Shown: positions 1 through 64,000, numbered from the stretch's first letter. The stretch: DNA of 64,000 nt from a bacterium (GCA_963675755.2 CAXXMD010000003.1:3520001-3584000), one strand, 5' to 3'. The notes: generated from the sequence alone by a model not told the origin. Made by a program: numbers and translations.

Positions 1-96
1 CAAATAAACCAGTCGTCAATATCACAGGACATCGTGAACAGAAAGCTTGTTCCTGAAAACATCAGTTGTGCGATGTGCGGAAAGGAGGAAAATTGA
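1..96 (+). CDS. 5'-truncated ORF ending in a CxxC motif (..ISCAMCGKEEN*)
   Basis: Frame 1 is open from base 1 to TGA at 94-96, which overlaps the TTG start of the next gene. Confidence 0.5.
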   Translation, partial: QINQSSISQDIVNRKLVPENISCAMCGKEEN

Positions 97-359
97 AGAT
101 ACAATGCAGTAAATGTAATAATAAAAAGAAATTCACGATGCCGATGTGGGTGCGTGCAACCTTCCGGTTCAATGAAGACGGCACCATCGCAATTCTGCAT
201 ACCACTCCGCTGGAGAGCATCGAAGAAAAGCTGGTGGGTCAGAGACAGAATCCGATGTTAAAATGCGCGGTATGTGGAGCAGCGGCAGAGATTGAGTTTA
301 ATGAATATGAACAAAAGGATACCGAGGCATCGCAGCTGAAAGCTCTGGAGGTGATATGA
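93..359 (+). CDS. Small Zn-ribbon protein
   Basis: CSKC and CAVC pairs; AGGAGG RBS before TTG at 93; stop overlaps the next ATG (ATGA). Confidence 0.7.
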   Translation: MKIQCSKCNNKKKFTMPMWVRATFRFNEDGTIAILHTTPLESIEEKLVGQRQNPMLKCAVCGAAAEIEFNEYEQKDTEASQLKALEVI

Positions 360-1174
360 GTGAGAATTATAAAAAAGAGATTATGGACTACATCAAAGAT
401 GAAGTGAACAAGTGGATCGATGTCGTCAAAAAGAAATATCCGGACAAGCTCATCACCCGGCAATGGCAGATTCTCTTTCCTAAAGGTTATGTTTCAGGAA
501 ACAACACGATGCCGGTAGTTACGGGTTGCAAAGACGGCAAGTACCTCATCGGTGAAGTGCAGTTTGTACTCCCCACGAACCTGGATTTGTCTTTGGACGA
601 TGTCGAGTTAGTTTTGAAAGAAGAACCCTATGTGGATGTTCGGGATGGTAAAACAGAGTCTGATCAGCATCGTGGTGCGATGGCACTGGATGATTCCATC
701 GATATCTTGAATCACGTTGTATGCAGTATCAATGACTTTATCAACAGTTTAAAGATCACGGTACCGGGTTCTACACAGCTGTCGATGTTTTCAACTCAAG
801 GCTTCGGCATGAAGAGTACAGGCAAAGTTAAAACAGTCATCGGCCAGTCAACAGGTGATATCAAACAGCACATCGAGTCATCTCCTCATCTGCCATCGTG
901 GATCAAGGACATCGAATCCAGAAAGGTCTATGACGAACTCATTGAAAAACTCACCGGTGCGTATCAACAGTATGGCAATGGGGACATTGGTGATTTCTTT
1001 AAAAAGTATGAACAGCACCTCAAGAATCATGGTCACCTGCACTATTTCTGCAAATACAAAGGAAAGATTGTGATTCTGGATGAACGTGAGCATTGCACCG
1101 AATCGTACTGTAGCAAGAAGCCTTACAATTCACCATGCTCTGTGCCTGTGTTAAGATTTGGAGGAGAATCATGA
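356..1174 (+). CDS. Hypothetical protein (272 aa) with a Cys/His-rich C-terminus
   Basis: Long ORF, translationally coupled on both sides; no family recognised. Confidence 0.7.
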   Translation: MSENYKKEIMDYIKDEVNKWIDVVKKKYPDKLITRQWQILFPKGYVSGNNTMPVVTGCKDGKYLIGEVQFVLPTNLDLSLDDVELVLKEEPYVDVRDGKTESDQHRGAMALDDSIDILNHVVCSINDFINSLKITVPGSTQLSMFSTQGFGMKSTGKVKTVIGQSTGDIKQHIESSPHLPSWIKDIESRKVYDELIEKLTGAYQQYGNGDIGDFFKKYEQHLKNHGHLHYFCKYKGKIVILDEREHCTESYCSKKPYNSPCSVPVLRFGGES

Positions 1175-2247
1175 TAAATGTATTCAAAAAGTTTGTACCG
1201 ATGGCCGACAAAATCGTGCCGAGAAGGACCTCGCTGGAGATCCTCCGCAATGTCTGTGTCAGGGATGGTTACATCACTGCAACGGACCTTGACTTGACGA
1301 TAAGAATGAAAACAGACGATTCACGTGAGTACCTGTTACCCATCGGCATTGTAAAAACCGTATTGAAAGCAAAGCCAAGAAGTATTGAAGTTATTACTGA
1401 CATTGCGGGGAAAACACGCATCGACTATGACAACAAATCGGTGTCGTTTCCGGAGGTTGAAATGAATGATTATCCAGCAATGGACTATGGAGAAACAAAG
1501 CCATTGGGAATCTGGACTAAAGATGCCATCAACTGTTTATATCAACAGGTACCCTACTGCAGTGACGATGATCTGCGTCCTGCCTTGCAAGGCGTGTATG
1601 TGAACCAGAACGGCAAGTTTTCTTCCTGTGCCACGGACGGTCATGTGTTGCGATACGTTGCAAATGTAGAGAACCATAATAATAAACTTGTCAAGTTCGA
1701 AGGTATCGTTCCTAAGCGTGTGTTAATGCTGCTGCCCAGGATGGTAAAAGAATCAGTATCCGTGTCTATGTCTGACGAGTGTTATCATTTCATTGTAGAT
1801 GATGAAATCGAACTCATCTCACGCAAAGTCGAGGCAACGTATCCGAACTTTATGCGTCTGTTTCCGGAAGATTACATTGGTATGATATCTCTGGACAAGA
1901 ACCGGTTCCTAAGACTGGCCTACGCAGCAAAGGATTTTGCAGTAAAAAAGACAATGTGCTCTATCCTGGATATCAAAAACAAAGAGATCACAATGTCTGT
2001 GGAGAACGTCGATGTCGGTACAGAATGGCAGTCAGCAATGCCGGTCGAGATGAAAAAAAACAAGCCTATGCGCATCGGGTTCAACATCACCAAGCTGGAA
2101 AAGGTTCTTGGAAGCATCGATAGTGACGTAGCTACATGGAAGTATAACGATGCAAATTCCGCGATGATTGTCATCGATGATGATCACGATGATGTAACCA
2201 GTCTGATCATGCCCATCCGCATCGCCGAAGAGGTGTCAGATGGATAA
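1171..2247 (+). CDS. dnaN: DNA polymerase III beta sliding clamp paralogue
   Basis: ATDLDL, SDDDLRPALQGV, ATDGHVL, YPNF, IGFN and C-terminal LIMPIRI motifs; about 358 aa; GGAG RBS before ATG 1171; not in a dnaA-dnaN-recF context. Confidence 0.85.
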   Translation: MINVFKKFVPMADKIVPRRTSLEILRNVCVRDGYITATDLDLTIRMKTDDSREYLLPIGIVKTVLKAKPRSIEVITDIAGKTRIDYDNKSVSFPEVEMNDYPAMDYGETKPLGIWTKDAINCLYQQVPYCSDDDLRPALQGVYVNQNGKFSSCATDGHVLRYVANVENHNNKLVKFEGIVPKRVLMLLPRMVKESVSVSMSDECYHFIVDDEIELISRKVEATYPNFMRLFPEDYIGMISLDKNRFLRLAYAAKDFAVKKTMCSILDIKNKEITMSVENVDVGTEWQSAMPVEMKKNKPMRIGFNITKLEKVLGSIDSDVATWKYNDANSAMIVIDDDHDDVTSLIMPIRIAEEVSDG

Positions 2248-3022
2248 TGTTATCGTAGATAAACCGGAACGGCTGGATCAGGACATCGAGGACTTCAAGA
2301 TCGATGCAGTTGAGGATGAAAAGAACTTTACGGTAGCCAGACTGCGTGTTTGCCGGGACCCTGAAAAAGAAACTCCGGTGATCTTTTACACCCAGGAGCT
2401 GAACCGGAATTTTAAGGACCCGACGGATCCCATGGGTAAACGATACCTGATTAAAAGCTTTACTCCCTCCAATGCGATGGCTTCCATCGATACATCTCTT
2501 GAACGGAAATTCGGAGATACGATGCTTGCTCACAAACCCAGGATCAGAGACTACTCCCCTCTCACTGACATTCACAGTTCCACGATGAACCTGTTCCTGG
2601 ATGATGAATCTGCAACCTACCTGAGTGACATCGGGGTCAATATCAATGGATTAGGTGAGGATTTTCAATCGATGGAGTCCGTAGAAGCTACACCATACAT
2701 GGAAGATGTATCGATGGGTGCGGAGCAAATCAAGTCAGAGCTGAGACAGTATCAAGTTGAGTTGAGAAAAGTGAAATTGCAAATGGCTGAAGAAATCAAA
2801 GGGTTAGTGGATGTTGATGTTGATGCAGATGATGACGAGTTTAATCAAATTATTGCAATGCATCGGGTATCAGATTATCTGGTTCAGCGGTATCTTGCTG
2901 GTGTAGAACGGATCCATGAATTGAAAACTCAGCTTGGCCAGGCAACGGATGCAGTTTTCTCTGAAACCAAAATCAGGATCAGACTACCGCCGAGATTGAA
3001 CATCGATGGGTTTACACTATGA
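2240..3022 (+). CDS. Hypothetical acidic protein with a coiled-coil C-terminal half
   Basis: 260-aa ORF overlapping the dnaN stop; GAGG RBS. Confidence 0.7.
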   Translation: MDNVIVDKPERLDQDIEDFKIDAVEDEKNFTVARLRVCRDPEKETPVIFYTQELNRNFKDPTDPMGKRYLIKSFTPSNAMASIDTSLERKFGDTMLAHKPRIRDYSPLTDIHSSTMNLFLDDESATYLSDIGVNINGLGEDFQSMESVEATPYMEDVSMGAEQIKSELRQYQVELRKVKLQMAEEIKGLVDVDVDADDDEFNQIIAMHRVSDYLVQRYLAGVERIHELKTQLGQATDAVFSETKIRIRLPPRLNIDGFTL

Positions 3023-3186
3023 CGTCATTGGGCTGTGATTGTATCTTTTAACCAGGTACATATCATGTTGTGAAATGTACCGATGGGTTTGAGGAATCCT
3101 GGGCCGTTAAATAAATGATTGAAGGATCAAACGATACCGGGACGCATATGGGGGATGTGTTCCGGTTAACGATGGAGGTGAAATGA
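3019..3186 (+). pseudogene. Small ORF interrupted by two in-frame TAA stops
   Basis: ATGA overlaps at both ends (3019 and 3183) in one frame; TAA at 3049-3051 and 3112-3114. Confidence 0.4.
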
Positions 3187-3470
3187 TTAAAGTCTATGTC
3201 TATGGCAGGATCGATTTGAGCCATAGGGATGAAAAATCGGAGTATCAATTGATCAGTGCATCACTGGTTGAAAAATTCAAAGACAAAGAAACCGAGTTGC
3301 CTGTTGTTGTAGCTATTTCTAAAAAGGAAAAAGGTAGTGATATCGTGTACTGCGTTCCCCTCGAGGATTATGGTTGTGAAGGTGCTGAGCACTGCGGCTT
3401 GTTCGTTTGGACGCCAGATGAGAGGTTCCTGGGTATGAATCCTTTACCATTACATACAGTTGAAAGGTAA
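3183..3470 (+). CDS. Hypothetical protein (95 aa)
   Basis: GGAGG RBS; followed by a terminator. Confidence 0.65.
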   Translation: MIKVYVYGRIDLSHRDEKSEYQLISASLVEKFKDKETELPVVVAISKKEKGSDIVYCVPLEDYGCEGAEHCGLFVWTPDERFLGMNPLPLHTVER

Positions 3471-3471
3471 G

Positions 3472-3498
3472 AAAAAAGAGGAGTTTTTCCTCTTTTTT
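3472..3498. terminator. Intrinsic terminator, potentially bidirectional
   Basis: AAAAAAGAGGA-GTTTT-TCCTCTTTTTT inverted repeat directly after the stop codon. Confidence 0.75.
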
Positions 3499-3743
3499 AG
3501 CTAAGGTTTTACCTATGCTTTTTTCGAGGTGATATTTTTTGTATGTGGCTGTAATTATTGAACTTGATTTTTTTAAAGCTCGAATTTAGGTATGGATTTT
3601 GTTCGAAAAAAGATATGGTTTTATTAAACAATTTATTACACTTTTTATCATACACGTTTTAAATCCTTTGATAATTAAAACATTCTTAATTATATTATTT
3701 TACCTCAATAAAAATAAAATTTGTTTTCTTATAAAGGACCTTC

Positions 3744-6176
3744 ATGGCAGTCAAGAAATCCGAATTATACAGTTCACTATGGGCCAGTTGTGATGAACTA
3801 CGTGGTGGTATGGATGCAAGCCAGTACAAAGATTATGTGCTGGTTTTGTTGTTTATAAAATATGTAAGTGATAAATATACAGGAATACCTTTCGCTCCAA
3901 TAACAATTCCTCCAGGCGCCAGTTTCAAGGACATGATAGCCCTCAAGGGCAAGCCCTCCATCGGGGATGATATCAATAAAAAGATCATCGAACCTATTGC
4001 AGATGCCAACAAATTATCTGGAATGCCGGACTTTAACGATCCCAACAAACTGGGCAGAGATAAAGAGATGGTTGATCGACTGACTAAGCTAATTGCTATC
4101 TTTGAAAATCCTGCACTGGATTTCAGTAAAAACCGCGCCGAGGGCGATGATATCCTGGGAGACGCATATGAGTACCTTATGCGCAACTTTGCTACAGAAA
4201 GCGGTAAAAGTAAAGGTCAATTCTACACACCTGCTGAAGTAAGCCGTATTATGGCCAAGATCATAGGAATTCATGAAGCCAAAACTACAGGCGACACCAT
4301 AGCTTATGATCCAACCTGCGGATCAGGTTCGCTTCTGCTAAAAGTAGCAGATGAGGCTGAAGCTGCAATATCATTATATGGTCAGGAAAAAGATTCTGCA
4401 ACAGCCGGTTTGGCTCGTATGAATATGATACTTCATGGCAATCCTACTGCTGAAATTAAACAAGGTAATACCCTCGCAAATCCTTTATTTATGAACGATC
4501 AGGGGACCTTGAAAACATTTGATTATGTCGTTGCAAATCCGCCTTTTAGCGATAAAGGTTGGACCAGTGGTGTGGACCCCGAAAGCGATCCACACAATCG
4601 TTTTCATGATTTCTGTACCCCACCCGCCAAGAATGGAGATTACGCGTTTCTTTTGCACATAATCCGCTCTCTGAAAAGCAAAGGCAAAGGTGCATGTATC
4701 CTTCCGCATGGAGTTTTGTTCCGTGGTAATGCCGAAGCGGAAATCCGCAAGAACCTGGTTCAAAAGGGGTATATCAAGGGTATCATTGGTTTACCCGCCA
4801 ACTTGTTTTATGGTACCGGAATACCCGCCTGTATCATTGTAATGGATAAGGAATATGCCGCAAGCCGCAAGGGCATATTTATGATAGATGCCGGCAAAGG
4901 ATTCATGAAAGACGGCAACAAGAACCGTCTGCGCAGTATGGATATACATAAAATTGTAGATGTGTTTAATAAAGTATTAGAAATCGAAAAATACTCGCGC
5001 ATGGTCCCCTTTACCGAGATCGAAGCCAATGAGTATAATTTAAACATACCCCGTTATATCGACAGCCATGAAGAAGAAGATATTCAGGACCTTGAAGCCC
5101 ACTTGCGTGGCGGTATTCCCGTAAGGGATATAGAAAACCTGAATGAGTATTGGCAGGTTTATCCTGACTTGAAAAATGTTCTGTTCAAAGCCAATGGACG
5201 GGAAAGCTATCGGGATCTGAATATACCCAAAGAAGAGATCAAAACCACCATTTTCAACCACCGTGAATTCAAAGCATATAACAAACAAATGAATGAGGTT
5301 TTTGCTCAGTGGCAAACCGAAACAGACCAATATGTTAAAGCATTGGTTAAGGGATTGAAACCCAAACAGGTTATTTTTGACATCTCGGAAAACATTTTAA
5401 AAGCCTATGATAACCGGGCCCTTGTGAGTAAATATAATATGTACCAGCACCTGATGGATTACTGGTCTGAAACCATGCAGGATGACTTGCATGAAATAGC
5501 TGTGGATGGCTGGCAAGCTGGCAAAGAAGTCAAACGTAAATTGAGGGATACAATTAGAGGGAAAAAAGAAGTCACCGGCATTGACGGTCTGGAAGCCCGT
5601 CTCATTCCTCCCATGTTGATCATTCAGGAATACTTTGCAAAAGAACAGCAAGCCATTGACGATTTACAGAGTAAACTGGAAGCCCAGACCGCTGAGATGG
5701 AAGAAATTCGTGAAGAACATGGCGACGAAGAAGGCTTACTCGTTAATGCCTTGGATGATAAAGGTAATATCACCAAAGGCAGTCTAAACAAGGCCATTAA
5801 AGAACTGGGAAAACACATTGATGAAAATGCGGAAGAGTTTGATAGACTGCATGAATATAAAAAACTGATGGATCAGGAAGCCGAAATCAAAGCAGAGATC
5901 AAAAAGGCCTATGAAGAGCTGGAACAATTAGTAGTTGAAAAATATCCTGTGTTGAATATTGATGAAATCAAAACCCTGGTGGTAGACAGAAAATGGATGC
6001 AAGAGCTTGAAAAACGTATCACCACTGAACTGGAAAACATCAGTCACCGCCTGAACCAGCGTATTCGTGAACTGGCAGAACGATATGAAACACCTTTACC
6101 ACAACTTGATGATGAGATAAAAGAACTGACTGAAAAAGTAGAACAGCATTTGAAACAGATGGGTTTGGAATGGTGA
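3744..6176 (+). CDS. hsdM: Type I R-M methyltransferase subunit, long form with a C-terminal coiled-coil extension
   Basis: LWASCDELRG N-terminus, GQFYTP, DPTCGSGSLL (motif I), VANPPF (motif IV, m6A), YNLNIPRYI. Confidence 0.95.
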   Translation: MAVKKSELYSSLWASCDELRGGMDASQYKDYVLVLLFIKYVSDKYTGIPFAPITIPPGASFKDMIALKGKPSIGDDINKKIIEPIADANKLSGMPDFNDPNKLGRDKEMVDRLTKLIAIFENPALDFSKNRAEGDDILGDAYEYLMRNFATESGKSKGQFYTPAEVSRIMAKIIGIHEAKTTGDTIAYDPTCGSGSLLLKVADEAEAAISLYGQEKDSATAGLARMNMILHGNPTAEIKQGNTLANPLFMNDQGTLKTFDYVVANPPFSDKGWTSGVDPESDPHNRFHDFCTPPAKNGDYAFLLHIIRSLKSKGKGACILPHGVLFRGNAEAEIRKNLVQKGYIKGIIGLPANLFYGTGIPACIIVMDKEYAASRKGIFMIDAGKGFMKDGNKNRLRSMDIHKIVDVFNKVLEIEKYSRMVPFTEIEANEYNLNIPRYIDSHEEEDIQDLEAHLRGGIPVRDIENLNEYWQVYPDLKNVLFKANGRESYRDLNIPKEEIKTTIFNHREFKAYNKQMNEVFAQWQTETDQYVKALVKGLKPKQVIFDISENILKAYDNRALVSKYNMYQHLMDYWSETMQDDLHEIAVDGWQAGKEVKRKLRDTIRGKKEVTGIDGLEARLIPPMLIIQEYFAKEQQAIDDLQSKLEAQTAEMEEIREEHGDEEGLLVNALDDKGNITKGSLNKAIKELGKHIDENAEEFDRLHEYKKLMDQEAEIKAEIKKAYEELEQLVVEKYPVLNIDEIKTLVVDRKWMQELEKRITTELENISHRLNQRIRELAERYETPLPQLDDEIKELTEKVEQHLKQMGLEW

Positions 6177-8044
6177 TTGACATGATAATTCAAAATACAG
6201 ATGATTTTAATACAACAGAAATGATAAGTAATTATGACTGGAAATTAGTTAATATTACAGAAGTATTATCCAAAAATAATGGAATTAAAATAGGTCCATT
6301 TGGAAGCCAATTGAAAAGGGAACTTCTAACAACTACTGGTTATAAAGTCTATGGACAAGAAAATGTTTATGAAAATGATTTTGAAATAGGAACTAGATAT
6401 ATTTCTAAAGAACACTTTCAAAAACTTAACTCGTGTGAATTAAATGATGGTGACTTTGTAATCTCTATGATGGGTACAATCGGTAAATGTAGTATAATAC
6501 CTAAAAATTTTGAACCTGGGATAATGGATAGTCATTTAATTAGGTTAAGACTTGATAGTAACAAAATTGACTCTAATTTATTACTACATTTCTTTTCTTC
6601 TAATCATTTGAACAAACAAATTAAAAGATTATCTGTTGGTGGTATTATGGAGGGATTAAGTTCTAAAATAATAAAACAATTGATGATCCCCCTCCCCCCA
6701 ACCAAAGCCGAACAAACCGCCATTGCAACCGCTCTGAGTGATGTTGACGCACTCATCAATAGCCTGGAAAAACTCATTAATAAAAAGAAAGCCATCAAGC
6801 AAGGAGCAATGCAAGAGTTATTGAAACCGAAAGAAGGATGGAAAATAACAACACTTGAGAGTGAAATTGATTTGCTAACAGGCTACCCTTTTCAAAGCAA
6901 TCAATACGTTAATAATGGTATTAGATTGTTAAGATGTTCTAACATCAAAAGAAATTATATAGATTGGAATGAAGATATTACTAAGAGTTGGAGTAAAGTG
7001 ACAAGGGAGCTTGAAAAATATTTATTAAATGAAAGCGATATAGTAATTGCTATGGATGGATCACTTGTTGGTAAAAGCTTTGGACAGATTACTAAAAAAG
7101 ATTTACCATCATTGTTATTGCAACGTGTAGCTAGAATTCGATCAAAAACAATAGATATGAAATACTTGAAAGAATATATTTGTAGTGATTTTTTCACTAA
7201 ATATTGTGATAGCATAAAAACAGCTTCTGCGATACCTCATATTAGCCCCAAAGATATTAATAATTTCACAATAAGCTTTCCATTAGAACTTTCAGAACAA
7301 AAAAAAATAGCAAATACCCTCAATGATATGAATGAAGAAATAATTTTTCTCGAAAAAAAGATTGAAAAACAAAAAATGATCAAACAAGGCATGATGCAAA
7401 ACTTGTTAACGGGGAGGATTCGAATAATACAAGAAACGCCTGTAATTAATAATGTAATTTCAATTGAAGAAGGGAAAAATAATAATCATAATTGGCAATA
7501 TAATGAAGCAGTAGTGATTGCTGTATTAGCTAAAAAATTTGGAACTTATAAATTCCCTTTAACACGATTTAGATATACAAAATTTTCGTATTTATTGCAC
7601 CGATATATGGATGAATCAATTGACAGCTATATGAAAAAAGCTGCTGGTCCGTACAATCCTAAAACCAGATACAAAGGGCCTGAAAAAATTGCTATTCAAA
7701 AAAAATATATTAAAATTCATAAAACCGACAAATCAACTGGCTTTCTTTGTTCAGAAAATATTCCTGAAGCAGAATCTTACTTTGAAAAATGGTATGGAAT
7801 AAAAATATTAGATTGGCTTGAACAATTTCATTATGAAACAAATGATAGTTTAGAACTATTGACTACAGTAGATAAAGCAATACTGGAAATTAAAGAAAAT
7901 CAAGATAACATGAGTGTGAGTTCAGTTAAAAGCATAATCAAGAATTCTGAAGAATGGAAACCTAAATTAGAGCGAACAATATTTTCTGATTTTAATATTG
8001 AGCAAGCAATTCATAAAATCGATCAACTTTTTAGCATTAATTAA
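6170..8044 (+). CDS. hsdS: Type I R-M specificity subunit with an extra C-terminal domain of about 200 aa
   Basis: Two TRDs; conserved IPLPPTKAEQTAIA..LSDVD and EQKKIA..KQGMMQNLLTG segments; ORF continues about 200 aa beyond the usual end. Confidence 0.92.
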   Translation: MVIDMIIQNTDDFNTTEMISNYDWKLVNITEVLSKNNGIKIGPFGSQLKRELLTTTGYKVYGQENVYENDFEIGTRYISKEHFQKLNSCELNDGDFVISMMGTIGKCSIIPKNFEPGIMDSHLIRLRLDSNKIDSNLLLHFFSSNHLNKQIKRLSVGGIMEGLSSKIIKQLMIPLPPTKAEQTAIATALSDVDALINSLEKLINKKKAIKQGAMQELLKPKEGWKITTLESEIDLLTGYPFQSNQYVNNGIRLLRCSNIKRNYIDWNEDITKSWSKVTRELEKYLLNESDIVIAMDGSLVGKSFGQITKKDLPSLLLQRVARIRSKTIDMKYLKEYICSDFFTKYCDSIKTASAIPHISPKDINNFTISFPLELSEQKKIANTLNDMNEEIIFLEKKIEKQKMIKQGMMQNLLTGRIRIIQETPVINNVISIEEGKNNNHNWQYNEAVVIAVLAKKFGTYKFPLTRFRYTKFSYLLHRYMDESIDSYMKKAAGPYNPKTRYKGPEKIAIQKKYIKIHKTDKSTGFLCSENIPEAESYFEKWYGIKILDWLEQFHYETNDSLELLTTVDKAILEIKENQDNMSVSSVKSIIKNSEEWKPKLERTIFSDFNIEQAIHKIDQLFSIN

Positions 8045-8072
8045 TATTTCTATCGGGGAGAATCTTAAAGAT

Positions 8073-8998
8073 ATGAAAAGTTATTACCGGATTATGCTTG
8101 GCGCTAAAAGCATGTATGCGGAAGAGTGCTTTAAAGGTGGCTTTATTGGTGCCGATTATAACATAGATATAGACTTGACAAACAAACTCCCGGATGACTG
8201 GCGTGAATTTAACAAGAAACACCGTCCTATCTGGATGAAAAAAATGGAAATAAAAGCAAAGTGGCCGCCGGTCTTGCATGCGGTATGCTGTGGACCATTG
8301 CCAGAGGGATCGATAAAGGTGATATTGTGATTTCTCCGGATGGTCAGGGAAGTTATTATGTAGGTGAAATTACAGACAACTACTCTTATCACCCAGGTGA
8401 AATATTACCTCATCGCCGATCGGTCAAGTGGTATTCCGGCAATATTAAACGAAAAGAGATGAGTACAGCCCTGCAGCATTCTACAGGATCAATCGGTACT
8501 GTCAGTAATATATCTGATTATGAAGAAGAGATTGAATCGTTGATTGGAGGACATCAACCGTCGGCCATTGTCTCGACAGATGAATCTATCGAAGATCCTT
8601 CTGTCTTTGCTCTTGAAAAACATCTGGAAGATTTTCTGGTGCAGAACTGGAAACATACCAAATTGGGAAAAGAGTATGATATCTATGAAGAAGATGGTGA
8701 ACCAGTTGGGCAGCAATACCCAACCGATACAGGTGCTATTGATATATTACCCATCAGTAAAGACAAGAAAACACTTCTTGTTGTAGAATTAAAAAAAGGC
8801 CGGGTAAGCGATATAGTTGTCGGTCAAATTCAACGGTATATGGGGTACGTAAAAGATGAGCTGGCCGAAAAATCACAAAAGGTTAAAGGTGTAATCATTG
8901 CTCTTGAAGATGATATCAAGATTAAAAGAGCATTATCCGTTACCAATAACATAGAATTTTACAGATATCAGGTGAGCTTCAAACTAATCAAGGGGTGA
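8073..8998 (+). pseudogene. NucS-like PD-(D/E)xK restriction endonuclease split by a frameshift in an A7 run
   Basis: ORFs 8073-8330 and 8261-8998 join into one protein if the run at 8238-8244 is A8 (WMKKNGNKSKVAAGLACG); C-terminal ALEKHLEDFL, IDIL, VVELKK, GQIQRYMG. Confidence 0.75.
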
Positions 8999-9042
8999 AC
9001 AAGATTGATACTGGGTAAAACATGAAAATAATCTAAAGAAGA

Positions 9043-11076
9043 ATGATCACTTTTCTGGAATATTTAAATCAATACAACTCTGGAGATGAAAACATGACTG
9101 TGGATTCTGAGATATTAAAAAGTTTAATTACTCCTAACGGTATCACGATAGGTCAAGTATTTAGTAACAAAAAGCGGTTCTATATTGATATATATCAAAG
9201 GGATTATAAATGGGAAAAAAGTCAGGTCGAAACATTATTAAAAGATATCGAATTGCGATTTAACTTTACAGAGAGACTAGATATTGAATTGAAAAATGTT
9301 TGTGAGGATGTTATAAAGAGATTTAAACCCTATTTTTTAAACACATATTTAACTTGCAGAACTGCTAACAATGTTTCAATTATTGATGGACAACAACGTT
9401 TGACTACCTTATTAATTATTTTTATTCGTTTACAGCAATTAGTATCAGAAATACATAATAATAGAACTTATAATGTAAGAATGGTCAGTATAAAAATGCT
9501 TAATGACCTCATATTTGAAGAAGATGATTTTGGTGATCCCAAATTTTTTAAGATCTATAATGAAAATAGACAAGGTGCATTTCGGGCAATATTGAATGAA
9601 ACAAAAAACGAATACAGACCAGTTGATGAAACCCAAAAAAGGATCATTGATAACTATAATACAATTTCAAAGTATTTTAATGAATTTTTCAAATCTGATT
9701 CAGTTGAAAATGAAATAGATGTGAATAAACTAACATATTATATTTACTATCTGCTTGAAAAACTCAATATTGTAGAAATAAAAATTGAACAACAGGAAAA
9801 TGTTGCAACTATATTTGAAGTGGTAAATGATCGGGGATTAGGATTAAAATCTTATGAAATATTAAAAGGGAAATTGATCGGTAATCTTGAAAACCACAAA
9901 AAAGAAGAAGCAAATAATGTATGGACAGATTTACAAAACCAATATTATAACAGTGTCATTAAAAACAGTACTGAGAACACAATCGATTTAGATACATTTT
10001 TCAAACTTTATTTCAGAGCCAAATTTGCAGATAGTGAAGCAGACTATAAAAAATTTGAAGACAAGTATCATTATGAAATTTATCAAAATAATAAAATATT
10101 GAACTATTTTAACAGATTTGAAGATAACGAATCACTTTATAGTTGGGTAATGAATGAATTTAAATATTTTGCTGAATTGCATTTAAGAATAAGAACAACT
10201 TATGAAAACGAATATCTGATTTATAATAAATTACTTGACCAAAATCAACAGTACCTATTATTATTATCAGCGATCAAGATGAATGATCCTCATGAAAAAG
10301 AAAAAATTAATTTTATTTCCCAAAAATTTGATCAATTTCATACTGTAATTCGATTACTCGATATTTATGAAAGCAATTCTTTCCAAGATTTTATTTACAA
10401 ATTAAATCGTCAAATTAGAAACCAATCAATTGAGAAAATTGAAAAGATTTTTGACCATCTACTTATTGAATATCTCGAACAAGAAAATATCATTGTTCAA
10501 GATACTTATAATACAATTTCAGAATTATTTAAATGGGAGTTATTACAAAATGTTAGACATCGATGGTTAAATTTTTCAAAGTACGTCTTGATGCGAATTG
10601 ATAGATATCTTGGAGAAACACTGGACAAACCTTCATATTGTTTAGAATCTCTTGAAAAGTTGGAAGATCGTTTCAATAAAAATAAACGAAAAATATATGG
10701 AATGCATCTGGAACACATTTATGCTTATAATGAAAAAAATATTGATATTTTTAAAGATGATAAAAATATTTTTGATGAAACTGGATTCAATACTGTCAGG
10801 AATATGTTGGGTATGGTATTATTGTTAAAAGATTCTCAAAACATAAGCAGCAATAATGATATCTATAAATATAAAATGGAAGATTACGCAACAAGCAATA
10901 TCATATGGAATGAACTACTTGTAGGTCATTTTGATTCGGTGGATATAAAACATTTACCGAAAAATCTTAATATTACAAAAATTGATCCAAATGATAACGG
11001 TGTCTTTCCTAAAAACATGGTTGAAACAAGACAAAAAGAATTAGTGGAAATGATAAAACTTATATGGGGTTTCTAA
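9043..11076 (+). CDS. GmrSD-like (DUF262 + DUF1524/HNH) modification-dependent nuclease
   Basis: YQRDYKW, IIDGQQRLTTL, IFEVVNDRG in the N-terminal half; LEHIYA..NMLGMVLLL..N in the C-terminal half. Confidence 0.85.
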   Translation: MITFLEYLNQYNSGDENMTVDSEILKSLITPNGITIGQVFSNKKRFYIDIYQRDYKWEKSQVETLLKDIELRFNFTERLDIELKNVCEDVIKRFKPYFLNTYLTCRTANNVSIIDGQQRLTTLLIIFIRLQQLVSEIHNNRTYNVRMVSIKMLNDLIFEEDDFGDPKFFKIYNENRQGAFRAILNETKNEYRPVDETQKRIIDNYNTISKYFNEFFKSDSVENEIDVNKLTYYIYYLLEKLNIVEIKIEQQENVATIFEVVNDRGLGLKSYEILKGKLIGNLENHKKEEANNVWTDLQNQYYNSVIKNSTENTIDLDTFFKLYFRAKFADSEADYKKFEDKYHYEIYQNNKILNYFNRFEDNESLYSWVMNEFKYFAELHLRIRTTYENEYLIYNKLLDQNQQYLLLLSAIKMNDPHEKEKINFISQKFDQFHTVIRLLDIYESNSFQDFIYKLNRQIRNQSIEKIEKIFDHLLIEYLEQENIIVQDTYNTISELFKWELLQNVRHRWLNFSKYVLMRIDRYLGETLDKPSYCLESLEKLEDRFNKNKRKIYGMHLEHIYAYNEKNIDIFKDDKNIFDETGFNTVRNMLGMVLLLKDSQNISSNNDIYKYKMEDYATSNIIWNELLVGHFDSVDIKHLPKNLNITKIDPNDNGVFPKNMVETRQKELVEMIKLIWGF

Positions 11077-11090
11077 TTTAGAGGGGTCTT

Positions 11091-14000
11091 ATGGTTGGTC
11101 AAATTGAGCGAGTTACTCAGAACCGTGTTATCGAATTATTTGTATCTGAATTGGGGTTTACCTATCTCGGTAACTGGGAAGAACGTCTAAACAACAGCAA
11201 CATCGAACAAGAACATTTAACAAAATATCTTCAAAAAACAGGTTACAGTCAAAACCTCATCAACAGGGCTATACAAATACTCCGCTCAACTGCCAATGAC
11301 TATCAAAAAGATTTATACCACAAAAACAAAAATGTATATAAATTGCTGCGTTACGGTGTCCAGGTCAAGGAAGAGTTGGGTGACAAATACCAGACTGTTG
11401 AACTCATTAACTGGCAGAATCCTGAAAAAAATGATTTTGGCATCGCTGAAGAAGTATCAATTAGTGGAGTAAACAATAAAAGACCTGATCTGGTTTTGTA
11501 TATCAATGGCATTGCGATAGGAGTCATTGAACTCAAACGCAGTACTGTATCCATAGGTGATGGCATCCGGCAGAACATTGCCAATCAGCAAAAAGAGTTT
11601 ATCGAACCATTTTTTACTACCATCCAGTTTATTTTTGCCGGAAATGATACAGAAGGTTTACGATATGGTGCAATTGGTACCCCTGAAAAATATTACCTGA
11701 AATGGAAAGAGGATGTTGAAGATAATACTCGTCTACAACTTGACAAATACCTGCTCAAGATGTGCAACAAAGAGCGTATTATAGAATTGATGTATGACTA
11801 TGTTCTGTTTGACGGTGGTAAGAAAAAGCTCCCCCGCCATCACCAATATTTCGGCATTAAAGCCGCACAGGATCACATCAAACGCTATGAAGGTGGTATT
11901 ATCTGGCACACACAAGGAAGTGGTAAAAGTATCGTTATGGTACTCCTTGCCAGATGGATACTGGAGAATAATCCCAACGCTCGAGTTGCTATTATTACTG
12001 ATCGTGATGAACTCGACAAACAAATCGAACGGGTTTTTAATGACGCAGGTGAGCCCATCAAACGTACTTCAAGCGGTAGGGATTTGATGACCCAGTTAGC
12101 CCAGGCAACCCCGCGATTGTTATGTTCCCTGGTACATAAATTTGGAAAAAGAGATGTAGATAATTTTGAAAAATTCATCAAAGAGTTAGAAAGCCAACCA
12201 TCAAACGCTGTGGGTGAATTGTTTGTTTTTGTTGATGAATGTCACCGTACCCAAAGCGGCAAACTGCACCGCACCATGAAAGCAATGCTGCCCAATGCAG
12301 TGTTTATAGGTTTTACGGGGACCCCCCTTTTGAAACAAGATAAACAAACCAGCCTGGAAGTATTTGGTAAATATATCCACACCTATAAATTCAATGAAGC
12401 GGTTGAAGACGAGGTTGTGCTGGATTTAATATATGAAGCTCGGGATATAGATCAGGCAATAAGCTCCCCTGATCGAATAGATGAATGGTTCGATGTCAAA
12501 ACCCGCGGCTTGAATGATTTTCAAAAAGCAGAACTTCGTAAAAAATGGGGCACCATGCAAAGAGTACTCAGCTCACGCTCCCGTATGGAAAAAATCGTTG
12601 CTGATGTGATATTTGATTTTAGTGTCAAACCCCGCCTCAATTCAGAACGTGGTAATGTTATACTGGTTACTTCCAGTATTTATCAGGCTTGTAGATATTT
12701 TGAGCTCTTTCAACAGACAGAACTCAGAGATAAATGTGCGGTTGTTACCTCCTATAATCCGAATACTCGTGATATTACCAAAGAAGATACCGGCGAAAAT
12801 ACGGAAACAGAAAAAGAACATATTTATAATGTTTATAAAGAGTTACTTGAAAATGTGACAACTAGACCCGGTAAATCTGAAACTGAAACCTATGAAGACC
12901 TGGTTAAACAAAAGTTTGTTGATGAACCTGCCCAGATGAGATTACTGATCGTTGTAGATAAACTATTAACAGGTTTTGATGCTCCCAGCTGCACCTACCT
13001 GTATATTGATAAATCTATGCAGGACCATGGCCTCTTTCAGGCAATCTGTCGTGTAAACCGTCTCGATACTGATGACAAGCAATTCGGTTTTATAGTAGAT
13101 TATAAAGACCTGTTCCGTCAGGTGGAAAACGCCGTCGCAGTTTATACTTCAGAACTCGATTACGATGAATTTGACAAAGAAGACTGTGATATCATGTTAC
13201 AAGACAGGCTGACTGCAGGCCGTGAACGTCTTGAAAATGCCATTGAAGCCCTTGAACTGGTATGTGAACCGGTTGAGAATCCCAAAGGCACACTTGAACA
13301 TATACATTATTTTTGCGGTAATCCTGAAATTCCGGAGGATCTAAAAGCCCGTGAAGTATTTCGCAATGCCTTATATAAAGGCACTGTTTCATTTATAAGG
13401 GCCTATGCAAATATCGCCGACGAAATGGAGCCAGCTGGTTTCTCCACACAACAAATTGAAGAAATTAAACAACGGTTAGACCACTATTTAAAACTCCGAG
13501 AAGAGATAAAAAGAGCCAGCGGTGAGACCCTGGATGTTAAAGCCTATGAAGCGGATATGCGATATTTGATTGATAATTACATACAAGCTAAAGACCCCAG
13601 AAAAATATCGGATTTTGGAGATTTATCACTTGTCGAGCTGATTGTAAATAGTGGAATTGCAGAAGCCTTAAATAGCTTACCCGATGGCATCCGGAGTAAT
13701 CAGGAAGCAGTTGCGGAAACCATTGAGAATAATGTTCGAAGTAAGATTATAAAAGAACATCTGATTGATCCTGCCTTTTTTGAAGAAATGTCAAGACTAT
13801 TAGACAGTATTATCAAAGAAAGGCTTACCAACGCAATAAACTATCAGGAATATCTTAAAAAGATTGCCACATTAATCAAGCTTGTTCATGAAGGAAAGAG
13901 TGATGATGTACCTGAAATTTTGGACACTCCTGCCAAAAGAGCATTATATAATAACCTGAACAATGATGAGGAACTGGCTATAAAAATTGATAAAGCAATC

Positions 14001-14138
14001 TGGGCTGTTAAAAAAGCAGATTTCCGTGGTAACAATCAAAAGGAAAATGAAATAAAAGGTGCTATTTACGAAATATTGAATGATGAAAGCGAAGTAGAAC
14101 GCATTTTTGCAATTGTGAAACAGCAACATGAATACTAG
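11091..14138 (+). CDS. hsdR: Type I R-M restriction/translocase subunit
   Basis: RPDLVLYINGIAIGVIELK nuclease motif, HTQGSGKS Walker A, DECH, FTGTP, LTGFDAP, QAICRVNR. Confidence 0.95.
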   Translation: MVGQIERVTQNRVIELFVSELGFTYLGNWEERLNNSNIEQEHLTKYLQKTGYSQNLINRAIQILRSTANDYQKDLYHKNKNVYKLLRYGVQVKEELGDKYQTVELINWQNPEKNDFGIAEEVSISGVNNKRPDLVLYINGIAIGVIELKRSTVSIGDGIRQNIANQQKEFIEPFFTTIQFIFAGNDTEGLRYGAIGTPEKYYLKWKEDVEDNTRLQLDKYLLKMCNKERIIELMYDYVLFDGGKKKLPRHHQYFGIKAAQDHIKRYEGGIIWHTQGSGKSIVMVLLARWILENNPNARVAIITDRDELDKQIERVFNDAGEPIKRTSSGRDLMTQLAQATPRLLCSLVHKFGKRDVDNFEKFIKELESQPSNAVGELFVFVDECHRTQSGKLHRTMKAMLPNAVFIGFTGTPLLKQDKQTSLEVFGKYIHTYKFNEAVEDEVVLDLIYEARDIDQAISSPDRIDEWFDVKTRGLNDFQKAELRKKWGTMQRVLSSRSRMEKIVADVIFDFSVKPRLNSERGNVILVTSSIYQACRYFELFQQTELRDKCAVVTSYNPNTRDITKEDTGENTETEKEHIYNVYKELLENVTTRPGKSETETYEDLVKQKFVDEPAQMRLLIVVDKLLTGFDAPSCTYLYIDKSMQDHGLFQAICRVNRLDTDDKQFGFIVDYKDLFRQVENAVAVYTSELDYDEFDKEDCDIMLQDRLTAGRERLENAIEALELVCEPVENPKGTLEHIHYFCGNPEIPEDLKAREVFRNALYKGTVSFIRAYANIADEMEPAGFSTQQIEEIKQRLDHYLKLREEIKRASGETLDVKAYEADMRYLIDNYIQAKDPRKISDFGDLSLVELIVNSGIAEALNSLPDGIRSNQEAVAETIENNVRSKIIKEHLIDPAFFEEMSRLLDSIIKERLTNAINYQEYLKKIATLIKLVHEGKSDDVPEILDTPAKRALYNNLNNDEELAIKIDKAIWAVKKADFRGNNQKENEIKGAIYEILNDESEVERIFAIVKQQHEY

Positions 14139-14853
14139 TATTCAAAAAATACAATTAGGTGAAATCACAATAGATGTGACACATAAAGATGTTAAGAACA
14201 TCCATCTGAGTGTATACCCGCCTGTCGGCAAGGTTCGAATAACAGCACCTATGCACATGGAACTTGATACCATTCGAATATATGCCATCTCCAAACTTGG
14301 ATGGATCAAAAAGCAGCAGGAAAAGATACGCAATCAGGAACGTGAAGCTCCCAGAGAATTCCTGAATCGGGAAAGTCATTATTTTAATGGCAAGCGGTAT
14401 TTATTAAGAATTGAATATGTTGATACAACGCCAAAAGTAGAGCTGCAACATGAAACAATGGTCTTACATGTTCGTCCAGGAGCAACAATTGAAAAAATGC
14501 AGAGCGTTCTCGATGAATGGTATCGCCATCATTTGAAAGAAAAAATCGTAGATTTAATCGACCACTGGGAGAAAATCATCCCTGTTAAAGTAAACGAGTT
14601 TGGTGTTAAAAAAATGAAAACCAAATGGGGTACCTGTAACACGGAAGCAAAACGAATCTGGTTAAATCTCGAACTCGCCAAGAAACCACCGGAATGCCTT
14701 GAGTACATAATAGTACATGAAATGATCCATCTCCTCGAACGACGACACAACCAGCGATTCATCAGGCTAATGAACGAGTACATGCCCAAATGGCGCTTTT
14801 ACCGGGATGAACTCAACAGACTCCCAGTTAGACATGAAGATTGGAAGTATTGA
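14128..14853 (+). CDS. YgjP/DUF45 (M48-like) metallopeptidase, a common companion of Type I R-M
   Basis: KTKWGTC, LEYIIVHEMIH (HExxH), HNQRF; overlaps the hsdR end. Confidence 0.88.
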   Translation: MNTSIQKIQLGEITIDVTHKDVKNIHLSVYPPVGKVRITAPMHMELDTIRIYAISKLGWIKKQQEKIRNQEREAPREFLNRESHYFNGKRYLLRIEYVDTTPKVELQHETMVLHVRPGATIEKMQSVLDEWYRHHLKEKIVDLIDHWEKIIPVKVNEFGVKKMKTKWGTCNTEAKRIWLNLELAKKPPECLEYIIVHEMIHLLERRHNQRFIRLMNEYMPKWRFYRDELNRLPVRHEDWKY

Positions 14854-15104
14854 AAAATATGGAGGGAAAAATGAACTTGAGTATTTTGAATAACATTCTT
14901 AGCCCACAAAACGGTGTGGCAATAATGGGGATTGTTGCAGTATGGAGTACTACAAAATTTGAATCTTCCGCATTTAAATACTGGTTACTAGTTTTTGCAC
15001 TTATTTGTGCAGCTGGTGCTATTGTCGGAGATATTCTTCATCAAAATATAAATAATTCTAATACTAAAAAAGCTATACCCGATCAAAAAAACAAGGGATC
15101 ATGA
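14841..15104 (+). CDS. Small two-TM membrane protein (start uncertain)
   Basis: Two hydrophobic segments; stop overlaps the start of the next gene. Confidence 0.55.
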   Translation: MEVLKNMEGKMNLSILNNILSPQNGVAIMGIVAVWSTTKFESSAFKYWLLVFALICAAGAIVGDILHQNINNSNTKKAIPDQKNKGS

Positions 15105-16558
15105 TGGCAAATCCAGAACATATTGCAAAAATACAACAAGGCGCCAGAGAATGGAACCGTTGGGTTGAAACACAAGGGGAAGATTTTATTGCTGATCTTG
15201 AAGATGGTCAATTGAGCGGATTAAATCTAAAAGACATAAACCTTAAAAAGGCAAACCTGCAAGGTGCAAACCTAAAGGGTTCAATACTCGATGGGGCAAA
15301 TTTACAATATGCATCATTACAAAATGCAAATTTGGATGATGTTAACTTGAAGCACTCTAATCTTGAACGAGCAAATTTGATTAATGCATCATTAGAAAAC
15401 ACGAAAATTCATAGTTCGACTTTGGATTATGCTGATGTTAGTGAAGCAAATCTTAAAAGTGTTGAAATACCTAATGCAAGTATAAAATTTGCAATTTTTA
15501 AAAATTCAGATTTATCAAAATCTCAAATATATAATTCCAATTGTTCTAACACAAATTTTGAAAAAGCCAAATTCCAAAATTCTAATTTAAAAGATTCAAT
15601 CTTTGAAAAATCAAATTTACAGTATACGAATCTCAACAATACTCAGTCAACAAATTCCAACTTTTCCAATTCAAATCTAAATGGAGCAAATCTATCTCAT
15701 TCAAATTTTGAAGGAGCAAAACTACATGGCGCAATTCTGAGTAATACTACTATGAAAGATACAATTTTTACAGGTTGTGATTTGATAAATACTAATTTTG
15801 ATAGTGCAAAACTATCGAATATTAATTTAAATCATGCATTTTTAGGAAAAGCTAATCTACATAGATCAGATTTGGATGGAGTAAAATGTAATCCAACTGA
15901 TTTCGCAGGAACAAATTTTACAAAAGCAGAAATATCATATTCTGATTTTAGTGAATCAATATTTTCAGAAGCTATATTTGATCAAACAGATTTTAGTAAC
16001 ACAAATTTTACAATGACTACATTTGACAGGTGCTATTTTCATAAAAATAAATTTGAAAATATAAAATTTTCTGAGAATCTACATCCAATTTTAAATGATG
16101 GTTCTGAAACATCCCAATATCATTGGAGAGATAAATATTTGAATTGGGCGCGTTTGAGAGCTATCGGTGCATTCCCTTTATTTGGTGTTTCCTGGAGTAC
16201 TTTAGCCTTTTCATTATTATATTTATACTATATTGATTTATTGAACCATTCACAATATATACAATTCATTCATTATCCAATTCCCACACCTGAACGAATG
16301 GTTTGGGTATTAAGGTCAAGCTTATTACTTGTTATTGGTAGTACACTATATAAAATTATTTGTCCTGCAAGAGTACAAGAGTTTTCAGAAACCCTATGGG
16401 TAGAACAACATAGTCATGCTCGTCTTTTATATATTGCAGAAAAACTAAAAAGACGATTTTGGCAATGGCCAACATTGATAACTACTATTCTAGGTGGTGG
16501 AATAGCTATATGGTTAGTCGCTGAAAGATTGTGGCAATTAATTGATTATATCTTTTAG
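15101..16558 (+). CDS. Pentapeptide-repeat protein with C-terminal transmembrane helices
   Basis: MANPEH..QGAREWNRW N-terminus, about 290 aa of A(N/D)Lxx repeats, three hydrophobic segments at the C-terminus. Confidence 0.85.
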   Translation: MMANPEHIAKIQQGAREWNRWVETQGEDFIADLEDGQLSGLNLKDINLKKANLQGANLKGSILDGANLQYASLQNANLDDVNLKHSNLERANLINASLENTKIHSSTLDYADVSEANLKSVEIPNASIKFAIFKNSDLSKSQIYNSNCSNTNFEKAKFQNSNLKDSIFEKSNLQYTNLNNTQSTNSNFSNSNLNGANLSHSNFEGAKLHGAILSNTTMKDTIFTGCDLINTNFDSAKLSNINLNHAFLGKANLHRSDLDGVKCNPTDFAGTNFTKAEISYSDFSESIFSEAIFDQTDFSNTNFTMTTFDRCYFHKNKFENIKFSENLHPILNDGSETSQYHWRDKYLNWARLRAIGAFPLFGVSWSTLAFSLLYLYYIDLLNHSQYIQFIHYPIPTPERMVWVLRSSLLLVIGSTLYKIICPARVQEFSETLWVEQHSHARLLYIAEKLKRRFWQWPTLITTILGGGIAIWLVAERLWQLIDYIF

Positions 16559-16593
16559 TTAAATACTATTTGAAAAACTAAGGGAATAAAAAA

Positions 16594-17379
16594 ATGAGTA
16601 TTGGAACATTTCCTTTCGGTCAACCAATCGAACCTGTTATTCAAACTGACAGAACACCTAAAAAAGTATTTGTTCTCGGAGTGTATGCAAGTGCTGTCCA
16701 TGCACGCTGGATCGGTCCTGACGGTAAAATAAGAATCCGTGCGGTCGCTGTCAAGAGTGAACCTTACATCTTTTGGCGGGGTGAAAATGCTGCCGAGTTA
16801 ATTAAATCAATCGAGGTTCCACAAGGGGCAGGTCATCTTGAACCTGCGGGTGATCAGTTTAACGGTCCATCCGGGAATACTTTAGATAGCCAAATACTGA
16901 AACCACTCGGGCTTGATAGATCTGATACCTGGTTGTGTGATTTGGTCCCTCATAGTTGCATGAATCCAAACCAGGAGAAAGCTTTAAAAGAAAAGTATGA
17001 TACCAGAGTTGAAGAATGGAATCTACCCCAATACAATTGGCCTCCTGTTCCCAAGGTGCTTGCTGATGAAAAGCGAGTGAATGAAATAGTTGATGAACTG
17101 AAGGAATCAAAAGCAGAAATACTTATTTCATTAGGGGATCAACCTATCAAATGGTTCCTTTCACACTATACAAAAAAGTGGTTAAAGTTGGATGACTTTG
17201 GCACCGATAATAACTTATATGGGAAATTTCATGATGTAAATATCAAGAGAATGGATATAAAAGTTTTGCCATTAGCTCATCCCCGTCAAATAGGCAAGCT
17301 GGGGATGCATTCTCCAAAGTGGTATCAGTTGCATGAGGAGTGGATTGGAAAAATAAAATATTTTTTAAAGTTTCGTTGA
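16594..17379 (+). CDS. Uracil-DNA-glycosylase-superfamily protein
   Basis: VFVLGxY, FNGPSG, LISLG and C-terminal LPLAHP segments match the UDG-fold layout. Confidence 0.6.
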   Translation: MSIGTFPFGQPIEPVIQTDRTPKKVFVLGVYASAVHARWIGPDGKIRIRAVAVKSEPYIFWRGENAAELIKSIEVPQGAGHLEPAGDQFNGPSGNTLDSQILKPLGLDRSDTWLCDLVPHSCMNPNQEKALKEKYDTRVEEWNLPQYNWPPVPKVLADEKRVNEIVDELKESKAEILISLGDQPIKWFLSHYTKKWLKLDDFGTDNNLYGKFHDVNIKRMDIKVLPLAHPRQIGKLGMHSPKWYQLHEEWIGKIKYFLKFR

Positions 17380-17429
17380 TTAATCTAACTATTAATATTA
17401 CCAGATTAATAATCTGAAAAGGGGTAGTC

Positions 17430-19235
17430 ATGAAATTAGTAAAAATGAAAATTAAAAATTTCCGTTGTTATAAAGATGAAATTACAATTGATTTTTCAAA
17501 TATTACAGCACTTATTGGAAAGAACGATATTGGGAAATCAACAATTTTAGAAGCTTTAGAAATATACTTCAATAATTCACTAGTAGTATGTGAGAAAGAA
17601 GATCTAAATATAAATGCAGAAAACAATGATATTGAAATTTCATGTATTTTTTCTGATTATCCAACCGAAATAATTATTGATAGCACAACACCGACAAATT
17701 TATCGAATGAATACTTATTAAATGAAGAAGATTTTCTTGAAATTAAAAAAGTATTCACAGCAACAATCTCCAAGCCAAAAGAAAAGATATATATTAATTG
17801 TATTCATCCATCTATAAATAATGGTAATGACTTACTTACACTTAAACAAGTTGATCTCCGAACTAGAGCTACTCAGCTAGAAATCCCTCAAGAAAATTAT
17901 AATGCTAATATTAATTTGTCGATGAGGCAAGCTATATGGGAAAGTTTTTCTGATTTACATTTAAAACAAACTCAATTATTAGTCGATAAAGAAGATACTA
18001 AAAAAGTTTATGAATCCTTAAAATATTATTTACCATTATTCGCTTTATTTCAATCTGATCGTTCAAGTAAAGATGACGATAAAGAAGTGACTGATCCGAT
18101 GAAAATCGCAGTACAACAAGCATTACAAGAGTTAAATGAAGAATTAGAAAATATTAAAACTCAAGTAAAAAATAAAGCAATAGATACGGCAAATAGAACA
18201 TTGTCGAAACTTCAGGAGATGTCACCAGAAATTGCAAGTGAATTGATTCCTGATTTTCGTACAGAACCCAAATTCGATAGTCAATTCAAGCTAAATATTA
18301 AATCTGAAAATGATATCTCCATAAATAAGCGTGGTAGTGGAATCAGGCGGTTGATTTTATTAAATTTTTTTCGAGCTGAGGCTGAAAGAAAATCTTCCGA
18401 GAATCAAAACTCCAATATTATATACGCATTTGAAGAACCTGAAACATCACAACATCCAGATCATCAGGAAATGTTACTAAAATCATTTATAGAATTAGCT
18501 AATGCAGGCAATACACAAATAATACTAACAACCCATACCCCAGCAATCGCTGGTCTCTTACCTTTAGAAAGTTTAAGGTTTTTAGATGTAGATGGTACAA
18601 ATCGGATTGTGGAAATTGGATCAGAAGAAGTATTTAAAAAAATTGTCGACACACTTGGTGTAATTCCAGAACCATTTTCAAGTAACACAAAAGCCTTGCT
18701 ATTAGTAGAAGGAAAAGGCGATGTAATTTTTGTTAAACATATGGCTACCCAATTAAAGAATGCAGGTTATATTTCACATGATTTCGAAGAAAAAGGATTT
18801 GCGATAATTCCAATTGGGGGTTGTGGAAATTTAAAATATTGGTCAACTCTCAAATTAGCATCTCAATTTAATGTGCCGTGGTGTATTCTCATTGACTCTG
18901 ATAAAGGTACAAATGAAGAAACAAAAAATATTTCTTCAATTCACAATTTGAGAAATGACGGAATAAAAGCATATTGCACAAGAAAACGAGAACCAGAGAA
19001 TTATATACACTATAATTGCTTTGGCTTGCCTGTAGGAACAATAGTATATAATGAAACTGATGATGCGAAAAAAATAATTAATTCAATCACAAGAACTAGA
19101 TCAAGTGATATTCTTGACATCTTTTGGCCTTTAATGACTATAGAGCAGATACGTGAAGTTGAAGAATATTCAGAAAATGGGGATACTCATTATGAGTTTA
19201 CTGAAATGTTTACTGATTTTTTATCTCTTGTTTAG
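17430..19235 (+). CDS. OLD-family ABC ATPase + TOPRIM nuclease
   Basis: IKNFRC, GKNDIGKST (Walker A), RGSG signature, FEEPETSQHP, LTTHTP, TOPRIM LVEGKGD..IDSD, REPENY. Confidence 0.88.
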   Translation: MKLVKMKIKNFRCYKDEITIDFSNITALIGKNDIGKSTILEALEIYFNNSLVVCEKEDLNINAENNDIEISCIFSDYPTEIIIDSTTPTNLSNEYLLNEEDFLEIKKVFTATISKPKEKIYINCIHPSINNGNDLLTLKQVDLRTRATQLEIPQENYNANINLSMRQAIWESFSDLHLKQTQLLVDKEDTKKVYESLKYYLPLFALFQSDRSSKDDDKEVTDPMKIAVQQALQELNEELENIKTQVKNKAIDTANRTLSKLQEMSPEIASELIPDFRTEPKFDSQFKLNIKSENDISINKRGSGIRRLILLNFFRAEAERKSSENQNSNIIYAFEEPETSQHPDHQEMLLKSFIELANAGNTQIILTTHTPAIAGLLPLESLRFLDVDGTNRIVEIGSEEVFKKIVDTLGVIPEPFSSNTKALLLVEGKGDVIFVKHMATQLKNAGYISHDFEEKGFAIIPIGGCGNLKYWSTLKLASQFNVPWCILIDSDKGTNEETKNISSIHNLRNDGIKAYCTRKREPENYIHYNCFGLPVGTIVYNETDDAKKIINSITRTRSSDILDIFWPLMTIEQIREVEEYSENGDTHYEFTEMFTDFLSLV

Positions 19236-19244
19236 TGTGATATT

Positions 19245-19748
19245 ATGTTAAGCTCAAAAACATCAAAATTAGATATTCACATATTTTGGTCAGGCCCTTT
19301 TTCTCTTGAGCAGATTAAAGAAAAGAATGATAAAAATCATTATGGAGTATACCAGGTTTACGGTCATCATCATTTGTATGGTGATAATGTATTATTATAT
19401 ATTGGAAAAGCAGAAAAACAAACATTTGGAAAACGTTTGTCGCAAGAGGAATGGCAATTCGAGTATGACCCGGATAATGTTTCATTTTACATAGGTCAGC
19501 TTGCTATTAAAGACAGTATCACGGTAAAAAAATGGGAAAATTTAATAGGTGTTTCAGAAAGATTATTAATTCATGCCCATAATCCGGCTTATAATATAGC
19601 TCATACTAGATATATAAATGAAGATGAAATTAAAGATATCGTTATACATAATTGGAACAGCTTCCGGAACTTGTTTCCGTCGATAGCAGGGAGTCATTAT
19701 ACATCTATATTTGATGATATTACTGAAGATAATATCTTACCTATATAA
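19245..19748 (+). CDS. GIY-YIG-like nuclease
   Basis: GVY..LYIGKA..KRL..E..LI..HNPAYN layout. Confidence 0.65.
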   Translation: MLSSKTSKLDIHIFWSGPFSLEQIKEKNDKNHYGVYQVYGHHHLYGDNVLLYIGKAEKQTFGKRLSQEEWQFEYDPDNVSFYIGQLAIKDSITVKKWENLIGVSERLLIHAHNPAYNIAHTRYINEDEIKDIVIHNWNSFRNLFPSIAGSHYTSIFDDITEDNILPI

Positions 19749-19773
19749 AAACCCAAAACAAGGAGATAAACTT

Positions 19774-20154
19774 TTGACATTTACACCAGACCCTAACAGA
19801 AATATTTATTACATTTGTATGTATCTAATTGGTGGAAATTATTACATCGTTTCAAAGGATGATAAAATTGTTATAAGTAAATCAAAGGAAGAAGCATTAG
19901 CTCCCTTTGAAAAACTCTCTGAGCCAGGTTCTGAACATAGGGAGGCAATTCTTGAATTAAAACCACGTATCGTCGAATTTGACATAAATACTGATGTTAA
20001 ACCTTCAGAACTAGTTACTGGAGAGAAATTATTTGCTCCGTTTAAAGTAAAAACGCTTACACTACCTTATGATCTATTTAAAACAACAGAGTTGGGTAAA
20101 GAGTTGTATGAATCAGGAACAATACCAATGGGGATTGCTAATAGCCTGAATTAA
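19774..20154 (+). CDS. Hypothetical protein
   Basis: AGGAG RBS before TTG 19774, in frame with ORF 19711-20154; no family recognised. Confidence 0.55.
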   Translation: MTFTPDPNRNIYYICMYLIGGNYYIVSKDDKIVISKSKEEALAPFEKLSEPGSEHREAILELKPRIVEFDINTDVKPSELVTGEKLFAPFKVKTLTLPYDLFKTTELGKELYESGTIPMGIANSLN

Positions 20155-20182
20155 AAAAAATATAAAAAAATCTATATGTGTT

Positions 20183-20295
20183 ACATACTGGGGTAGCTTT
20201 GAAAAATGGTACCTCTTTTCCTCATAATTAATTAGCTTGAGATCTTTTCTGGGTTGATTTATGGGGGGTGGGTTATGGAACCTAAATTCTAAAGA
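20183..20295 (+). repeat. Imperfect direct repeat, copy 1 (partner 26440-26535)
   Basis: Box A CTTTGAAAAA(T)GGTACC; box B ATTTATGGGGGG-N5-TATGGAACCTAAATTCTAAAGA. Confidence 0.85.
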
Positions 20296-20315
20296 ATAAT
20301 AGAACGAGAAAATCC

Positions 20316-20423
20316 GGATTTTATATTAAATACATCGTAATGAGCATCGGAGTATCTGAAGCTACGGTTAGAAAATGGATCAGTGGGACTAGATTGGAGC
20401 TGGATAAGTATTTTGGAATTTAA
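20316..20423 (+). pseudogene. Helix-turn-helix gene relic
   Basis: Reads GFYIKYIVMSIGVSEATVRKWISGTRLELDKYFGI*, an HTH recognition-helix pattern; no intact 5' part. Confidence 0.4.
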
Positions 20424-20821
20424 GAGAGCACTACGCTTTCTTTTCTTATACCGAGAAATTTATGATTTATTGTATTGTAATTTTTCAACAATAGGAGAAG
20501 TTGAATATTTGAAATTTGCATGTGGGCTACAGAAGTATATGTTCAATAAAATGTGAGAAATTTTAAAATTGATTGTTTTAATTTTTTACTTGCAATAAAA
20601 AATAATTTTTATAAATTATAACTAATTATTCGAATAATTTAATTATTTTTGCGACATTTTTTTATTTAAATTGTGAAATTAGAAAAATTATTCCGAGAAA
20701 TGGGGATTAGTATAGAAGAAGAGGGAACTGGGGCTAATCAAATATTTCAAGATTATACCTTTCTTTCATCATATTTTTTCTTTTTTCTTGATAAAATCAG
20801 CAAATTTTATTGGAGATGATT

Positions 20822-23800
20822 ATGAAAAAGGCATTTTTTATTCTATCAATTTTATTATTTTGGAATTTAACTTTTGCAACACATCCCAAATTATTGTTTG
20901 ATTCTTCTGATTATTCAACTATTTGGTCAACAATTAATAATCCAAGCCATACTAATCTCAAAGGATATTATGATTATCTTAAAGATGAAGCTTATTCAAA
21001 TAGAACAGATACTTATACAGCAACCTCGTCAAGAATTCAAATGCATTGGGCTTCAGACTTAGCATTTATTTCATTAATTGATGAAGCCGAATCATCAACA
21101 TATTTGGATAATTGTAAAACTGAAGCAATTAGGTCGATAGATTCTATTTATAGTCATGCCACATCAATAAGCACAGGTAATTTAGCACAAGCTTCTGCAT
21201 TAATGCATATGTCATTGGTTTATGACATGCTTTATAATGTAATGAATAGCACTGAAAGATATAATGCTGCTACAAAAATAAAACAACTTATTGATAATTT
21301 GATAAATGAATATTATGATATTTCACCAGTTGTTCCAAATGCTTTCACAAAAAGATCAAATAAGACATTTTATGGGAACAACCATCAAGTTCATGTTGCT
21401 TGTGCAGTTGGAATTGGCGCTATTGCGATAAAAGGTGACAATTTGGATGCAAGTACTGTATTCAGTATGTCAAATGCTGAACGCTATATAGATGTTGCAT
21501 ATGATTGGGTTACTTTATTAGATGAGAACTTGTTTGCAACTGATGGTAGCAATTTTGAAGGGATCTCTTATGGTCTTTTTAGTATACAACCCATGATTGC
21601 CTTTTATGAGATATTAGATAGATGTGAGAATATAGATTGTTTCAACGATACAAATTTAAAAAATTCCATTGAATGGATAGTTAATGAACTTTTACCTGTC
21701 CCAGCTGCAAATTCTTCAGTTTCAGTATCATTATTTGATTATAATAATGGTAATGCTACTTACAATTGCAACGTTATACCATATAGCGGTTATACAAACA
21801 AATATCATGGGGCAGCATCCAGATCTATCAGTATTTATGCAGTATTGGGTGGTGTATTTGATAGTATAACAAATCATTCAGAAGCAGGTACGTGGCTCTT
21901 TAATGAAAATTTTGAAACAATTGATACATATGATTCTACAAATGGAATTGATAATTATTTTGGACCTATTAATATTATGGCTTTTACAAAATATAATCAT
22001 AGTACTACATCTTTGAATAGTATCAGTGGATTAAATTGCAAAGCTTTCTACCAAGGGAGAGGATTGGTAGTGCGTGATGGTTACAATACCGACGGTACAT
22101 TGTTTATTTTTGACACAAATTATTATTCAAATAAAAACTTGACGGATCCAAGTGATTTGGATAGTTGTTGCGTTAGATGGGATGAAGATGATAATAATTC
22201 ATTTACATTTTATTCTTTTGGGGATAGATGGGTAATTGATAATGGTAGAATGAAAGATGCTCCAAACTACGAAGAAGAAAAGAGTGACTATCATAATACG
22301 GTTTTAGTTGATGGAAACACAAAACCTTATGTGAATAATAATGATTTACAAGTATCAAATTGGTATGACTATCATTATACTAATGGCATTAATTATATTA
22401 CGAGTGATATAACTGATGCGTGGTTGAAAAAAATTAGACCTCTTGTACCCTATGATGGGATTGGTGAAGAAATTATATTTAACACAGATGCTGCATATTC
22501 AACAGTACAAAAGTATACAACATTTAATAAAGATAGACGACATGCACAATTTATTGAAGAAGCTGGTAATATTCCTCCTTATGTAATCATTTATGATGAT
22601 ATTGAACAAGGTATTAGTACTAGTAGAGATTATACATTTGTTTTAAATACTGGTGCAAATAATACTGTAAGTTTTAACTCGACATCAAGAGTTGCAACGA
22701 TATCAAATGCTTCAAGTGGAAATGAAATGAATGTACATTACTTTCCACGTCCGACATCAGATTTTTTATATACTACAGATACTATTAATCCTGATTGGGA
22801 CGATTCACATACGAGAATCAAATATACTGTTGAAGATGTAACTAATCCTCATTTTCATGTTATACTTATTCCTGAACAGTCAACCACAGCTACACCTAGT
22901 GTTTCGATTGACAATATTTCTACAAATAATGCAAGTATCGCAGAAATTGAATTTGCCTCTGAGGATATTGTTGATTACAGTATGTTTAATTATGAACAGA
23001 ATGTTTCAGGTACATTCAATAGTTCTGACTTTTCATTACTTGGCCACTCTGCTCCTTTAACAAGTGCCACAACAATAACAGGAGTGATGGGTTATTGTAG
23101 ACAAAACACTTCTACTGGGGAATATACAGATATTTTTCTCAGTAGAGGTTCTTATTTAGAAATGAATGATACTGAATTAGTTAATGTAGGAGGTGTAATA
23201 TCGGGTAGTGACATAAAAACAGCAAGGGTGATTTTAAATGATGATGAAATAAATATTTACAAAGAAGCAACACAAACAGGTCGTAAAAGCTATAAAATCT
23301 ATGGACCAGATGTGTCTGAATTTAAAATTTATGATCAATCAGTGAATTTCACTAATTTTAATGATTATAATTATTATAAAAGTTCAGATGTTTTATCAAA
23401 TTACTACTATTATAAAGTCAGTAATTCACAATATAGAATCTACTGGAGTTGTGATGAGACTCACGATTTAACAATATATTCTTGGAGAACAAGCTCACCA
23501 AATACAATTAATACAACTCAATTGACAGCTCAGTCAGCTGGTATCAAAACTTATACTTTGAATACAACATCAGCAACAGATTGGAACTTTAGAATAGAAG
23601 CCAAAATGACTTCTGACAATTTTATTAATATAAGCGAACCTTTAAATGGTAATATTCGGGGAACAATAACATCAAATACTACTTGGGATGGTTATTACTT
23701 AATTGATGGTGATTTAACAGTCAATTCAGGTGTTACTTTGACGATTGAAGATGGATCAATAATCAATTTCTACACTGGTGATGCAATATCTAGCGGTAGA

Positions 23801-25348
23801 GATTTGTACAAAACTGAGCTTATTATAAATGGGGTTCTAAACGCAAGTGGGTCAACGTTTAGATCTTATAATAATACAACCAATGGTTGGTATGGTATTT
23901 GTTTTGAACAAGCACAAGACAACTGTATTATTAACAATTGTGACATTGAACGATCATATCGGGGTACTTTAGTAAACGATTGCAATCCAACAATTAGTAA
24001 TAACCATTTTAACAATAATCAAATGTCAGCAAGAATTATTGGTGGCACAGGTGAATTTAGTGGCAATTTAATAGAGAATGGTAGTTATTCTTTTTACATA
24101 ACTGGATCAATAACCAGTGGCTATTCATTGATTGATGATAATAAATTACATGCCTTAACTGCAATTTATGCAGCTTCAGATACATATGTTTGGGCAAGTA
24201 ATAATCAATTCATGGGACATAATAGTTGTTCAAATATAATGTATATTACAGGAAGTGGAACATGGGTAAGAGCTTACAATGATAGTTATGGTGGAAATGA
24301 ATTTGATGATAATTATAGTTATTATATTTGTAAAGTTATATCTGGAACTGCAGACATTGAATATAATAATATAGGAAATAAAGGCACTACTTCAGGGGAT
24401 TGGATGTATAATTCTGGCGGTACATTAAATGCAGAATATAACTATTGGAATGGTTTAACACCTTCTTCGAGTGATTTTTATGGAACTGTTGATTATAGTC
24501 CTTTTCGCACAGTACCATGGAGCACTGCAGGGCCTTCTTGGAAAAAAACAACTTCACCATTTTTACAATTTTTGAGTCAAGGATTAGATTTCGATTTAGA
24601 AGAAGCAAAAGAAGTGTTACTAGATAATGTTGATTATAAGAGTGCACCTCAATTTTTGTTATTACTTACAAAAGCATCTCTAAAAAATAGAGATTTATCT
24701 ATAGTTGAGTTTTTGGATGAGTTGTCAACAAAAGTTATATCTAAAAAAATGTCTCAGTCATTATTGAAAGCTAAAATGAACATTTATATTTTTAATGATA
24801 AATTAGTAGATGCTGAAAGTATTGTAAACCAAACTGAAAAAAATTCAAAAGAAGAAAATGCATTATTGCTTGATCTTGTTTGGGAATATGCAGTACGAGA
24901 GGATAATGGCTCAAAGGATAGAATAATTGAAAAATTAAAAAAACAAAATGACGAAGAAATAAACGATATTATTGATATATTGCTTGAAAATGTTCAAGAT
25001 GACATATATTCAAGAAAAAATAATAAATTAAATAAGAATATGGATTTTAATAATTTAATAGTTAAAAATCCTTCTACATTTATGATAAATGCTTATCCAA
25101 ATCCATTTAATCCAAGTACAACTATTAATTATAATGTTGCATCAAAAAGTTTTGTAACAATAAAAATATATAATTTACTGGGTAAAGAAATTAAGCATCT
25201 TTATCAAGGAGAAAGAGAACAAGGAAATTACACTATAATCTGGGATGGTAAGAGTAATAATGGTAATAGTATATCTTCTGGTATTTATATTGTTAAATTT
25301 ATTAGTGGTGAAAATGTTCTAACAAAAAAAATCACATTGTTAAAATAA
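20822..25348 (+). CDS. Large secreted protein: heparinase II/III-like N-terminal region, beta-helix repeats, C-terminal FlgD-Ig/T9SS-type sorting domain
   Basis: Signal peptide, HPKLLF, NNHQ, DGSNFEGISYG, HNTVLVDG, C-terminal AYPNPFNPST..IYNLLG..WDG..SGIY; very AT-rich. Confidence 0.75.
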   Translation: MKKAFFILSILLFWNLTFATHPKLLFDSSDYSTIWSTINNPSHTNLKGYYDYLKDEAYSNRTDTYTATSSRIQMHWASDLAFISLIDEAESSTYLDNCKTEAIRSIDSIYSHATSISTGNLAQASALMHMSLVYDMLYNVMNSTERYNAATKIKQLIDNLINEYYDISPVVPNAFTKRSNKTFYGNNHQVHVACAVGIGAIAIKGDNLDASTVFSMSNAERYIDVAYDWVTLLDENLFATDGSNFEGISYGLFSIQPMIAFYEILDRCENIDCFNDTNLKNSIEWIVNELLPVPAANSSVSVSLFDYNNGNATYNCNVIPYSGYTNKYHGAASRSISIYAVLGGVFDSITNHSEAGTWLFNENFETIDTYDSTNGIDNYFGPINIMAFTKYNHSTTSLNSISGLNCKAFYQGRGLVVRDGYNTDGTLFIFDTNYYSNKNLTDPSDLDSCCVRWDEDDNNSFTFYSFGDRWVIDNGRMKDAPNYEEEKSDYHNTVLVDGNTKPYVNNNDLQVSNWYDYHYTNGINYITSDITDAWLKKIRPLVPYDGIGEEIIFNTDAAYSTVQKYTTFNKDRRHAQFIEEAGNIPPYVIIYDDIEQGISTSRDYTFVLNTGANNTVSFNSTSRVATISNASSGNEMNVHYFPRPTSDFLYTTDTINPDWDDSHTRIKYTVEDVTNPHFHVILIPEQSTTATPSVSIDNISTNNASIAEIEFASEDIVDYSMFNYEQNVSGTFNSSDFSLLGHSAPLTSATTITGVMGYCRQNTSTGEYTDIFLSRGSYLEMNDTELVNVGGVISGSDIKTARVILNDDEINIYKEATQTGRKSYKIYGPDVSEFKIYDQSVNFTNFNDYNYYKSSDVLSNYYYYKVSNSQYRIYWSCDETHDLTIYSWRTSSPNTINTTQLTAQSAGIKTYTLNTTSATDWNFRIEAKMTSDNFINISEPLNGNIRGTITSNTTWDGYYLIDGDLTVNSGVTLTIEDGSIINFYTGDAISSGRDLYKTELIINGVLNASGSTFRSYNNTTNGWYGICFEQAQDNCIINNCDIERSYRGTLVNDCNPTISNNHFNNNQMSARIIGGTGEFSGNLIENGSYSFYITGSITSGYSLIDDNKLHALTAIYAASDTYVWASNNQFMGHNSCSNIMYITGSGTWVRAYNDSYGGNEFDDNYSYYICKVISGTADIEYNNIGNKGTTSGDWMYNSGGTLNAEYNYWNGLTPSSSDFYGTVDYSPFRTVPWSTAGPSWKKTTSPFLQFLSQGLDFDLEEAKEVLLDNVDYKSAPQFLLLLTKASLKNRDLSIVEFLDELSTKVISKKMSQSLLKAKMNIYIFNDKLVDAESIVNQTEKNSKEENALLLDLVWEYAVREDNGSKDRIIEKLKKQNDEEINDIIDILLENVQDDIYSRKNNKLNKNMDFNNLIVKNPSTFMINAYPNPFNPSTTINYNVASKSFVTIKIYNLLGKEIKHLYQGEREQGNYTIIWDGKSNNGNSISSGIYIVKFISGENVLTKKITLLK

Positions 25349-25361
25349 CTGTTGATCTTCC

Positions 25362-25394
25362 ATCAAGAGTTGCATATTTAATGCAACTCTTGAT
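25362..25394 (+). terminator. Stem-loop / probable terminator
   Basis: Perfect 14-bp inverted repeat ATCAAGAGTTGCAT-ATTTA-ATGCAACTCTTGAT just after the stop codon. Confidence 0.65.
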
Positions 25395-25469
25395 TATATT
25401 TTCTTATAACGATATTATATAGTTTGAATTTTGAGTATTTTCTTTAAATTATAAAATATATTTTATTTA

Positions 25470-26324
25470 TTGAAAAGGGATGAGATGACTAAACTATTGA
25501 GAAGTATAGACCAATACATAAGTAATTCAAAGAAAATACTCAATTCATATAATAATCCTTTGAAAAGAAAAGAAAATTTACAATTAAAAGACGAGTTAGA
25601 AATTGAATTCTATGATACTGAGGCAAATATTCATTTAAAAGAATTTGATGAAGAATTGTACAAGTATGATGAAAATGAAAAATTCCCACTAAGTCATCAA
25701 TATTTTTATAATCAAATGAAAGATGTTAATGGTAAAAATATTTTAGATATTGGCTGTGGTTATGGATTCACTTCAGTAAAGTTGGCAAAAAATGGTGGAG
25801 TTGTTACAAGTATTGATATTTCTCCGAAAATGATCGAGCTTGCAAAAAAGAATGCAGAGTTTAATGATGTAGGTGGATCTATAACTTTTACGCTTATGTC
25901 AGCACAAGATATGAAGTTTGATGATGAATCATTTGACTATGTTGTAGGATTTGGTGTATTGCATCATTTGAATTTAGAACTATCTAAAAAAGAAATTCAT
26001 AGAGTATTAAAACCAAATGGGAAAGCTATGTTTATTGAACCAAGGATTCCATTAAAATTTTTAATTTTTATTAGAAGCTTGTTTCCCAATAAATGTTTAG
26101 AATCTCCAGGTGGCTCACAATTAACAGATAAAGAAATTAACTATTTTGGTTCAAATTTTAAAAAAATAAATATAAATTATTTTTTATTCCTAAAAAAATT
26201 AACACGATTTCCTTTTTTAAAAAAATATGATTCATTTCTCGATGATCTGGATGTAAAGTTAGTAAAAAAAATTCCAATAATGAAAAAACTGTATTGGGCA
26301 TTTGTATTAGAATTTGAAAAGTAA
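25470..26324 (+). CDS. Class I SAM-dependent methyltransferase (start uncertain)
   Basis: ILDIGCGYG, SIDISPKMI, FDYVV..VLHH, RVLKPNG. Confidence 0.88.
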   Translation: MKRDEMTKLLRSIDQYISNSKKILNSYNNPLKRKENLQLKDELEIEFYDTEANIHLKEFDEELYKYDENEKFPLSHQYFYNQMKDVNGKNILDIGCGYGFTSVKLAKNGGVVTSIDISPKMIELAKKNAEFNDVGGSITFTLMSAQDMKFDDESFDYVVGFGVLHHLNLELSKKEIHRVLKPNGKAMFIEPRIPLKFLIFIRSLFPNKCLESPGGSQLTDKEINYFGSNFKKININYFLFLKKLTRFPFLKKYDSFLDDLDVKLVKKIPIMKKLYWAFVLEFEK

Positions 26325-26439
26325 AAATTTATAAGTATTAAATTGACCTTTGCTTAAAGATCAATTCAAGTATCAAACTCGTTTATTGCGAAGTGTTTTT
26401 TTTAAATCCCCAGTTTCTACAAAAACAACAAAATCCCCA

Positions 26440-26535
26440 ACATACCGGGGGGCCCCTTTGAAAAAGGGTACCCCCATTTGATCTCGTTACCTGGTAATTT
26501 ATGGGGGGCTATGTATGGAACCTAAATTCTAAAGA
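26440..26535 (+). repeat. Imperfect direct repeat, copy 2 (partner 20183-20295)
   Basis: GGGGGGCCCCTTTGAAAAAGGGTACCCCC, then ATTTATGGGGGG-N5-TATGGAACCTAAATTCTAAAGA; box B is 34/39 identical to copy 1 at an offset of 6240 bp. Confidence 0.85.
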
Positions 26536-26855
26536 TTTTCAACCAATCCGGAAACTACGATGTGTTTATAATAAGATGCATCTACAGTTCCTTGTATAAT
26601 TCCCTGAGCAACAGGGAGTGACAAGTCGGTAATCACGCGTTTCCAATTGAATTTATAAGATAGATACCGGACGACATCGGGTGTTACCCAGTAACCAAAG
26701 TCTTTGGATAGCCATTCGGCAGCTTTATACATTCCATTATTTTCACACCATATTTCATATAAGCGATGTTCGCCGTAGTACTCTATCAGCTTATGAGTCA
26801 TCGAGTATGAGGTGTCTCTGGGTTTTCTGGTACTTGGATAATTATGCTTTTTCAT
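26529..26855 (-). CDS. Hypothetical protein, possibly HTH
   Basis: GGAGG RBS before ATG 26855 (MKKHNY..); KAAEWLSKDFGYWVTPDVVRYL looks HTH-like; stop codon lies inside the repeat. Confidence 0.65.
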   Translation of the reverse strand: MKKHNYPSTRKPRDTSYSMTHKLIEYYGEHRLYEIWCENNGMYKAAEWLSKDFGYWVTPDVVRYLSYKFNWKRVITDLSLPVAQGIIQGTVDASYYKHIVVSGLVENL

Positions 26856-27282
26856 TTGGTTCCTCCATCGTTGATGGCAATTCAACACCGTAGTAGTTAA
26901 ATTCTTCTCTTGTTAAGCGATCCTTAAGAAAACCTGCAGCCCAGGACGCGACCTCGTAGAGATTGACATTCAGTTTCAATTTATTTACATCATCAAAGTT
27001 GCCTATTTTTTTGTTTATCTTTTTATATTCTTCACTTGAAGTGAAATATAAATGTAATCGCCTTGTTTCCGGAGTATTGAGGTTTAGTCTCTTACCTAAA
27101 TCTCTAAATTTAGGACCGTTCCATCGCTTGCTGTCTAATATCTCCATGTCAGTTACCCATAGACCGTAGCCCAATTTTCTATTCTCTTCTATTCGGTTTA
27201 GTATTAATCTGAAAATCCTTGAATCTTTTTCATCAAGTTCTTTATATATCTTTGCTATTCTTATTAATGACGTTCTGTCCAT
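26842..27282 (-). CDS. Hypothetical protein (146 aa)
   Basis: GAGG RBS; overlaps the start of the next gene. Confidence 0.65.
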   Translation of the reverse strand: MDRTSLIRIAKIYKELDEKDSRIFRLILNRIEENRKLGYGLWVTDMEILDSKRWNGPKFRDLGKRLNLNTPETRRLHLYFTSSEEYKKINKKIGNFDDVNKLKLNVNLYEVASWAAGFLKDRLTREEFNYYGVELPSTMEEPNEKA

Positions 27283-27299
27283 ATTAAATACCTCATAGG

Positions 27300-27607
27300 T
27301 GGTTTAAAGTTTTAGTTTTTTTGTTTATCTGGCTGTTACCAGGTTTATTTGTTTTTTCATTTTTTTAATTTTGGTTATTTAATAACTATGTTTTTTATTA
27401 TGCTACGCAAAAATTGGCCACCGTGCCACCAAAACCATGTGTTTTTTTAAACTTTTAGTCTGGACTAAAAGTTGTATATTTTTACAAACTCCTCAATATA
27501 CTTTTCAAAAAATACTTGGCACCGTGGCACACCAGCCTATAACCCGTTTAATTACACATCCTTAAAAGGGGCCACCTGTTGATTTTGACCCGTGGCCCCC
27601 GTGGCAC
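27300..27607. other. Putative replication origin: GCCAC iterons in both orientations plus AT-rich tracts
   Basis: TGGCCACCGTGCCACC (27415), TGGCACCGTGGCAC (27517), GGGCCACC (27569), CCCGTGGCCCCCGTGGCAC (27589) at the 3' end of the primase-helicase. Confidence 0.55.
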
Positions 27608-29667
27608 TTTTTACTACGTATTGTGGGTCGATAATCTGGTAGTAAGTATACCTCATCGATCCTTTCTTTACTCTTCCACCATCTTCGATGATCCCCCGTT
27701 TTTTGAGGTTCTTTATCATCGCATTTGGATGCACTCCATTGGTAGCAAACTTTTGTATCAAAGAAAAAACAAGTTTACCCTCTTCGAACAATTCTATCTC
27801 TTCACTGGATGGATTTTTATAATCCCCAAACCAGTCATATATTCTATTATGTTTTTCATGATAATAGTTATAAATCTTTTCCATTACGTAGTCTGTACTG
27901 GCTTCGATGTTGGTCACATTGGATTCAAACAGTTCTTTTTCATATTTTGTAATTGGAACTTCGATGCCGTATCTGGTGTAATTTTTATCAATTTTATCAA
28001 AAACATCTTTGAGTTCTGTTCGAATATAATGTCCAAGTCTCTTTTTCAGCTTTGTAGAAAATGTCCCGTCCCGTTTGACTTTCACGTCCGGCAACTTCCA
28101 CACAAAAAATTGGTTATTAGACCTCATCAGTCGGAAGTTCTGTCTTTTCTACAAAGAGCGGTATCGATTCATTGGATATTAAAATAATATTTAGATTATT
28201 TCTCACCTGGTATTCAGGTTGATATTTTTTATTAACTAGCAGATATTTTTGCCCCGAATACTTTTTAAGAATTTTATACTGAGACTTTTCATTTAACTCA
28301 TTCTCTTCGATGACTGCGAGTTTCTTTTCAGCTTCCGGAGTAAAACTCCCTACGTCACCACGCCAATCGATGTATAAATTGGGAAAGATTGCTCTTACCA
28401 TCTCAGCAAACGTGGTTTTTGATGTACCCCTTGGACCATGTAATATCATCGTAGGTAGCTGGATGTAATTCGTGTATACATACATCGCGAGATATTTTTT
28501 TATAAAGTCTACATGTTTGCCAAAAGTCCGGGAAAGATAGTCATCGATGAAAGCATTGTCCTGAATATCAACCGGCAACGCTGCCTACGGATACTTTTAT
28601 CACGCCATCGTTCAAGTTGACATTATACTGGTCTTTCTCGATGGCTACATCACCTACGTAGTCTACTCTTGCTAGATTTGACAACCTTTTGTTTTCCACG
28701 ATGTATCGTAGTGCGTTTTCCTGCTTTTTCTGATCATTCGCACCAACTAATATATAATAAGCATCTCGTGACGTCTTTGTAGCGTAGAATACACTTTCAT
28801 TGACTCCAAATTCTACGATGTCCCTTTCCGTAGAAATAAAAATCATCTACGACATCGGCTAACCTGATTTCAAAGTTTGAAACATCAGACCCATCCTACG
28901 GAGTCACACGATGAGCAGTAAATCATGTGTTTATCTTGATCTTTTACATAGTCGATGAAAGCCGATGGAGTGTTATCCTCGTGTTCCGGCTTCGGACAGT
29001 AACAAGGTTTTTTAGAAGTAATTTCTGATGCAGTGATACTCTTGCCATTGGCAAGTGTAATCTCCATCGATGGATCAAATTCCCAGTAATTCCGATGGAT
29101 CTTTTTGGAAATTTCTTTTAGGTTCCATGAAGTTTTTATTTCATCTACGTCGAGATAATTGTTATCCAGATTGGAAACACAGATTGAATCATTAGGACTT
29201 GCAAAATAAAACCTGGCCAGATCTCTGGTGCTGGAGTCAATTGAGGGAAAGATTGCAGCAAAGTATCCAAATACAGCTTGATATTTTTCTTTACTTTTTA
29301 GCGGTTTATTAAAAGGTACGATGATGTGGAATCTATCGATAGCGGGTTTATCTTTTTTTACAACTTGGTGAGATTTTGATGTAATCATTACATAGTTTAA
29401 ACCAAGGGAATCGAGTTTATCCTTTGCATCATCGATGGTCAATCCATCATCGATGTCAACGATGTATCCCGAGGCAGATTCAAAATTTTCTGATTTGCGA
29501 TATCTGTTATATATGTCGGTACTATCATCTGTTTTCCAGTTAATTAAACTGTAATTGTGAGACTTTAGTATTTCTTCCAGATTGTTGACTTTAACATTTT
29601 CTGATTTAAATTTAGTTGCTAGACTTGCGTCCTGAGTGGCAGGGGCAATTGAAATTTGTAGATTCAT
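27552..29667 (-). pseudogene. AEP-type primase + Zn finger + SF3/D5-like helicase, split by four +1 frameshifts (about 703 aa if repaired)
   Basis: VDIDDG, TSKSH, RFHIIVPF, DSSTRDLARFYF; CPKPEHEDNTPS..CSSC; HGPRGTSKTTF Walker A, VIEE, ILISN. The 2116-nt span minus 4 nt gives 704 codons. Confidence 0.8.
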
Positions 29668-29716
29668 TAGGCATAAAACCTCCGAAATTTTAAGTTAAAA
29701 TATAAATTAATTATAA

Positions 29717-29751
29717 ACTGAGACGCCATCAAATGCTGATAGCGTCTCAGT
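29717..29751. promoter_or_regulatory. GC-rich hairpin in the leader of the primase gene
   Basis: ACTGAGACGC-C-ATCA aatgc TGAT-A-GCGTCTCAGT inside AT-rich DNA, about 50 bp upstream of the start codon. Confidence 0.55.
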
Positions 29752-30072
29752 CAAATTTTCCTGTTGTCTTTTTTCGGGGGTTTTTACTTTGAATAGTTTA
29801 TTATAAACTATTTATTTGGGGTTGTCAAGTTTTCCTGTTGGCAGTCTTTAATTTATTATATACTATTTTGAAGGCATAGTCAATAAATAAATTAAAAAAA
29901 ACACATTTTTTTTGGGTTGTTTTACCGACATTGCCTAAGAGTCCGTATAATTAATATAACGCATTAACTCTGAATAAGTTCTGGCATAAACATATATTTA
30001 TTAGGCATTTGAATTTTAATTGCTAGAAACTATCAGTGACCTTCATTTTTTTATGAATTCAAGGATGATAAA

Positions 30073-30099
30073 TTTGTCACGTGACATATATGTGACAAA
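30073..30099. repeat. GTGACA repeat cluster, candidate integrase arm-binding sites
   Basis: TTTGTCAC-GTGACA-TATAT-GTGACAAA about 135 bp from the tRNA 3' end. Confidence 0.5.
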
Positions 30100-30192
30100 A
30101 GAGAGGGAAAAGCTGTTAAAACCAGTTAAATAGAGTGAAAAGGGTGAAGGAGGCTAATAAAAGGTTTTTTGCCTAAAGTCTTGTTTTTTAAT

Positions 30193-30226
30193 AAAAAAAG
30201 CCCCTAACTCTTGTAGAATTAGAGGC
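30193..30226 (-). terminator. Intrinsic terminator downstream of the tRNA
   Basis: Minus strand GCCTCTAATTCT-ACA-AGAGTTAGGGGC-TTTTTTT. Confidence 0.75.
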
Positions 30227-30234
30227 AGTGTTCG

Positions 30235-30308
<74 letters not shown>

Positions 30309-30507
30309 AAGTAACAGCACTTATTATACATAATTTTTATTTTTATTTCAACTGTTTTTTTTATGATGATTGAAATTTCTTGGGAATTGTTTACCATTCA
30401 AACAATATTTCGTGAAAATAAATACTGGATTGATCAAAAAGAAATTCATTGAAAAACTGATTTATATTCTTTATATAGTTATAAATACTTTTAGAAGGAG
30501 ATGATAA

Positions 30508-31401
30508 ATGAAAAATTACATGGTTACGATGAATCTGTTGTTAGCTGTATTGTTTGCAGTATCTGCTTTTAGTGCCGAGCCTGTTACAATTCCCTTGTAT
30601 AAAGACGGAATCAAAGACAATCCGTTTAAACCTGCAAATAAGGAAAAAACAGTAAATCGAAAAGCTGACCAGAATGAAAAAGGATTAAACCGGGCTATTT
30701 ATAACGTAACTGAACCTGTGTTGGATATTTATCTGGCCCCGGATACGGGAGCGAAAAATCCTGCTGTTGTTGTATTTCCTGGTGGTGGTTTTACACATGT
30801 TACTATAGATAAAGAAGGTTATGATGTTGCAGAATGGCTGAATAGTATTGGTGTATCTGCAATTGTTGTTACCTATCGTACAGTTCCTGAAGAATTAGAA
30901 CGTGGTTCAAAACTCTCAAACAAGCTTCGCAAAGTGATTCTTGAAGATGCAGTACAAGCGGTTAGTGTAACCCGTTCAAAATCTTTGGAATGGAATTTGG
31001 ATTCTGAAAAAATTGGTGTAATGGGATTCTCTGCCGGTGGGAACCTGAGTGGATCAATTATAACCCAAATGTATGTGCCGGATGGTGTAGATTTTAAAAC
31101 CGAGATTCGTCCGGATTTTGCCTGCCTGGTTTATCCTGGAATTGGTGAGGCCCATAACGCCAAGGTAGATTCTACATTACCGCCGGTATTTATTACTGTA
31201 GCAATGGATGATCATACCACACCGGCACCCAGAGCTATTTCATTTTTTGAAAAATTGTTAGAGAATTCGGTACTCACCGAGCTGCATATTTTTCAAAGTG
31301 GATCGCATGGATTTGGTTTGGCCAAAAACAAGAGTGTTGCGAAAAACTGGCCCTTTTTATTTGAAAATTGGTTAAAGGAAAACGGAATATTGAGTAAATA
31401 G
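30508..31401 (+). CDS. Secreted alpha/beta hydrolase (acetyl/feruloyl esterase-like)
   Basis: Signal peptide, FPGGGF, GFSAGG nucleophile elbow, HGFG. Confidence 0.85.
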   Translation: MKNYMVTMNLLLAVLFAVSAFSAEPVTIPLYKDGIKDNPFKPANKEKTVNRKADQNEKGLNRAIYNVTEPVLDIYLAPDTGAKNPAVVVFPGGGFTHVTIDKEGYDVAEWLNSIGVSAIVVTYRTVPEELERGSKLSNKLRKVILEDAVQAVSVTRSKSLEWNLDSEKIGVMGFSAGGNLSGSIITQMYVPDGVDFKTEIRPDFACLVYPGIGEAHNAKVDSTLPPVFITVAMDDHTTPAPRAISFFEKLLENSVLTELHIFQSGSHGFGLAKNKSVAKNWPFLFENWLKENGILSK

Positions 31402-31404
31402 AAA

Positions 31405-32433
31405 ATGACTGAATTGATTAAAAACGTTAATGAGCTGGAAAAGATATTATCTGCCCCATCTGATGACTTGATTGAATATATGTCCGGGTTGGAAGGGGAT
31501 ATTGCAATCCTTGGCGCTGCCGGCAAGATGGGACCCTCGCTTGCTAAACTGGCAAAAAATGCATTAAAAGCAAGCGGCAAATCGAATCGGGTAATTGCAG
31601 TTTCCCGGTTTTCATCCGAACAAGCTTTGATGGACCTGAATGGTGCGGATATTGAGACCCTACGCGGTGATCTATTAAATAAAGATTTTCTTGCAGGGCT
31701 GCCTGATGCATATAATATGATTTATATGGCGGGATTAAAATTTGGCTCTACCGGAAATCCGGGTTTGACCTGGGCAATGAACACACATTTACCTTCATTG
31801 GTGAGTGAAAAATTTAGTGACTCTCGAATTGTTGCCTTGTCTACCGGTAATGTATATGCATTTAGTGCTGTGAGTGATGGGGGATGCACGGAAAAAGATC
31901 CCACCAACCCAGTGGGTGAATATGCTCAATCGTGTCTTGGCCGAGAACGAATGTTTGAGTATTTCAGTAAGCTCAATTCTACACCTGTTTGTCTGATACG
32001 GTTGAATTATGCCGTTGAAACACGTTATGGTGTTTTGGTAGATGTTGCAACCAAGGTTTTTAACAATGAGCCGGTTGATGTTACCATGGGATATGCGAAT
32101 GTTATATGGCAGGGTGATGCCAATGCAATGATTTTAAGAGCATTGGATCATTGCAAGTCTCCTGCTGCTGTTTTAAATATTACAGGTCCGGAAATTCTAT
32201 CGATTCGATGGTTGGCAGAACAGTTTGCAGCTTTGATGAATAAAGATGTTGAAATTGTAGGCAAAGAAGCTGATACCGCATTGTTAAATGACGCTTCAAA
32301 AGCTTTTTCTTTATTTGGCTCTCCACATGTAGAGTTAAATACAATAATAGAGTGGACGGCAGACTGGATTATGAATCATAAACCGATGTTAAACAAACCT
32401 ACACATTTTGAAACAAGATCCGGAAAATTTTAA
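31405..32433 (+). CDS. NAD-dependent epimerase/dehydratase
   Basis: LGAAGKMG Rossmann motif, STGNVY, YAQSC, IRLNYA. Confidence 0.85.
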   Translation: MTELIKNVNELEKILSAPSDDLIEYMSGLEGDIAILGAAGKMGPSLAKLAKNALKASGKSNRVIAVSRFSSEQALMDLNGADIETLRGDLLNKDFLAGLPDAYNMIYMAGLKFGSTGNPGLTWAMNTHLPSLVSEKFSDSRIVALSTGNVYAFSAVSDGGCTEKDPTNPVGEYAQSCLGRERMFEYFSKLNSTPVCLIRLNYAVETRYGVLVDVATKVFNNEPVDVTMGYANVIWQGDANAMILRALDHCKSPAAVLNITGPEILSIRWLAEQFAALMNKDVEIVGKEADTALLNDASKAFSLFGSPHVELNTIIEWTADWIMNHKPMLNKPTHFETRSGKF

Positions 32434-32443
32434 GGGATTTAGA

Positions 32444-33517
32444 ATGAGTTTACCTTTACCACCCCAAGATGTTTTATCATTACTTAAAAAAGGTGTAGTT
32501 ATACCTGCCCATCCGCTTGCTCTGGATAAAAATCGTAATATGAATGAAAGACGACAGCGGGCATTAACACGATATTATCTGGATTCGGGAGCGAGGGGAA
32601 TGGCGGTTGGCGTACATACAACCCAATTCGAGATCCGTGACCCTGAAATTGGATTATACAAACCCGTGTTGGAACTGGCAAGTGAAGAGATAGATGGATA
32701 TTGTGATAAACAAAATCAGCTTGTTGTGAAAATTGCCGGATTGGCCGGGAAAACTGACCAAGCTGTAGGTGAGGCCAAAACTGCTGTAGAATGTGGCTAC
32801 CATACCGGACTTTTAAGTTTGGCCGCTTTTAAAAATGCAAACAATGATGAATTGATTGAGCATTGTAAAGCCGTTGCAGAGATTATTCCGTTAACCGGAT
32901 TTTATTTACAACCTGCAGTTGGGGGTAGAGTGCTGGATAGTGACTTTTGGCGGGCATTTGCACAGATTGAAAATGTGGTGGCCATAAAAATTGCTCCGTT
33001 TAACCGTTACCAAACACTGGATGTTTTACGTGGTGTTGCGGAATCCGGAAGAGCAAAAGACATTGCTGTATATACGGGTAATGATGATAATATTGTATCG
33101 GATTTATTGACGACTTTAGAATTCCCGGGAGATAATGGGAAAATCAAAATAGATATTGTTGGAGGGTTGTTGGGGCATTGGGCCGTATGGACAAAACGAG
33201 TTGTTGAAATTTTTAATGACGTTCAAACTGTAAAAGCATCGGAAGAGGGGATTCCTGCTTCATTGCTTACACTTGGAGCACAAATCACAGATTGCAATTC
33301 CGCTTTTTTTGATGTGAAAAATAATTTTGCCGGTGTTATAACCGGTATTCATCAGGTATTAAAAAGACAGGGCTTGCTGGAGGGGATTTGGACTTTGAAT
33401 CCCGATGAGGGATTATCTCCGGGGCAGTTGGAAGAGATAGATCGGGTTTACAAAATGTATCCTCATTTGAATGATGATGATTTTGTGAAAGAAAATTTAG
33501 ACAGGTGGTTATTGTAG
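32444..33517 (+). CDS. Dihydrodipicolinate synthase/NAL-family aldolase
   Basis: VIPAHPLAL, GVHTTQF, FYLQPAVGG, AIKIAPF (Schiff-base Lys), YTGNDD. Confidence 0.82.
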   Translation: MSLPLPPQDVLSLLKKGVVIPAHPLALDKNRNMNERRQRALTRYYLDSGARGMAVGVHTTQFEIRDPEIGLYKPVLELASEEIDGYCDKQNQLVVKIAGLAGKTDQAVGEAKTAVECGYHTGLLSLAAFKNANNDELIEHCKAVAEIIPLTGFYLQPAVGGRVLDSDFWRAFAQIENVVAIKIAPFNRYQTLDVLRGVAESGRAKDIAVYTGNDDNIVSDLLTTLEFPGDNGKIKIDIVGGLLGHWAVWTKRVVEIFNDVQTVKASEEGIPASLLTLGAQITDCNSAFFDVKNNFAGVITGIHQVLKRQGLLEGIWTLNPDEGLSPGQLEEIDRVYKMYPHLNDDDFVKENLDRWLL

Positions 33518-33532
33518 GCTACTTGAGTTTTT

Positions 33533-33562
33533 ATGCCCTTGCAAAACTGTAAGGGCATTTTT
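33533..33562 (+). terminator. Intrinsic terminator
   Basis: ATGCCCTTGCA..TGTAAGGGCAT-TTTT. Confidence 0.7.
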
Positions 33563-33674
33563 GTATCATGACTTGATTATTATCGATTATATCCGTCAAA
33601 ATTTTCTTGTTTTGATCTAAACTGAAAAATTGTATATTTGTATATCTTGTGAATACATGATAGTGGAGCTCTTG

Positions 33675-35027
33675 ATGAGATATACAAATCTGTTCTTTAT
33701 GATATTATTTTTATCTTTTTCATTGTTTGCTCAACAATTGGCATTTCCAACTGCTGAAGGGTATGGCCGTTTTGCAAAGGGTGGACGTGGAGGAGATGTT
33801 TACCATGTTACAAATATTAATGATTCTGGCAGCGGTTCGCTGCGTTATGGAATCGAATCTGCAACTGGACCCAGAACGATTGTTTTTGATGTTTCAGGTA
33901 CCATTGAGTTGAAATCTAATCTTTTAATTGATAAACCTTTTATTACCATTGCCGGCCAGACTGCACCAGGTGAAGGAATTACTCTCAAAGACAGAACGCT
34001 TGCAATTGAAAATACACACGATATTATTGTGCGATTTATTCGGATCCGATTTGGAGACAAGAACAAGACTTACGATGATTTAAATGATCCTGATGCAGTC
34101 AGAACCAAAAATATTAATAATGTTATACTTGATCATCTATCTGTTACCTGGGGAATAGATGGCGCGCAGGACCTCTCTGGAGGTAATTTTACATTGCAAT
34201 GGTCAATGTACGGGGAAAGTCTGAATAAAAGTCTGCATCACGATGATCATCCTCATGCCATGCTGGCTTCGTTTCGGCATTTGAATGGAAATATTACCAT
34301 TCATCACAATTTGTTTTTTAGTAGCAGAGACCGGCATCCTACGCTTGGCGGGGGTGTTCGTACTCAACCCGAATGTATTGTGGATTTTCGCAATAATGTG
34401 GTTTTTAATCGCAGAGGGCCAACCAATTTTGGTAATTGTAATGTAAATGTTATTAACAATTATTACAGACCTGGTAAAAGCTTTACCAAAGAATTTGAAC
34501 AGCCGTTTCAAGTTAAAGCCGAGTATGGTAAAACGCATGCTCATGGTTATTTGGATGGTAATTTTATTGAGAATAATAAAACTTTTAGCCAGGATAATTT
34601 TGCAGCTGTCAAGTATGAAAATACCGTATCTCAATATCAAAGCACTGACAGGGAATCGTTTCAGCTTGATGCTGAATTGGTAGTTGGTTCTGACAAGCCG
34701 GAAACGCAATCGGCTATTCAGGCTTATGATCTTTTATTAAAGTATGCCGGTGCGTCAATATCCAGAGATGCTGTTGATAAACGAATAGTGGAAGGAATTA
34801 AAGACCGTTCAAATCAGTTAATTGATTCTCAGGATCAAGTTGGTGGGTGGCCTGTTCTGAAAACAGCCATTCCCCCAAAAGATACAGATCAGGATGGAAT
34901 GCCGGATGAATGGGAAGCTGCAAACGGATTGAATATTCATGATTCTGCTGACCGAAATGGCGATTCTGATAATGATGGTTATACCAATCTTGAAACCTAT
35001 TTAAATTCTTATGTTGTTCGAAAATAA
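33675..35027 (+). CDS. Secreted pectate lyase (PL1-like)
   Basis: AFPTAEGYG..GGRGG, GSLR, TIAGQTAPG, DHLS, RHP; C-terminal DxDxDGMPDEWE. Confidence 0.88.
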   Translation: MRYTNLFFMILFLSFSLFAQQLAFPTAEGYGRFAKGGRGGDVYHVTNINDSGSGSLRYGIESATGPRTIVFDVSGTIELKSNLLIDKPFITIAGQTAPGEGITLKDRTLAIENTHDIIVRFIRIRFGDKNKTYDDLNDPDAVRTKNINNVILDHLSVTWGIDGAQDLSGGNFTLQWSMYGESLNKSLHHDDHPHAMLASFRHLNGNITIHHNLFFSSRDRHPTLGGGVRTQPECIVDFRNNVVFNRRGPTNFGNCNVNVINNYYRPGKSFTKEFEQPFQVKAEYGKTHAHGYLDGNFIENNKTFSQDNFAAVKYENTVSQYQSTDRESFQLDAELVVGSDKPETQSAIQAYDLLLKYAGASISRDAVDKRIVEGIKDRSNQLIDSQDQVGGWPVLKTAIPPKDTDQDGMPDEWEAANGLNIHDSADRNGDSDNDGYTNLETYLNSYVVRK

Positions 35028-35084
35028 TAATGATTATATAAAAAACATTCCATAACATTTACAAAAACAGGAAAGGGAATCGGA

Positions 35085-36095
35085 ATGAAATTAACCTCCA
35101 TGTTGGTGAGTGCCGTAATTTGTGTAACCATGATGTCCAATGCTTTTGCAAAGGATATTCAATTAAAATTCAATGATAATGGCAAGTTTAAAATTGCCCA
35201 GTTTACAGATACTCATGTGCATTTTGATAAAAATGATTCCAAACATGTGTTCGAATTGATGAGAACGGTCATTGATGCAGAAAAACCGGATTTGATTGTT
35301 TTTACCGGAGATGTAGTATTACAGCATGATCAAAAACAGGCTTATGATATTTTTGAAGAGATTTGTAATGAAAAAGATGTATTATGGGCAGTTGTTTTAG
35401 GTAATCACGATGAGGAGCATAAAGTTTCCAGAAAAGATATCGGTTTATTATTGAGCGAGTATCCGCATTGTGTTACCAATGTATCTTATGGGATTAAAGG
35501 TGCAACCAATTATGTTTACCCGGTGTATGGCAAAGATGATGCAGCGGAAGCGGTATTGTATTTTCTTGATTCCAATTCCTACAGTGCCATAAAAGACAGG
35601 GTTGATGGTTATGGATGGTTTGGGATTTCACAGATCCAATGGTACAAGGAAAAAAGTGCAGAATTTACCAAAGCAAACGATGGCAAACCTTTACCGGCAT
35701 TGGCTTTTTTCCATATTCCATTACCAGAGTACAATATTGTGTGGGATGATCCCGATATTAAAACCATTGGTGTAAAAAATGAATCGGTTTGCTGTCCTAA
35801 AATCAATTCCGGTATGTTTGCAGCCATGGTAGAGTGTGGTGATGTTATGGGTACATTTGTTGGGCACGATCATGTGAATGATTATATTGGTGGGTTGTTT
35901 GGTATTGCACTGGCTTATGGTCGCGCGTCCGGTGGGAAAAATACCTATGGAAATTTAAAATCCGGATCACGTATTATTGAACTCACAGCCGGAAAAAGAG
36001 AGTTTGATACCTGGATACGTGAACTGGATGGTAATGTGGAAATGAAATGTAATTTCCCGAAAGACTTTCCGGTGAAAAAGAAGGAAAAAAAGTAA
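35085..36095 (+). CDS. Secreted metallophosphoesterase (calcineurin-like)
   Basis: DTH, TGD, GNHD, FHIP, GHDH motifs. Confidence 0.9.
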   Translation: MKLTSMLVSAVICVTMMSNAFAKDIQLKFNDNGKFKIAQFTDTHVHFDKNDSKHVFELMRTVIDAEKPDLIVFTGDVVLQHDQKQAYDIFEEICNEKDVLWAVVLGNHDEEHKVSRKDIGLLLSEYPHCVTNVSYGIKGATNYVYPVYGKDDAAEAVLYFLDSNSYSAIKDRVDGYGWFGISQIQWYKEKSAEFTKANDGKPLPALAFFHIPLPEYNIVWDDPDIKTIGVKNESVCCPKINSGMFAAMVECGDVMGTFVGHDHVNDYIGGLFGIALAYGRASGGKNTYGNLKSGSRIIELTAGKREFDTWIRELDGNVEMKCNFPKDFPVKKKEKK

Positions 36096-36119
36096 GGTCC
36101 TAATTTGAAAGGTCCCAAA

Positions 36120-37316
36120 ATGAAAAGAATCAAGCTTTTACTGGTTTTATTTACCGCGTTATTGATCTTGATCGGTTGTTCTCAGCAAAAGGAATCCGCA
36201 CAATGGTATAGGGGGAATTTGCATACCCATTCATACTGGAGTGATGGAGATACTTTTCCGGAAATGGTTATGGATTGGTACAAGTCTCACGGATACGAGT
36301 TTGTTGCACTTTCTGATCATAATATTCTGGCTGAAGGTGAGAAATGGAAGACTATTCAAGATGAAGAAATTTACCAACAGGCTTTTAAAAACTATTTGCT
36401 GAAATATGGAAAAGAGTGGGTTGTTTACAAAAACGAGGATGGCAAAATTTCTGTAAAGTTAAAGACACTACAGGAATATGCTCCTTTGTTTGAAGAGCCC
36501 GGTAAATTTCTCATTCTAAAATCCGAGGAAATTACAGATAAAGTAGGAAAAAAGGATGTGCATTTGAACGCACATAATCTGCAAACCTTGATCGAACCCC
36601 AGGGCGGTGAAACTATAGTTGAAGCGTTGCAGCAAAATATTGATGCTGTCATTCAACAGCGTAAAGAAACCGGACAGCCCATGCTTGTTCATATTAATCA
36701 TCCCAATTTTAGATATTCAGTCACCGCTGATGATATGATCAAATTACATGGTGAACGGTTTTTTGAAGTCTTTAACGGCCACCCCTGGGTAAGAAATGCG
36801 GGTGATTCTTTACATATGAGCACAGAAGAAATGTGGGACCTGGTAAATATTGCCTATGCAAATAGAAACCAGCCATTGATGTTTGGTGTTGCTACAGATG
36901 ATGCACATGAATACCACGAGTTTGGAAAAATGATGAGTAATGCAGGACGTGGATGGGTACAGATTCGCGCATCGTCACTCGATGCGGAATCATTGATTGC
37001 AGCAATGGAAAAAGGTGACTTTTATGCCTCAACCGGTGTAACTTTGAATGATGTTTCTTTTGAAAAAAACACCATAACCATTGATGTACAAGCTGAACCG
37101 GATGTGAATTATAATATTGCATTTATCGGCTGTAAAGTGGGGGACGATGCTACTACAGTTCTTGAAACCGTCAAAGGGACCCATGCAGCGTTTCAGGTAA
37201 CTGAGGATTTGCAATTTGTAAGGGCCAAAGTGATTTCTGATAAACTGCATGATAATCCACCACCGGGCCCCGATTATCAAGTAGCCTGGACTCAACCGGT
37301 TGTATACCAAAAATAG
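36120..37316 (+). CDS. PHP-domain metallohydrolase lipoprotein
   Basis: Lipobox LIGC, GNLHTHSYWSDG, SDHN, NHP, DDAH. Confidence 0.85.
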   Translation: MKRIKLLLVLFTALLILIGCSQQKESAQWYRGNLHTHSYWSDGDTFPEMVMDWYKSHGYEFVALSDHNILAEGEKWKTIQDEEIYQQAFKNYLLKYGKEWVVYKNEDGKISVKLKTLQEYAPLFEEPGKFLILKSEEITDKVGKKDVHLNAHNLQTLIEPQGGETIVEALQQNIDAVIQQRKETGQPMLVHINHPNFRYSVTADDMIKLHGERFFEVFNGHPWVRNAGDSLHMSTEEMWDLVNIAYANRNQPLMFGVATDDAHEYHEFGKMMSNAGRGWVQIRASSLDAESLIAAMEKGDFYASTGVTLNDVSFEKNTITIDVQAEPDVNYNIAFIGCKVGDDATTVLETVKGTHAAFQVTEDLQFVRAKVISDKLHDNPPPGPDYQVAWTQPVVYQK

Positions 37317-37338
37317 CTGATTGTTGATTTTGTAAAAC

Positions 37339-37381
37339 AAAAAAACTCGTTATCCTGTATTATTGGGTAACGAGTTTTTTT
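37339..37381. terminator. Bidirectional terminator between convergent genes
   Basis: AAAAAAACTCGTTATCC..GGGTAACGAGTTTTTTT. Confidence 0.85.
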
Positions 37382-37400
37382 ATGTTCAAACTAACAGCGT

Positions 37401-39359
37401 TTATTTCTTGAAAAAAGGATTTGGTAAAAAGTAAAAGAATCCGTCTTCTGCGCCAATGAGAAGATCATTAGCACCTTTTTTATCCCAGTTTACAATTGTG
37501 GGGCTTGTAGAGTGACCTGCCAGTCGTATATCTAAAACCAGGCCTTTATTTGAAAAATAAGTAAAGCCATTTTCGGTTTTTACATATTTCCAAAAGTCGA
37601 TTGTTTTGCTGTTGGCCATTAGATCCAGCTTGCCATCATGGTCCCAATCGGTAAAACAGAGTTTCCGTCTTCCGCTGCCACCGGCATCTTTGATATTTAA
37701 TCTGAGTAATTCATCAGTATCCGCGTCTTTGAAAATACGTTCACCCGGTAAAAGTTGTGGCTGACCGTCTTTGCTGATACGTTTGAAAAATGCGAGATAG
37801 CCTTCATGATCAAGCATAACCAGATCGTTCAGTCCGTCCTTGTCCCAGTCAATTACAACCGGGGTTGTACGCCATTGTGTTGACAGGTCGTCAGGGGCCG
37901 GTTTCCACCAGTTCCATGCCGGTTTGGGAGGCGTACCCTGCCAGTCTACAGTAATCGGCTGTTGTTCTGCCAGTTTGGGATTTTCTTTAGTACCTATATT
38001 TTTGAACCAAACCACTTTGCCCCAGATGGAATTTACAAGAATATCGAGCAGACCGTCATGGTCCCAGTCAGCAACATTCAGGGTTGTGTAACCCCACTTT
38101 GCTTCACAAGGGCCTTGAATGGAACCATTGTATCCTGCCTGAATACGGATGATCTTGCCATTTGCCTGCAAGTAAACAGGTTTGGCCCATTTGGGAGATG
38201 CTGCTCCATCCAGGTTTTCAATAAAACCGATATAGCCCGCGGTATTGCCGCAAATCAGATCCTCGTCGCCGTCATTGTCCCAATCGCAGCTAAAGGGGGT
38301 TACCAGTGCGCCAAATTTAACATCCTTTGCCTGTTGTTGGAAATAGCGTGGCGGCATGAATTTGGGCATGGAATTGTTGATTACACCCGAATTTTCAATA
38401 AATGCCACACGGCCATCTTCGTCACCTGCAATAATATCCACATCTCCATCTTTGTCCCAGTCAATAGCAACCGGAACGATCATCTGCAGATCCATGGTAA
38501 TGGGTGAAAAGCTATGTGTCAATAAGCGCCCATTAGCATACTCGGGTTTGGATCGGCTGCCAATATTTTCAAAATAGGTGAATTTGTCTAAAAATTCACC
38601 GCACATGATATCCAGATCACCATCGTTATCATAGTCTGCGAGATTGGGTGATGGCATGCCATATACATCAATGGGTTTGCCCGCAGCATTGATCTTGACA
38701 GGTTCAGCGTATTTGGGGGACTTTGTTGTTCCGGTATTACGAACGAGGTATACATATCCGTGCAATGGACCGCGGGTCCATTCGCCTTTGCTGTTAAAAG
38801 CATTGTCCCATCCGTAATCACCCCAATAGCCAATTCCAACAATCAGATCAAGTTTGCCGTCTGCATCATAATCGCAGTATTTCCATTGGTTTGCACGTAT
38901 CCGGCCTTCCAGTTTGAAAACATCAGGATCTTTGAATATTTCTTTTTCTTTTGTAAAACCGGATTCTTTAAAATTGATCAATTCAACGCCCGGCTGTAAG
39001 ATACGGGGTTTGCCATCAATATAAGAGATTTGTGCGTTTTTAACTCCGGGAGCGATTTTAACTGACGGTTTGAATACAGGCATGGGAACATTACCCTCTG
39101 TGTTTTCAAACAGAAATACGCCATCCTGGGGCTTGTCTGTGCATGAAACGACCATGTCAAGATCACCGTCGTTGTCATAATCCATGGGCAAGGGCCATGC
39201 CCATAATCCCACTCCCAGATCAACGGTTAATCCGGGATTGTTATAGGGGATGCATTTGAGTTCCGTTTCAGCCGCAAAAATCATATTGGTGAAAAGCAGG
39301 ACACCTAAAAGAGATAGTAATAAAAGCGTCGGGTATTTGGGTTTCCTGAAGTTAAACAT
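37401..39359 (-). CDS. Secreted FG-GAP/VCBS repeat protein
   Basis: Multiple DYDNDGDLD / DWDxDG repeats; signal peptide. Confidence 0.85.
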   Translation of the reverse strand: MFNFRKPKYPTLLLLSLLGVLLFTNMIFAAETELKCIPYNNPGLTVDLGVGLWAWPLPMDYDNDGDLDMVVSCTDKPQDGVFLFENTEGNVPMPVFKPSVKIAPGVKNAQISYIDGKPRILQPGVELINFKESGFTKEKEIFKDPDVFKLEGRIRANQWKYCDYDADGKLDLIVGIGYWGDYGWDNAFNSKGEWTRGPLHGYVYLVRNTGTTKSPKYAEPVKINAAGKPIDVYGMPSPNLADYDNDGDLDIMCGEFLDKFTYFENIGSRSKPEYANGRLLTHSFSPITMDLQMIVPVAIDWDKDGDVDIIAGDEDGRVAFIENSGVINNSMPKFMPPRYFQQQAKDVKFGALVTPFSCDWDNDGDEDLICGNTAGYIGFIENLDGAASPKWAKPVYLQANGKIIRIQAGYNGSIQGPCEAKWGYTTLNVADWDHDGLLDILVNSIWGKVVWFKNIGTKENPKLAEQQPITVDWQGTPPKPAWNWWKPAPDDLSTQWRTTPVVIDWDKDGLNDLVMLDHEGYLAFFKRISKDGQPQLLPGERIFKDADTDELLRLNIKDAGGSGRRKLCFTDWDHDGKLDLMANSKTIDFWKYVKTENGFTYFSNKGLVLDIRLAGHSTSPTIVNWDKKGANDLLIGAEDGFFYFLPNPFFKK

Positions 39360-39440
39360 TCTTCCTCCGGTTCGTATACTGTAAAGAGTTGGTTGAGTTA
39401 AAATTGATGTGAGCAGGATATTACCTGCCCAATATTAAAA

Positions 39441-41765
39441 TTATTTTAAAAGCTTGATTTCCGGTCTTGCAGGACCCGAGTAAGGTTCGGCACCCTGATT
39501 TTTTTCTTTAGGTTCCGGTGCAGTTGTCAGATTTTTATCTGTAACTGTTGGCGCTGTGATAAATCCATGATATCTGCCCATCCAGTAATCGCGTAAAAAT
39601 CCGGTTGGTTCTTTGATACGGTAACCACCGCCACCATCATAGTTTAATGCATTACGACTGCCGCCCTTTACAGATGCTTCACGGGGAGATATGGCCCGGG
39701 TTCCACCTGCTAACGGTACATAGCCCTCTTCGGGTTGCAAATCATCACGATGTGAATTTGTATAACGGTATGTATGGCAATCCAGGACCCATTCTCTCAA
39801 ATGCTTGACCGATTCATCTACTTCACAGTCATTTCCAGTGATTGCACCATACGTAAAGTTGTACCAGGGAATATGTTCCAGGCGTTTCAGTTCATAAGTA
39901 CGCTCCAGACTGCGCAGATAGATTGAGAGCAGATTGGGATCATCTACATAGCGAAAAAGAGTGTAATAACACCGGTTGGCAAGGTTGTCATCCCATGGTG
40001 CAATATCTTCTGGGGGATATGTGATTTTTTGTCTTACCGTGTAATTTTGGTAACCCCATTTCATTAGTTGGTCAAAACCTTTTTGATATTTTTTATCACC
40101 ACTGACTGCGAATGCTGTTTTCATATAGGTTTGTGCCTGCATGCCGTTTAATCCTCTGGCAACATATCCATAGGGGCGCAGCAGGTAATCAGGGTCCCAA
40201 CGACCCCAGCGTGTGGGTTTACCATCCATGTCTCTTAAAACCCAGCCATTTTCTAAAATGTGGGTGGCGATATTGGACAGGTGTTGTGCTGCCAATTCTT
40301 TTTCTTCACCTTTTGCTACCAGATCATGAAACAGGGAAACTGAGTAGATATGCGCATCTACTTCGTCGCTCGATGTGTCGCCCTTCCAGTACCATTTCCC
40401 ATCATCTGTGGGATACCATTTTGCCGGAAGTCCTCCCGAGCCTTCGGTAGCCATATTGTCCTTGTCACCTGTGGGGGACCAGATTGCACGTGCAATGAAT
40501 CCTTTTTTAGGAGTGATCTGATCCAGCCAGACCATGGCTTTAAAAGCGTCAACTGCATTTTTACGAGCGGTTTCGTCACCAGTTACCGCATATTTATAAC
40601 ACATGGCTGCAAGATAAGGAGCTGTATGACCACCGTCATTGTCGCTGATCTCTCTAACCCAGCCCTTGTTATCTCCACCCCAGTAAAGAAGGTGTAAAAA
40701 TCCCATGCGTCTGTGGCCGTAATTGTCGATGAGTTTTTCATAATAGTCTGCTTTTTTGGCTAGTGTATAAGGCTCATACGAGATAATGCCCAAGCCCTTG
40801 TCCGTTGCAATAACAACTTTATTTGCTCCAACAGCAATATCATGTACATTATTACCGGGCAGCCAGAGTTGAGGGCCAAAATAGTGCCAGTCATCTTTAA
40901 GCATGCGGACAGCACCGGTAGTTGTGCCTATCCACAGATCCTGATCAAATCCCTGGGCCAGACATGTTGTGTTTTCGCTTGGCAATCCATCTGTGCCTTG
41001 CAGAGTTGTCATTGAGGCGCCGCGCAGCACAGCCAGACCACGGTCTGTAGATATAAACAATCGGCTTCCCATGGCCATTAAATCGTTGGTGTTACTGGAA
41101 GGAAGCATGCCCCAGTCAAAAGCTGTATCATTCACAATACGGCCGTCAAATAGTACGAGCTTTCCGGGACGAAGAATATAAAGTGTACCACTGTAGGACT
41201 GGATCCTGTGAATAGGGCCGAGGTGAACCGGATGAGATAATACCTGAGATCCGTCTTCCATAACAACAGTTATATCGCTTGATAAATAACCGTCTTTGGG
41301 TTCAATGTCAACGAATTCATTGTTTTCAAGCTTGTAAATATCATTGCGGGTAGCAGCATGGACCAGACCGTTATGCATACACATATCAACAACCGGTTCA
41401 TCAATCAAACTCTTCCAGGATTTATCCAGTCTGAACAGGCCCTTGTCGGTCAATGCCCACAGTTTGTTACCCATGACTTCCAGGCGAGATACATTTTGGG
41501 GTGAAATATCCATAGGGACGAATTCGTCATTCAGTACGGTATGTATTTTTGAATCAATAACCGTAAAGATTTTATCGTTAAACAATGCAACCGATTCTAT
41601 TGGTTTATCACTCTTGATTTTATGGGAAACTTCTTGAAGATAAACATCATCTTTTGCCGGTTGCCACAATTGATGAGAAGGGTGAAATAATCCGTCTGCA
41701 AGTAATCCTGAAAAGGAAGAGAGAATTAGTATGGTCAGGAGTATTGGTTTAAGATTTCTGGTCAT
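39441..41765 (-). CDS. Secreted hypothetical protein: beta-propeller plus helical (glycoside-hydrolase-like) domain
   Basis: Signal peptide, DGLPS..LWIGT propeller repeats, acidic motifs SDNDG and GDTSSDE. Confidence 0.65.
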   Translation of the reverse strand: MTRNLKPILLTILILSSFSGLLADGLFHPSHQLWQPAKDDVYLQEVSHKIKSDKPIESVALFNDKIFTVIDSKIHTVLNDEFVPMDISPQNVSRLEVMGNKLWALTDKGLFRLDKSWKSLIDEPVVDMCMHNGLVHAATRNDIYKLENNEFVDIEPKDGYLSSDITVVMEDGSQVLSHPVHLGPIHRIQSYSGTLYILRPGKLVLFDGRIVNDTAFDWGMLPSSNTNDLMAMGSRLFISTDRGLAVLRGASMTTLQGTDGLPSENTTCLAQGFDQDLWIGTTTGAVRMLKDDWHYFGPQLWLPGNNVHDIAVGANKVVIATDKGLGIISYEPYTLAKKADYYEKLIDNYGHRRMGFLHLLYWGGDNKGWVREISDNDGGHTAPYLAAMCYKYAVTGDETARKNAVDAFKAMVWLDQITPKKGFIARAIWSPTGDKDNMATEGSGGLPAKWYPTDDGKWYWKGDTSSDEVDAHIYSVSLFHDLVAKGEEKELAAQHLSNIATHILENGWVLRDMDGKPTRWGRWDPDYLLRPYGYVARGLNGMQAQTYMKTAFAVSGDKKYQKGFDQLMKWGYQNYTVRQKITYPPEDIAPWDDNLANRCYYTLFRYVDDPNLLSIYLRSLERTYELKRLEHIPWYNFTYGAITGNDCEVDESVKHLREWVLDCHTYRYTNSHRDDLQPEEGYVPLAGGTRAISPREASVKGGSRNALNYDGGGGYRIKEPTGFLRDYWMGRYHGFITAPTVTDKNLTTAPEPKEKNQGAEPYSGPARPEIKLLK

Positions 41766-41948
41766 AAAATTTCTCCTTATTTTTATTGATTTTCCCTGAA
41801 AAGAGTGTATATTAAATTAAAATATGTATCTTTGAATAACAGCATTTTATTGGTGAAATAAAAGTAAAATTTTGTTATTTATAAACCGAATGCTGTATAA
41901 CTGATCTGGTAAAACCATTCCGAAATGCGGGTAGGAGAAGCGATAAAA

Positions 41949-43289
41949 ATGAAGGTCTTTGATCGTTATTTTTCCATCACACAAAAATATTCTGCATTCT
42001 GGAGGAGTTATGTTTTCTGGAAAATTGATCAGTTAAATCATGGGGAAATGCGGCAACATTATATTGATATCTCTCAGGCTTTTGTCGATCCATTAAAAGC
42101 CCATGAACAGGTGCAAAGCAGACTTTTATCTTTGATTAAACATGCCAAAGAAACAACAAATTATTATCAGGATTATGATGAAACAAGTGATTATACTGAT
42201 TTACCCGTTATTGAAAAGGATTTGATTAGGGAACGATTTAATGACTTTATATCGATCAAGTATGATCGCCAAAACCTGGGCACCTTGTCTACCAGTGGCT
42301 CTTATGGAATCCCCTTTATTTTTTATGTGACACGAGAAAAAATTAAAAGACAACATGCTGAAATTTTATATTTTAACGAGTGGGCCGGATATAATCTGGG
42401 AGCCCGCATGATACAATTGCGGGTATTTGAACGCTCCTGGTTGTACTTTTTCTCACAGAATTGCCGAAAAATTGATCCCAAACGTATTGATAAAAGCTGG
42501 TATGAGAAATCAAGAAAAATCATAAAAAACAGACGAAACCATTTTCTTGTTGGGTATCCCGGTGCTTTGATTCAGTTAGCCAGATATTGTGAAGAAAAGG
42601 GGGATGGCCCTCAGGATTTTACGTTTAAGGGTATAGTATGCAGTGCTGAACCCATGACAACGGATATGCGTAATACATTCAATCGTGTTTTTGGCTGCCC
42701 GATATATGACCGTTATGCGGCAGTAGAGTTGGGAGTGATTGCTCATGATTGTCCCAAGTGCGGTTTGAGGCATGTGAATTTCCCCAGTTATTATGTGGAA
42801 TTGTTGAAACTGGATAAAAATGAACCTGTTGAGCCAGGTGAGATTGGAAGAGTGGTTGTTACAGATCTCTTTTCACATGCCATGCCCCTGATACGATATA
42901 ATACCGGGGATTTGGCTAGCTGGGTGACAAAAGGACGATGTAACGATTTATACCCCACATTGAGCAGAATTGATGGACGTTGTCGTGAAATAATTTATGC
43001 TGTAGACAAGACACTTGTTTACCCCAGCAGTATCAATAATGCTATTGCAGATCATGGAAATGAAAAAGAATTGTTGCAATATCAGTTTGTACAAACTGGT
43101 GATAAAGAATACGTTTTAAAATTGGTAGTAACCTCTGCATTTGATCATCAGGAAATTCTTGAAAATCGACTGCGGGAATTGATTGGTAAAAATGCTAATC
43201 TTCGCTTCGAATATGTGGATAATATTCCGCCACTCTCTTCCGGAAAACGTCCGCTTATTTATAATACCCTTGGGGAACATTTTAATTAG
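41949..43289 (+). CDS. Phenylacetate-CoA ligase / CapK-like adenylate-forming enzyme
   Basis: STSGSYG, GYP, SAE, RYAAVELG, MPLIRYNTGD, DGR, SGK. Confidence 0.85.
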   Translation: MKVFDRYFSITQKYSAFWRSYVFWKIDQLNHGEMRQHYIDISQAFVDPLKAHEQVQSRLLSLIKHAKETTNYYQDYDETSDYTDLPVIEKDLIRERFNDFISIKYDRQNLGTLSTSGSYGIPFIFYVTREKIKRQHAEILYFNEWAGYNLGARMIQLRVFERSWLYFFSQNCRKIDPKRIDKSWYEKSRKIIKNRRNHFLVGYPGALIQLARYCEEKGDGPQDFTFKGIVCSAEPMTTDMRNTFNRVFGCPIYDRYAAVELGVIAHDCPKCGLRHVNFPSYYVELLKLDKNEPVEPGEIGRVVVTDLFSHAMPLIRYNTGDLASWVTKGRCNDLYPTLSRIDGRCREIIYAVDKTLVYPSSINNAIADHGNEKELLQYQFVQTGDKEYVLKLVVTSAFDHQEILENRLRELIGKNANLRFEYVDNIPPLSSGKRPLIYNTLGEHFN

Positions 43290-43391
43290 CCGTTCCCGGT
43301 TAAATAATTTTATATAGCGTTTAATGAAAATTTTGTTATCTTATGCACAGATTAATTTACTTGTCAGATAATTTCAAATGAGGTATGGGAT

Positions 43392-45182
43392 ATGTTTCAT
43401 GTCATAGACTGGATTATTCTTGCTGTATTTTTTGTCATTGTTTTGTCCATTGGATTAGTGGTATCCCGCAGAGCGGGTAAAAGCAGTGCAGAGTTTTTTC
43501 TATCGGGCCGTAATATGCCCTGGTGGTTGCTGGGTGTTTCAATGGTAGCTTGTACATTTTCAGCGGACACTCCAAACCTGGTAACGGATATAGTTAGGAA
43601 TAATGGTGTCGCCGGTAACTGGGCCTGGTGGGCATTTTTATTTACAGGCATGTTGACAGTGTTTGTTTATGCCAAACTTTGGCGCCGGTCTGAAGTCATG
43701 ACTGATCTCGAATTTTACGAGATCCGTTACAGCGGCAAGATGGCTGCCTTTTTACGAGGATTCAGAGCTATATATCTGGGCCTCTTTTTTAATGTCATGA
43801 TTATGGGGGCGGTTTCTCTGGCCGCAATCAAGATTGGTGAAGTAATGTTTGGCTTTAACCATTTTACAACAATTATTCTGGCATCTTTTGCCGTTGTTGT
43901 TTATGCGACTTTGGGTGGTTTGAGAGGTGTGATCTTTGCCGATTTTTTCCAGTTTGGAATTGCCATGGTAGGTTCTATTGCTGCGGCAGTGATTGCTGTA
44001 AAACAACCCGAGATTGGCAGTTTTAGTGCATTGATCAGTCATGAAGCGTTGCAGGGCAAGTTGAGTGTTTTCCCTGATTTCTCTGACATGTCTGTTGTGA
44101 TTCCTTTGTTTATTATTCCCATTGCGGTTCAGTGGTGGAATGTCTGGTATCCCGGTGCAGAGCCGGGCGGTGGCGGTTATATTGCACAACGTATGCTTTC
44201 TGCCAAAGATGAAAAAAATGCGATTGGAGCAACCCTGCTTTTTAATATTGCGCATTACGCATTACGTCCCTGGCCATGGATCGTTGTAGCACTGAGTTCC
44301 ATCATCATTTTCCCGGAGTTGAGCGATATCCATGCACGGTTCCCGGATATTAATCTCTATTACCTCAAAGATGATATTGCGTATCCCGCAATGATGACGC
44401 TGTTACCCAAAGGTCTGTTTGGTCTTGTGGTTGCTTCTTTAATTGCGGCATACATGTCTACAATTGGTACGCATTTGAATTGGGGTGCTTCATATATTGT
44501 AAACGATTTTTATAAACGTTTTGTAAAACCCAACGCTTCTGAAAAAGAACTGGTGGGTGCAGGTCGTTTGTTGACTATAATATTAATGGTTTTGACAGCT
44601 ATTGTTGCATTGTGGTTACAAAATGCAAAACAGGCATTTGATATTTTATTACAGATTGGCGCCGGTACCGGATTGATTTTTATTATCCGCTGGTTCTGGT
44701 GGCGTATTAATGCCTATACAGAAATTTCTGCCATGATTATTTCTTTTGTTGTTGCTGTATTTTTTAAAATTGTAATCAAGGCACCTGAGGCCGGTATGGA
44801 AGCTGCCTGGTATCAGATGTCACATTGGCAGTTGGTAGCCGGTATTGTCATTACTACTATTACCTGGCTGGTTGTGACCTTTTTAACCCGTCCTGAAGAT
44901 GATGAGACTCTGAAACGATTTGTAAAATTGACGCGACCCGGTGGTAAAGGCTGGACACATATTAATGAACTGCTTTATAAAGAAGGGCACAAGCCTATTG
45001 AACATCAGCTGGCATTAGAAATTTTTTGTATGGTTATAGGTGTGTTTACTGTGTATAATACTTTATTCGCTACAGGATTTTGGCTGTATGGTCAGGTTGT
45101 TGGAGGTGTTATCAGTACAATTTTTGCTGTTATAGGTACTGTTATTTTGTTAAAAGTGTTTGGAAAATTGCGTACAAGTTGA
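43392..45182 (+). CDS. Sodium:solute symporter
   Basis: FFLSGRNMPWW, QRMLSAKDE, about 13-14 TM helices. Confidence 0.92.
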   Translation: MFHVIDWIILAVFFVIVLSIGLVVSRRAGKSSAEFFLSGRNMPWWLLGVSMVACTFSADTPNLVTDIVRNNGVAGNWAWWAFLFTGMLTVFVYAKLWRRSEVMTDLEFYEIRYSGKMAAFLRGFRAIYLGLFFNVMIMGAVSLAAIKIGEVMFGFNHFTTIILASFAVVVYATLGGLRGVIFADFFQFGIAMVGSIAAAVIAVKQPEIGSFSALISHEALQGKLSVFPDFSDMSVVIPLFIIPIAVQWWNVWYPGAEPGGGGYIAQRMLSAKDEKNAIGATLLFNIAHYALRPWPWIVVALSSIIIFPELSDIHARFPDINLYYLKDDIAYPAMMTLLPKGLFGLVVASLIAAYMSTIGTHLNWGASYIVNDFYKRFVKPNASEKELVGAGRLLTIILMVLTAIVALWLQNAKQAFDILLQIGAGTGLIFIIRWFWWRINAYTEISAMIISFVVAVFFKIVIKAPEAGMEAAWYQMSHWQLVAGIVITTITWLVVTFLTRPEDDETLKRFVKLTRPGGKGWTHINELLYKEGHKPIEHQLALEIFCMVIGVFTVYNTLFATGFWLYGQVVGGVISTIFAVIGTVILLKVFGKLRTS

Positions 45183-45210
45183 TAGAAATATATGGAATGG
45201 TTCTTGAATT

Positions 45211-46620
45211 ATGAAATTTAGAGATTTATCTGAACAGAAAACAATAAATAATCCGATATTAAAAAATCATCCGGACCTGATTGCGATAGCCAAACAGGAA
45301 TTTGACCCGGATGATGAGATTATGATTGTCAAGGCACCGGGGCGTGTGAACCTGATTGGTGAACATACGGATTACAATATGGGTCCTGTATTGCCTTGTG
45401 CTATTGATAAAGAGATCGTTTTGATTGTTGTTCCTGTATCGTCATCAACAGTTAACGTTTCAAATGTTGATGCAGCATTTGATTGTGTTGAATTTGATAT
45501 TGATACAGAAATTAAGCCTTTTGATAAAGGGCATTGGGGCAATTATATCAAAGCCGGTGTTAAAGGTATTATAGAGCATTATGCAGAAACAGAAGTAGCT
45601 TTTAAAGGATTTAAAGCTATTGCCTCGGGCACGCTGCCAAAAGCGGCAGGCCTCTCGAGTTCTTCTGCGTTGGTGGTTGTATCTGCACTGGCTTTTCTTG
45701 CTGCAAATAAAATAGATTTGGACAAGCGCAGGCTTGCTGAACTTTGTGCGCATGCCGAGTATTTTGTAGGTACTGCCGGTGGGGGCATGGACCAGGCTGC
45801 CAGTTTGTTGGGCAAAGAAAATACCTTTTTGAAAATGGATTTTAATCCCTTGCGAATTGATCCCATACCCGCACCATCCGGTATGCAGTTGATGATCTTT
45901 CATTCATTGGTTCACGCTGAAAAAAGCGGGGAGATGCGCGAAGCTTTTAACCGCAGGGTACTTGAATGCCGTATGGGTGTGGATCTGCTGAATCGTTTTG
46001 CTGATGAACACGTGGAAGAATTTAATCCTGTTGAATATATTGGTCATGTAGATACAGAGCATACCGGTATGGAAGCAAAGTCTCTGGATGCGCTTGTGAC
46101 AAATTTTTTGGAATCCTTGAATGAAACATATTCTCTTGAAGAATTTCTGACTCTTTTTTCTCTCACTGAACAGGAATTATTTGACCGGTACAAGTCAATC
46201 ATGCGAAGTGATAAAATTGTTGAACCCAAAGAAGGATTTAAAATAAAATCCCGGTTTAGACATGTATTTACCGAATGTAAACGTGTGGATCAATCCATTT
46301 CCTGTTTAAAATCCGGTGACATGGAGTCTTTGGGAAAGCTAATCAATGCATCTCATACCAGTCTCTCAGAGGATTACGAGATATCCACTCCCGAGGTTGA
46401 TCAACTGGTAACGTTATTGAATGATAATGGTGCTCTGGGAGCAAGAATTATGGGCGCTGGTTTCGGCGGTGTAGTCATTGCATTGACAACACCGGAACAT
46501 GGAAAAAGTCTTGTTGAATCGATAATGGAACTATATTATAAAGACCGGGATGCAGCCGGAATTGAAAATCCTGTGCTGGCATGTGTTGTTGGTGACGGGG
46601 CAGGAGAAATCCAAATTTAA
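45211..46620 (+). CDS. galK: Galactokinase-family GHMP kinase (GALK2/GalNAc-kinase-like)
   Basis: APGRVNLIGEHTDY, PKAAGLSSSSA, GGGMDQ, GARIMGAGFGG. Confidence 0.85.
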   Translation: MKFRDLSEQKTINNPILKNHPDLIAIAKQEFDPDDEIMIVKAPGRVNLIGEHTDYNMGPVLPCAIDKEIVLIVVPVSSSTVNVSNVDAAFDCVEFDIDTEIKPFDKGHWGNYIKAGVKGIIEHYAETEVAFKGFKAIASGTLPKAAGLSSSSALVVVSALAFLAANKIDLDKRRLAELCAHAEYFVGTAGGGMDQAASLLGKENTFLKMDFNPLRIDPIPAPSGMQLMIFHSLVHAEKSGEMREAFNRRVLECRMGVDLLNRFADEHVEEFNPVEYIGHVDTEHTGMEAKSLDALVTNFLESLNETYSLEEFLTLFSLTEQELFDRYKSIMRSDKIVEPKEGFKIKSRFRHVFTECKRVDQSISCLKSGDMESLGKLINASHTSLSEDYEISTPEVDQLVTLLNDNGALGARIMGAGFGGVVIALTTPEHGKSLVESIMELYYKDRDAAGIENPVLACVVGDGAGEIQI

Positions 46621-46631
46621 GAGGTGACATC

Positions 46632-48071
46632 ATGGTTACCCGCAGACATTTTCTAAAAACACTCGGTATAGGTATGGGGGCTGCCATGCTGCCCGGGTGT
46701 TCTTTGATACAAAAATCCAAACCTAATTTTTTATTCATCCTGGTAGATGATTTGGGGATTACCGATCTGTCTTGTTACGGCAGCAGTTTTTATGAAACCC
46801 CCAATCTGGATAAACTTGCCGCATCCGGGACTCGTTTTACGGAAGCGTATGCCTCTTGTCCGGTTTGTTCACCTACACGTGCATCAATCATGACTGGTAA
46901 ATATCCAACCCGGTTAAATATTACGGACTGGATTCCGGGGAACGATCCCAAAGACCGCAAGCTTTTAGGTCCCCAGGACAAGCACGAGCTGCCCCTTGAA
47001 GAAAAGACCATTGCAGAAGCTTTGCATGAAAACGGATACAAGACTTTTTTTGCCGGTAAATGGCATTTGGGTGACAAGGGATATTTTCCGGAAGAACAGG
47101 GTTTTGATATCAATAAAGGTGGGCACCATGTGGGATCTCCGCCAAACGGTTATTACGTACCTTACAAAATTCCCAATTTACCGGATGGCCCTGAAGGTGA
47201 GTATCTCACTGACCGGTTGACCAATGAATCTATTCGATTTCTGGAAGAGACTGGCGGCAGTAATCCTTTTTTATTGTATCTGGCATTTTATACTGTGCAT
47301 ACTCCTATTGAAGCATGTGAACGACATTTTGCAAAATTTGAGGCCAAAGCAGCAGCTCTTCCTGAAACAGATGCACCGGTATACATTCAGGAATACGCGG
47401 GCCACACACGTCAGATCCAAAATCGGGCTGATTACGCCTCTATGCTCTATGCAATGGATGAAAATGTGGGCAGAGTATTGGATAAACTCGACGAATTGGG
47501 CCTTTCAGAGAATACGGTAGTTATATTTACTTCGGACAATGGCGGGCTGGCATCTCTTTATCCAAATCGGGATGCACCTACCGCCAATTTGCCCTACAGA
47601 GCGGGCAAGGGGTGGTGTTATGAAGGCGGAATCCGTGTGCCTTTGATCATAAGAACACCTGGAGCGCAGTCCTCTGAAAGTGATGAACCGGTTATCAGCA
47701 TGGACTTTTATCCTACCATGCTCGAGCTTGCGGGACTACCGGGCTTGCCGGAGCAGCATGTGGATGGGAAAAGTCTGGTACCCTTGCTGAATGGAGCGGA
47801 ACGTCTGGATCGGAACGCTTTGTACTGGCATTATCCTCATTATCATGGCAGTGCCTGGACTCCGGGAGCTACTGTAAGAGCACGAGACTGGAAGCTGATA
47901 GAGTTGTATCACGAGGAAAAGACAGAACTCTATAATCTCAAAGAGGATGTAGGTGAGCATCATGATCTGGCAGCTGATCGTCCGGATAAAGTTGAGGAAT
48001 TAAGAAATATGCTGCATCTCTGGCAAAAAGAGACGGGTGCATTGATGCCAAAAGTGAATCCGGATTATTAA
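46632..48071 (+). CDS. Formylglycine-dependent sulfatase with a Tat/lipoprotein signal
   Basis: TRRHFLK, DDLG, CSPTRASIMTG, GKWHLG, SDNGG. Confidence 0.93.
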   Translation: MVTRRHFLKTLGIGMGAAMLPGCSLIQKSKPNFLFILVDDLGITDLSCYGSSFYETPNLDKLAASGTRFTEAYASCPVCSPTRASIMTGKYPTRLNITDWIPGNDPKDRKLLGPQDKHELPLEEKTIAEALHENGYKTFFAGKWHLGDKGYFPEEQGFDINKGGHHVGSPPNGYYVPYKIPNLPDGPEGEYLTDRLTNESIRFLEETGGSNPFLLYLAFYTVHTPIEACERHFAKFEAKAAALPETDAPVYIQEYAGHTRQIQNRADYASMLYAMDENVGRVLDKLDELGLSENTVVIFTSDNGGLASLYPNRDAPTANLPYRAGKGWCYEGGIRVPLIIRTPGAQSSESDEPVISMDFYPTMLELAGLPGLPEQHVDGKSLVPLLNGAERLDRNALYWHYPHYHGSAWTPGATVRARDWKLIELYHEEKTELYNLKEDVGEHHDLAADRPDKVEELRNMLHLWQKETGALMPKVNPDY

Positions 48072-48083
48072 GATTAAATTTCC

Positions 48084-48135
48084 TTGTGAGTTGTTGAAAT
48101 TCTGTTTATATTTAGGCCTAAATTTGGACCTAAAT
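48084..48135 (+). promoter_or_regulatory. Toxin-antitoxin promoter with a tandem palindromic operator
   Basis: TTGTGA-17-TATATT; ATTTAGGCCTAAAT (48110-48123) and ATTTGGACCTAAAT (48122-48135). Confidence 0.6.
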
Positions 48136-48147
48136 ATGGAGTTTTAG

Positions 48148-48468
48148 ATGGGTGAATTAAATATTTCCAAAGATATTATTCCTGTTGGTGAATTTAAAGC
48201 AGGTTTATCAAAATGGTTAAAAAGTGTAAGAGAAACGAATCATCCATTAATCATAACACAAAATGGACGACCTGCGGGTGTGCTGCTATCACCAACTGAA
48301 TATGATGAGCTTGTTGCGATGAGATCATTTATTCAATCCGTTGAAAGGGGAATTGCTGATGCAGGATCCAATAAAGTCTATAGTACTCAGGAATTGAGAG
48401 AAGAATTGATTAATCACAGGGGGAATCGTAATAATGCAAGTGAGGTGGACTCGGGAAGCACTAGATAA
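48148..48468 (+). CDS. Phd/YefM family antitoxin
   Basis: IIPVGEFKA..PLIITQNGRPAGVLLS..EYD. Confidence 0.88.
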   Translation: MGELNISKDIIPVGEFKAGLSKWLKSVRETNHPLIITQNGRPAGVLLSPTEYDELVAMRSFIQSVERGIADAGSNKVYSTQELREELINHRGNRNNASEVDSGSTR

Positions 48469-48727
48469 ACTTTTATTAATTGATGATTTTATTGCAAAAG
48501 AGAATCCTAAACGCGCAAAGAATTTTGTGAATTTATTGATTGAAAAAGGTGACTCGCTCGCTGAATTACCTTATAGGGGACGGATTGTTCCAGAATTTAA
48601 CAATTCACAAATTCGTGAAATAATTGTTAAAAATTATAGACTTGTTTATAAAATATCTGCTGATATTATATATATAATTACTGTATTTGAGGGTCACAAA
48701 ATTTTGAAATTAAATAACTTGGATTGA
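48434..48727 (+). CDS. RelE/ParE family toxin
   Basis: VRWTREA..FIAKENP..A..LAELPYRGRIVPE..REII..YRLVY. Confidence 0.88.
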   Translation: MQVRWTREALDKLLLIDDFIAKENPKRAKNFVNLLIEKGDSLAELPYRGRIVPEFNNSQIREIIVKNYRLVYKISADIIYIITVFEGHKILKLNNLD

Positions 48728-48743
48728 TTTATTTAATAATAAA

Positions 48744-48773
48744 CCGGTTTCTGACAGGAGAGCCAGAAACCGG
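48744..48773. terminator. Stem-loop between convergent genes
   Basis: CCGGTTTCTG-N10-CAGAAACCGG. Confidence 0.65.
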
Positions 48774-48784
48774 ACATTAAGATT

Positions 48785-49705
48785 TTATCGTGTAACTGTT
48801 ATCCAGGTTGTGTCCGCAACAAATGAACCGAAAACACCAATACCGTCTCCTTCAATGGCAAATATGGGTTCGTGAAAATTGCCATCATCTTCCTGTACAT
48901 CCTCATAGGTGTCAATGAATTTACCGTAATTCTCATCTACAACCATGAGATTGATCTGGTGCCTGCCATAAAACCAGAGATCAGACCACCAAACTCTGAA
49001 ATCGGTTTGACCGGGCGTATCATCAATATTGATTATATAGTTGTATTCATCAATATACTCTTTGTAATGCTCAATTACATCCTGCTCATCTAATTTCTCA
49101 ATGGGATTATCATAGATAAAGGAATCAATTTCTGCATCCATGGCATTAACTACCATCATGTAGAAATCAGAGCCTACGGCATGGTCGAATGTGACCATAA
49201 ATTCCAACACCTCATTGTTTTCATCTTTTTGACGATATTGCAGTTCCGCATAATTGATTCCTGCTATTTTAAACGTGCCGGATGGCACAGTCGTTGTGGA
49301 TGATGCGTTCAAAGTCTGTCCATCGATAACAGCAGATACCTGAATGCTGTAGGTTTTATCATTTTCAACTAACACACTATTATCCGTGCAATACCAGTAA
49401 TAGTCATCCAGGGTCCCATTATTTGCAGAATGAAATGCCAGGTCATATGTGATATCATCCGTTTCGTTGGTGAGCAATACCTGCGTTGTGTTTGGATCCG
49501 GTATCAGGGATGCGTTGTTTAAATCAGTGCCTACAGGTACATTGCGTGTAATCCGAATATCTTTGATGGGGTTCCCTGCCGCTAAAAATCCTTCAATAAC
49601 GATTTTGGGCTCAAATCCGCTGTTGCTGGGTTCCATGGTCGCTTTACCACAAGCCATAATTAATAATGCGGGCAATATATATGATATGATTTTAAATATT
49701 TTCAT
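48785..49705 (-). CDS. DUF4249-like lipoprotein
   Basis: Lipobox LIMAC, KIVIEGFL, C-terminal IEGDGIGVFGS; follows a TonB-dependent receptor. Confidence 0.75.
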   Translation of the reverse strand: MKIFKIISYILPALLIMACGKATMEPSNSGFEPKIVIEGFLAAGNPIKDIRITRNVPVGTDLNNASLIPDPNTTQVLLTNETDDITYDLAFHSANNGTLDDYYWYCTDNSVLVENDKTYSIQVSAVIDGQTLNASSTTTVPSGTFKIAGINYAELQYRQKDENNEVLEFMVTFDHAVGSDFYMMVVNAMDAEIDSFIYDNPIEKLDEQDVIEHYKEYIDEYNYIINIDDTPGQTDFRVWWSDLWFYGRHQINLMVVDENYGKFIDTYEDVQEDDGNFHEPIFAIEGDGIGVFGSFVADTTWITVTR

Positions 49706-49719
49706 GTTGAATTCTCCTG

Positions 49720-52014
49720 TTAAAAATGTACGTTCATGCCCAATGTTGGCAAAATAGGAAGCATATAAATTTCTTCAAAATCCGGTTTTCCATTGTCGTA
49801 ATCATAATTCACAAACCAGACATTACGACGGTTACCTACATTATACACTTGTAAAAAAGGCTCAAGCATCCAGGTGGTAAATTGTTTTTGCCAGGTCATG
49901 CTCAGGTCCAGTCGCGCGTAATAGGGCAAACGGACGTTATTGATCAATGTTGGTGCAAATTCTACATCCCTGCCTGGCGAATAGGGGGAGCGGGCTATGA
50001 CATATTGAGAACCCGGTTCTGTATATGGCTGCCCCGTAGAATAGACAAAATTTGAACCGAATATCATATTGCCGCCCCACATTCTGCGTGAATAATTGGC
50101 AACAATATTCAATGTAGAGCTGCGGTCATGTCTGGGAGCAAAGGGACGTCCCTTGTTGATATTGTCTACTGTATATTCTGTTTTGGCGTAAGAGTAACCA
50201 ATCCATCCGCTGATGCTGCCAAAATTCTTGCGCAGCAGCAATTCCACACCCCAGGAATTCCCGTCACCCCGATTAAAAACGCCGCGGGTAGATTCGTCAT
50301 AGACAGGATATCCGTTTTCATCATAATAAGCGGGTTCTACATAGGCACCCATGTTGTTATTGATGGAAAATAAATTGTTATATTCTTTGTAAAATGTTTC
50401 TATTTCAAGCTCTACATCCTGCATGATCTCGTGCTGATATCCCAAAATAAAGTGATTGGATTTGGATACATCGCGGTACTGGTTCGCAACCGTCCAGATA
50501 TCAGAAAATAAAAACCGCGGCATACGATGCAGATACTGGTAATACTTGCCGGTTGCGGCTTTGATCATTGCTTTTTCACTCAACCGGTATTTTAAAGAAA
50601 AACGAGGGGCGACATTATTGAAATTTTTATCGGATCTGAAATGATTGTATCTTAACCCGGTTTCAATGTTCCAAATGGGATTCGGAGTCCATATAACCTT
50701 TGCATAACCCACAGTATGGGTTGGCTCCATCAAAATCTTGATTGCACCCTGATTTTTTACATATTGATCATATTTATTCTGCAAAAATTTTTGTTCAAAT
50801 CCGAATTTGGTTGAAAAATGAGAAGAAAGATAATATTCAAGATTTCCCTTCATGGTTAAATCCTGTAACTCGTTTTTTTCACTGACATAAAACATGGGCA
50901 TTTCAAAATCTGAACTAAAGCGACTACCCGTAAGCCAGAAATTGGAAAACAATTTCGGCGAAAATATATGGGTCCAGCGGACGCTTGAAGTCTGGTTTCC
51001 CCAGTCATAATGAAATCCACTGGATTCTGTGGATTCGTTATTAAAGGTGAGGTCCAGCACATCATTGCCGCCATATGTACTGATGGTGAGGCGATTGCTG
51101 TCATCCAACTCGAAAAAGGCTTTAATATTTCCATCCCAGTAATAATATTCCGGAATATCATCCATCATTTTTCCTACGGTCTGGTCAAAATACGTCCTTC
51201 TGATTGATCCGGAAATTGAGCCGATTTTTCCTACCGGCATTTGAATGGTTGTTTTTGCTGACAACAAGCTGATAGATGTAGTATTTTCAAAACGTTCACG
51301 GTTTCCGTCCAGGTTGGTAATATCCAGTACGGAAGAAAGGCGTCCGCCATATTCCGCACCGTAACCGCCCTTGTGCACATCCACATGTTTGATGGCATCG
51401 GTGTTGAATGTTGAAAACAAACCGAATGCGTGTTCGGGATTATAAACATCCGTACCATCCAGCATGATCAGGTTCTGGTCCGGGGTCCCTCCGCGAATAT
51501 ACAATGCCGATGAATAGTCTGACAAGGGTAAAATACCCGGCAAGGTCACCAACGTACGCATCAAATCCGCTTCTGCGATTTGGGGCACGCGTTTGAGCTG
51601 CATGGGATTGATCTCTATTTTTGATATGGATTTACGATACATTTTTTCAACCGTAGGTACCGAATCTGCCGAAACAATTACCGTTTCGCCCAACAAGGCG
51701 CTTTCGCTCAAAACTGCATTGATTTGCAGATTTTCTCCGGTTTTAATATTTAACGTTTTGCTGAAAATATCATATCCCAGCATGGAAATAATCAGTTCAT
51801 ATCTCCCCGGTTGGATTTTTGGGATTACATAATATCCACTATTGTTTGTGCTGCAACCGATATAGGTATCTTTGAAAAATACATTGACCCCGATGAGCGC
51901 TTCACCGGTTGCTTCGTCGGTAACGAATCCCCGCAGGGTTGAAAAATCTCCCTCGGCGAAAACCGCGTTGATGCACAAAAAGATGATGAAAAGAATGTTG
52001 ATGATGCATTTCAT
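49720..52014 (-). CDS. TonB-dependent receptor
   Basis: CarboxypepD_reg-like N-terminus, LPGI..IRGGTPDQN, KGGYGAEYGGRLSSV, RLDLS, C-terminal Phe. Confidence 0.92.
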   Translation of the reverse strand: MKCIINILFIIFLCINAVFAEGDFSTLRGFVTDEATGEALIGVNVFFKDTYIGCSTNNSGYYVIPKIQPGRYELIISMLGYDIFSKTLNIKTGENLQINAVLSESALLGETVIVSADSVPTVEKMYRKSISKIEINPMQLKRVPQIAEADLMRTLVTLPGILPLSDYSSALYIRGGTPDQNLIMLDGTDVYNPEHAFGLFSTFNTDAIKHVDVHKGGYGAEYGGRLSSVLDITNLDGNRERFENTTSISLLSAKTTIQMPVGKIGSISGSIRRTYFDQTVGKMMDDIPEYYYWDGNIKAFFELDDSNRLTISTYGGNDVLDLTFNNESTESSGFHYDWGNQTSSVRWTHIFSPKLFSNFWLTGSRFSSDFEMPMFYVSEKNELQDLTMKGNLEYYLSSHFSTKFGFEQKFLQNKYDQYVKNQGAIKILMEPTHTVGYAKVIWTPNPIWNIETGLRYNHFRSDKNFNNVAPRFSLKYRLSEKAMIKAATGKYYQYLHRMPRFLFSDIWTVANQYRDVSKSNHFILGYQHEIMQDVELEIETFYKEYNNLFSINNNMGAYVEPAYYDENGYPVYDESTRGVFNRGDGNSWGVELLLRKNFGSISGWIGYSYAKTEYTVDNINKGRPFAPRHDRSSTLNIVANYSRRMWGGNMIFGSNFVYSTGQPYTEPGSQYVIARSPYSPGRDVEFAPTLINNVRLPYYARLDLSMTWQKQFTTWMLEPFLQVYNVGNRRNVWFVNYDYDNGKPDFEEIYMLPILPTLGMNVHF

Positions 52015-52083
52015 GAATGTTCTCCGTTTATTTGTTCATGTATAGACGTACGTATCCTGTGGCAGATAATGAGAGAGCTTTTA

Positions 52084-52869
52084 TCATCTGCCAATCAGAC
52101 TAATATTGCCATTTTTACTGTTTAGTGTGATTGTGCTTTTACCGTCTCCGAGCTGTTCCTGCAATGCCCGTGTTGGTAGTTTATTTGGGTCTATTGTCAG
52201 GCCACTGGCTTGAATCATTCCATTGTTAACGGATGCATAGAGCCAGGCAGATGTGCTCTGTGGAATGCTAAGTGAAATAGATCCGTTTTCAGTTTTGAAA
52301 TTTTGTTTGCAATAATCCGGAACATTTACGTTTGCATTGATGCTGCCATTGGTTACTGTGGCAGTCAGGCTGCCATAAATGTCATCGAGATAAATATCTC
52401 CGTTTACAATTCTGACCTGGGTTTGTGCATTCAAGGCATTTGCGTGAACGGTCCCGTTGACCAGTACAAGCGTTGTTGACCAGTTTTTCGGAATTTGGAT
52501 CTGGTAACTTGAAAAATAACTGCGGCCCTGAGAGTCATCCGGTTGGCGTGTTTGTACATAGAGAGATTGATCTTCTTCCGAGATATCGATATACATATCG
52601 TCAAGATAATGCAAGGCGTCTGCTTTACTCTCTGACTCGACACGTTTTGTTCCGGATATTCGGACAGAATCTGTTTCATTTGTACCGGTAACTACTACCG
52701 GTCCGTTGACTGCATACAGAACCAGTCTGTTATTCCCCATTGAGGATAAGGTATATGTAAAATCTGACTCGGCTGATGCCTGAATATGATCGACATTATA
52801 TATATTGTCTGATATATTGCAGCTAAATGTCAGAAATGCTGCCAATAAAATTATGATCAGTTGTTTCAT
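52084..52869 (-). CDS. DUF4097-like beta-strand repeat lipoprotein
   Basis: Lipobox TFSC; repeated xxNGxI motifs; AAGGAG RBS. Confidence 0.75.
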   Translation of the reverse strand: MKQLIIILLAAFLTFSCNISDNIYNVDHIQASAESDFTYTLSSMGNNRLVLYAVNGPVVVTGTNETDSVRISGTKRVESESKADALHYLDDMYIDISEEDQSLYVQTRQPDDSQGRSYFSSYQIQIPKNWSTTLVLVNGTVHANALNAQTQVRIVNGDIYLDDIYGSLTATVTNGSINANVNVPDYCKQNFKTENGSISLSIPQSTSAWLYASVNNGMIQASGLTIDPNKLPTRALQEQLGDGKSTITLNSKNGNISLIGR

Positions 52870-52957
52870 TGTTTCTCCTTTAATCTTATCCATATTTTGA
52901 TGATAATTTTAAAAGAGAACCCGGGTTCGTGATATCCCGTCGGATATCACTATAGCG

Positions 52958-53656
52958 CTATATCTTTAAACGTTTCAAAGCTGATTCAATCTGGTTCAAA
53001 AGTTGTGTATCAGTATTTTCGCAAGCCTGGCATTGTTCAAGAGCAGCCTGATAGGCATCAATAGCCTGACCAGGTTCATTCAATTCTTCAAATGTCAAAG
53101 CCAGATAGTAATCTATCTTTCCACAATCAATAGTGGTCTGGGATTTACCTTGTATTTTTTTCAATTTGACGACTGTATTGGTATAAAATTGTTGATTATA
53201 CAAGGCCAAAGCACCATTGAATTCCTGATTTAAGGATTGAGTATTTTCCTGTAAATCTGTATTGTTTGTTGTTGATTTCATTTCACCATGAACTACACTG
53301 ACGTTGCCCACCCGTAATTTTGCTTTATCTTCTCTGGGTGCAATTTTGTCGACTTTGGATGACATGAGATAGAGAAACATCTCCCGTTTGGTAATACGCC
53401 TCAAGTCACCAATGTCAAGTATGGAATTACTTCCCAGGTGAAAGATGGTACCATCGTTCATTTCAAGGTCTGCATTACCCTCAAGCGTGAGGATCGTATC
53501 GATAACTTTTAATGTCATACCATTGGCAGCTTTTGTCCAGTTTTCATCAAGCCCACGTCGGACCCTGACATCTCCATCAACTTTGCTGATGATAACATCT
53601 GCAAGCGTAAATTGGGTTAATAATAAAATCAACAATATGCCGAATGTTTTTTTCAT
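52958..53656 (-). CDS. Secreted FecR-like domain + TPR protein
   Basis: ISKVDGDVRVRRG..W..GMTL..DTILT..ADL..DGT..LGSNS; C-terminal YYLA..AIDAYQAAL. Confidence 0.7.
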   Translation of the reverse strand: MKKTFGILLILLLTQFTLADVIISKVDGDVRVRRGLDENWTKAANGMTLKVIDTILTLEGNADLEMNDGTIFHLGSNSILDIGDLRRITKREMFLYLMSSKVDKIAPREDKAKLRVGNVSVVHGEMKSTTNNTDLQENTQSLNQEFNGALALYNQQFYTNTVVKLKKIQGKSQTTIDCGKIDYYLALTFEELNEPGQAIDAYQAALEQCQACENTDTQLLNQIESALKRLKI

Positions 53657-53670
53657 AATGTGCCTCAATA

Positions 53671-55326
53671 TTAATATTGGTCAATAATCTTGACCCATTG
53701 TTCCGCTATTCCGTTTCTCAATATACCTTCTTCCAGGTATATTGAGGCGCCGGTTTTCCAGGCTTCTTCAAAGCCTTTTGAAATCAGGGTGGTTTCTACC
53801 GGGACCCACACCTGTTGTATTCCGGACGGGTCCTCGCGGACAATATAACGTTTTTCATTTGTACTGATCAGCTGGCTCTGAGACGCATCGAGTCCGCTGT
53901 TGAAAAGCAGATAAAGATGCGCAATGTTTTTTTCGGGATCACGGACTTCAACAAACGCGGTTTTGATTCCCACACTTTCCAGCAATGAACTATACAGTAC
54001 TACCAGATCGTCGCAATCACCATGACCCAATTCCAGGGTTTCCTGAGCAAACTGAACCCGGTCATCCTGATAAAATACAATGTTGGGATCAGAAAGATAG
54101 CGGATATTTCTGGAATTCAACTCTTGAAATATAGCACGAGCAATTTCAAAATTACGGTTTGTTGTGTTTTCATCTGCCTGAACAGATGCGGCTATGGATC
54201 TGGCCAATTCAAGTATTTGCGGGTCTTCGGGACTCAGGTAATAACCCAACTTTTCCATGTCTCCGCTCCAGGCATTGCGGGTGTGAATAACAATTTCCTG
54301 ACTCAGATTTTGTTTGTATGTAACTGCTGCACGCGCTTCAATGTCCAGATCAATGATTGCCGTTTTGCTCTGGGATATATCCAGATACCGTGGACCGAAA
54401 AAGGCGGTCACGGGTATGTTGCGGGTTTCACCGCCCTCTAATTTTACAAATCCGCTGTCTTTGGGGCGTTCGGAATATCCTTGAACGGTACAGCGTACAT
54501 TGACTTCTACTTCCTGTCCCAACATGTTTTTAACTGTGACCATAGCAATGGGATATGTAGAATAAAACTGATAATATGCCGGATAAATGTCAGAAACTAG
54601 TAATTGTGTTCCCAGTACTTTGATCGCTTCGCGTTTTTGTCCCCACATGAATGAGAAACCCATTGTAAACTGCATGCCGTTATAGTCGTATTCTGATTCC
54701 ATATCTACAAAATGGTAACGGGTATCAAAATTGAGCGCAAACCAGCTTGCCAGTACAATATTGGTGCCCACACCTAAATACGCTCCAAAATCCTGCTTGT
54801 TGGTTACAGTAGTTTCTGAATTGTCAAAACTATTTACATCCAGATCAAGATTTGTTCCATCAACAGAAGTATCAATAATAGAATTGTCTGCTGATTTTGT
54901 GTCTACATTGGTCAACCAATAGGGTCCTACACCGGCAGTTACATAGGGATGAAAAGCACCGGAAACCCGATTCGATAAAAAGTCGTAACGTAAGCCAATG
55001 AGAAAGGGGATGATTGTTTCTACTTTAACATCATCCTGAACACCTCTGTCCTTGATGTCAACATTTGAAGTACCACCAATGCTCATTTCAAAGAACACAT
55101 TGTCATATGCGCGTGAAAAAAAGTACATGTTGCCACCGGCTCCAATCACCTTGACATCTGCATTTGTACCTGAAGAAGATACCTGAAGGTTACCGGTTTT
55201 GCTGTCTACATCCCAGAATCCGCCTCTAAAGCCAATCCCGGATGATCTGACCATTCCCTGCGCAAACATGTGTGTTGCTCCAATTAACATGATTATCAAG
55301 ATACGTTGTGTTATTTTCTTCCTCAT
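53671..55326 (-). CDS. Outer-membrane beta-barrel fused to a transglutaminase-like domain
   Basis: N-terminal OmpW/OmpA-like strands (HPYVTAGVG, NFDTRYHF); C-terminal GDCDD, AHLYL, VPVETT. Confidence 0.75.
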   Translation of the reverse strand: MRKKITQRILIIMLIGATHMFAQGMVRSSGIGFRGGFWDVDSKTGNLQVSSSGTNADVKVIGAGGNMYFFSRAYDNVFFEMSIGGTSNVDIKDRGVQDDVKVETIIPFLIGLRYDFLSNRVSGAFHPYVTAGVGPYWLTNVDTKSADNSIIDTSVDGTNLDLDVNSFDNSETTVTNKQDFGAYLGVGTNIVLASWFALNFDTRYHFVDMESEYDYNGMQFTMGFSFMWGQKREAIKVLGTQLLVSDIYPAYYQFYSTYPIAMVTVKNMLGQEVEVNVRCTVQGYSERPKDSGFVKLEGGETRNIPVTAFFGPRYLDISQSKTAIIDLDIEARAAVTYKQNLSQEIVIHTRNAWSGDMEKLGYYLSPEDPQILELARSIAASVQADENTTNRNFEIARAIFQELNSRNIRYLSDPNIVFYQDDRVQFAQETLELGHGDCDDLVVLYSSLLESVGIKTAFVEVRDPEKNIAHLYLLFNSGLDASQSQLISTNEKRYIVREDPSGIQQVWVPVETTLISKGFEEAWKTGASIYLEEGILRNGIAEQWVKIIDQY

Positions 55327-55339
55327 TCCCGTTCCTGTA

Positions 55340-56005
55340 TTATTTGATTATGGGTGTGAATTCTCCCCAATAAAAATTGATACCCAAACCGTAATCCCAA
55401 CCGCTATATTTGTGCATAGGATTAAAGTTGATAAAGTGATAACGAATGTCAAAGTTGAGACCAAACCAGTTTGAGAACATGAAATTCATACCTGCACCCG
55501 TATAACCGCCACCGCGTAACCTTGTTTTGATATTTACTTTTTCATCGTCTGTAAAATCGCGGTTTTGAACATTAATGTCACTGAGCCAATATGGGCCCAT
55601 ACCCACAGACAGATACGGTTTAATTGCGGTTATGTTTCTAAATGGGAACAACTCGTAATGTAATCCCAATAACGCACCGGATACGGCTTCTGCTTTAACA
55701 TCTTCACCAAAAAAATCAATGGACTGTGTTTCCGCTTTACCCATACTGCCCAGGCTGAATTCAAGCATCATATTGGGAGCCACGCGTGTATAAAAAGACA
55801 TCCATCCGCCTGCACCTTCAATATCAACATAGGTTTGATGATAATAATCTTCAACAATGATCTGTGATTCAGTATCATTACCCGTCCAATATGAACCGCG
55901 AAAACCAATGCCGGTTGATCGTTGATATGTTTCTGAATAAGCCATGGATACAATTCCCAATACCGCGATTGAAATTAAAGTGATAATTGAAATGATACGT
56001 AACAT
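55340..56005 (-). CDS. Outer-membrane beta-barrel protein (paralogue of the next gene's N-terminus)
   Basis: AAGGAG RBS before ATG 56005; GIGFRG, KPYLSVGMGPYW, NFDIRYHF. Confidence 0.8.
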   Translation of the reverse strand: MLRIISIITLISIAVLGIVSMAYSETYQRSTGIGFRGSYWTGNDTESQIIVEDYYHQTYVDIEGAGGWMSFYTRVAPNMMLEFSLGSMGKAETQSIDFFGEDVKAEAVSGALLGLHYELFPFRNITAIKPYLSVGMGPYWLSDINVQNRDFTDDEKVNIKTRLRGGGYTGAGMNFMFSNWFGLNFDIRYHFINFNPMHKYSGWDYGLGINFYWGEFTPIIK

Positions 56006-56050
56006 GATGATCTCCTTGTTGTTACAGGTTTTGTTTTTCACATCATGTCA

Positions 56051-56067
56051 GGCAACATCGGTGCCAA
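56051..56067 (-). promoter_or_regulatory. Sigma-54 (-24/-12) promoter
   Basis: Minus strand TTGGCACCGATGTTGCC matches TGGCAC-N5-TTGC, about 45 bp upstream of ATG 56005. Confidence 0.85.
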
Positions 56068-56127
56068 ATATTTTATCGCTCTTAACTGCTGTTATATTAT
56101 GGGTTTACGTTTTATGTGTCAAGTTGC

Positions 56128-56174
56128 GTCAAATGCGGGAATATTGATAAATGCGGGATTTTCCAGCATTTGAC
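56128..56174. promoter_or_regulatory. Candidate upstream activator sequence for the adjacent enhancer-binding protein
   Basis: GTCAAATGC..GCATTTGAC inverted repeat and two direct AAATGCGGGA copies, 60-110 bp upstream of the -24 box. Confidence 0.6.
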
Positions 56175-58730
56175 TCAATAATTATCCTTGTTTTGAAAAT
56201 ATGTTAATATTTTTTCAGCATAATGATGATATTTTTGTGGTAATCCCTTGAATTGCGGCATCTTTTTTATATCGTCAGGAGTATTTTCGGCAGGGATATC
56301 CAGACTGTTTATATAATCGGATAATTTGGATCTAACTTTGGACACTGCATCTTCCGGTAATGCATAGGCGATTGTGTATGCGGCTTTGTTTATGTCAAAA
56401 TCAGCATTTACAAAATGTTCAAAACAGATACCGCGATAATAATCGGTAATGGTACCCCGATCTTTGTTCATCAGGTTGGCGGTTTTACTGATTACTGAAT
56501 GAGAAAACTGCAATGCACGCAGAGATTCAAGCACCTGGTCTTCAAAGGTAACAAATGTACCGGCAGGATCATTTTGAACAGATTGCTGAACTTCCTGGGG
56601 CAGATCATTACTTTGTATGATTTGCCGATTGTCACTTTGGGCCATAATGGCTGCACGGCGAACCAGATTTTCCAACTCGCGTACATTTCCGGGAAATATA
56701 TAGTTTTGCAGTTGATTCATGGCTTGCTCTGAAAATCCGGTTATGGATTGATAGCCATGTTTATCTATAAAATGCTGAACCAATAGGGGGATATCCTGTC
56801 GACGTTCCCGCAAGGGGGGAAGCTGAACGGGAAATCCATTGAGCCGATAGTACAGATCCATACGAAATCGGTCCTGTTCTATCTCTTTTTCAATATCTTT
56901 ACTGGATGCGGCTATGACCCGAACATCTGTTTTGAGGGTCTTTTCACTACCCAAACGTTCAAATGTACCTTCCTGCAATACCCGCAACAGCTTGGCCTGA
57001 AACGCCGGAGACGTTTCAGTGATCTCGTCCAGAAAAAGCGTACCCTTGTCCGCCAGTTCAAACCGGCCTTTGCGTTGTGATTGGGCCCCGGTAAAGCTGC
57101 CTTTTTCATGCCCAAACAATTCGCTCTCTAACAACGTATCCGGCAGGGCGCTGCAGTTAACCGCTACAAAAGACATGGATTTACGTGGACCGCTGTTATG
57201 GATGGCCTTTGCAACGAGCTCTTTACCGCTACCGGTCTCGCCCTTGATAAAAACGGGGATATCATCGGAACCAACCTTTTGCACCAGCTCGAGCACTTTT
57301 TGCATGGGACTGCCATTGGCATGGATGATATTTGCAAATCCGGTTGTGGCGGGTGCGGATTGTGGGCTATCGTATGTTTGCAGGTCACGAATTTGAGATT
57401 CCAGTTTTTGGATCTCCTGCTGCATAGAGGTGGTTATATTATCACTCTTGTTTTGTTCTTTTTCAAACTGTGCCTTTGCATCCTGCAATGCTTGTTCTTT
57501 GTTCAAGATTTGCTGCTGTAACAGATCGTGATGGGAGGTAAGGTGTTGTTCTTTACGGATTATTTTGAGCGATACTATGAATATGGCAGAAACTGTCCAG
57601 AGTGCCAGTGGTACCATCCAGGGGAATACGATTTGTAATGCTGAAAAAAGAATAAAGGATATGGATACTATTACAATTATACCGGCAATGATGATATAGA
57701 TAAACGATTTAATTGGTTTGTGATATAATATCATTAACAGTGCGGCTATCATAAAAATGATTAATGCCTGTGCCCACAAGGGTGCAATGCGAATAAACCG
57801 TTTTGATATGATGTTTTCTGCAACGGTCAGATGTACCAGTGAAGCCGGCAGAGCATTCGACAGGGGAGTAACTTTTAGCGGTGCATGACCGGGTGACGTA
57901 ACCGTGATCAGCACCAGCTTGTCCTTAACATCCAGCGAGTCAGGATTTTCCTGATACTGCTGCAATAGATCCACAAAGCTGATGGCGTTAAGGTTTTCAA
58001 TACTGCCAAAATGATCGGGACGAAATTCTCCCGATGGCCCGATTGGAATGCGGATTACTTTTCCCGAATCCGATTTGAATTCAATGTATTTCTGTTTCAG
58101 TAAAAAGTTGTTTGTGGAAACATTCAAATACAAACGCGCCATTTCGAGTCCAAAGGAATAAACCGGTTTTTTGTTCTGGTATGCAACTAATGGCACTTGA
58201 CGTGTTTCTGCATCACTGCCCATGTTACTGAATCCTGTGGCCTTGCAATTCTCTTTAAAAATATCAATGGGATAGCGTGGTTCCTGACCTGTATATGGAT
58301 GTGAAAAGGGTGCGTTTACAAAGGTGTTTTGTTCAAGATCAGTAAACGCCATGGGCAGGCAAACCCGGTCGGCGGACTGGATAAAATCCGCAAAGGCCTC
58401 GTCAAATTCGGGATAGCGGGTATCATGAGTATCAAAAAGCAGATCAAAGGCAATGACTTTAGCGCCGGCATTCTGCAGGATATGTGTCAGGTAACCGTAA
58501 TAGTCACGGGTAATGGGCCAACCGTGCAGGGATTCGATATCATTCTGATCTATAAAAACCACCAGCAGATCTTCACTGACCTGGCGATCTCCCCGCAGTT
58601 TCATCCATTGAGTAATAGCGGTATCCGTTGAATATTCAGCAAGAGGAGTAAATAACAGAACCAATCCCATAATAGAAATAGCAATGATAGCTGTTTGAAT
58701 AAAGTTGTTATTAAGCGATATGATTTTCAT
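56175..58730 (-). CDS. Membrane-bound CHASE2-domain sigma-54 enhancer-binding protein
   Basis: VFID..GWP..R..GAKVIAFDLLF (CHASE2), three TM helices, coiled coil, GETGSGKE, ESELFGHEKGSFTGA, FLDEI, FRMDLYYRL, PGNVREL. Confidence 0.9.
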   Translation of the reverse strand: MKIISLNNNFIQTAIIAISIMGLVLLFTPLAEYSTDTAITQWMKLRGDRQVSEDLLVVFIDQNDIESLHGWPITRDYYGYLTHILQNAGAKVIAFDLLFDTHDTRYPEFDEAFADFIQSADRVCLPMAFTDLEQNTFVNAPFSHPYTGQEPRYPIDIFKENCKATGFSNMGSDAETRQVPLVAYQNKKPVYSFGLEMARLYLNVSTNNFLLKQKYIEFKSDSGKVIRIPIGPSGEFRPDHFGSIENLNAISFVDLLQQYQENPDSLDVKDKLVLITVTSPGHAPLKVTPLSNALPASLVHLTVAENIISKRFIRIAPLWAQALIIFMIAALLMILYHKPIKSFIYIIIAGIIVIVSISFILFSALQIVFPWMVPLALWTVSAIFIVSLKIIRKEQHLTSHHDLLQQQILNKEQALQDAKAQFEKEQNKSDNITTSMQQEIQKLESQIRDLQTYDSPQSAPATTGFANIIHANGSPMQKVLELVQKVGSDDIPVFIKGETGSGKELVAKAIHNSGPRKSMSFVAVNCSALPDTLLESELFGHEKGSFTGAQSQRKGRFELADKGTLFLDEITETSPAFQAKLLRVLQEGTFERLGSEKTLKTDVRVIAASSKDIEKEIEQDRFRMDLYYRLNGFPVQLPPLRERRQDIPLLVQHFIDKHGYQSITGFSEQAMNQLQNYIFPGNVRELENLVRRAAIMAQSDNRQIIQSNDLPQEVQQSVQNDPAGTFVTFEDQVLESLRALQFSHSVISKTANLMNKDRGTITDYYRGICFEHFVNADFDINKAAYTIAYALPEDAVSKVRSKLSDYINSLDIPAENTPDDIKKMPQFKGLPQKYHHYAEKILTYFQNKDNY

Positions 58731-58945
58731 GAATTGGCCCTGTTTATATATTGAAAAGGGTATACGTTACCAATAAATAAACGTTTCAACTAAAAAAGTA
58801 CGTATAATTGATGATGAAATCAAATATTTTTGATGTTCGCTTTTGCTACGTTATTAATAGTACGGCAAGAGACTTTTATTGCATCTGGCGTCAGGATTTT
58901 CTACATTTGTTAAATCATTTTAATCATTACGAGTTTTATAAAAAT

Positions 58946-60004
58946 ATGGAAAAACGGATGCAGTCCTTTTGGGACAAACTGGATGTGGGTATTGGAAAAG
59001 AAGTAGCAATAAGCAGAGTTTTACGGACATTAACCTGGAAGCGGTTGTGGAACGCACTCAAGATAGTAACCTCGTTTTTGCTCTCTGCTATACTGAAAAA
59101 GAACATTGTTTGGGGTGTACCGCCAATTGTCAATATTGAACCGACCAATATATGTAATTTAAAGTGCCCCTTGTGCGTTACCGGATGTGGAGACATGGAG
59201 CGTCCCCGCGGTATGATGGATTTTGAAACGTTTCGCAAGGTTGTGGATGAGGTGGCGGACAAGATCATGTATATAACCCTCTATTCACAGGGTGAACCGT
59301 ATTTGAACAAAGAGTTTAACCGGTTTGTGCGATATGCAAAAGACCGGGGGGTATATGTCAATACCAGTACCAACGCACATTATTTTGATAAACAAATGGC
59401 TGTTTCGACTGTGATGAGCGGACTGGACAGTATGATTATCTCGCTTGACGGTGCAACACAAGAGAGTTACGCGCATTACCGTCGTAATGGAGACCTGGAG
59501 ACAGTCAAACAGGGAATCCGCAATTTGGTTGATGCAAAAAAGCGGTTAAAGAGCAAAACGCCGTACCTGTTTGCACAGTTTTTGGTGATGAAACATAACG
59601 AACATGAAATTGACGAGATGAAAAAACTGGCAAAAGAGTTGGAGGTGGACCGGCTCCTCATTAAAACCACGCAGGTGATGACACTGGAAGAAGCGCGTGA
59701 ATGGTTGCCGGAAAATGATAAATATCGTCGTTACGATGTTACCGAAGAGGGATTCAGCGTCAAGAAGGGCAAAGGCGCTTGTCCCAGACCGTGGCTGACC
59801 ACGCTGGTGGACTGGGATGGCCTGGTGGTGCCGTGCTGTTTTGACAAGAACGGTGACCACGCTACCGGTATGATTGGGGAACAGGGGATAGTAGAGATCT
59901 GGGGTAATGGCAAGTACCGGGGATTCCGCACACGGCTGCTGCGCAATCGTGACTCGATCGAGATGTGCCGCAACTGTAATTTTGGTATCGGGATTTTTAA
60001 ATAA
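58946..60004 (+). CDS. Radical SAM / SPASM domain protein (start uncertain)
   Basis: CNLKCPLC, GEP, STN, SLDG; CPRPW..VVPCC..CRNC. Confidence 0.9.
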   Translation: MEKRMQSFWDKLDVGIGKEVAISRVLRTLTWKRLWNALKIVTSFLLSAILKKNIVWGVPPIVNIEPTNICNLKCPLCVTGCGDMERPRGMMDFETFRKVVDEVADKIMYITLYSQGEPYLNKEFNRFVRYAKDRGVYVNTSTNAHYFDKQMAVSTVMSGLDSMIISLDGATQESYAHYRRNGDLETVKQGIRNLVDAKKRLKSKTPYLFAQFLVMKHNEHEIDEMKKLAKELEVDRLLIKTTQVMTLEEAREWLPENDKYRRYDVTEEGFSVKKGKGACPRPWLTTLVDWDGLVVPCCFDKNGDHATGMIGEQGIVEIWGNGKYRGFRTRLLRNRDSIEMCRNCNFGIGIFK

Positions 60005-60011
60005 TATAATA

Positions 60012-60130
60012 GAACACGGATAACACGGATTTACACTTTTAGATATTGTTAATTATTGTAGGGAACGGTCTCTGACCGTTCCCTACATATTTAATTAACC
60101 ACAGATTCACACGGATAAACACAGATAAAA
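60012..60130. repeat. GTAG-type REP-like palindrome flanked by ACAC(G/A)GAT short repeats
   Basis: TGTAGGGAACGGTC-TCT-GACCGTTCCCTACA (60057-60087); ACACGGAT twice on the left; CACAGAT, ACACGGAT and ACACAGAT on the right. Confidence 0.7.
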
Positions 60131-60211
60131 AAATACACTGCTATGAAATATTTGCATAGCCCGTTTATTGATTTACTGTACAAGTTCAATAATAACAATG
60201 TATTGTCATGC

Positions 60212-60227
60212 TGGCACGTAATTTGAA
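60212..60227 (+). promoter_or_regulatory. Possible sigma-54 promoter
   Basis: TGGCACGTAATTTGAA: perfect -24 box, GA instead of GC at -12; about 45 bp upstream of ATG 60271. Confidence 0.5.
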
Positions 60228-60270
60228 TGAAAGTTACCATACCTAAGGGATAAATTAATTAGAGGAAAAA

Positions 60271-62274
60271 ATGAAAACACGTATGCTCGTTCTTGTTGTA
60301 CTGATTTTAGCAGTTACACTTTTTAGCCAGGGAATACCTTACAATCAGGAATTTCAGGTGAATACTAGCACCTATGGTTCACAAAAAAATCCAAAAATAG
60401 CAGTTCTTTCAAACGGGAATTTTGTTATTTGTTGGGAACAGAACGGCTCTGAATATGGTGTCTATGCACAAATGTTTAATTCAAGCGGTAACAAGGTAGG
60501 TGATGAATTTCAAGTATACACAAATACAAATGGTAATTATCTTAATCCTGATATCGTACCACTTTCTAATGGGGGATTTGTGATATGTAGTGAATGTGAA
60601 AGTCAGGACGGTTCAGGTTATGATATTTATGTGCAATTATTTAAATTTGATGGTAGTAAAACCGGTGATGAATTTCAAGTTAATACCAATACAAATTATT
60701 CCCGGGGTACAAAAAACATTGAGCAACTATCAGACAAAATCTTTGTGATATGCTGGGAATGTGAAAGTCAAGACGGATCACGTTTTAGTGTTTATGCAAA
60801 ATTAATAAATATAGATGGTAATAAAACCGGAGATGAATTTCGAGTCACCAACTATGCAAATAGTTACAAAGGTGGATGTGATATTGCTGCTCTTTCAGAC
60901 AGCAGTTTTGTGATATGCTGTGAAAGTTACGAAGAAGATATATCAGATTATAGTATTTATGTACAAATATATAATACAGACGGTAGTAATGTCGATGATG
61001 AATTTCAAGTTAATGCCTATACAACAGGTAATCAACTTTATCCAGAAATATTATTACTGTCTAATGGTAGCTTTGTGATATGCTGGTCAAGCAATGATTG
61101 GTATGGGGCAGGTTCAGAGATTTATGCACAATTATTTACTTCAAATGGTAATAAGGTTGGTACTGAATTTCAGGTGAATACTTGTACAGATAATAATAAA
61201 TTAGGTCCAGATTTAGTATCATTATCAAACGGAGGTTTTGTTATATGTTGGTCAAGTATCGGACAGGATGGTTCAGGTCATGGGATTTATGCACAATTAT
61301 TCTCTTCAAACGGAAGTAAGGTCGGTGATGAATTTCAGGTCAACACCACTACATATGGTAATCAAATTAACACTGATATAGTATCACTGTCTGATGGTGG
61401 CTTTGTGATATGCTGGGTAAGTTACACACCGCATGCATCAAATGAAGATGTTTATGCACAATTATTTACTTCAAATGGTAATAAGGTTGGTACTGAATTT
61501 AGAGTAAACACCTATACAGATGGTAGACAATATCGGCCTGATATTGTAGCACTTGAAGATAGAAAATTTGCAATTTGCTGGAATAGTTGGGGAAAAGGGC
61601 AAGATGGCTCATTGGAAGGGATATATGCCAAATATTATTTAACTGAACCTATTATTCATTATTTATGTGAATATGAAACGCTTAATCCCGAAAACGCTGA
61701 AACCTTGCAATCTATTTATACAACCTTTGTTTGGCAACAACCAAGCGATATTCGCATCTGCTACCCCTGGGAGATTGAGTACGATCTGTATCTGTCAACG
61801 GATCAGGAATTTTCTAATCCGCTAATATACAATGGTATTCAGGATACCACGTACATCCTCCCCACAACCGATTCTCTGCAAGCTGGACAAACTTACTTTT
61901 GGAAAGTGCTGGCGAAAAATATAGCGGGGGACAGCCTGTGGAGCTCGAACACCAATGCCTTTTTCGTCAGTCATACTGCGACTGAAGTGGAGGAAGAAGC
62001 GCAGCTTCCTACGGGATTTGCATTGGAGCAGAATTATCCCAATCCCTTTAATCCCGAAACCACGGTGCGGTACAGCCTGCCGAAAGCGGGAGTTGTGGAA
62101 CTGAAATTGTACGACATCACGGGCCGTGAGGTGATGTCGCTGGTGAATAATTGGCAATCCGCGGGGACGCATTCGATTAAAGTCGATGGACGCAATCTGG
62201 CGAGCGGGGTGTATGTGTATACGCTGACTGCGGGGGGGTATCGCGAGAGTAAAAAGATGGCGCTGGTACGATAA
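60271..62274 (+). CDS. Secreted protein: eight ~55-aa propeller-like repeats, Fn3-like domain, FlgD-Ig/T9SS-type C-terminal domain
   Basis: Signal peptide; eight EF(Q/R)V..LS(N/D)GxFVICW..YAQLF units; QNYPNPFNPETT..ASGVY..KKMALVR. Confidence 0.85.
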   Translation: MKTRMLVLVVLILAVTLFSQGIPYNQEFQVNTSTYGSQKNPKIAVLSNGNFVICWEQNGSEYGVYAQMFNSSGNKVGDEFQVYTNTNGNYLNPDIVPLSNGGFVICSECESQDGSGYDIYVQLFKFDGSKTGDEFQVNTNTNYSRGTKNIEQLSDKIFVICWECESQDGSRFSVYAKLINIDGNKTGDEFRVTNYANSYKGGCDIAALSDSSFVICCESYEEDISDYSIYVQIYNTDGSNVDDEFQVNAYTTGNQLYPEILLLSNGSFVICWSSNDWYGAGSEIYAQLFTSNGNKVGTEFQVNTCTDNNKLGPDLVSLSNGGFVICWSSIGQDGSGHGIYAQLFSSNGSKVGDEFQVNTTTYGNQINTDIVSLSDGGFVICWVSYTPHASNEDVYAQLFTSNGNKVGTEFRVNTYTDGRQYRPDIVALEDRKFAICWNSWGKGQDGSLEGIYAKYYLTEPIIHYLCEYETLNPENAETLQSIYTTFVWQQPSDIRICYPWEIEYDLYLSTDQEFSNPLIYNGIQDTTYILPTTDSLQAGQTYFWKVLAKNIAGDSLWSSNTNAFFVSHTATEVEEEAQLPTGFALEQNYPNPFNPETTVRYSLPKAGVVELKLYDITGREVMSLVNNWQSAGTHSIKVDGRNLASGVYVYTLTAGGYRESKKMALVR

Positions 62275-62294
62275 CGATTAATTTGGAGTGAACA

Positions 62295-64000
62295 TTGAAA
62301 ATATATTTGACCATTCTCGCTATATTGATTTCAACTGCTATGCTTACCGGGCAGGGAATTCCTTACAATCAGGAATTTCAGGTGAATACTTATTCAAATA
62401 GTACCCAGGAACATCCCGTTATCGCAGCGCTATCTGATGGTGGGTTTGTAATTTGCTGGGATAGTAGGATGCAAGATGGTTCAAAAGATGGCGTATTTGC
62501 CCAACTTTATGATGCGGAATGTAATAAAGTTGATCAGGAATTTCAGGTAAATACCTATACAATTGACTATCAGGGCGTTCCAAGTATTGCTACACTTTCG
62601 AATGGTGGTTTTGCTATTAGCTGGGCAAGTCATGAACAGGATGGTTGGGGAAATGGTGTTTACGCACAATTGTTTAATCCGGCAGGACATAAAGTTGGAA
62701 AAGAATTTCAAGTAAATACATACACATATGATAACCAGGGGAATCCTTCTATTTCATCCCTTTCAGACGGGCAATTTGCGGTTTGCTGGGAAAGTAAAGA
62801 CCAAGATGCATGGGGGTATGGTATTTTCGCACAATTGTTTCAACCAGACGGCAGCAAAATAGGTGAAGAATTTCAAGTTAATACCAATTATGATGGTATC
62901 CAGTGGCGTCCAGCTATAGATGGATTTTCAGACGGTAATTTTGTAGTTTGCTGGGAAAGTCCTGATGAAGTTGGAAGGAGTGATATACAGGCACAATTGT
63001 TTAATGTAGACGGCAGTAAAAATGGTGCTGAATTTAAGGTGAACAGTTATACAAATGATTCCCAACATAACCCAACTATAAAGACACTCTCTGATTGTGG
63101 CTTTGTGATATGTTGGAATAGTTTAGAACAGGACGGATCAATGTTAGGTGTTTACGCACAAATATTTAATCCGGACGGTAGTAAAGCAGGTGACGAATTT
63201 CAGGTAAACAGCTATACGATTCATCACCAGTTTAAACCCTGTATTACACAACTAACAAATGGGAGTTTTGTAATTTGTTGGAATAGTTTTAATCAGGATG
63301 GATCAGCTTATGGTGTTTACGGACAATTATTTAATCCAGATGGTAGCAAGATAGGTGAAGAGTTTCAGATAAACAATTATACAAATAATGACCAGATGAA
63401 TCCAAATATAACCACACTTTCAGGTGGGGGATTTGTAATTTGCTGGGAAAGTCAGGGACAGGATGGTTCAGGAGCTGGAGTTTACGCAACATATTTTCTA
63501 TCAGAACCTATCATTCATGAATTACATATATACGAAATTCTTAATCCTGCAAATGATAATACTTTTGACAGTAAACGCCCCACCTTTACATGGCAATCCC
63601 CCAGCGACGTCCGCATTTGCTACCCATGGGAAATCGAATATAATCTATATCTGTCAACGGATCAGGAATTTTCCAATCCGCTAATATACAATGGTATTCA
63701 GGATACCACCTACACCTTCCCCAAATCCGATTCACTGGATGCGGGGCAAACGTATTTCTGGAAAGTTCTTGCGAAAAATATAGCGGGTGACAGCCTGTGG
63801 AGCTCGAATACCAATGCCTTTTTCGTCAGTCATACTGCGACTGAAGTGGAGGAGGAAGCACAGCTTCCAACGGGATTTGAATTGGAGCAGAACTATCCCA
63901 ACCCTTTTAATCCCGAGACCACGGTGCGGTACAGCCTGCCGCAGGCGGGAGTAGTGGAGCTGAAACTGTACGATATTACCGGGCGCGAGGTGATGTCTCT
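62295..64000 (+). CDS. Tandem paralogue of 60271-62274 with seven repeats; 3'-truncated by the window edge
   Basis: GGAG RBS, TTG 62295, MKIYLTILAILISTAMLTGQGIPYNQEFQVN; still in the same frame at QNYPNPFNPETT near 63900; absent from the ORF track because no stop lies in the window. Confidence 0.85.
   Translation, partial: MKIYLTILAILISTAMLTGQGIPYNQEFQVNTYSNSTQEHPVIAALSDGGFVICWDSRMQDGSKDGVFAQLYDAECNKVDQEFQVNTYTIDYQGVPSIATLSNGGFAISWASHEQDGWGNGVYAQLFNPAGHKVGKEFQVNTYTYDNQGNPSISSLSDGQFAVCWESKDQDAWGYGIFAQLFQPDGSKIGEEFQVNTNYDGIQWRPAIDGFSDGNFVVCWESPDEVGRSDIQAQLFNVDGSKNGAEFKVNSYTNDSQHNPTIKTLSDCGFVICWNSLEQDGSMLGVYAQIFNPDGSKAGDEFQVNSYTIHHQFKPCITQLTNGSFVICWNSFNQDGSAYGVYGQLFNPDGSKIGEEFQINNYTNNDQMNPNITTLSGGGFVICWESQGQDGSGAGVYATYFLSEPIIHELHIYEILNPANDNTFDSKRPTFTWQSPSDVRICYPWEIEYNLYLSTDQEFSNPLIYNGIQDTTYTFPKSDSLDAGQTYFWKVLAKNIAGDSLWSSNTNAFFVSHTATEVEEEAQLPTGFELEQNYPNPFNPETTVRYSLPQAGVVELKLYDITGREVMS

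Follow-up and report, generated by a model that had tools for sequence, protein, structure and literature searches.

Among iterated words in bacterial DNA, cyanobacterial HIP1 (GCGATCGC) is a palindromic octamer that occurs over the whole chromosome at about 1 per kb or less, far above the expectation from composition or codon usage, embedded in coding sequence, and maintained as a property over deep divergence even though single sites turn over. The DUS of Neisseria and the USS of Pasteurellaceae are words of 9-12 nt that occur genome-wide at about 1 per kb, are tied to competence and are under transmission bias; they reshape codons and peptides and form lineage dialects. Chi sites (RecBCD/AddAB) have 5-8 nt (5 nt in Bacillus subtilis); the host chromosome carries an excess of them with a skewed orientation, and their density protects or regulates DNA. 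The VSP effect of Dcm/Vsr is genome-wide and depletes the T-derivative of the word, and an excess of CCWGG is its classical signature. GATC clusters (Dam/SeqA/MutH; oriC, P1 pac) are made of a dense word of 4-5 bp that is orientation-independent and read on double-stranded DNA. Primases recognise short words of 3-5 nt, and in many bacteria the sliding clamp gives mismatch repair its orientation. HIP1 has been linked to DNA methyltransferases and DNA transfer in the literature (PMC13756078).

Here we describe CATCG (CGATG on the other strand), which is a real highly iterated word specific to one mobile-element lineage. It was recognised in a 64,000-nucleotide stretch of a bacterial genome (the window) and is an iterated motif of the HIP1/DUS type, new in being confined to a mobile element. 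Like HIP1, it is an exact short word embedded in coding sequence far above the composition and codon expectation, and the property is conserved at great divergence while single sites turn over; unlike HIP1, it is a non-palindromic 5-mer, present at about 12 per kb and limited to 6.4 + 3.2 kb of the element. A preliminary description of the window had drawn the HIP1 analogy, which holds for the phenomenon but does not extend to the palindrome or to whole-chromosome spread. As with DUS/USS, codons and peptides are reshaped by an iterated word, but CATCG differs from those systems in length and density, and neither a genome-wide spread nor a tie to competence machinery was seen for it. GATC clusters extend over only a few hundred bases of a control region, whereas CATCG is asymmetric and spans whole gene sets.

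Size and specificity of the CATCG excess

The preliminary description had estimated about 45 sites at 1-3200 and about 33 at 26640-29470, against 4-5 per block from base composition. These estimates were close, and the excess proved even stronger than described: exact counts are 47 (22 CATCG, 25 CGATG) and 33 (14 and 19), with zero-order expectations of 5.2 and 3.4 and dinucleotide-preserving shuffles giving 9.2±2.8 (maximum 16) and 4.0±1.9 (maximum 10). The window contains 135 sites in all, and the two blocks, which make up 9.4% of its length, account for 80 of them. CTACG/CGTAG, reported as frequent (about 20) in the right block, occurs 19 times there and 4 times in the left block over the same ranges. 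Only scattered copies had been noted elsewhere, and the counts bear this out: the cargo (3700-26400) has 20 CATCG/CGATG sites versus 20.9±4.6 in dinucleotide shuffles, which is no enrichment, and the host segment (30000-64000) has 34 versus 55.8±7.0, so that CATCG is mildly depleted in the host.

Genome-wide there are 6,894 sites in 6,481,216 bases (1.06 per kb). Six 1-kb bins in the whole 6.48-Mb genome contain at least 9 sites, and all six lie at the present locus. Density relative to the host 5-mer frequency is 11.6-fold in the left block and 10.7-fold in the right, and all 15 one-mismatch neighbours of CATCG stand at 0.3-4.7 times host frequency in the blocks. The sliding-window check suggested earlier, run in every 3-kb window of the genome and for each of the 512 strand-symmetric 5-mers, returns the block as the strongest local 5-mer excess, tandem or CRISPR-like repeats aside. 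No repeated 20-mers were found in either block, and there is no flank preference around CATCG, so the word is exactly five bases.

The two orientations (CATCG:CGATG) are nearly equal in eight of nine regions (37:42, 43:41, 24:22, 24:19, 24:27, 18:18, 27:25 and 14:20), the sole exception being the right block of the sister genome G001 (10:27). Chi is likewise a short word, but with neither host enrichment nor a general orientation skew CATCG does not qualify as a Chi site. The palindrome CATCGATG accounts for 22 of 225 adjacent opposite-orientation pairs in the nine regions pooled (about 48 kb). In six modules the intergenic DNA, 2,182 nt in total, has 9 sites (4.1 per kb), which is below the coding density.

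The island and its left block

Both blocks lie inside one island bounded by tRNA-Arg repeats. A tRNA-Arg(TCT) gene (30234..30308, minus strand; ARAGORN) forms the right boundary and attachment site, partial copies of its 3' 27-mer recur four times at L001:223-600, about 49.6 kb leftward, and a tyrosine integrase is encoded at L001:2248-3375. With direct repeats of the tRNA 3' end on either side and an integrase gene, the locus has the features of a tRNA-integrated genomic island. G001 has the same two kinds of CATCG-rich block, which agrees with the earlier proposal that the motif ties the distant blocks to one element. Between them, the cargo includes Type I restriction-modification genes hsdM, hsdS and hsdR with PDC-S02 and HEC-06-like genes among them (3744..14138, plus strand; PADLOC), at 0-2 CATCG/CGATG sites per kb. 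A 39-bp copy of the right block's left edge (26497-26535) was found by blastn at 20257..20295 (87% identity), just left of the relic at 20330-20435, which carries two CATCG and two CTACG sites as had been described.

The left block occupies -2785..3629 (6,415 bp, 79 sites), of which 1..3629 is inside the window. The enrichment of the backbone was described correctly, but not the start of the left block at base 1, as it reaches 2.8 kb (2,785 bases) further left. The limits were set by counts and by blastn to G001, which gives 84.2% identity over exactly -2785..3629 with no homology in the flanks. The roughly ten genes of the block form a syntenic module and encode, among others, a serine recombinase, an HsdM-like protein, zinc-ribbon proteins and a beta clamp. 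Cys-rich or zinc-ribbon features are present in ORF4, ORF5, ORF6 and ORF7, which are orthologous across the lineages carrying the bias, except that the G051 module has neither ORF5 nor ORF6.

ORF5 (306 aa, plus strand; -824..96, its 3' end at 1..96 of the window) has an HsdM-like N-terminal part with conserved motifs X (FFxTP) and I (DPCCGTG, SAM binding) and a C-terminal CxxC...CxxC zinc ribbon. Residues 142-214 match Pfam N6_Mtase at 30.1 bits (cut-off 20.4), and the match to HsdM chains in a PDB profile search is limited to residues 136-213. The AF2 model (pLDDT 87.8) predicts only two Rossmann strands, followed by the zinc ribbon, rather than a complete seven-stranded fold, and Foldseek against the PDB returned no match for it at E <= 0.001. 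The catalytic motif IV [DNS]PP[YFWH] is absent from every module ORF in the five relatives examined. The suggestion to look left of the window for a methyltransferase thus led to a methyltransferase-like gene, but one in which the catalytic motif and the greater part of the Rossmann fold are missing. ORF5 shares motifs X and I with gamma-class N6-adenine DNA methyltransferases but lacks motif IV and the complete fold, and it does not establish an element-encoded methylase. No cognate active methyltransferase for CATCG was found in the module, and no Vsr, C5-methyltransferase or glycosylase was recognised there.

The remaining module genes in the window are all on the plus strand. ORF6 (66..359, 97 aa, 7 sites) is a zinc-ribbon protein by weak Pfam matches and is 44-91% conserved in relatives. 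ORF7 (356..1174, 272 aa, 12 sites) has a Cys-rich C-terminus and gave no lead from Pfam, PDB or Atlas. ORF8 (1135..2247, 13 sites) is a paralogue of the DNA polymerase III beta sliding clamp: Pfam DNA_pol3_beta_2 and _3 are above cut-off, and although clamp domain 1 is not called by Pfam, residues 23-365 align to 18-367 of 368 in PHROG 947, that is, over the full length of a three-domain clamp. The host dnaN is located elsewhere and is only 25% identical to ORF8. ORF9 (2240..3022, 260 aa, 12 sites) is the best conserved of the module proteins without assigned function, the recombinase aside, and searches for functional leads gave none. ORF10 (3183..3470, 95 aa) carries no site, and in relatives its place is taken by a RadC-like JAB protein.

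The right block and the primase-helicase

The right block (26500..29700; counts and shuffles) contains 34 CATCG/CGATG and 20 CTACG/CGTAG sites. On its minus strand are two small backbone ORFs of 119 and 146 aa (26529..27282), the first 82% identical to a G001 ORF; three abutting ORFs of 92, 153 and 191 aa (27552..28846; ORF calls), the middle one carrying a DUF5906 domain by Pfam; and a primase-like N-terminal ORF of 260 aa with 12 sites (28885..29667; PHROG 2135, primase, and 1883, helicase). The intact counterpart in G001 has 715 aa with PriCT_1 and DUF5906. The three abutting ORFs and the primase-like ORF look like one primase-helicase gene in pieces, and we infer that the gene is broken in the present genome.

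Since the element encodes a primase-helicase as well as a clamp, the word could be the template recognition site of the former, dense sites on both strands giving frequent priming and the clamp recruiting host polymerase; priming on both template strands would account for the equal orientations. We hold this to be improbable. The enzymes of the two sister genomes are non-orthologous (22% identity in the best tblastn segment), yet both blocks are equally dense in the word, so the primase, named earlier as a possible agent, is unlikely to be the agent, and the same primase is not found wherever the word is enriched. The gene of the present genome is apparently split into four ORFs, yet occupancy there is among the highest; about 23 kb of cargo between the blocks must also be replicated, yet is word-poor; and we know of no such enrichment for phage primase sites.

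Codon usage and occupancy of synonymous opportunities

Codon usage alone predicts about 5 CATCG/CGATG sites per kb in the blocks. In synonymous-codon shuffles, which preserve both amino-acid sequence and codon usage, the left block is expected to have 31-34 sites versus 76 observed, and the right block 8-9 versus 34; none of 300 shuffles attained the observed number in either. The preliminary description had named two results that would count against an element-specific iterated motif, loss of the excess under such a null and the same ratio in the host genome. Neither occurred, the host standing at the 1.06 per kb given above, and the claim stands.

Occupancy is the number of realised CATCG sites divided by the synonymous opportunities for the word. 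It reaches 76/174 in the left block and 34/78 in the right (44% overall), as compared with 4-6% outside the backbone (16/361 in cargo genes, 28/479 in host genes). Placement is mainly synonymous and by codon boundary (xxC|ATC|Gxx, xxC|GAT|Gxx, xCG|ATG), in both orientations and about once per 80 bp. Of 86 Ile codons preceding G, 45 are C|ATC|G, while only 19 of 127 Ile codons not preceding G come after a C-ending codon, and Asp is GAT at 24:1 within the word context but at roughly 1:1 to 2:1 elsewhere.

Translation or mRNA selection for codon pairs (a C-ending codon, AUC and a G-starting codon, among others) would fit the single frame shared by 45 of 56 coding CATCG sites (30/36 left, 15/20 right) and the excess of coding over intergenic density. 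We regard it as very unlikely: CGATG is as strongly enriched as CATCG but lies in other frames (xCG|ATG, xxC|GAT|G), so that no single rule covers the sites, in agreement with the earlier remark that one codon pair does not explain the motif; intergenic sites still occur at about 4 per kb; host and cargo genes are translated in the same cell without the bias; and the frame pattern is expected if the word is placed wherever coding permits.

The word in sister and metagenomic relatives

The present genome and G001 have a fourfold identity of only 0.60, yet of 60 realised sites at opportunities present in both they have preserved 45, and site retention is 59% versus 41-47% for ordinary 5-mers. 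The earlier suggestion that relatives of the clamp be inspected for the same bias proved fruitful, as CATCG ranks first among 5-mers in 12 of the 29 clamp-relative loci scanned and within the first four in 19. Occupancy is 0.28-0.39 in five relatives whose modules are complete or nearly so, and the word is enriched neither in the flanks of the blocks nor in the host genome. Comparison of the present genome with L029 or L039 gives a fourfold-site identity of 0.31-0.34 and only 6-9 realised sites in common, 57-60 of its sites falling where the relative offers no opportunity. The excess within these relatives is modest under a within-gene codon shuffle (L029, 45 versus 29, z 3.9; L039, 52 versus 27, z 5.9).

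The bias does not follow gene content alone. L043 and L044 have orthologues of every module protein (37-60% identity) but an occupancy of only 0.08-0.14, so that presence of the genes is insufficient and a change of specificity must be assumed; over the eight genes shared, the number of opportunities is 154-161 for the present genome and G001 but 74-75 for the L043/L044 orthologues, which means that the protein sequences have shifted too. Occupancy in the G051 module is still 15/59 (0.25) without ORF5 and ORF6. Parsimony in five overlapping three-way comparisons within metagenomic clades gives 43 CATCG gains versus 67 losses, the trees being unrooted and the direction ambiguous on one branch of each; there is much turnover in these clades, which may reflect a gradual net loss and not an equilibrium.

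The losses, together with a block GC of 0.43-0.47 (0.48-0.52 in relatives) that is above the flanks and the raised expectation from codon usage, would suit a slowly ameliorating backbone whose oligonucleotide and codon signature still reflects a former host or an ancestor of higher GC. Such a legacy is highly improbable, and comparison of the saturated lineages has already largely refuted it: lineages at a fourfold identity of 0.31-0.34 hold occupancies of 0.28-0.47 at mostly different positions. Moreover, the preference for GAT runs counter to a GC effect, there is no enrichment of neighbouring words, and neither the excess that persists under codon-preserving nulls nor the elevated retention between sister genomes is expected of it. 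Because the excess survives codon-preserving shuffles and saturated relatives use mostly different positions, the word can be explained neither as a relic nor by codon usage alone.

Biased repair as the main rival

In an unbiased scan other module lineages prefer words of their own, with comparable shifts in occupancy; G128, for example, has CCAGG at 0.42 versus a median of 0.15, with an excess of CCWGG and avoidance of CCGG (2/88). Such lineage-specific words suit recognition activities of rapidly changing specificity, for example restriction-modification-type enzymes, at least as well as they suit conserved binding proteins. They bear on the main rival, a molecular drive in which sequence-specific biased repair turns near-matches into CATCG without benefit to the element. 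This could be VSP-type or other motif-directed mismatch correction, perhaps tied to cytosine methylation (CAT(m5C)G), acting during the element's own replication or transfer, so that the word would build up in the longest-resident parts of the element. An m5C methyltransferase recognising CAT(m5C)GATG, experimentally validated elsewhere (10.1101/2024.07.15.603628), lends this some plausibility. Every type of opportunity is saturated, including those that change an amino acid, as drive produces; the exact-word specificity is of restriction-modification type; differences at CATCG sites between the sister genomes are mostly transitions (CATTG 15, TATCG 8 and CATCA 8 of 69); and the module encodes its own clamp.

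We nevertheless consider biased repair unlikely, though a serious contender. A trans-acting system should enrich the host too, but this host, which encodes Vsr adjoining a C5-methyltransferase, shows no CATCG excess and even a mild depletion. The left block shows no depletion of the T-derivatives (CATTG 1.89-fold, TATCG 1.81-fold, CATCA 1.32-fold), and of these only CATTG is reduced in the right block (0.59-fold). An excess driven by VSP does not match these figures, although the exact word, the directional process and the CCWGG excess of G128 recall Dcm/Vsr. No enzyme of this kind was recognised in the module, and confinement in cis to the element requires extra assumptions.

A candidate reader of the word

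The comparisons across lineages show that a motif-specific directional force has kept the word dense in several module lineages after synonymous sites were randomised. This force acts neither on the host chromosome nor on recently acquired cargo. We favour, at a probability of roughly 0.45, element-level selection for a double-stranded recognition word, with the zinc-ribbon proteins of the module as candidate readers. The word is located in the vertically inherited core of the island, made up of the module of about ten genes and the primase-helicase block, and double-stranded CATCG would serve as the target of an activity that binds or modifies DNA sequence-specifically. Selection would act at the level of the element because its life cycle depends on the activity reading CATCG, and site density would improve maintenance or transmission. 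The most plausible readers may be the conserved zinc-ribbon proteins ORF4, ORF5, ORF6 and ORF7, acting alongside the element's clamp, and the cargo would be without the word because its turnover outpaces word accumulation.

These proteins are candidate agents, and selection on more than 100 individually weak sites requires a density-dependent benefit, which counts against element-level selection, as do the low occupancy in L043 and L044, the absence of ORF5 and ORF6 from G051, the surplus of losses over gains in the metagenomic clades, the modest excess in relatives, the lower intergenic density and the different words preferred by other module lineages. For this element family, the finding means that CATCG is specifically written or retained, a bias that is shared by distant relatives of the core.

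Distribution of the Word in the Window and the Genome

CATCG, read together with its complement CGATG, is a real, exact and element-restricted iterated word of double-stranded DNA that is found family-wide and is upheld by a directional force. The window contains 135 sites, of which 80 fall in two stretches, 47 at positions 1-3200 and 33 at positions 26640-29470. These exact counts confirm the hand counts of the preliminary description, as do the 19 CTACG/CGTAG sites in the right block and the two CATCG and two CTACG sites of the relic at 20330-20435. Zero-order composition predicts 5.2 and 3.4 CATCG sites in the two stretches, respectively, and dinucleotide-preserving shuffles (n = 200) gave 9.2 ± 2.8 (maximum 16) and 4.0 ± 1.9 (maximum 10). 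The left block spans -2785 to 3629, so that 2,785 bases extend beyond the left edge of the window, and this is the exact span that aligns to the same-genus sister genome (G001) at 84% identity, with unaligned flanks.

The window occupies C3:3520001-3584000 of the source genome (G000; 6.48 Mb in three contigs). This genome contains 6,894 sites, or 1.06/kb, in agreement with the earlier statement that the host lacks the excess, and all of its 1-kb bins with nine or more sites are at this locus. When all 512 strand-symmetric 5-mers were scored in all 3-kb windows of the genome, one region outranked the CATCG blocks. This region is a tandem repeat (G000:C3:339001-342000) in which 46% of the 20-mers are repeated, whereas the CATCG blocks have no repeated 20-mers. 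Other local features include a CRISPR-array-like stretch with one 20-mer present 21 times (G000:C2:5001-8000) and an excess of CTAAG (15 sites in the 3 kb at G000:C2:2437001-2440000 compared to 0.5 predicted by the genome rate), again free of repeated 20-mers. The host DNA at 30000-64000 is mildly depleted in both words relative to dinucleotide shuffles (CATCG, 34 vs 55.8 ± 7.0; CTACG, 9 vs 21.2 ± 4.2).

One possible, if tentative, explanation for the word is a drive exerted by biased repair and confined in cis to the element. The host does encode one Vsr adjoining a C5 cytosine methyltransferase (G000:C3:597960-599929), yet it shows no CATCG excess.

Specificity of the Word

Synonymous-codon shuffles were done within genes and within blocks, with the proteins and the codon usage held constant, on genes defined as simple ORF calls that overlap slightly. 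Coding sites number 76 in the left block compared to 31.0 ± 4.4 or 34.2 ± 5.0 in the shuffles, and 34 in the right block compared to 7.6 ± 2.5 or 8.8 ± 2.4, and none of 300 shuffles reached the observed count in either block. The excess therefore persists under a null that preserves both amino acids and codon usage, the kind of null under which the preliminary description had allowed that it might vanish. CTACG is significant in the right block only (18 vs 5.6 ± 2.1 in codon shuffles). Under a maximal-order Markov null, which attributes much of the signal to CATC and ATCG, CATCG still ranks first among left-block 5-mers (z 4.3) and second, after CGTAG, among those of the right block. Relative to host 5-mer frequencies, CATCG is enriched 11.6-fold in the left block and 10.7-fold in the right, CGTAG reaches 19.7-fold in the right block, and all 15 one-mismatch neighbours of CATCG lie between 0.3- and 4.7-fold. 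No base preference was found at the positions flanking the word.

The occupancy, which is the fraction of places where the encoded protein allows the word that actually carry it, is 76/174 in the left block and 34/78 in the right compared to 28/479 in host genes and 16/361 in the cargo genes, which bears out the poverty of the cargo remarked on earlier. Isoleucine codons before G take the form C|ATC|G in 45 of 86 cases, while a C-ending codon precedes only 19 of the 127 isoleucine codons that lack a following G. Similarly, aspartate is encoded by GAT at 24:1 within the word context compared to about 1:1 to 2:1 elsewhere. The effect is thus cooperative. The favoured frames (xxC|ATC|Gxx, xxC|GAT|Gxx and xCG|ATG) are the positions where coding tolerates the word, and the two orientations are about equal in eight of the nine regions examined, the exception being the right region of the sister genome (G001_R, 10:27); the use of both orientations and several frames had been noted before. 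The intergenic DNA of six modules holds 9 sites in 2,182 nt. Selection on codon pairs, in which the word would follow from preferred neighbouring codons, is considered very improbable.

Gene Content of the Blocks and the Island

The left block carries a module of about ten genes. It begins with a small serine recombinase (Resolvase + HTH_7) and two small hydrophobic proteins, followed by a Cys-rich protein (173 aa), ORF5 (306 aa), a zinc-ribbon protein (97 aa), ORF7 (272 aa, with a Cys-rich end), a beta sliding clamp paralogue, ORF9 (260 aa) and a small ORF, at whose place relatives have a RadC-like JAB protein. The right block contains, on the minus strand at 27552-29667, four abutting ORFs (260, 92, 153 and 191 aa), including primase-like and DUF5906 ORFs, that look like one broken primase-helicase gene. 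Its counterpart in the sister genome is an intact 715-aa PriCT_1 + DUF5906 protein with 25 sites.

The primase had been named as a candidate agent, and the word could in principle represent primase sites. The primase-helicases of the two genomes are rich in the word but are not orthologues, with 22% identity in the best segment, and because of this the primase is quite unlikely to be the reader.

The cargo between the blocks, which includes a Type I restriction-modification system, a Gabija/OLD-like ATPase and other genes (identified using PADLOC), is poor in the word. A 39-bp repeat (20257-20295 and 26497-26535, 87% identity) flanks the low-GC cassette at ~20.3-26.5 kb, as expected of an insertion into the backbone. 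The island is bounded on the right by a tRNA-Arg (30234-30308). The 3' end of the tRNA-Arg recurs as four partial copies in tandem with 117-bp spacing (L001:223-600, window -19777 to -19400), ~49.6 kb to the left of the intact gene, so that att-like repeats bound the island, and a tyrosine integrase is found near its left end. The island may be a stack of several integrations. The sister genome has additional CATCG-rich genes with no counterpart in the source genome (L018:4641-7030 and L024:888-1910; 6-13 sites/kb) that encode an HTH_17 protein, two ClpP/SDH-protease-like proteins and a 340-aa unknown protein, which suggests that the ancestral backbone was larger.

Relatives of the Module

The same bias is found among relatives of the clamp gene, where the preliminary description had proposed to look for it. 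Searches at E <= 1e-30 recovered 35 relatives of the clamp, and a metagenome scan with it returned 30 loci, 29 of which were scanned for words; these relatives are not independent of each other. CATCG outscores every other 5-mer in 12 of the 29 loci and is within the four best in 19. It is off the list in all but one (L050) of the seven most distant loci, whose clamps are 31-38% identical. The gene order from the recombinase to ORF9 is conserved, and in each long locus the module stands out as 6-7 kb of raised GC whose neighbours are unrelated and often associated with defence. In sequencing runs, X1 and X3 gave the identical sequence and X4 and X5 gave relatives at about 85-90% identity. A DNA search of plasmid and phage collections with positions 1-3600 gave no match, and two scans of viral contigs with the clamp gave no relative.

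Occupancy is 0.44-0.48 in the source and sister genomes, 0.28-0.39 in five metagenomic loci (L029, L036, L039, L046 and L027), 0.28 and 0.25 in two other genomes with related modules (G128 and G051, respectively), and 0.08-0.14 in loci L043 and L044. The protein sequences have shifted as well, since the opportunities in the same eight genes number 154-161 in the source and sister genomes and 74-75 in L043 and L044. The serine recombinase (L056:251-793, with homologues in L027, L029, L036, L039 and L046) is 74-95% identical among relatives in which the other module proteins are 40-67% identical. It has no adjacent copy in L043, G051 or G128 and lies 4.5 kb away in L044, and it is in these lineages that CATCG is low or intermediate. 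An additional 138-aa gene is present in L043, L044 and G128.

Maintenance and Turnover of Sites

Between the source genome and L029 or L039, identity at fourfold sites is 0.31-0.34, which is essentially saturated. Realised sites coincide at only 6-9 positions, and 57-60 of the sites of the source genome fall where the relative has no opportunity. The word as a compositional legacy is highly unlikely, as a neutral relic could not retain an occupancy of 0.3-0.47 at this divergence; a force that creates or retains the word has therefore acted separately in these lineages. We favour, at a probability of about 0.45, element-level selection for a recognition word that would be read by module proteins.

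The source and sister genomes (fourfold identity 0.60) have 47 of 79 sites in common, compared to 41-47% for ordinary 5-mers, and 45 of 60 realised sites are kept at shared opportunities. In five overlapping three-way comparisons in metagenomic clades, parsimony counted 43 gains of the word and 67 losses. CATCG ranked first for loss in four of the five trios and first to third in all five, and 2-36 of 512 for gain. These counts are evidence against a simple equilibrium; as the trees are unrooted and the trios overlap, they are read as a sign of high turnover, perhaps accompanied by net loss in these clades.

Other Words in Other Lineages

The module of G128 (L060 = G128:C89, 2597-7963) is rich in CCWGG (32/77 opportunities; 6.15/kb vs 2.15/kb in the host) and nearly lacks CCGG (2/88 opportunities; 0.37/kb vs 5.07/kb in a 200-kb host sample), a pattern suggestive of restriction avoidance combined with enrichment and specific to the element. 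L043 avoids TCGA. Two further cases are leads rather than findings: L044 favours ACCTG at a z of only 4.6 (codon shuffle), and CCGTAA in L043 falls outside the top 6-mers when codons are shuffled. The shifts are less pronounced than that of CATCG and have been tested less. Such lineage-specific habits hint that the responsible specificity differs between lineages.

Candidate Readers

The preliminary description had suggested looking left of the window for a methyltransferase or DNA-binding gene, and an HsdM-like gene, ORF5, is indeed found there. Its match to HsdM-type methyltransferases is limited to motif X, motif I and the next helix. A model from a 42-sequence alignment (pLDDT 87.8) has two Rossmann strands and then a zinc ribbon (a model from a 9-sequence alignment was unusable, pLDDT 44.7), and Foldseek found no match to it in the PDB at E <= 0.001. 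The (D/N/S)PP(Y/F/W/H) motif is absent from every module ORF of five relatives. Given the partial fold and the absent motif, an active element-encoded amino-methyltransferase is not supported. PADLOC gave only weak methyltransferase matches for ORF5 and assigned nothing to the nine other proteins submitted (eight module ORFs and the primase-like ORF). For ORF7 and ORF9, PDB profile searches gave rows at chance level only and Atlas look-ups (scores 0.80-0.88) gave no lead. A methyltransferase specificity of CAT(m5C)GATG is described as validated in 10.1101/2024.07.15.603628.

The ORF5 family has at least 361 proteins. ORF5-like truncated methylase genes are also present on large Paenibacillus, Bacillus and cyanobacterial plasmids (L074, L075 and L076; NC_017543.1, NZ_AP022983.1 and NC_011738.1). 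They adjoin genes for a PAPS-reductase-family protein and for a Y-family polymerase with YolD, with a serine recombinase gene at a distance of a few genes, or else they adjoin genes for a uracil-DNA glycosylase and ParAB, which suggests a context of plasmid DNA metabolism or establishment. ORF7 and ORF9 were compared with the genes adjoining the ORF5-like genes on a Paenibacillus plasmid and are unrelated to them.

A more elaborate proposal, which we regard as unlikely, is that the conserved zinc-ribbon and HsdM-like proteins and the private clamp form a sequence-directed correction or marking machine. Such a self-inscribing element would write its own recognition word into DNA that stays in the element, creating a dense 'self' tag. 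Other module lineages would write other words (CCWGG, ACCTG), so that the tag would act as a programmable dialect within a mobile gene set of wide occurrence.

Comparison with Known Systems

HIP1, DUS/USS and Chi are iterated words known as properties of whole genomes. Together with the Dcm/Vsr CCWGG excess, they are the closest known phenomena. CATCG differs from HIP1, the uptake sequences, Chi and the Dcm/Vsr excess alike in being a 5-mer at about 12/kb that is confined to a mobile gene set. The comparison with HIP1 draws in part on PMC13756078. Full-text searches of the literature listed no paper that describes the module or a mobile element with an excess of CATCG.

Here a signal of the HIP1, DUS/USS or Chi kind is carried by a small mobile gene set but not by the host of that set, and the cause of the signal is easier to isolate because the candidates amount to about ten genes and about 110 sites. 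The word distinguishes the vertically inherited backbone from swapped-in defence cargo without annotation, and it provides a sequence-only handle by which metagenomes can be searched for members of the module family. Should a reader protein or a modification come to light, the word would represent a new way for mobile elements to mark or maintain their own DNA; if a repair drive were responsible instead, it would be a clear case of element-confined molecular drive.
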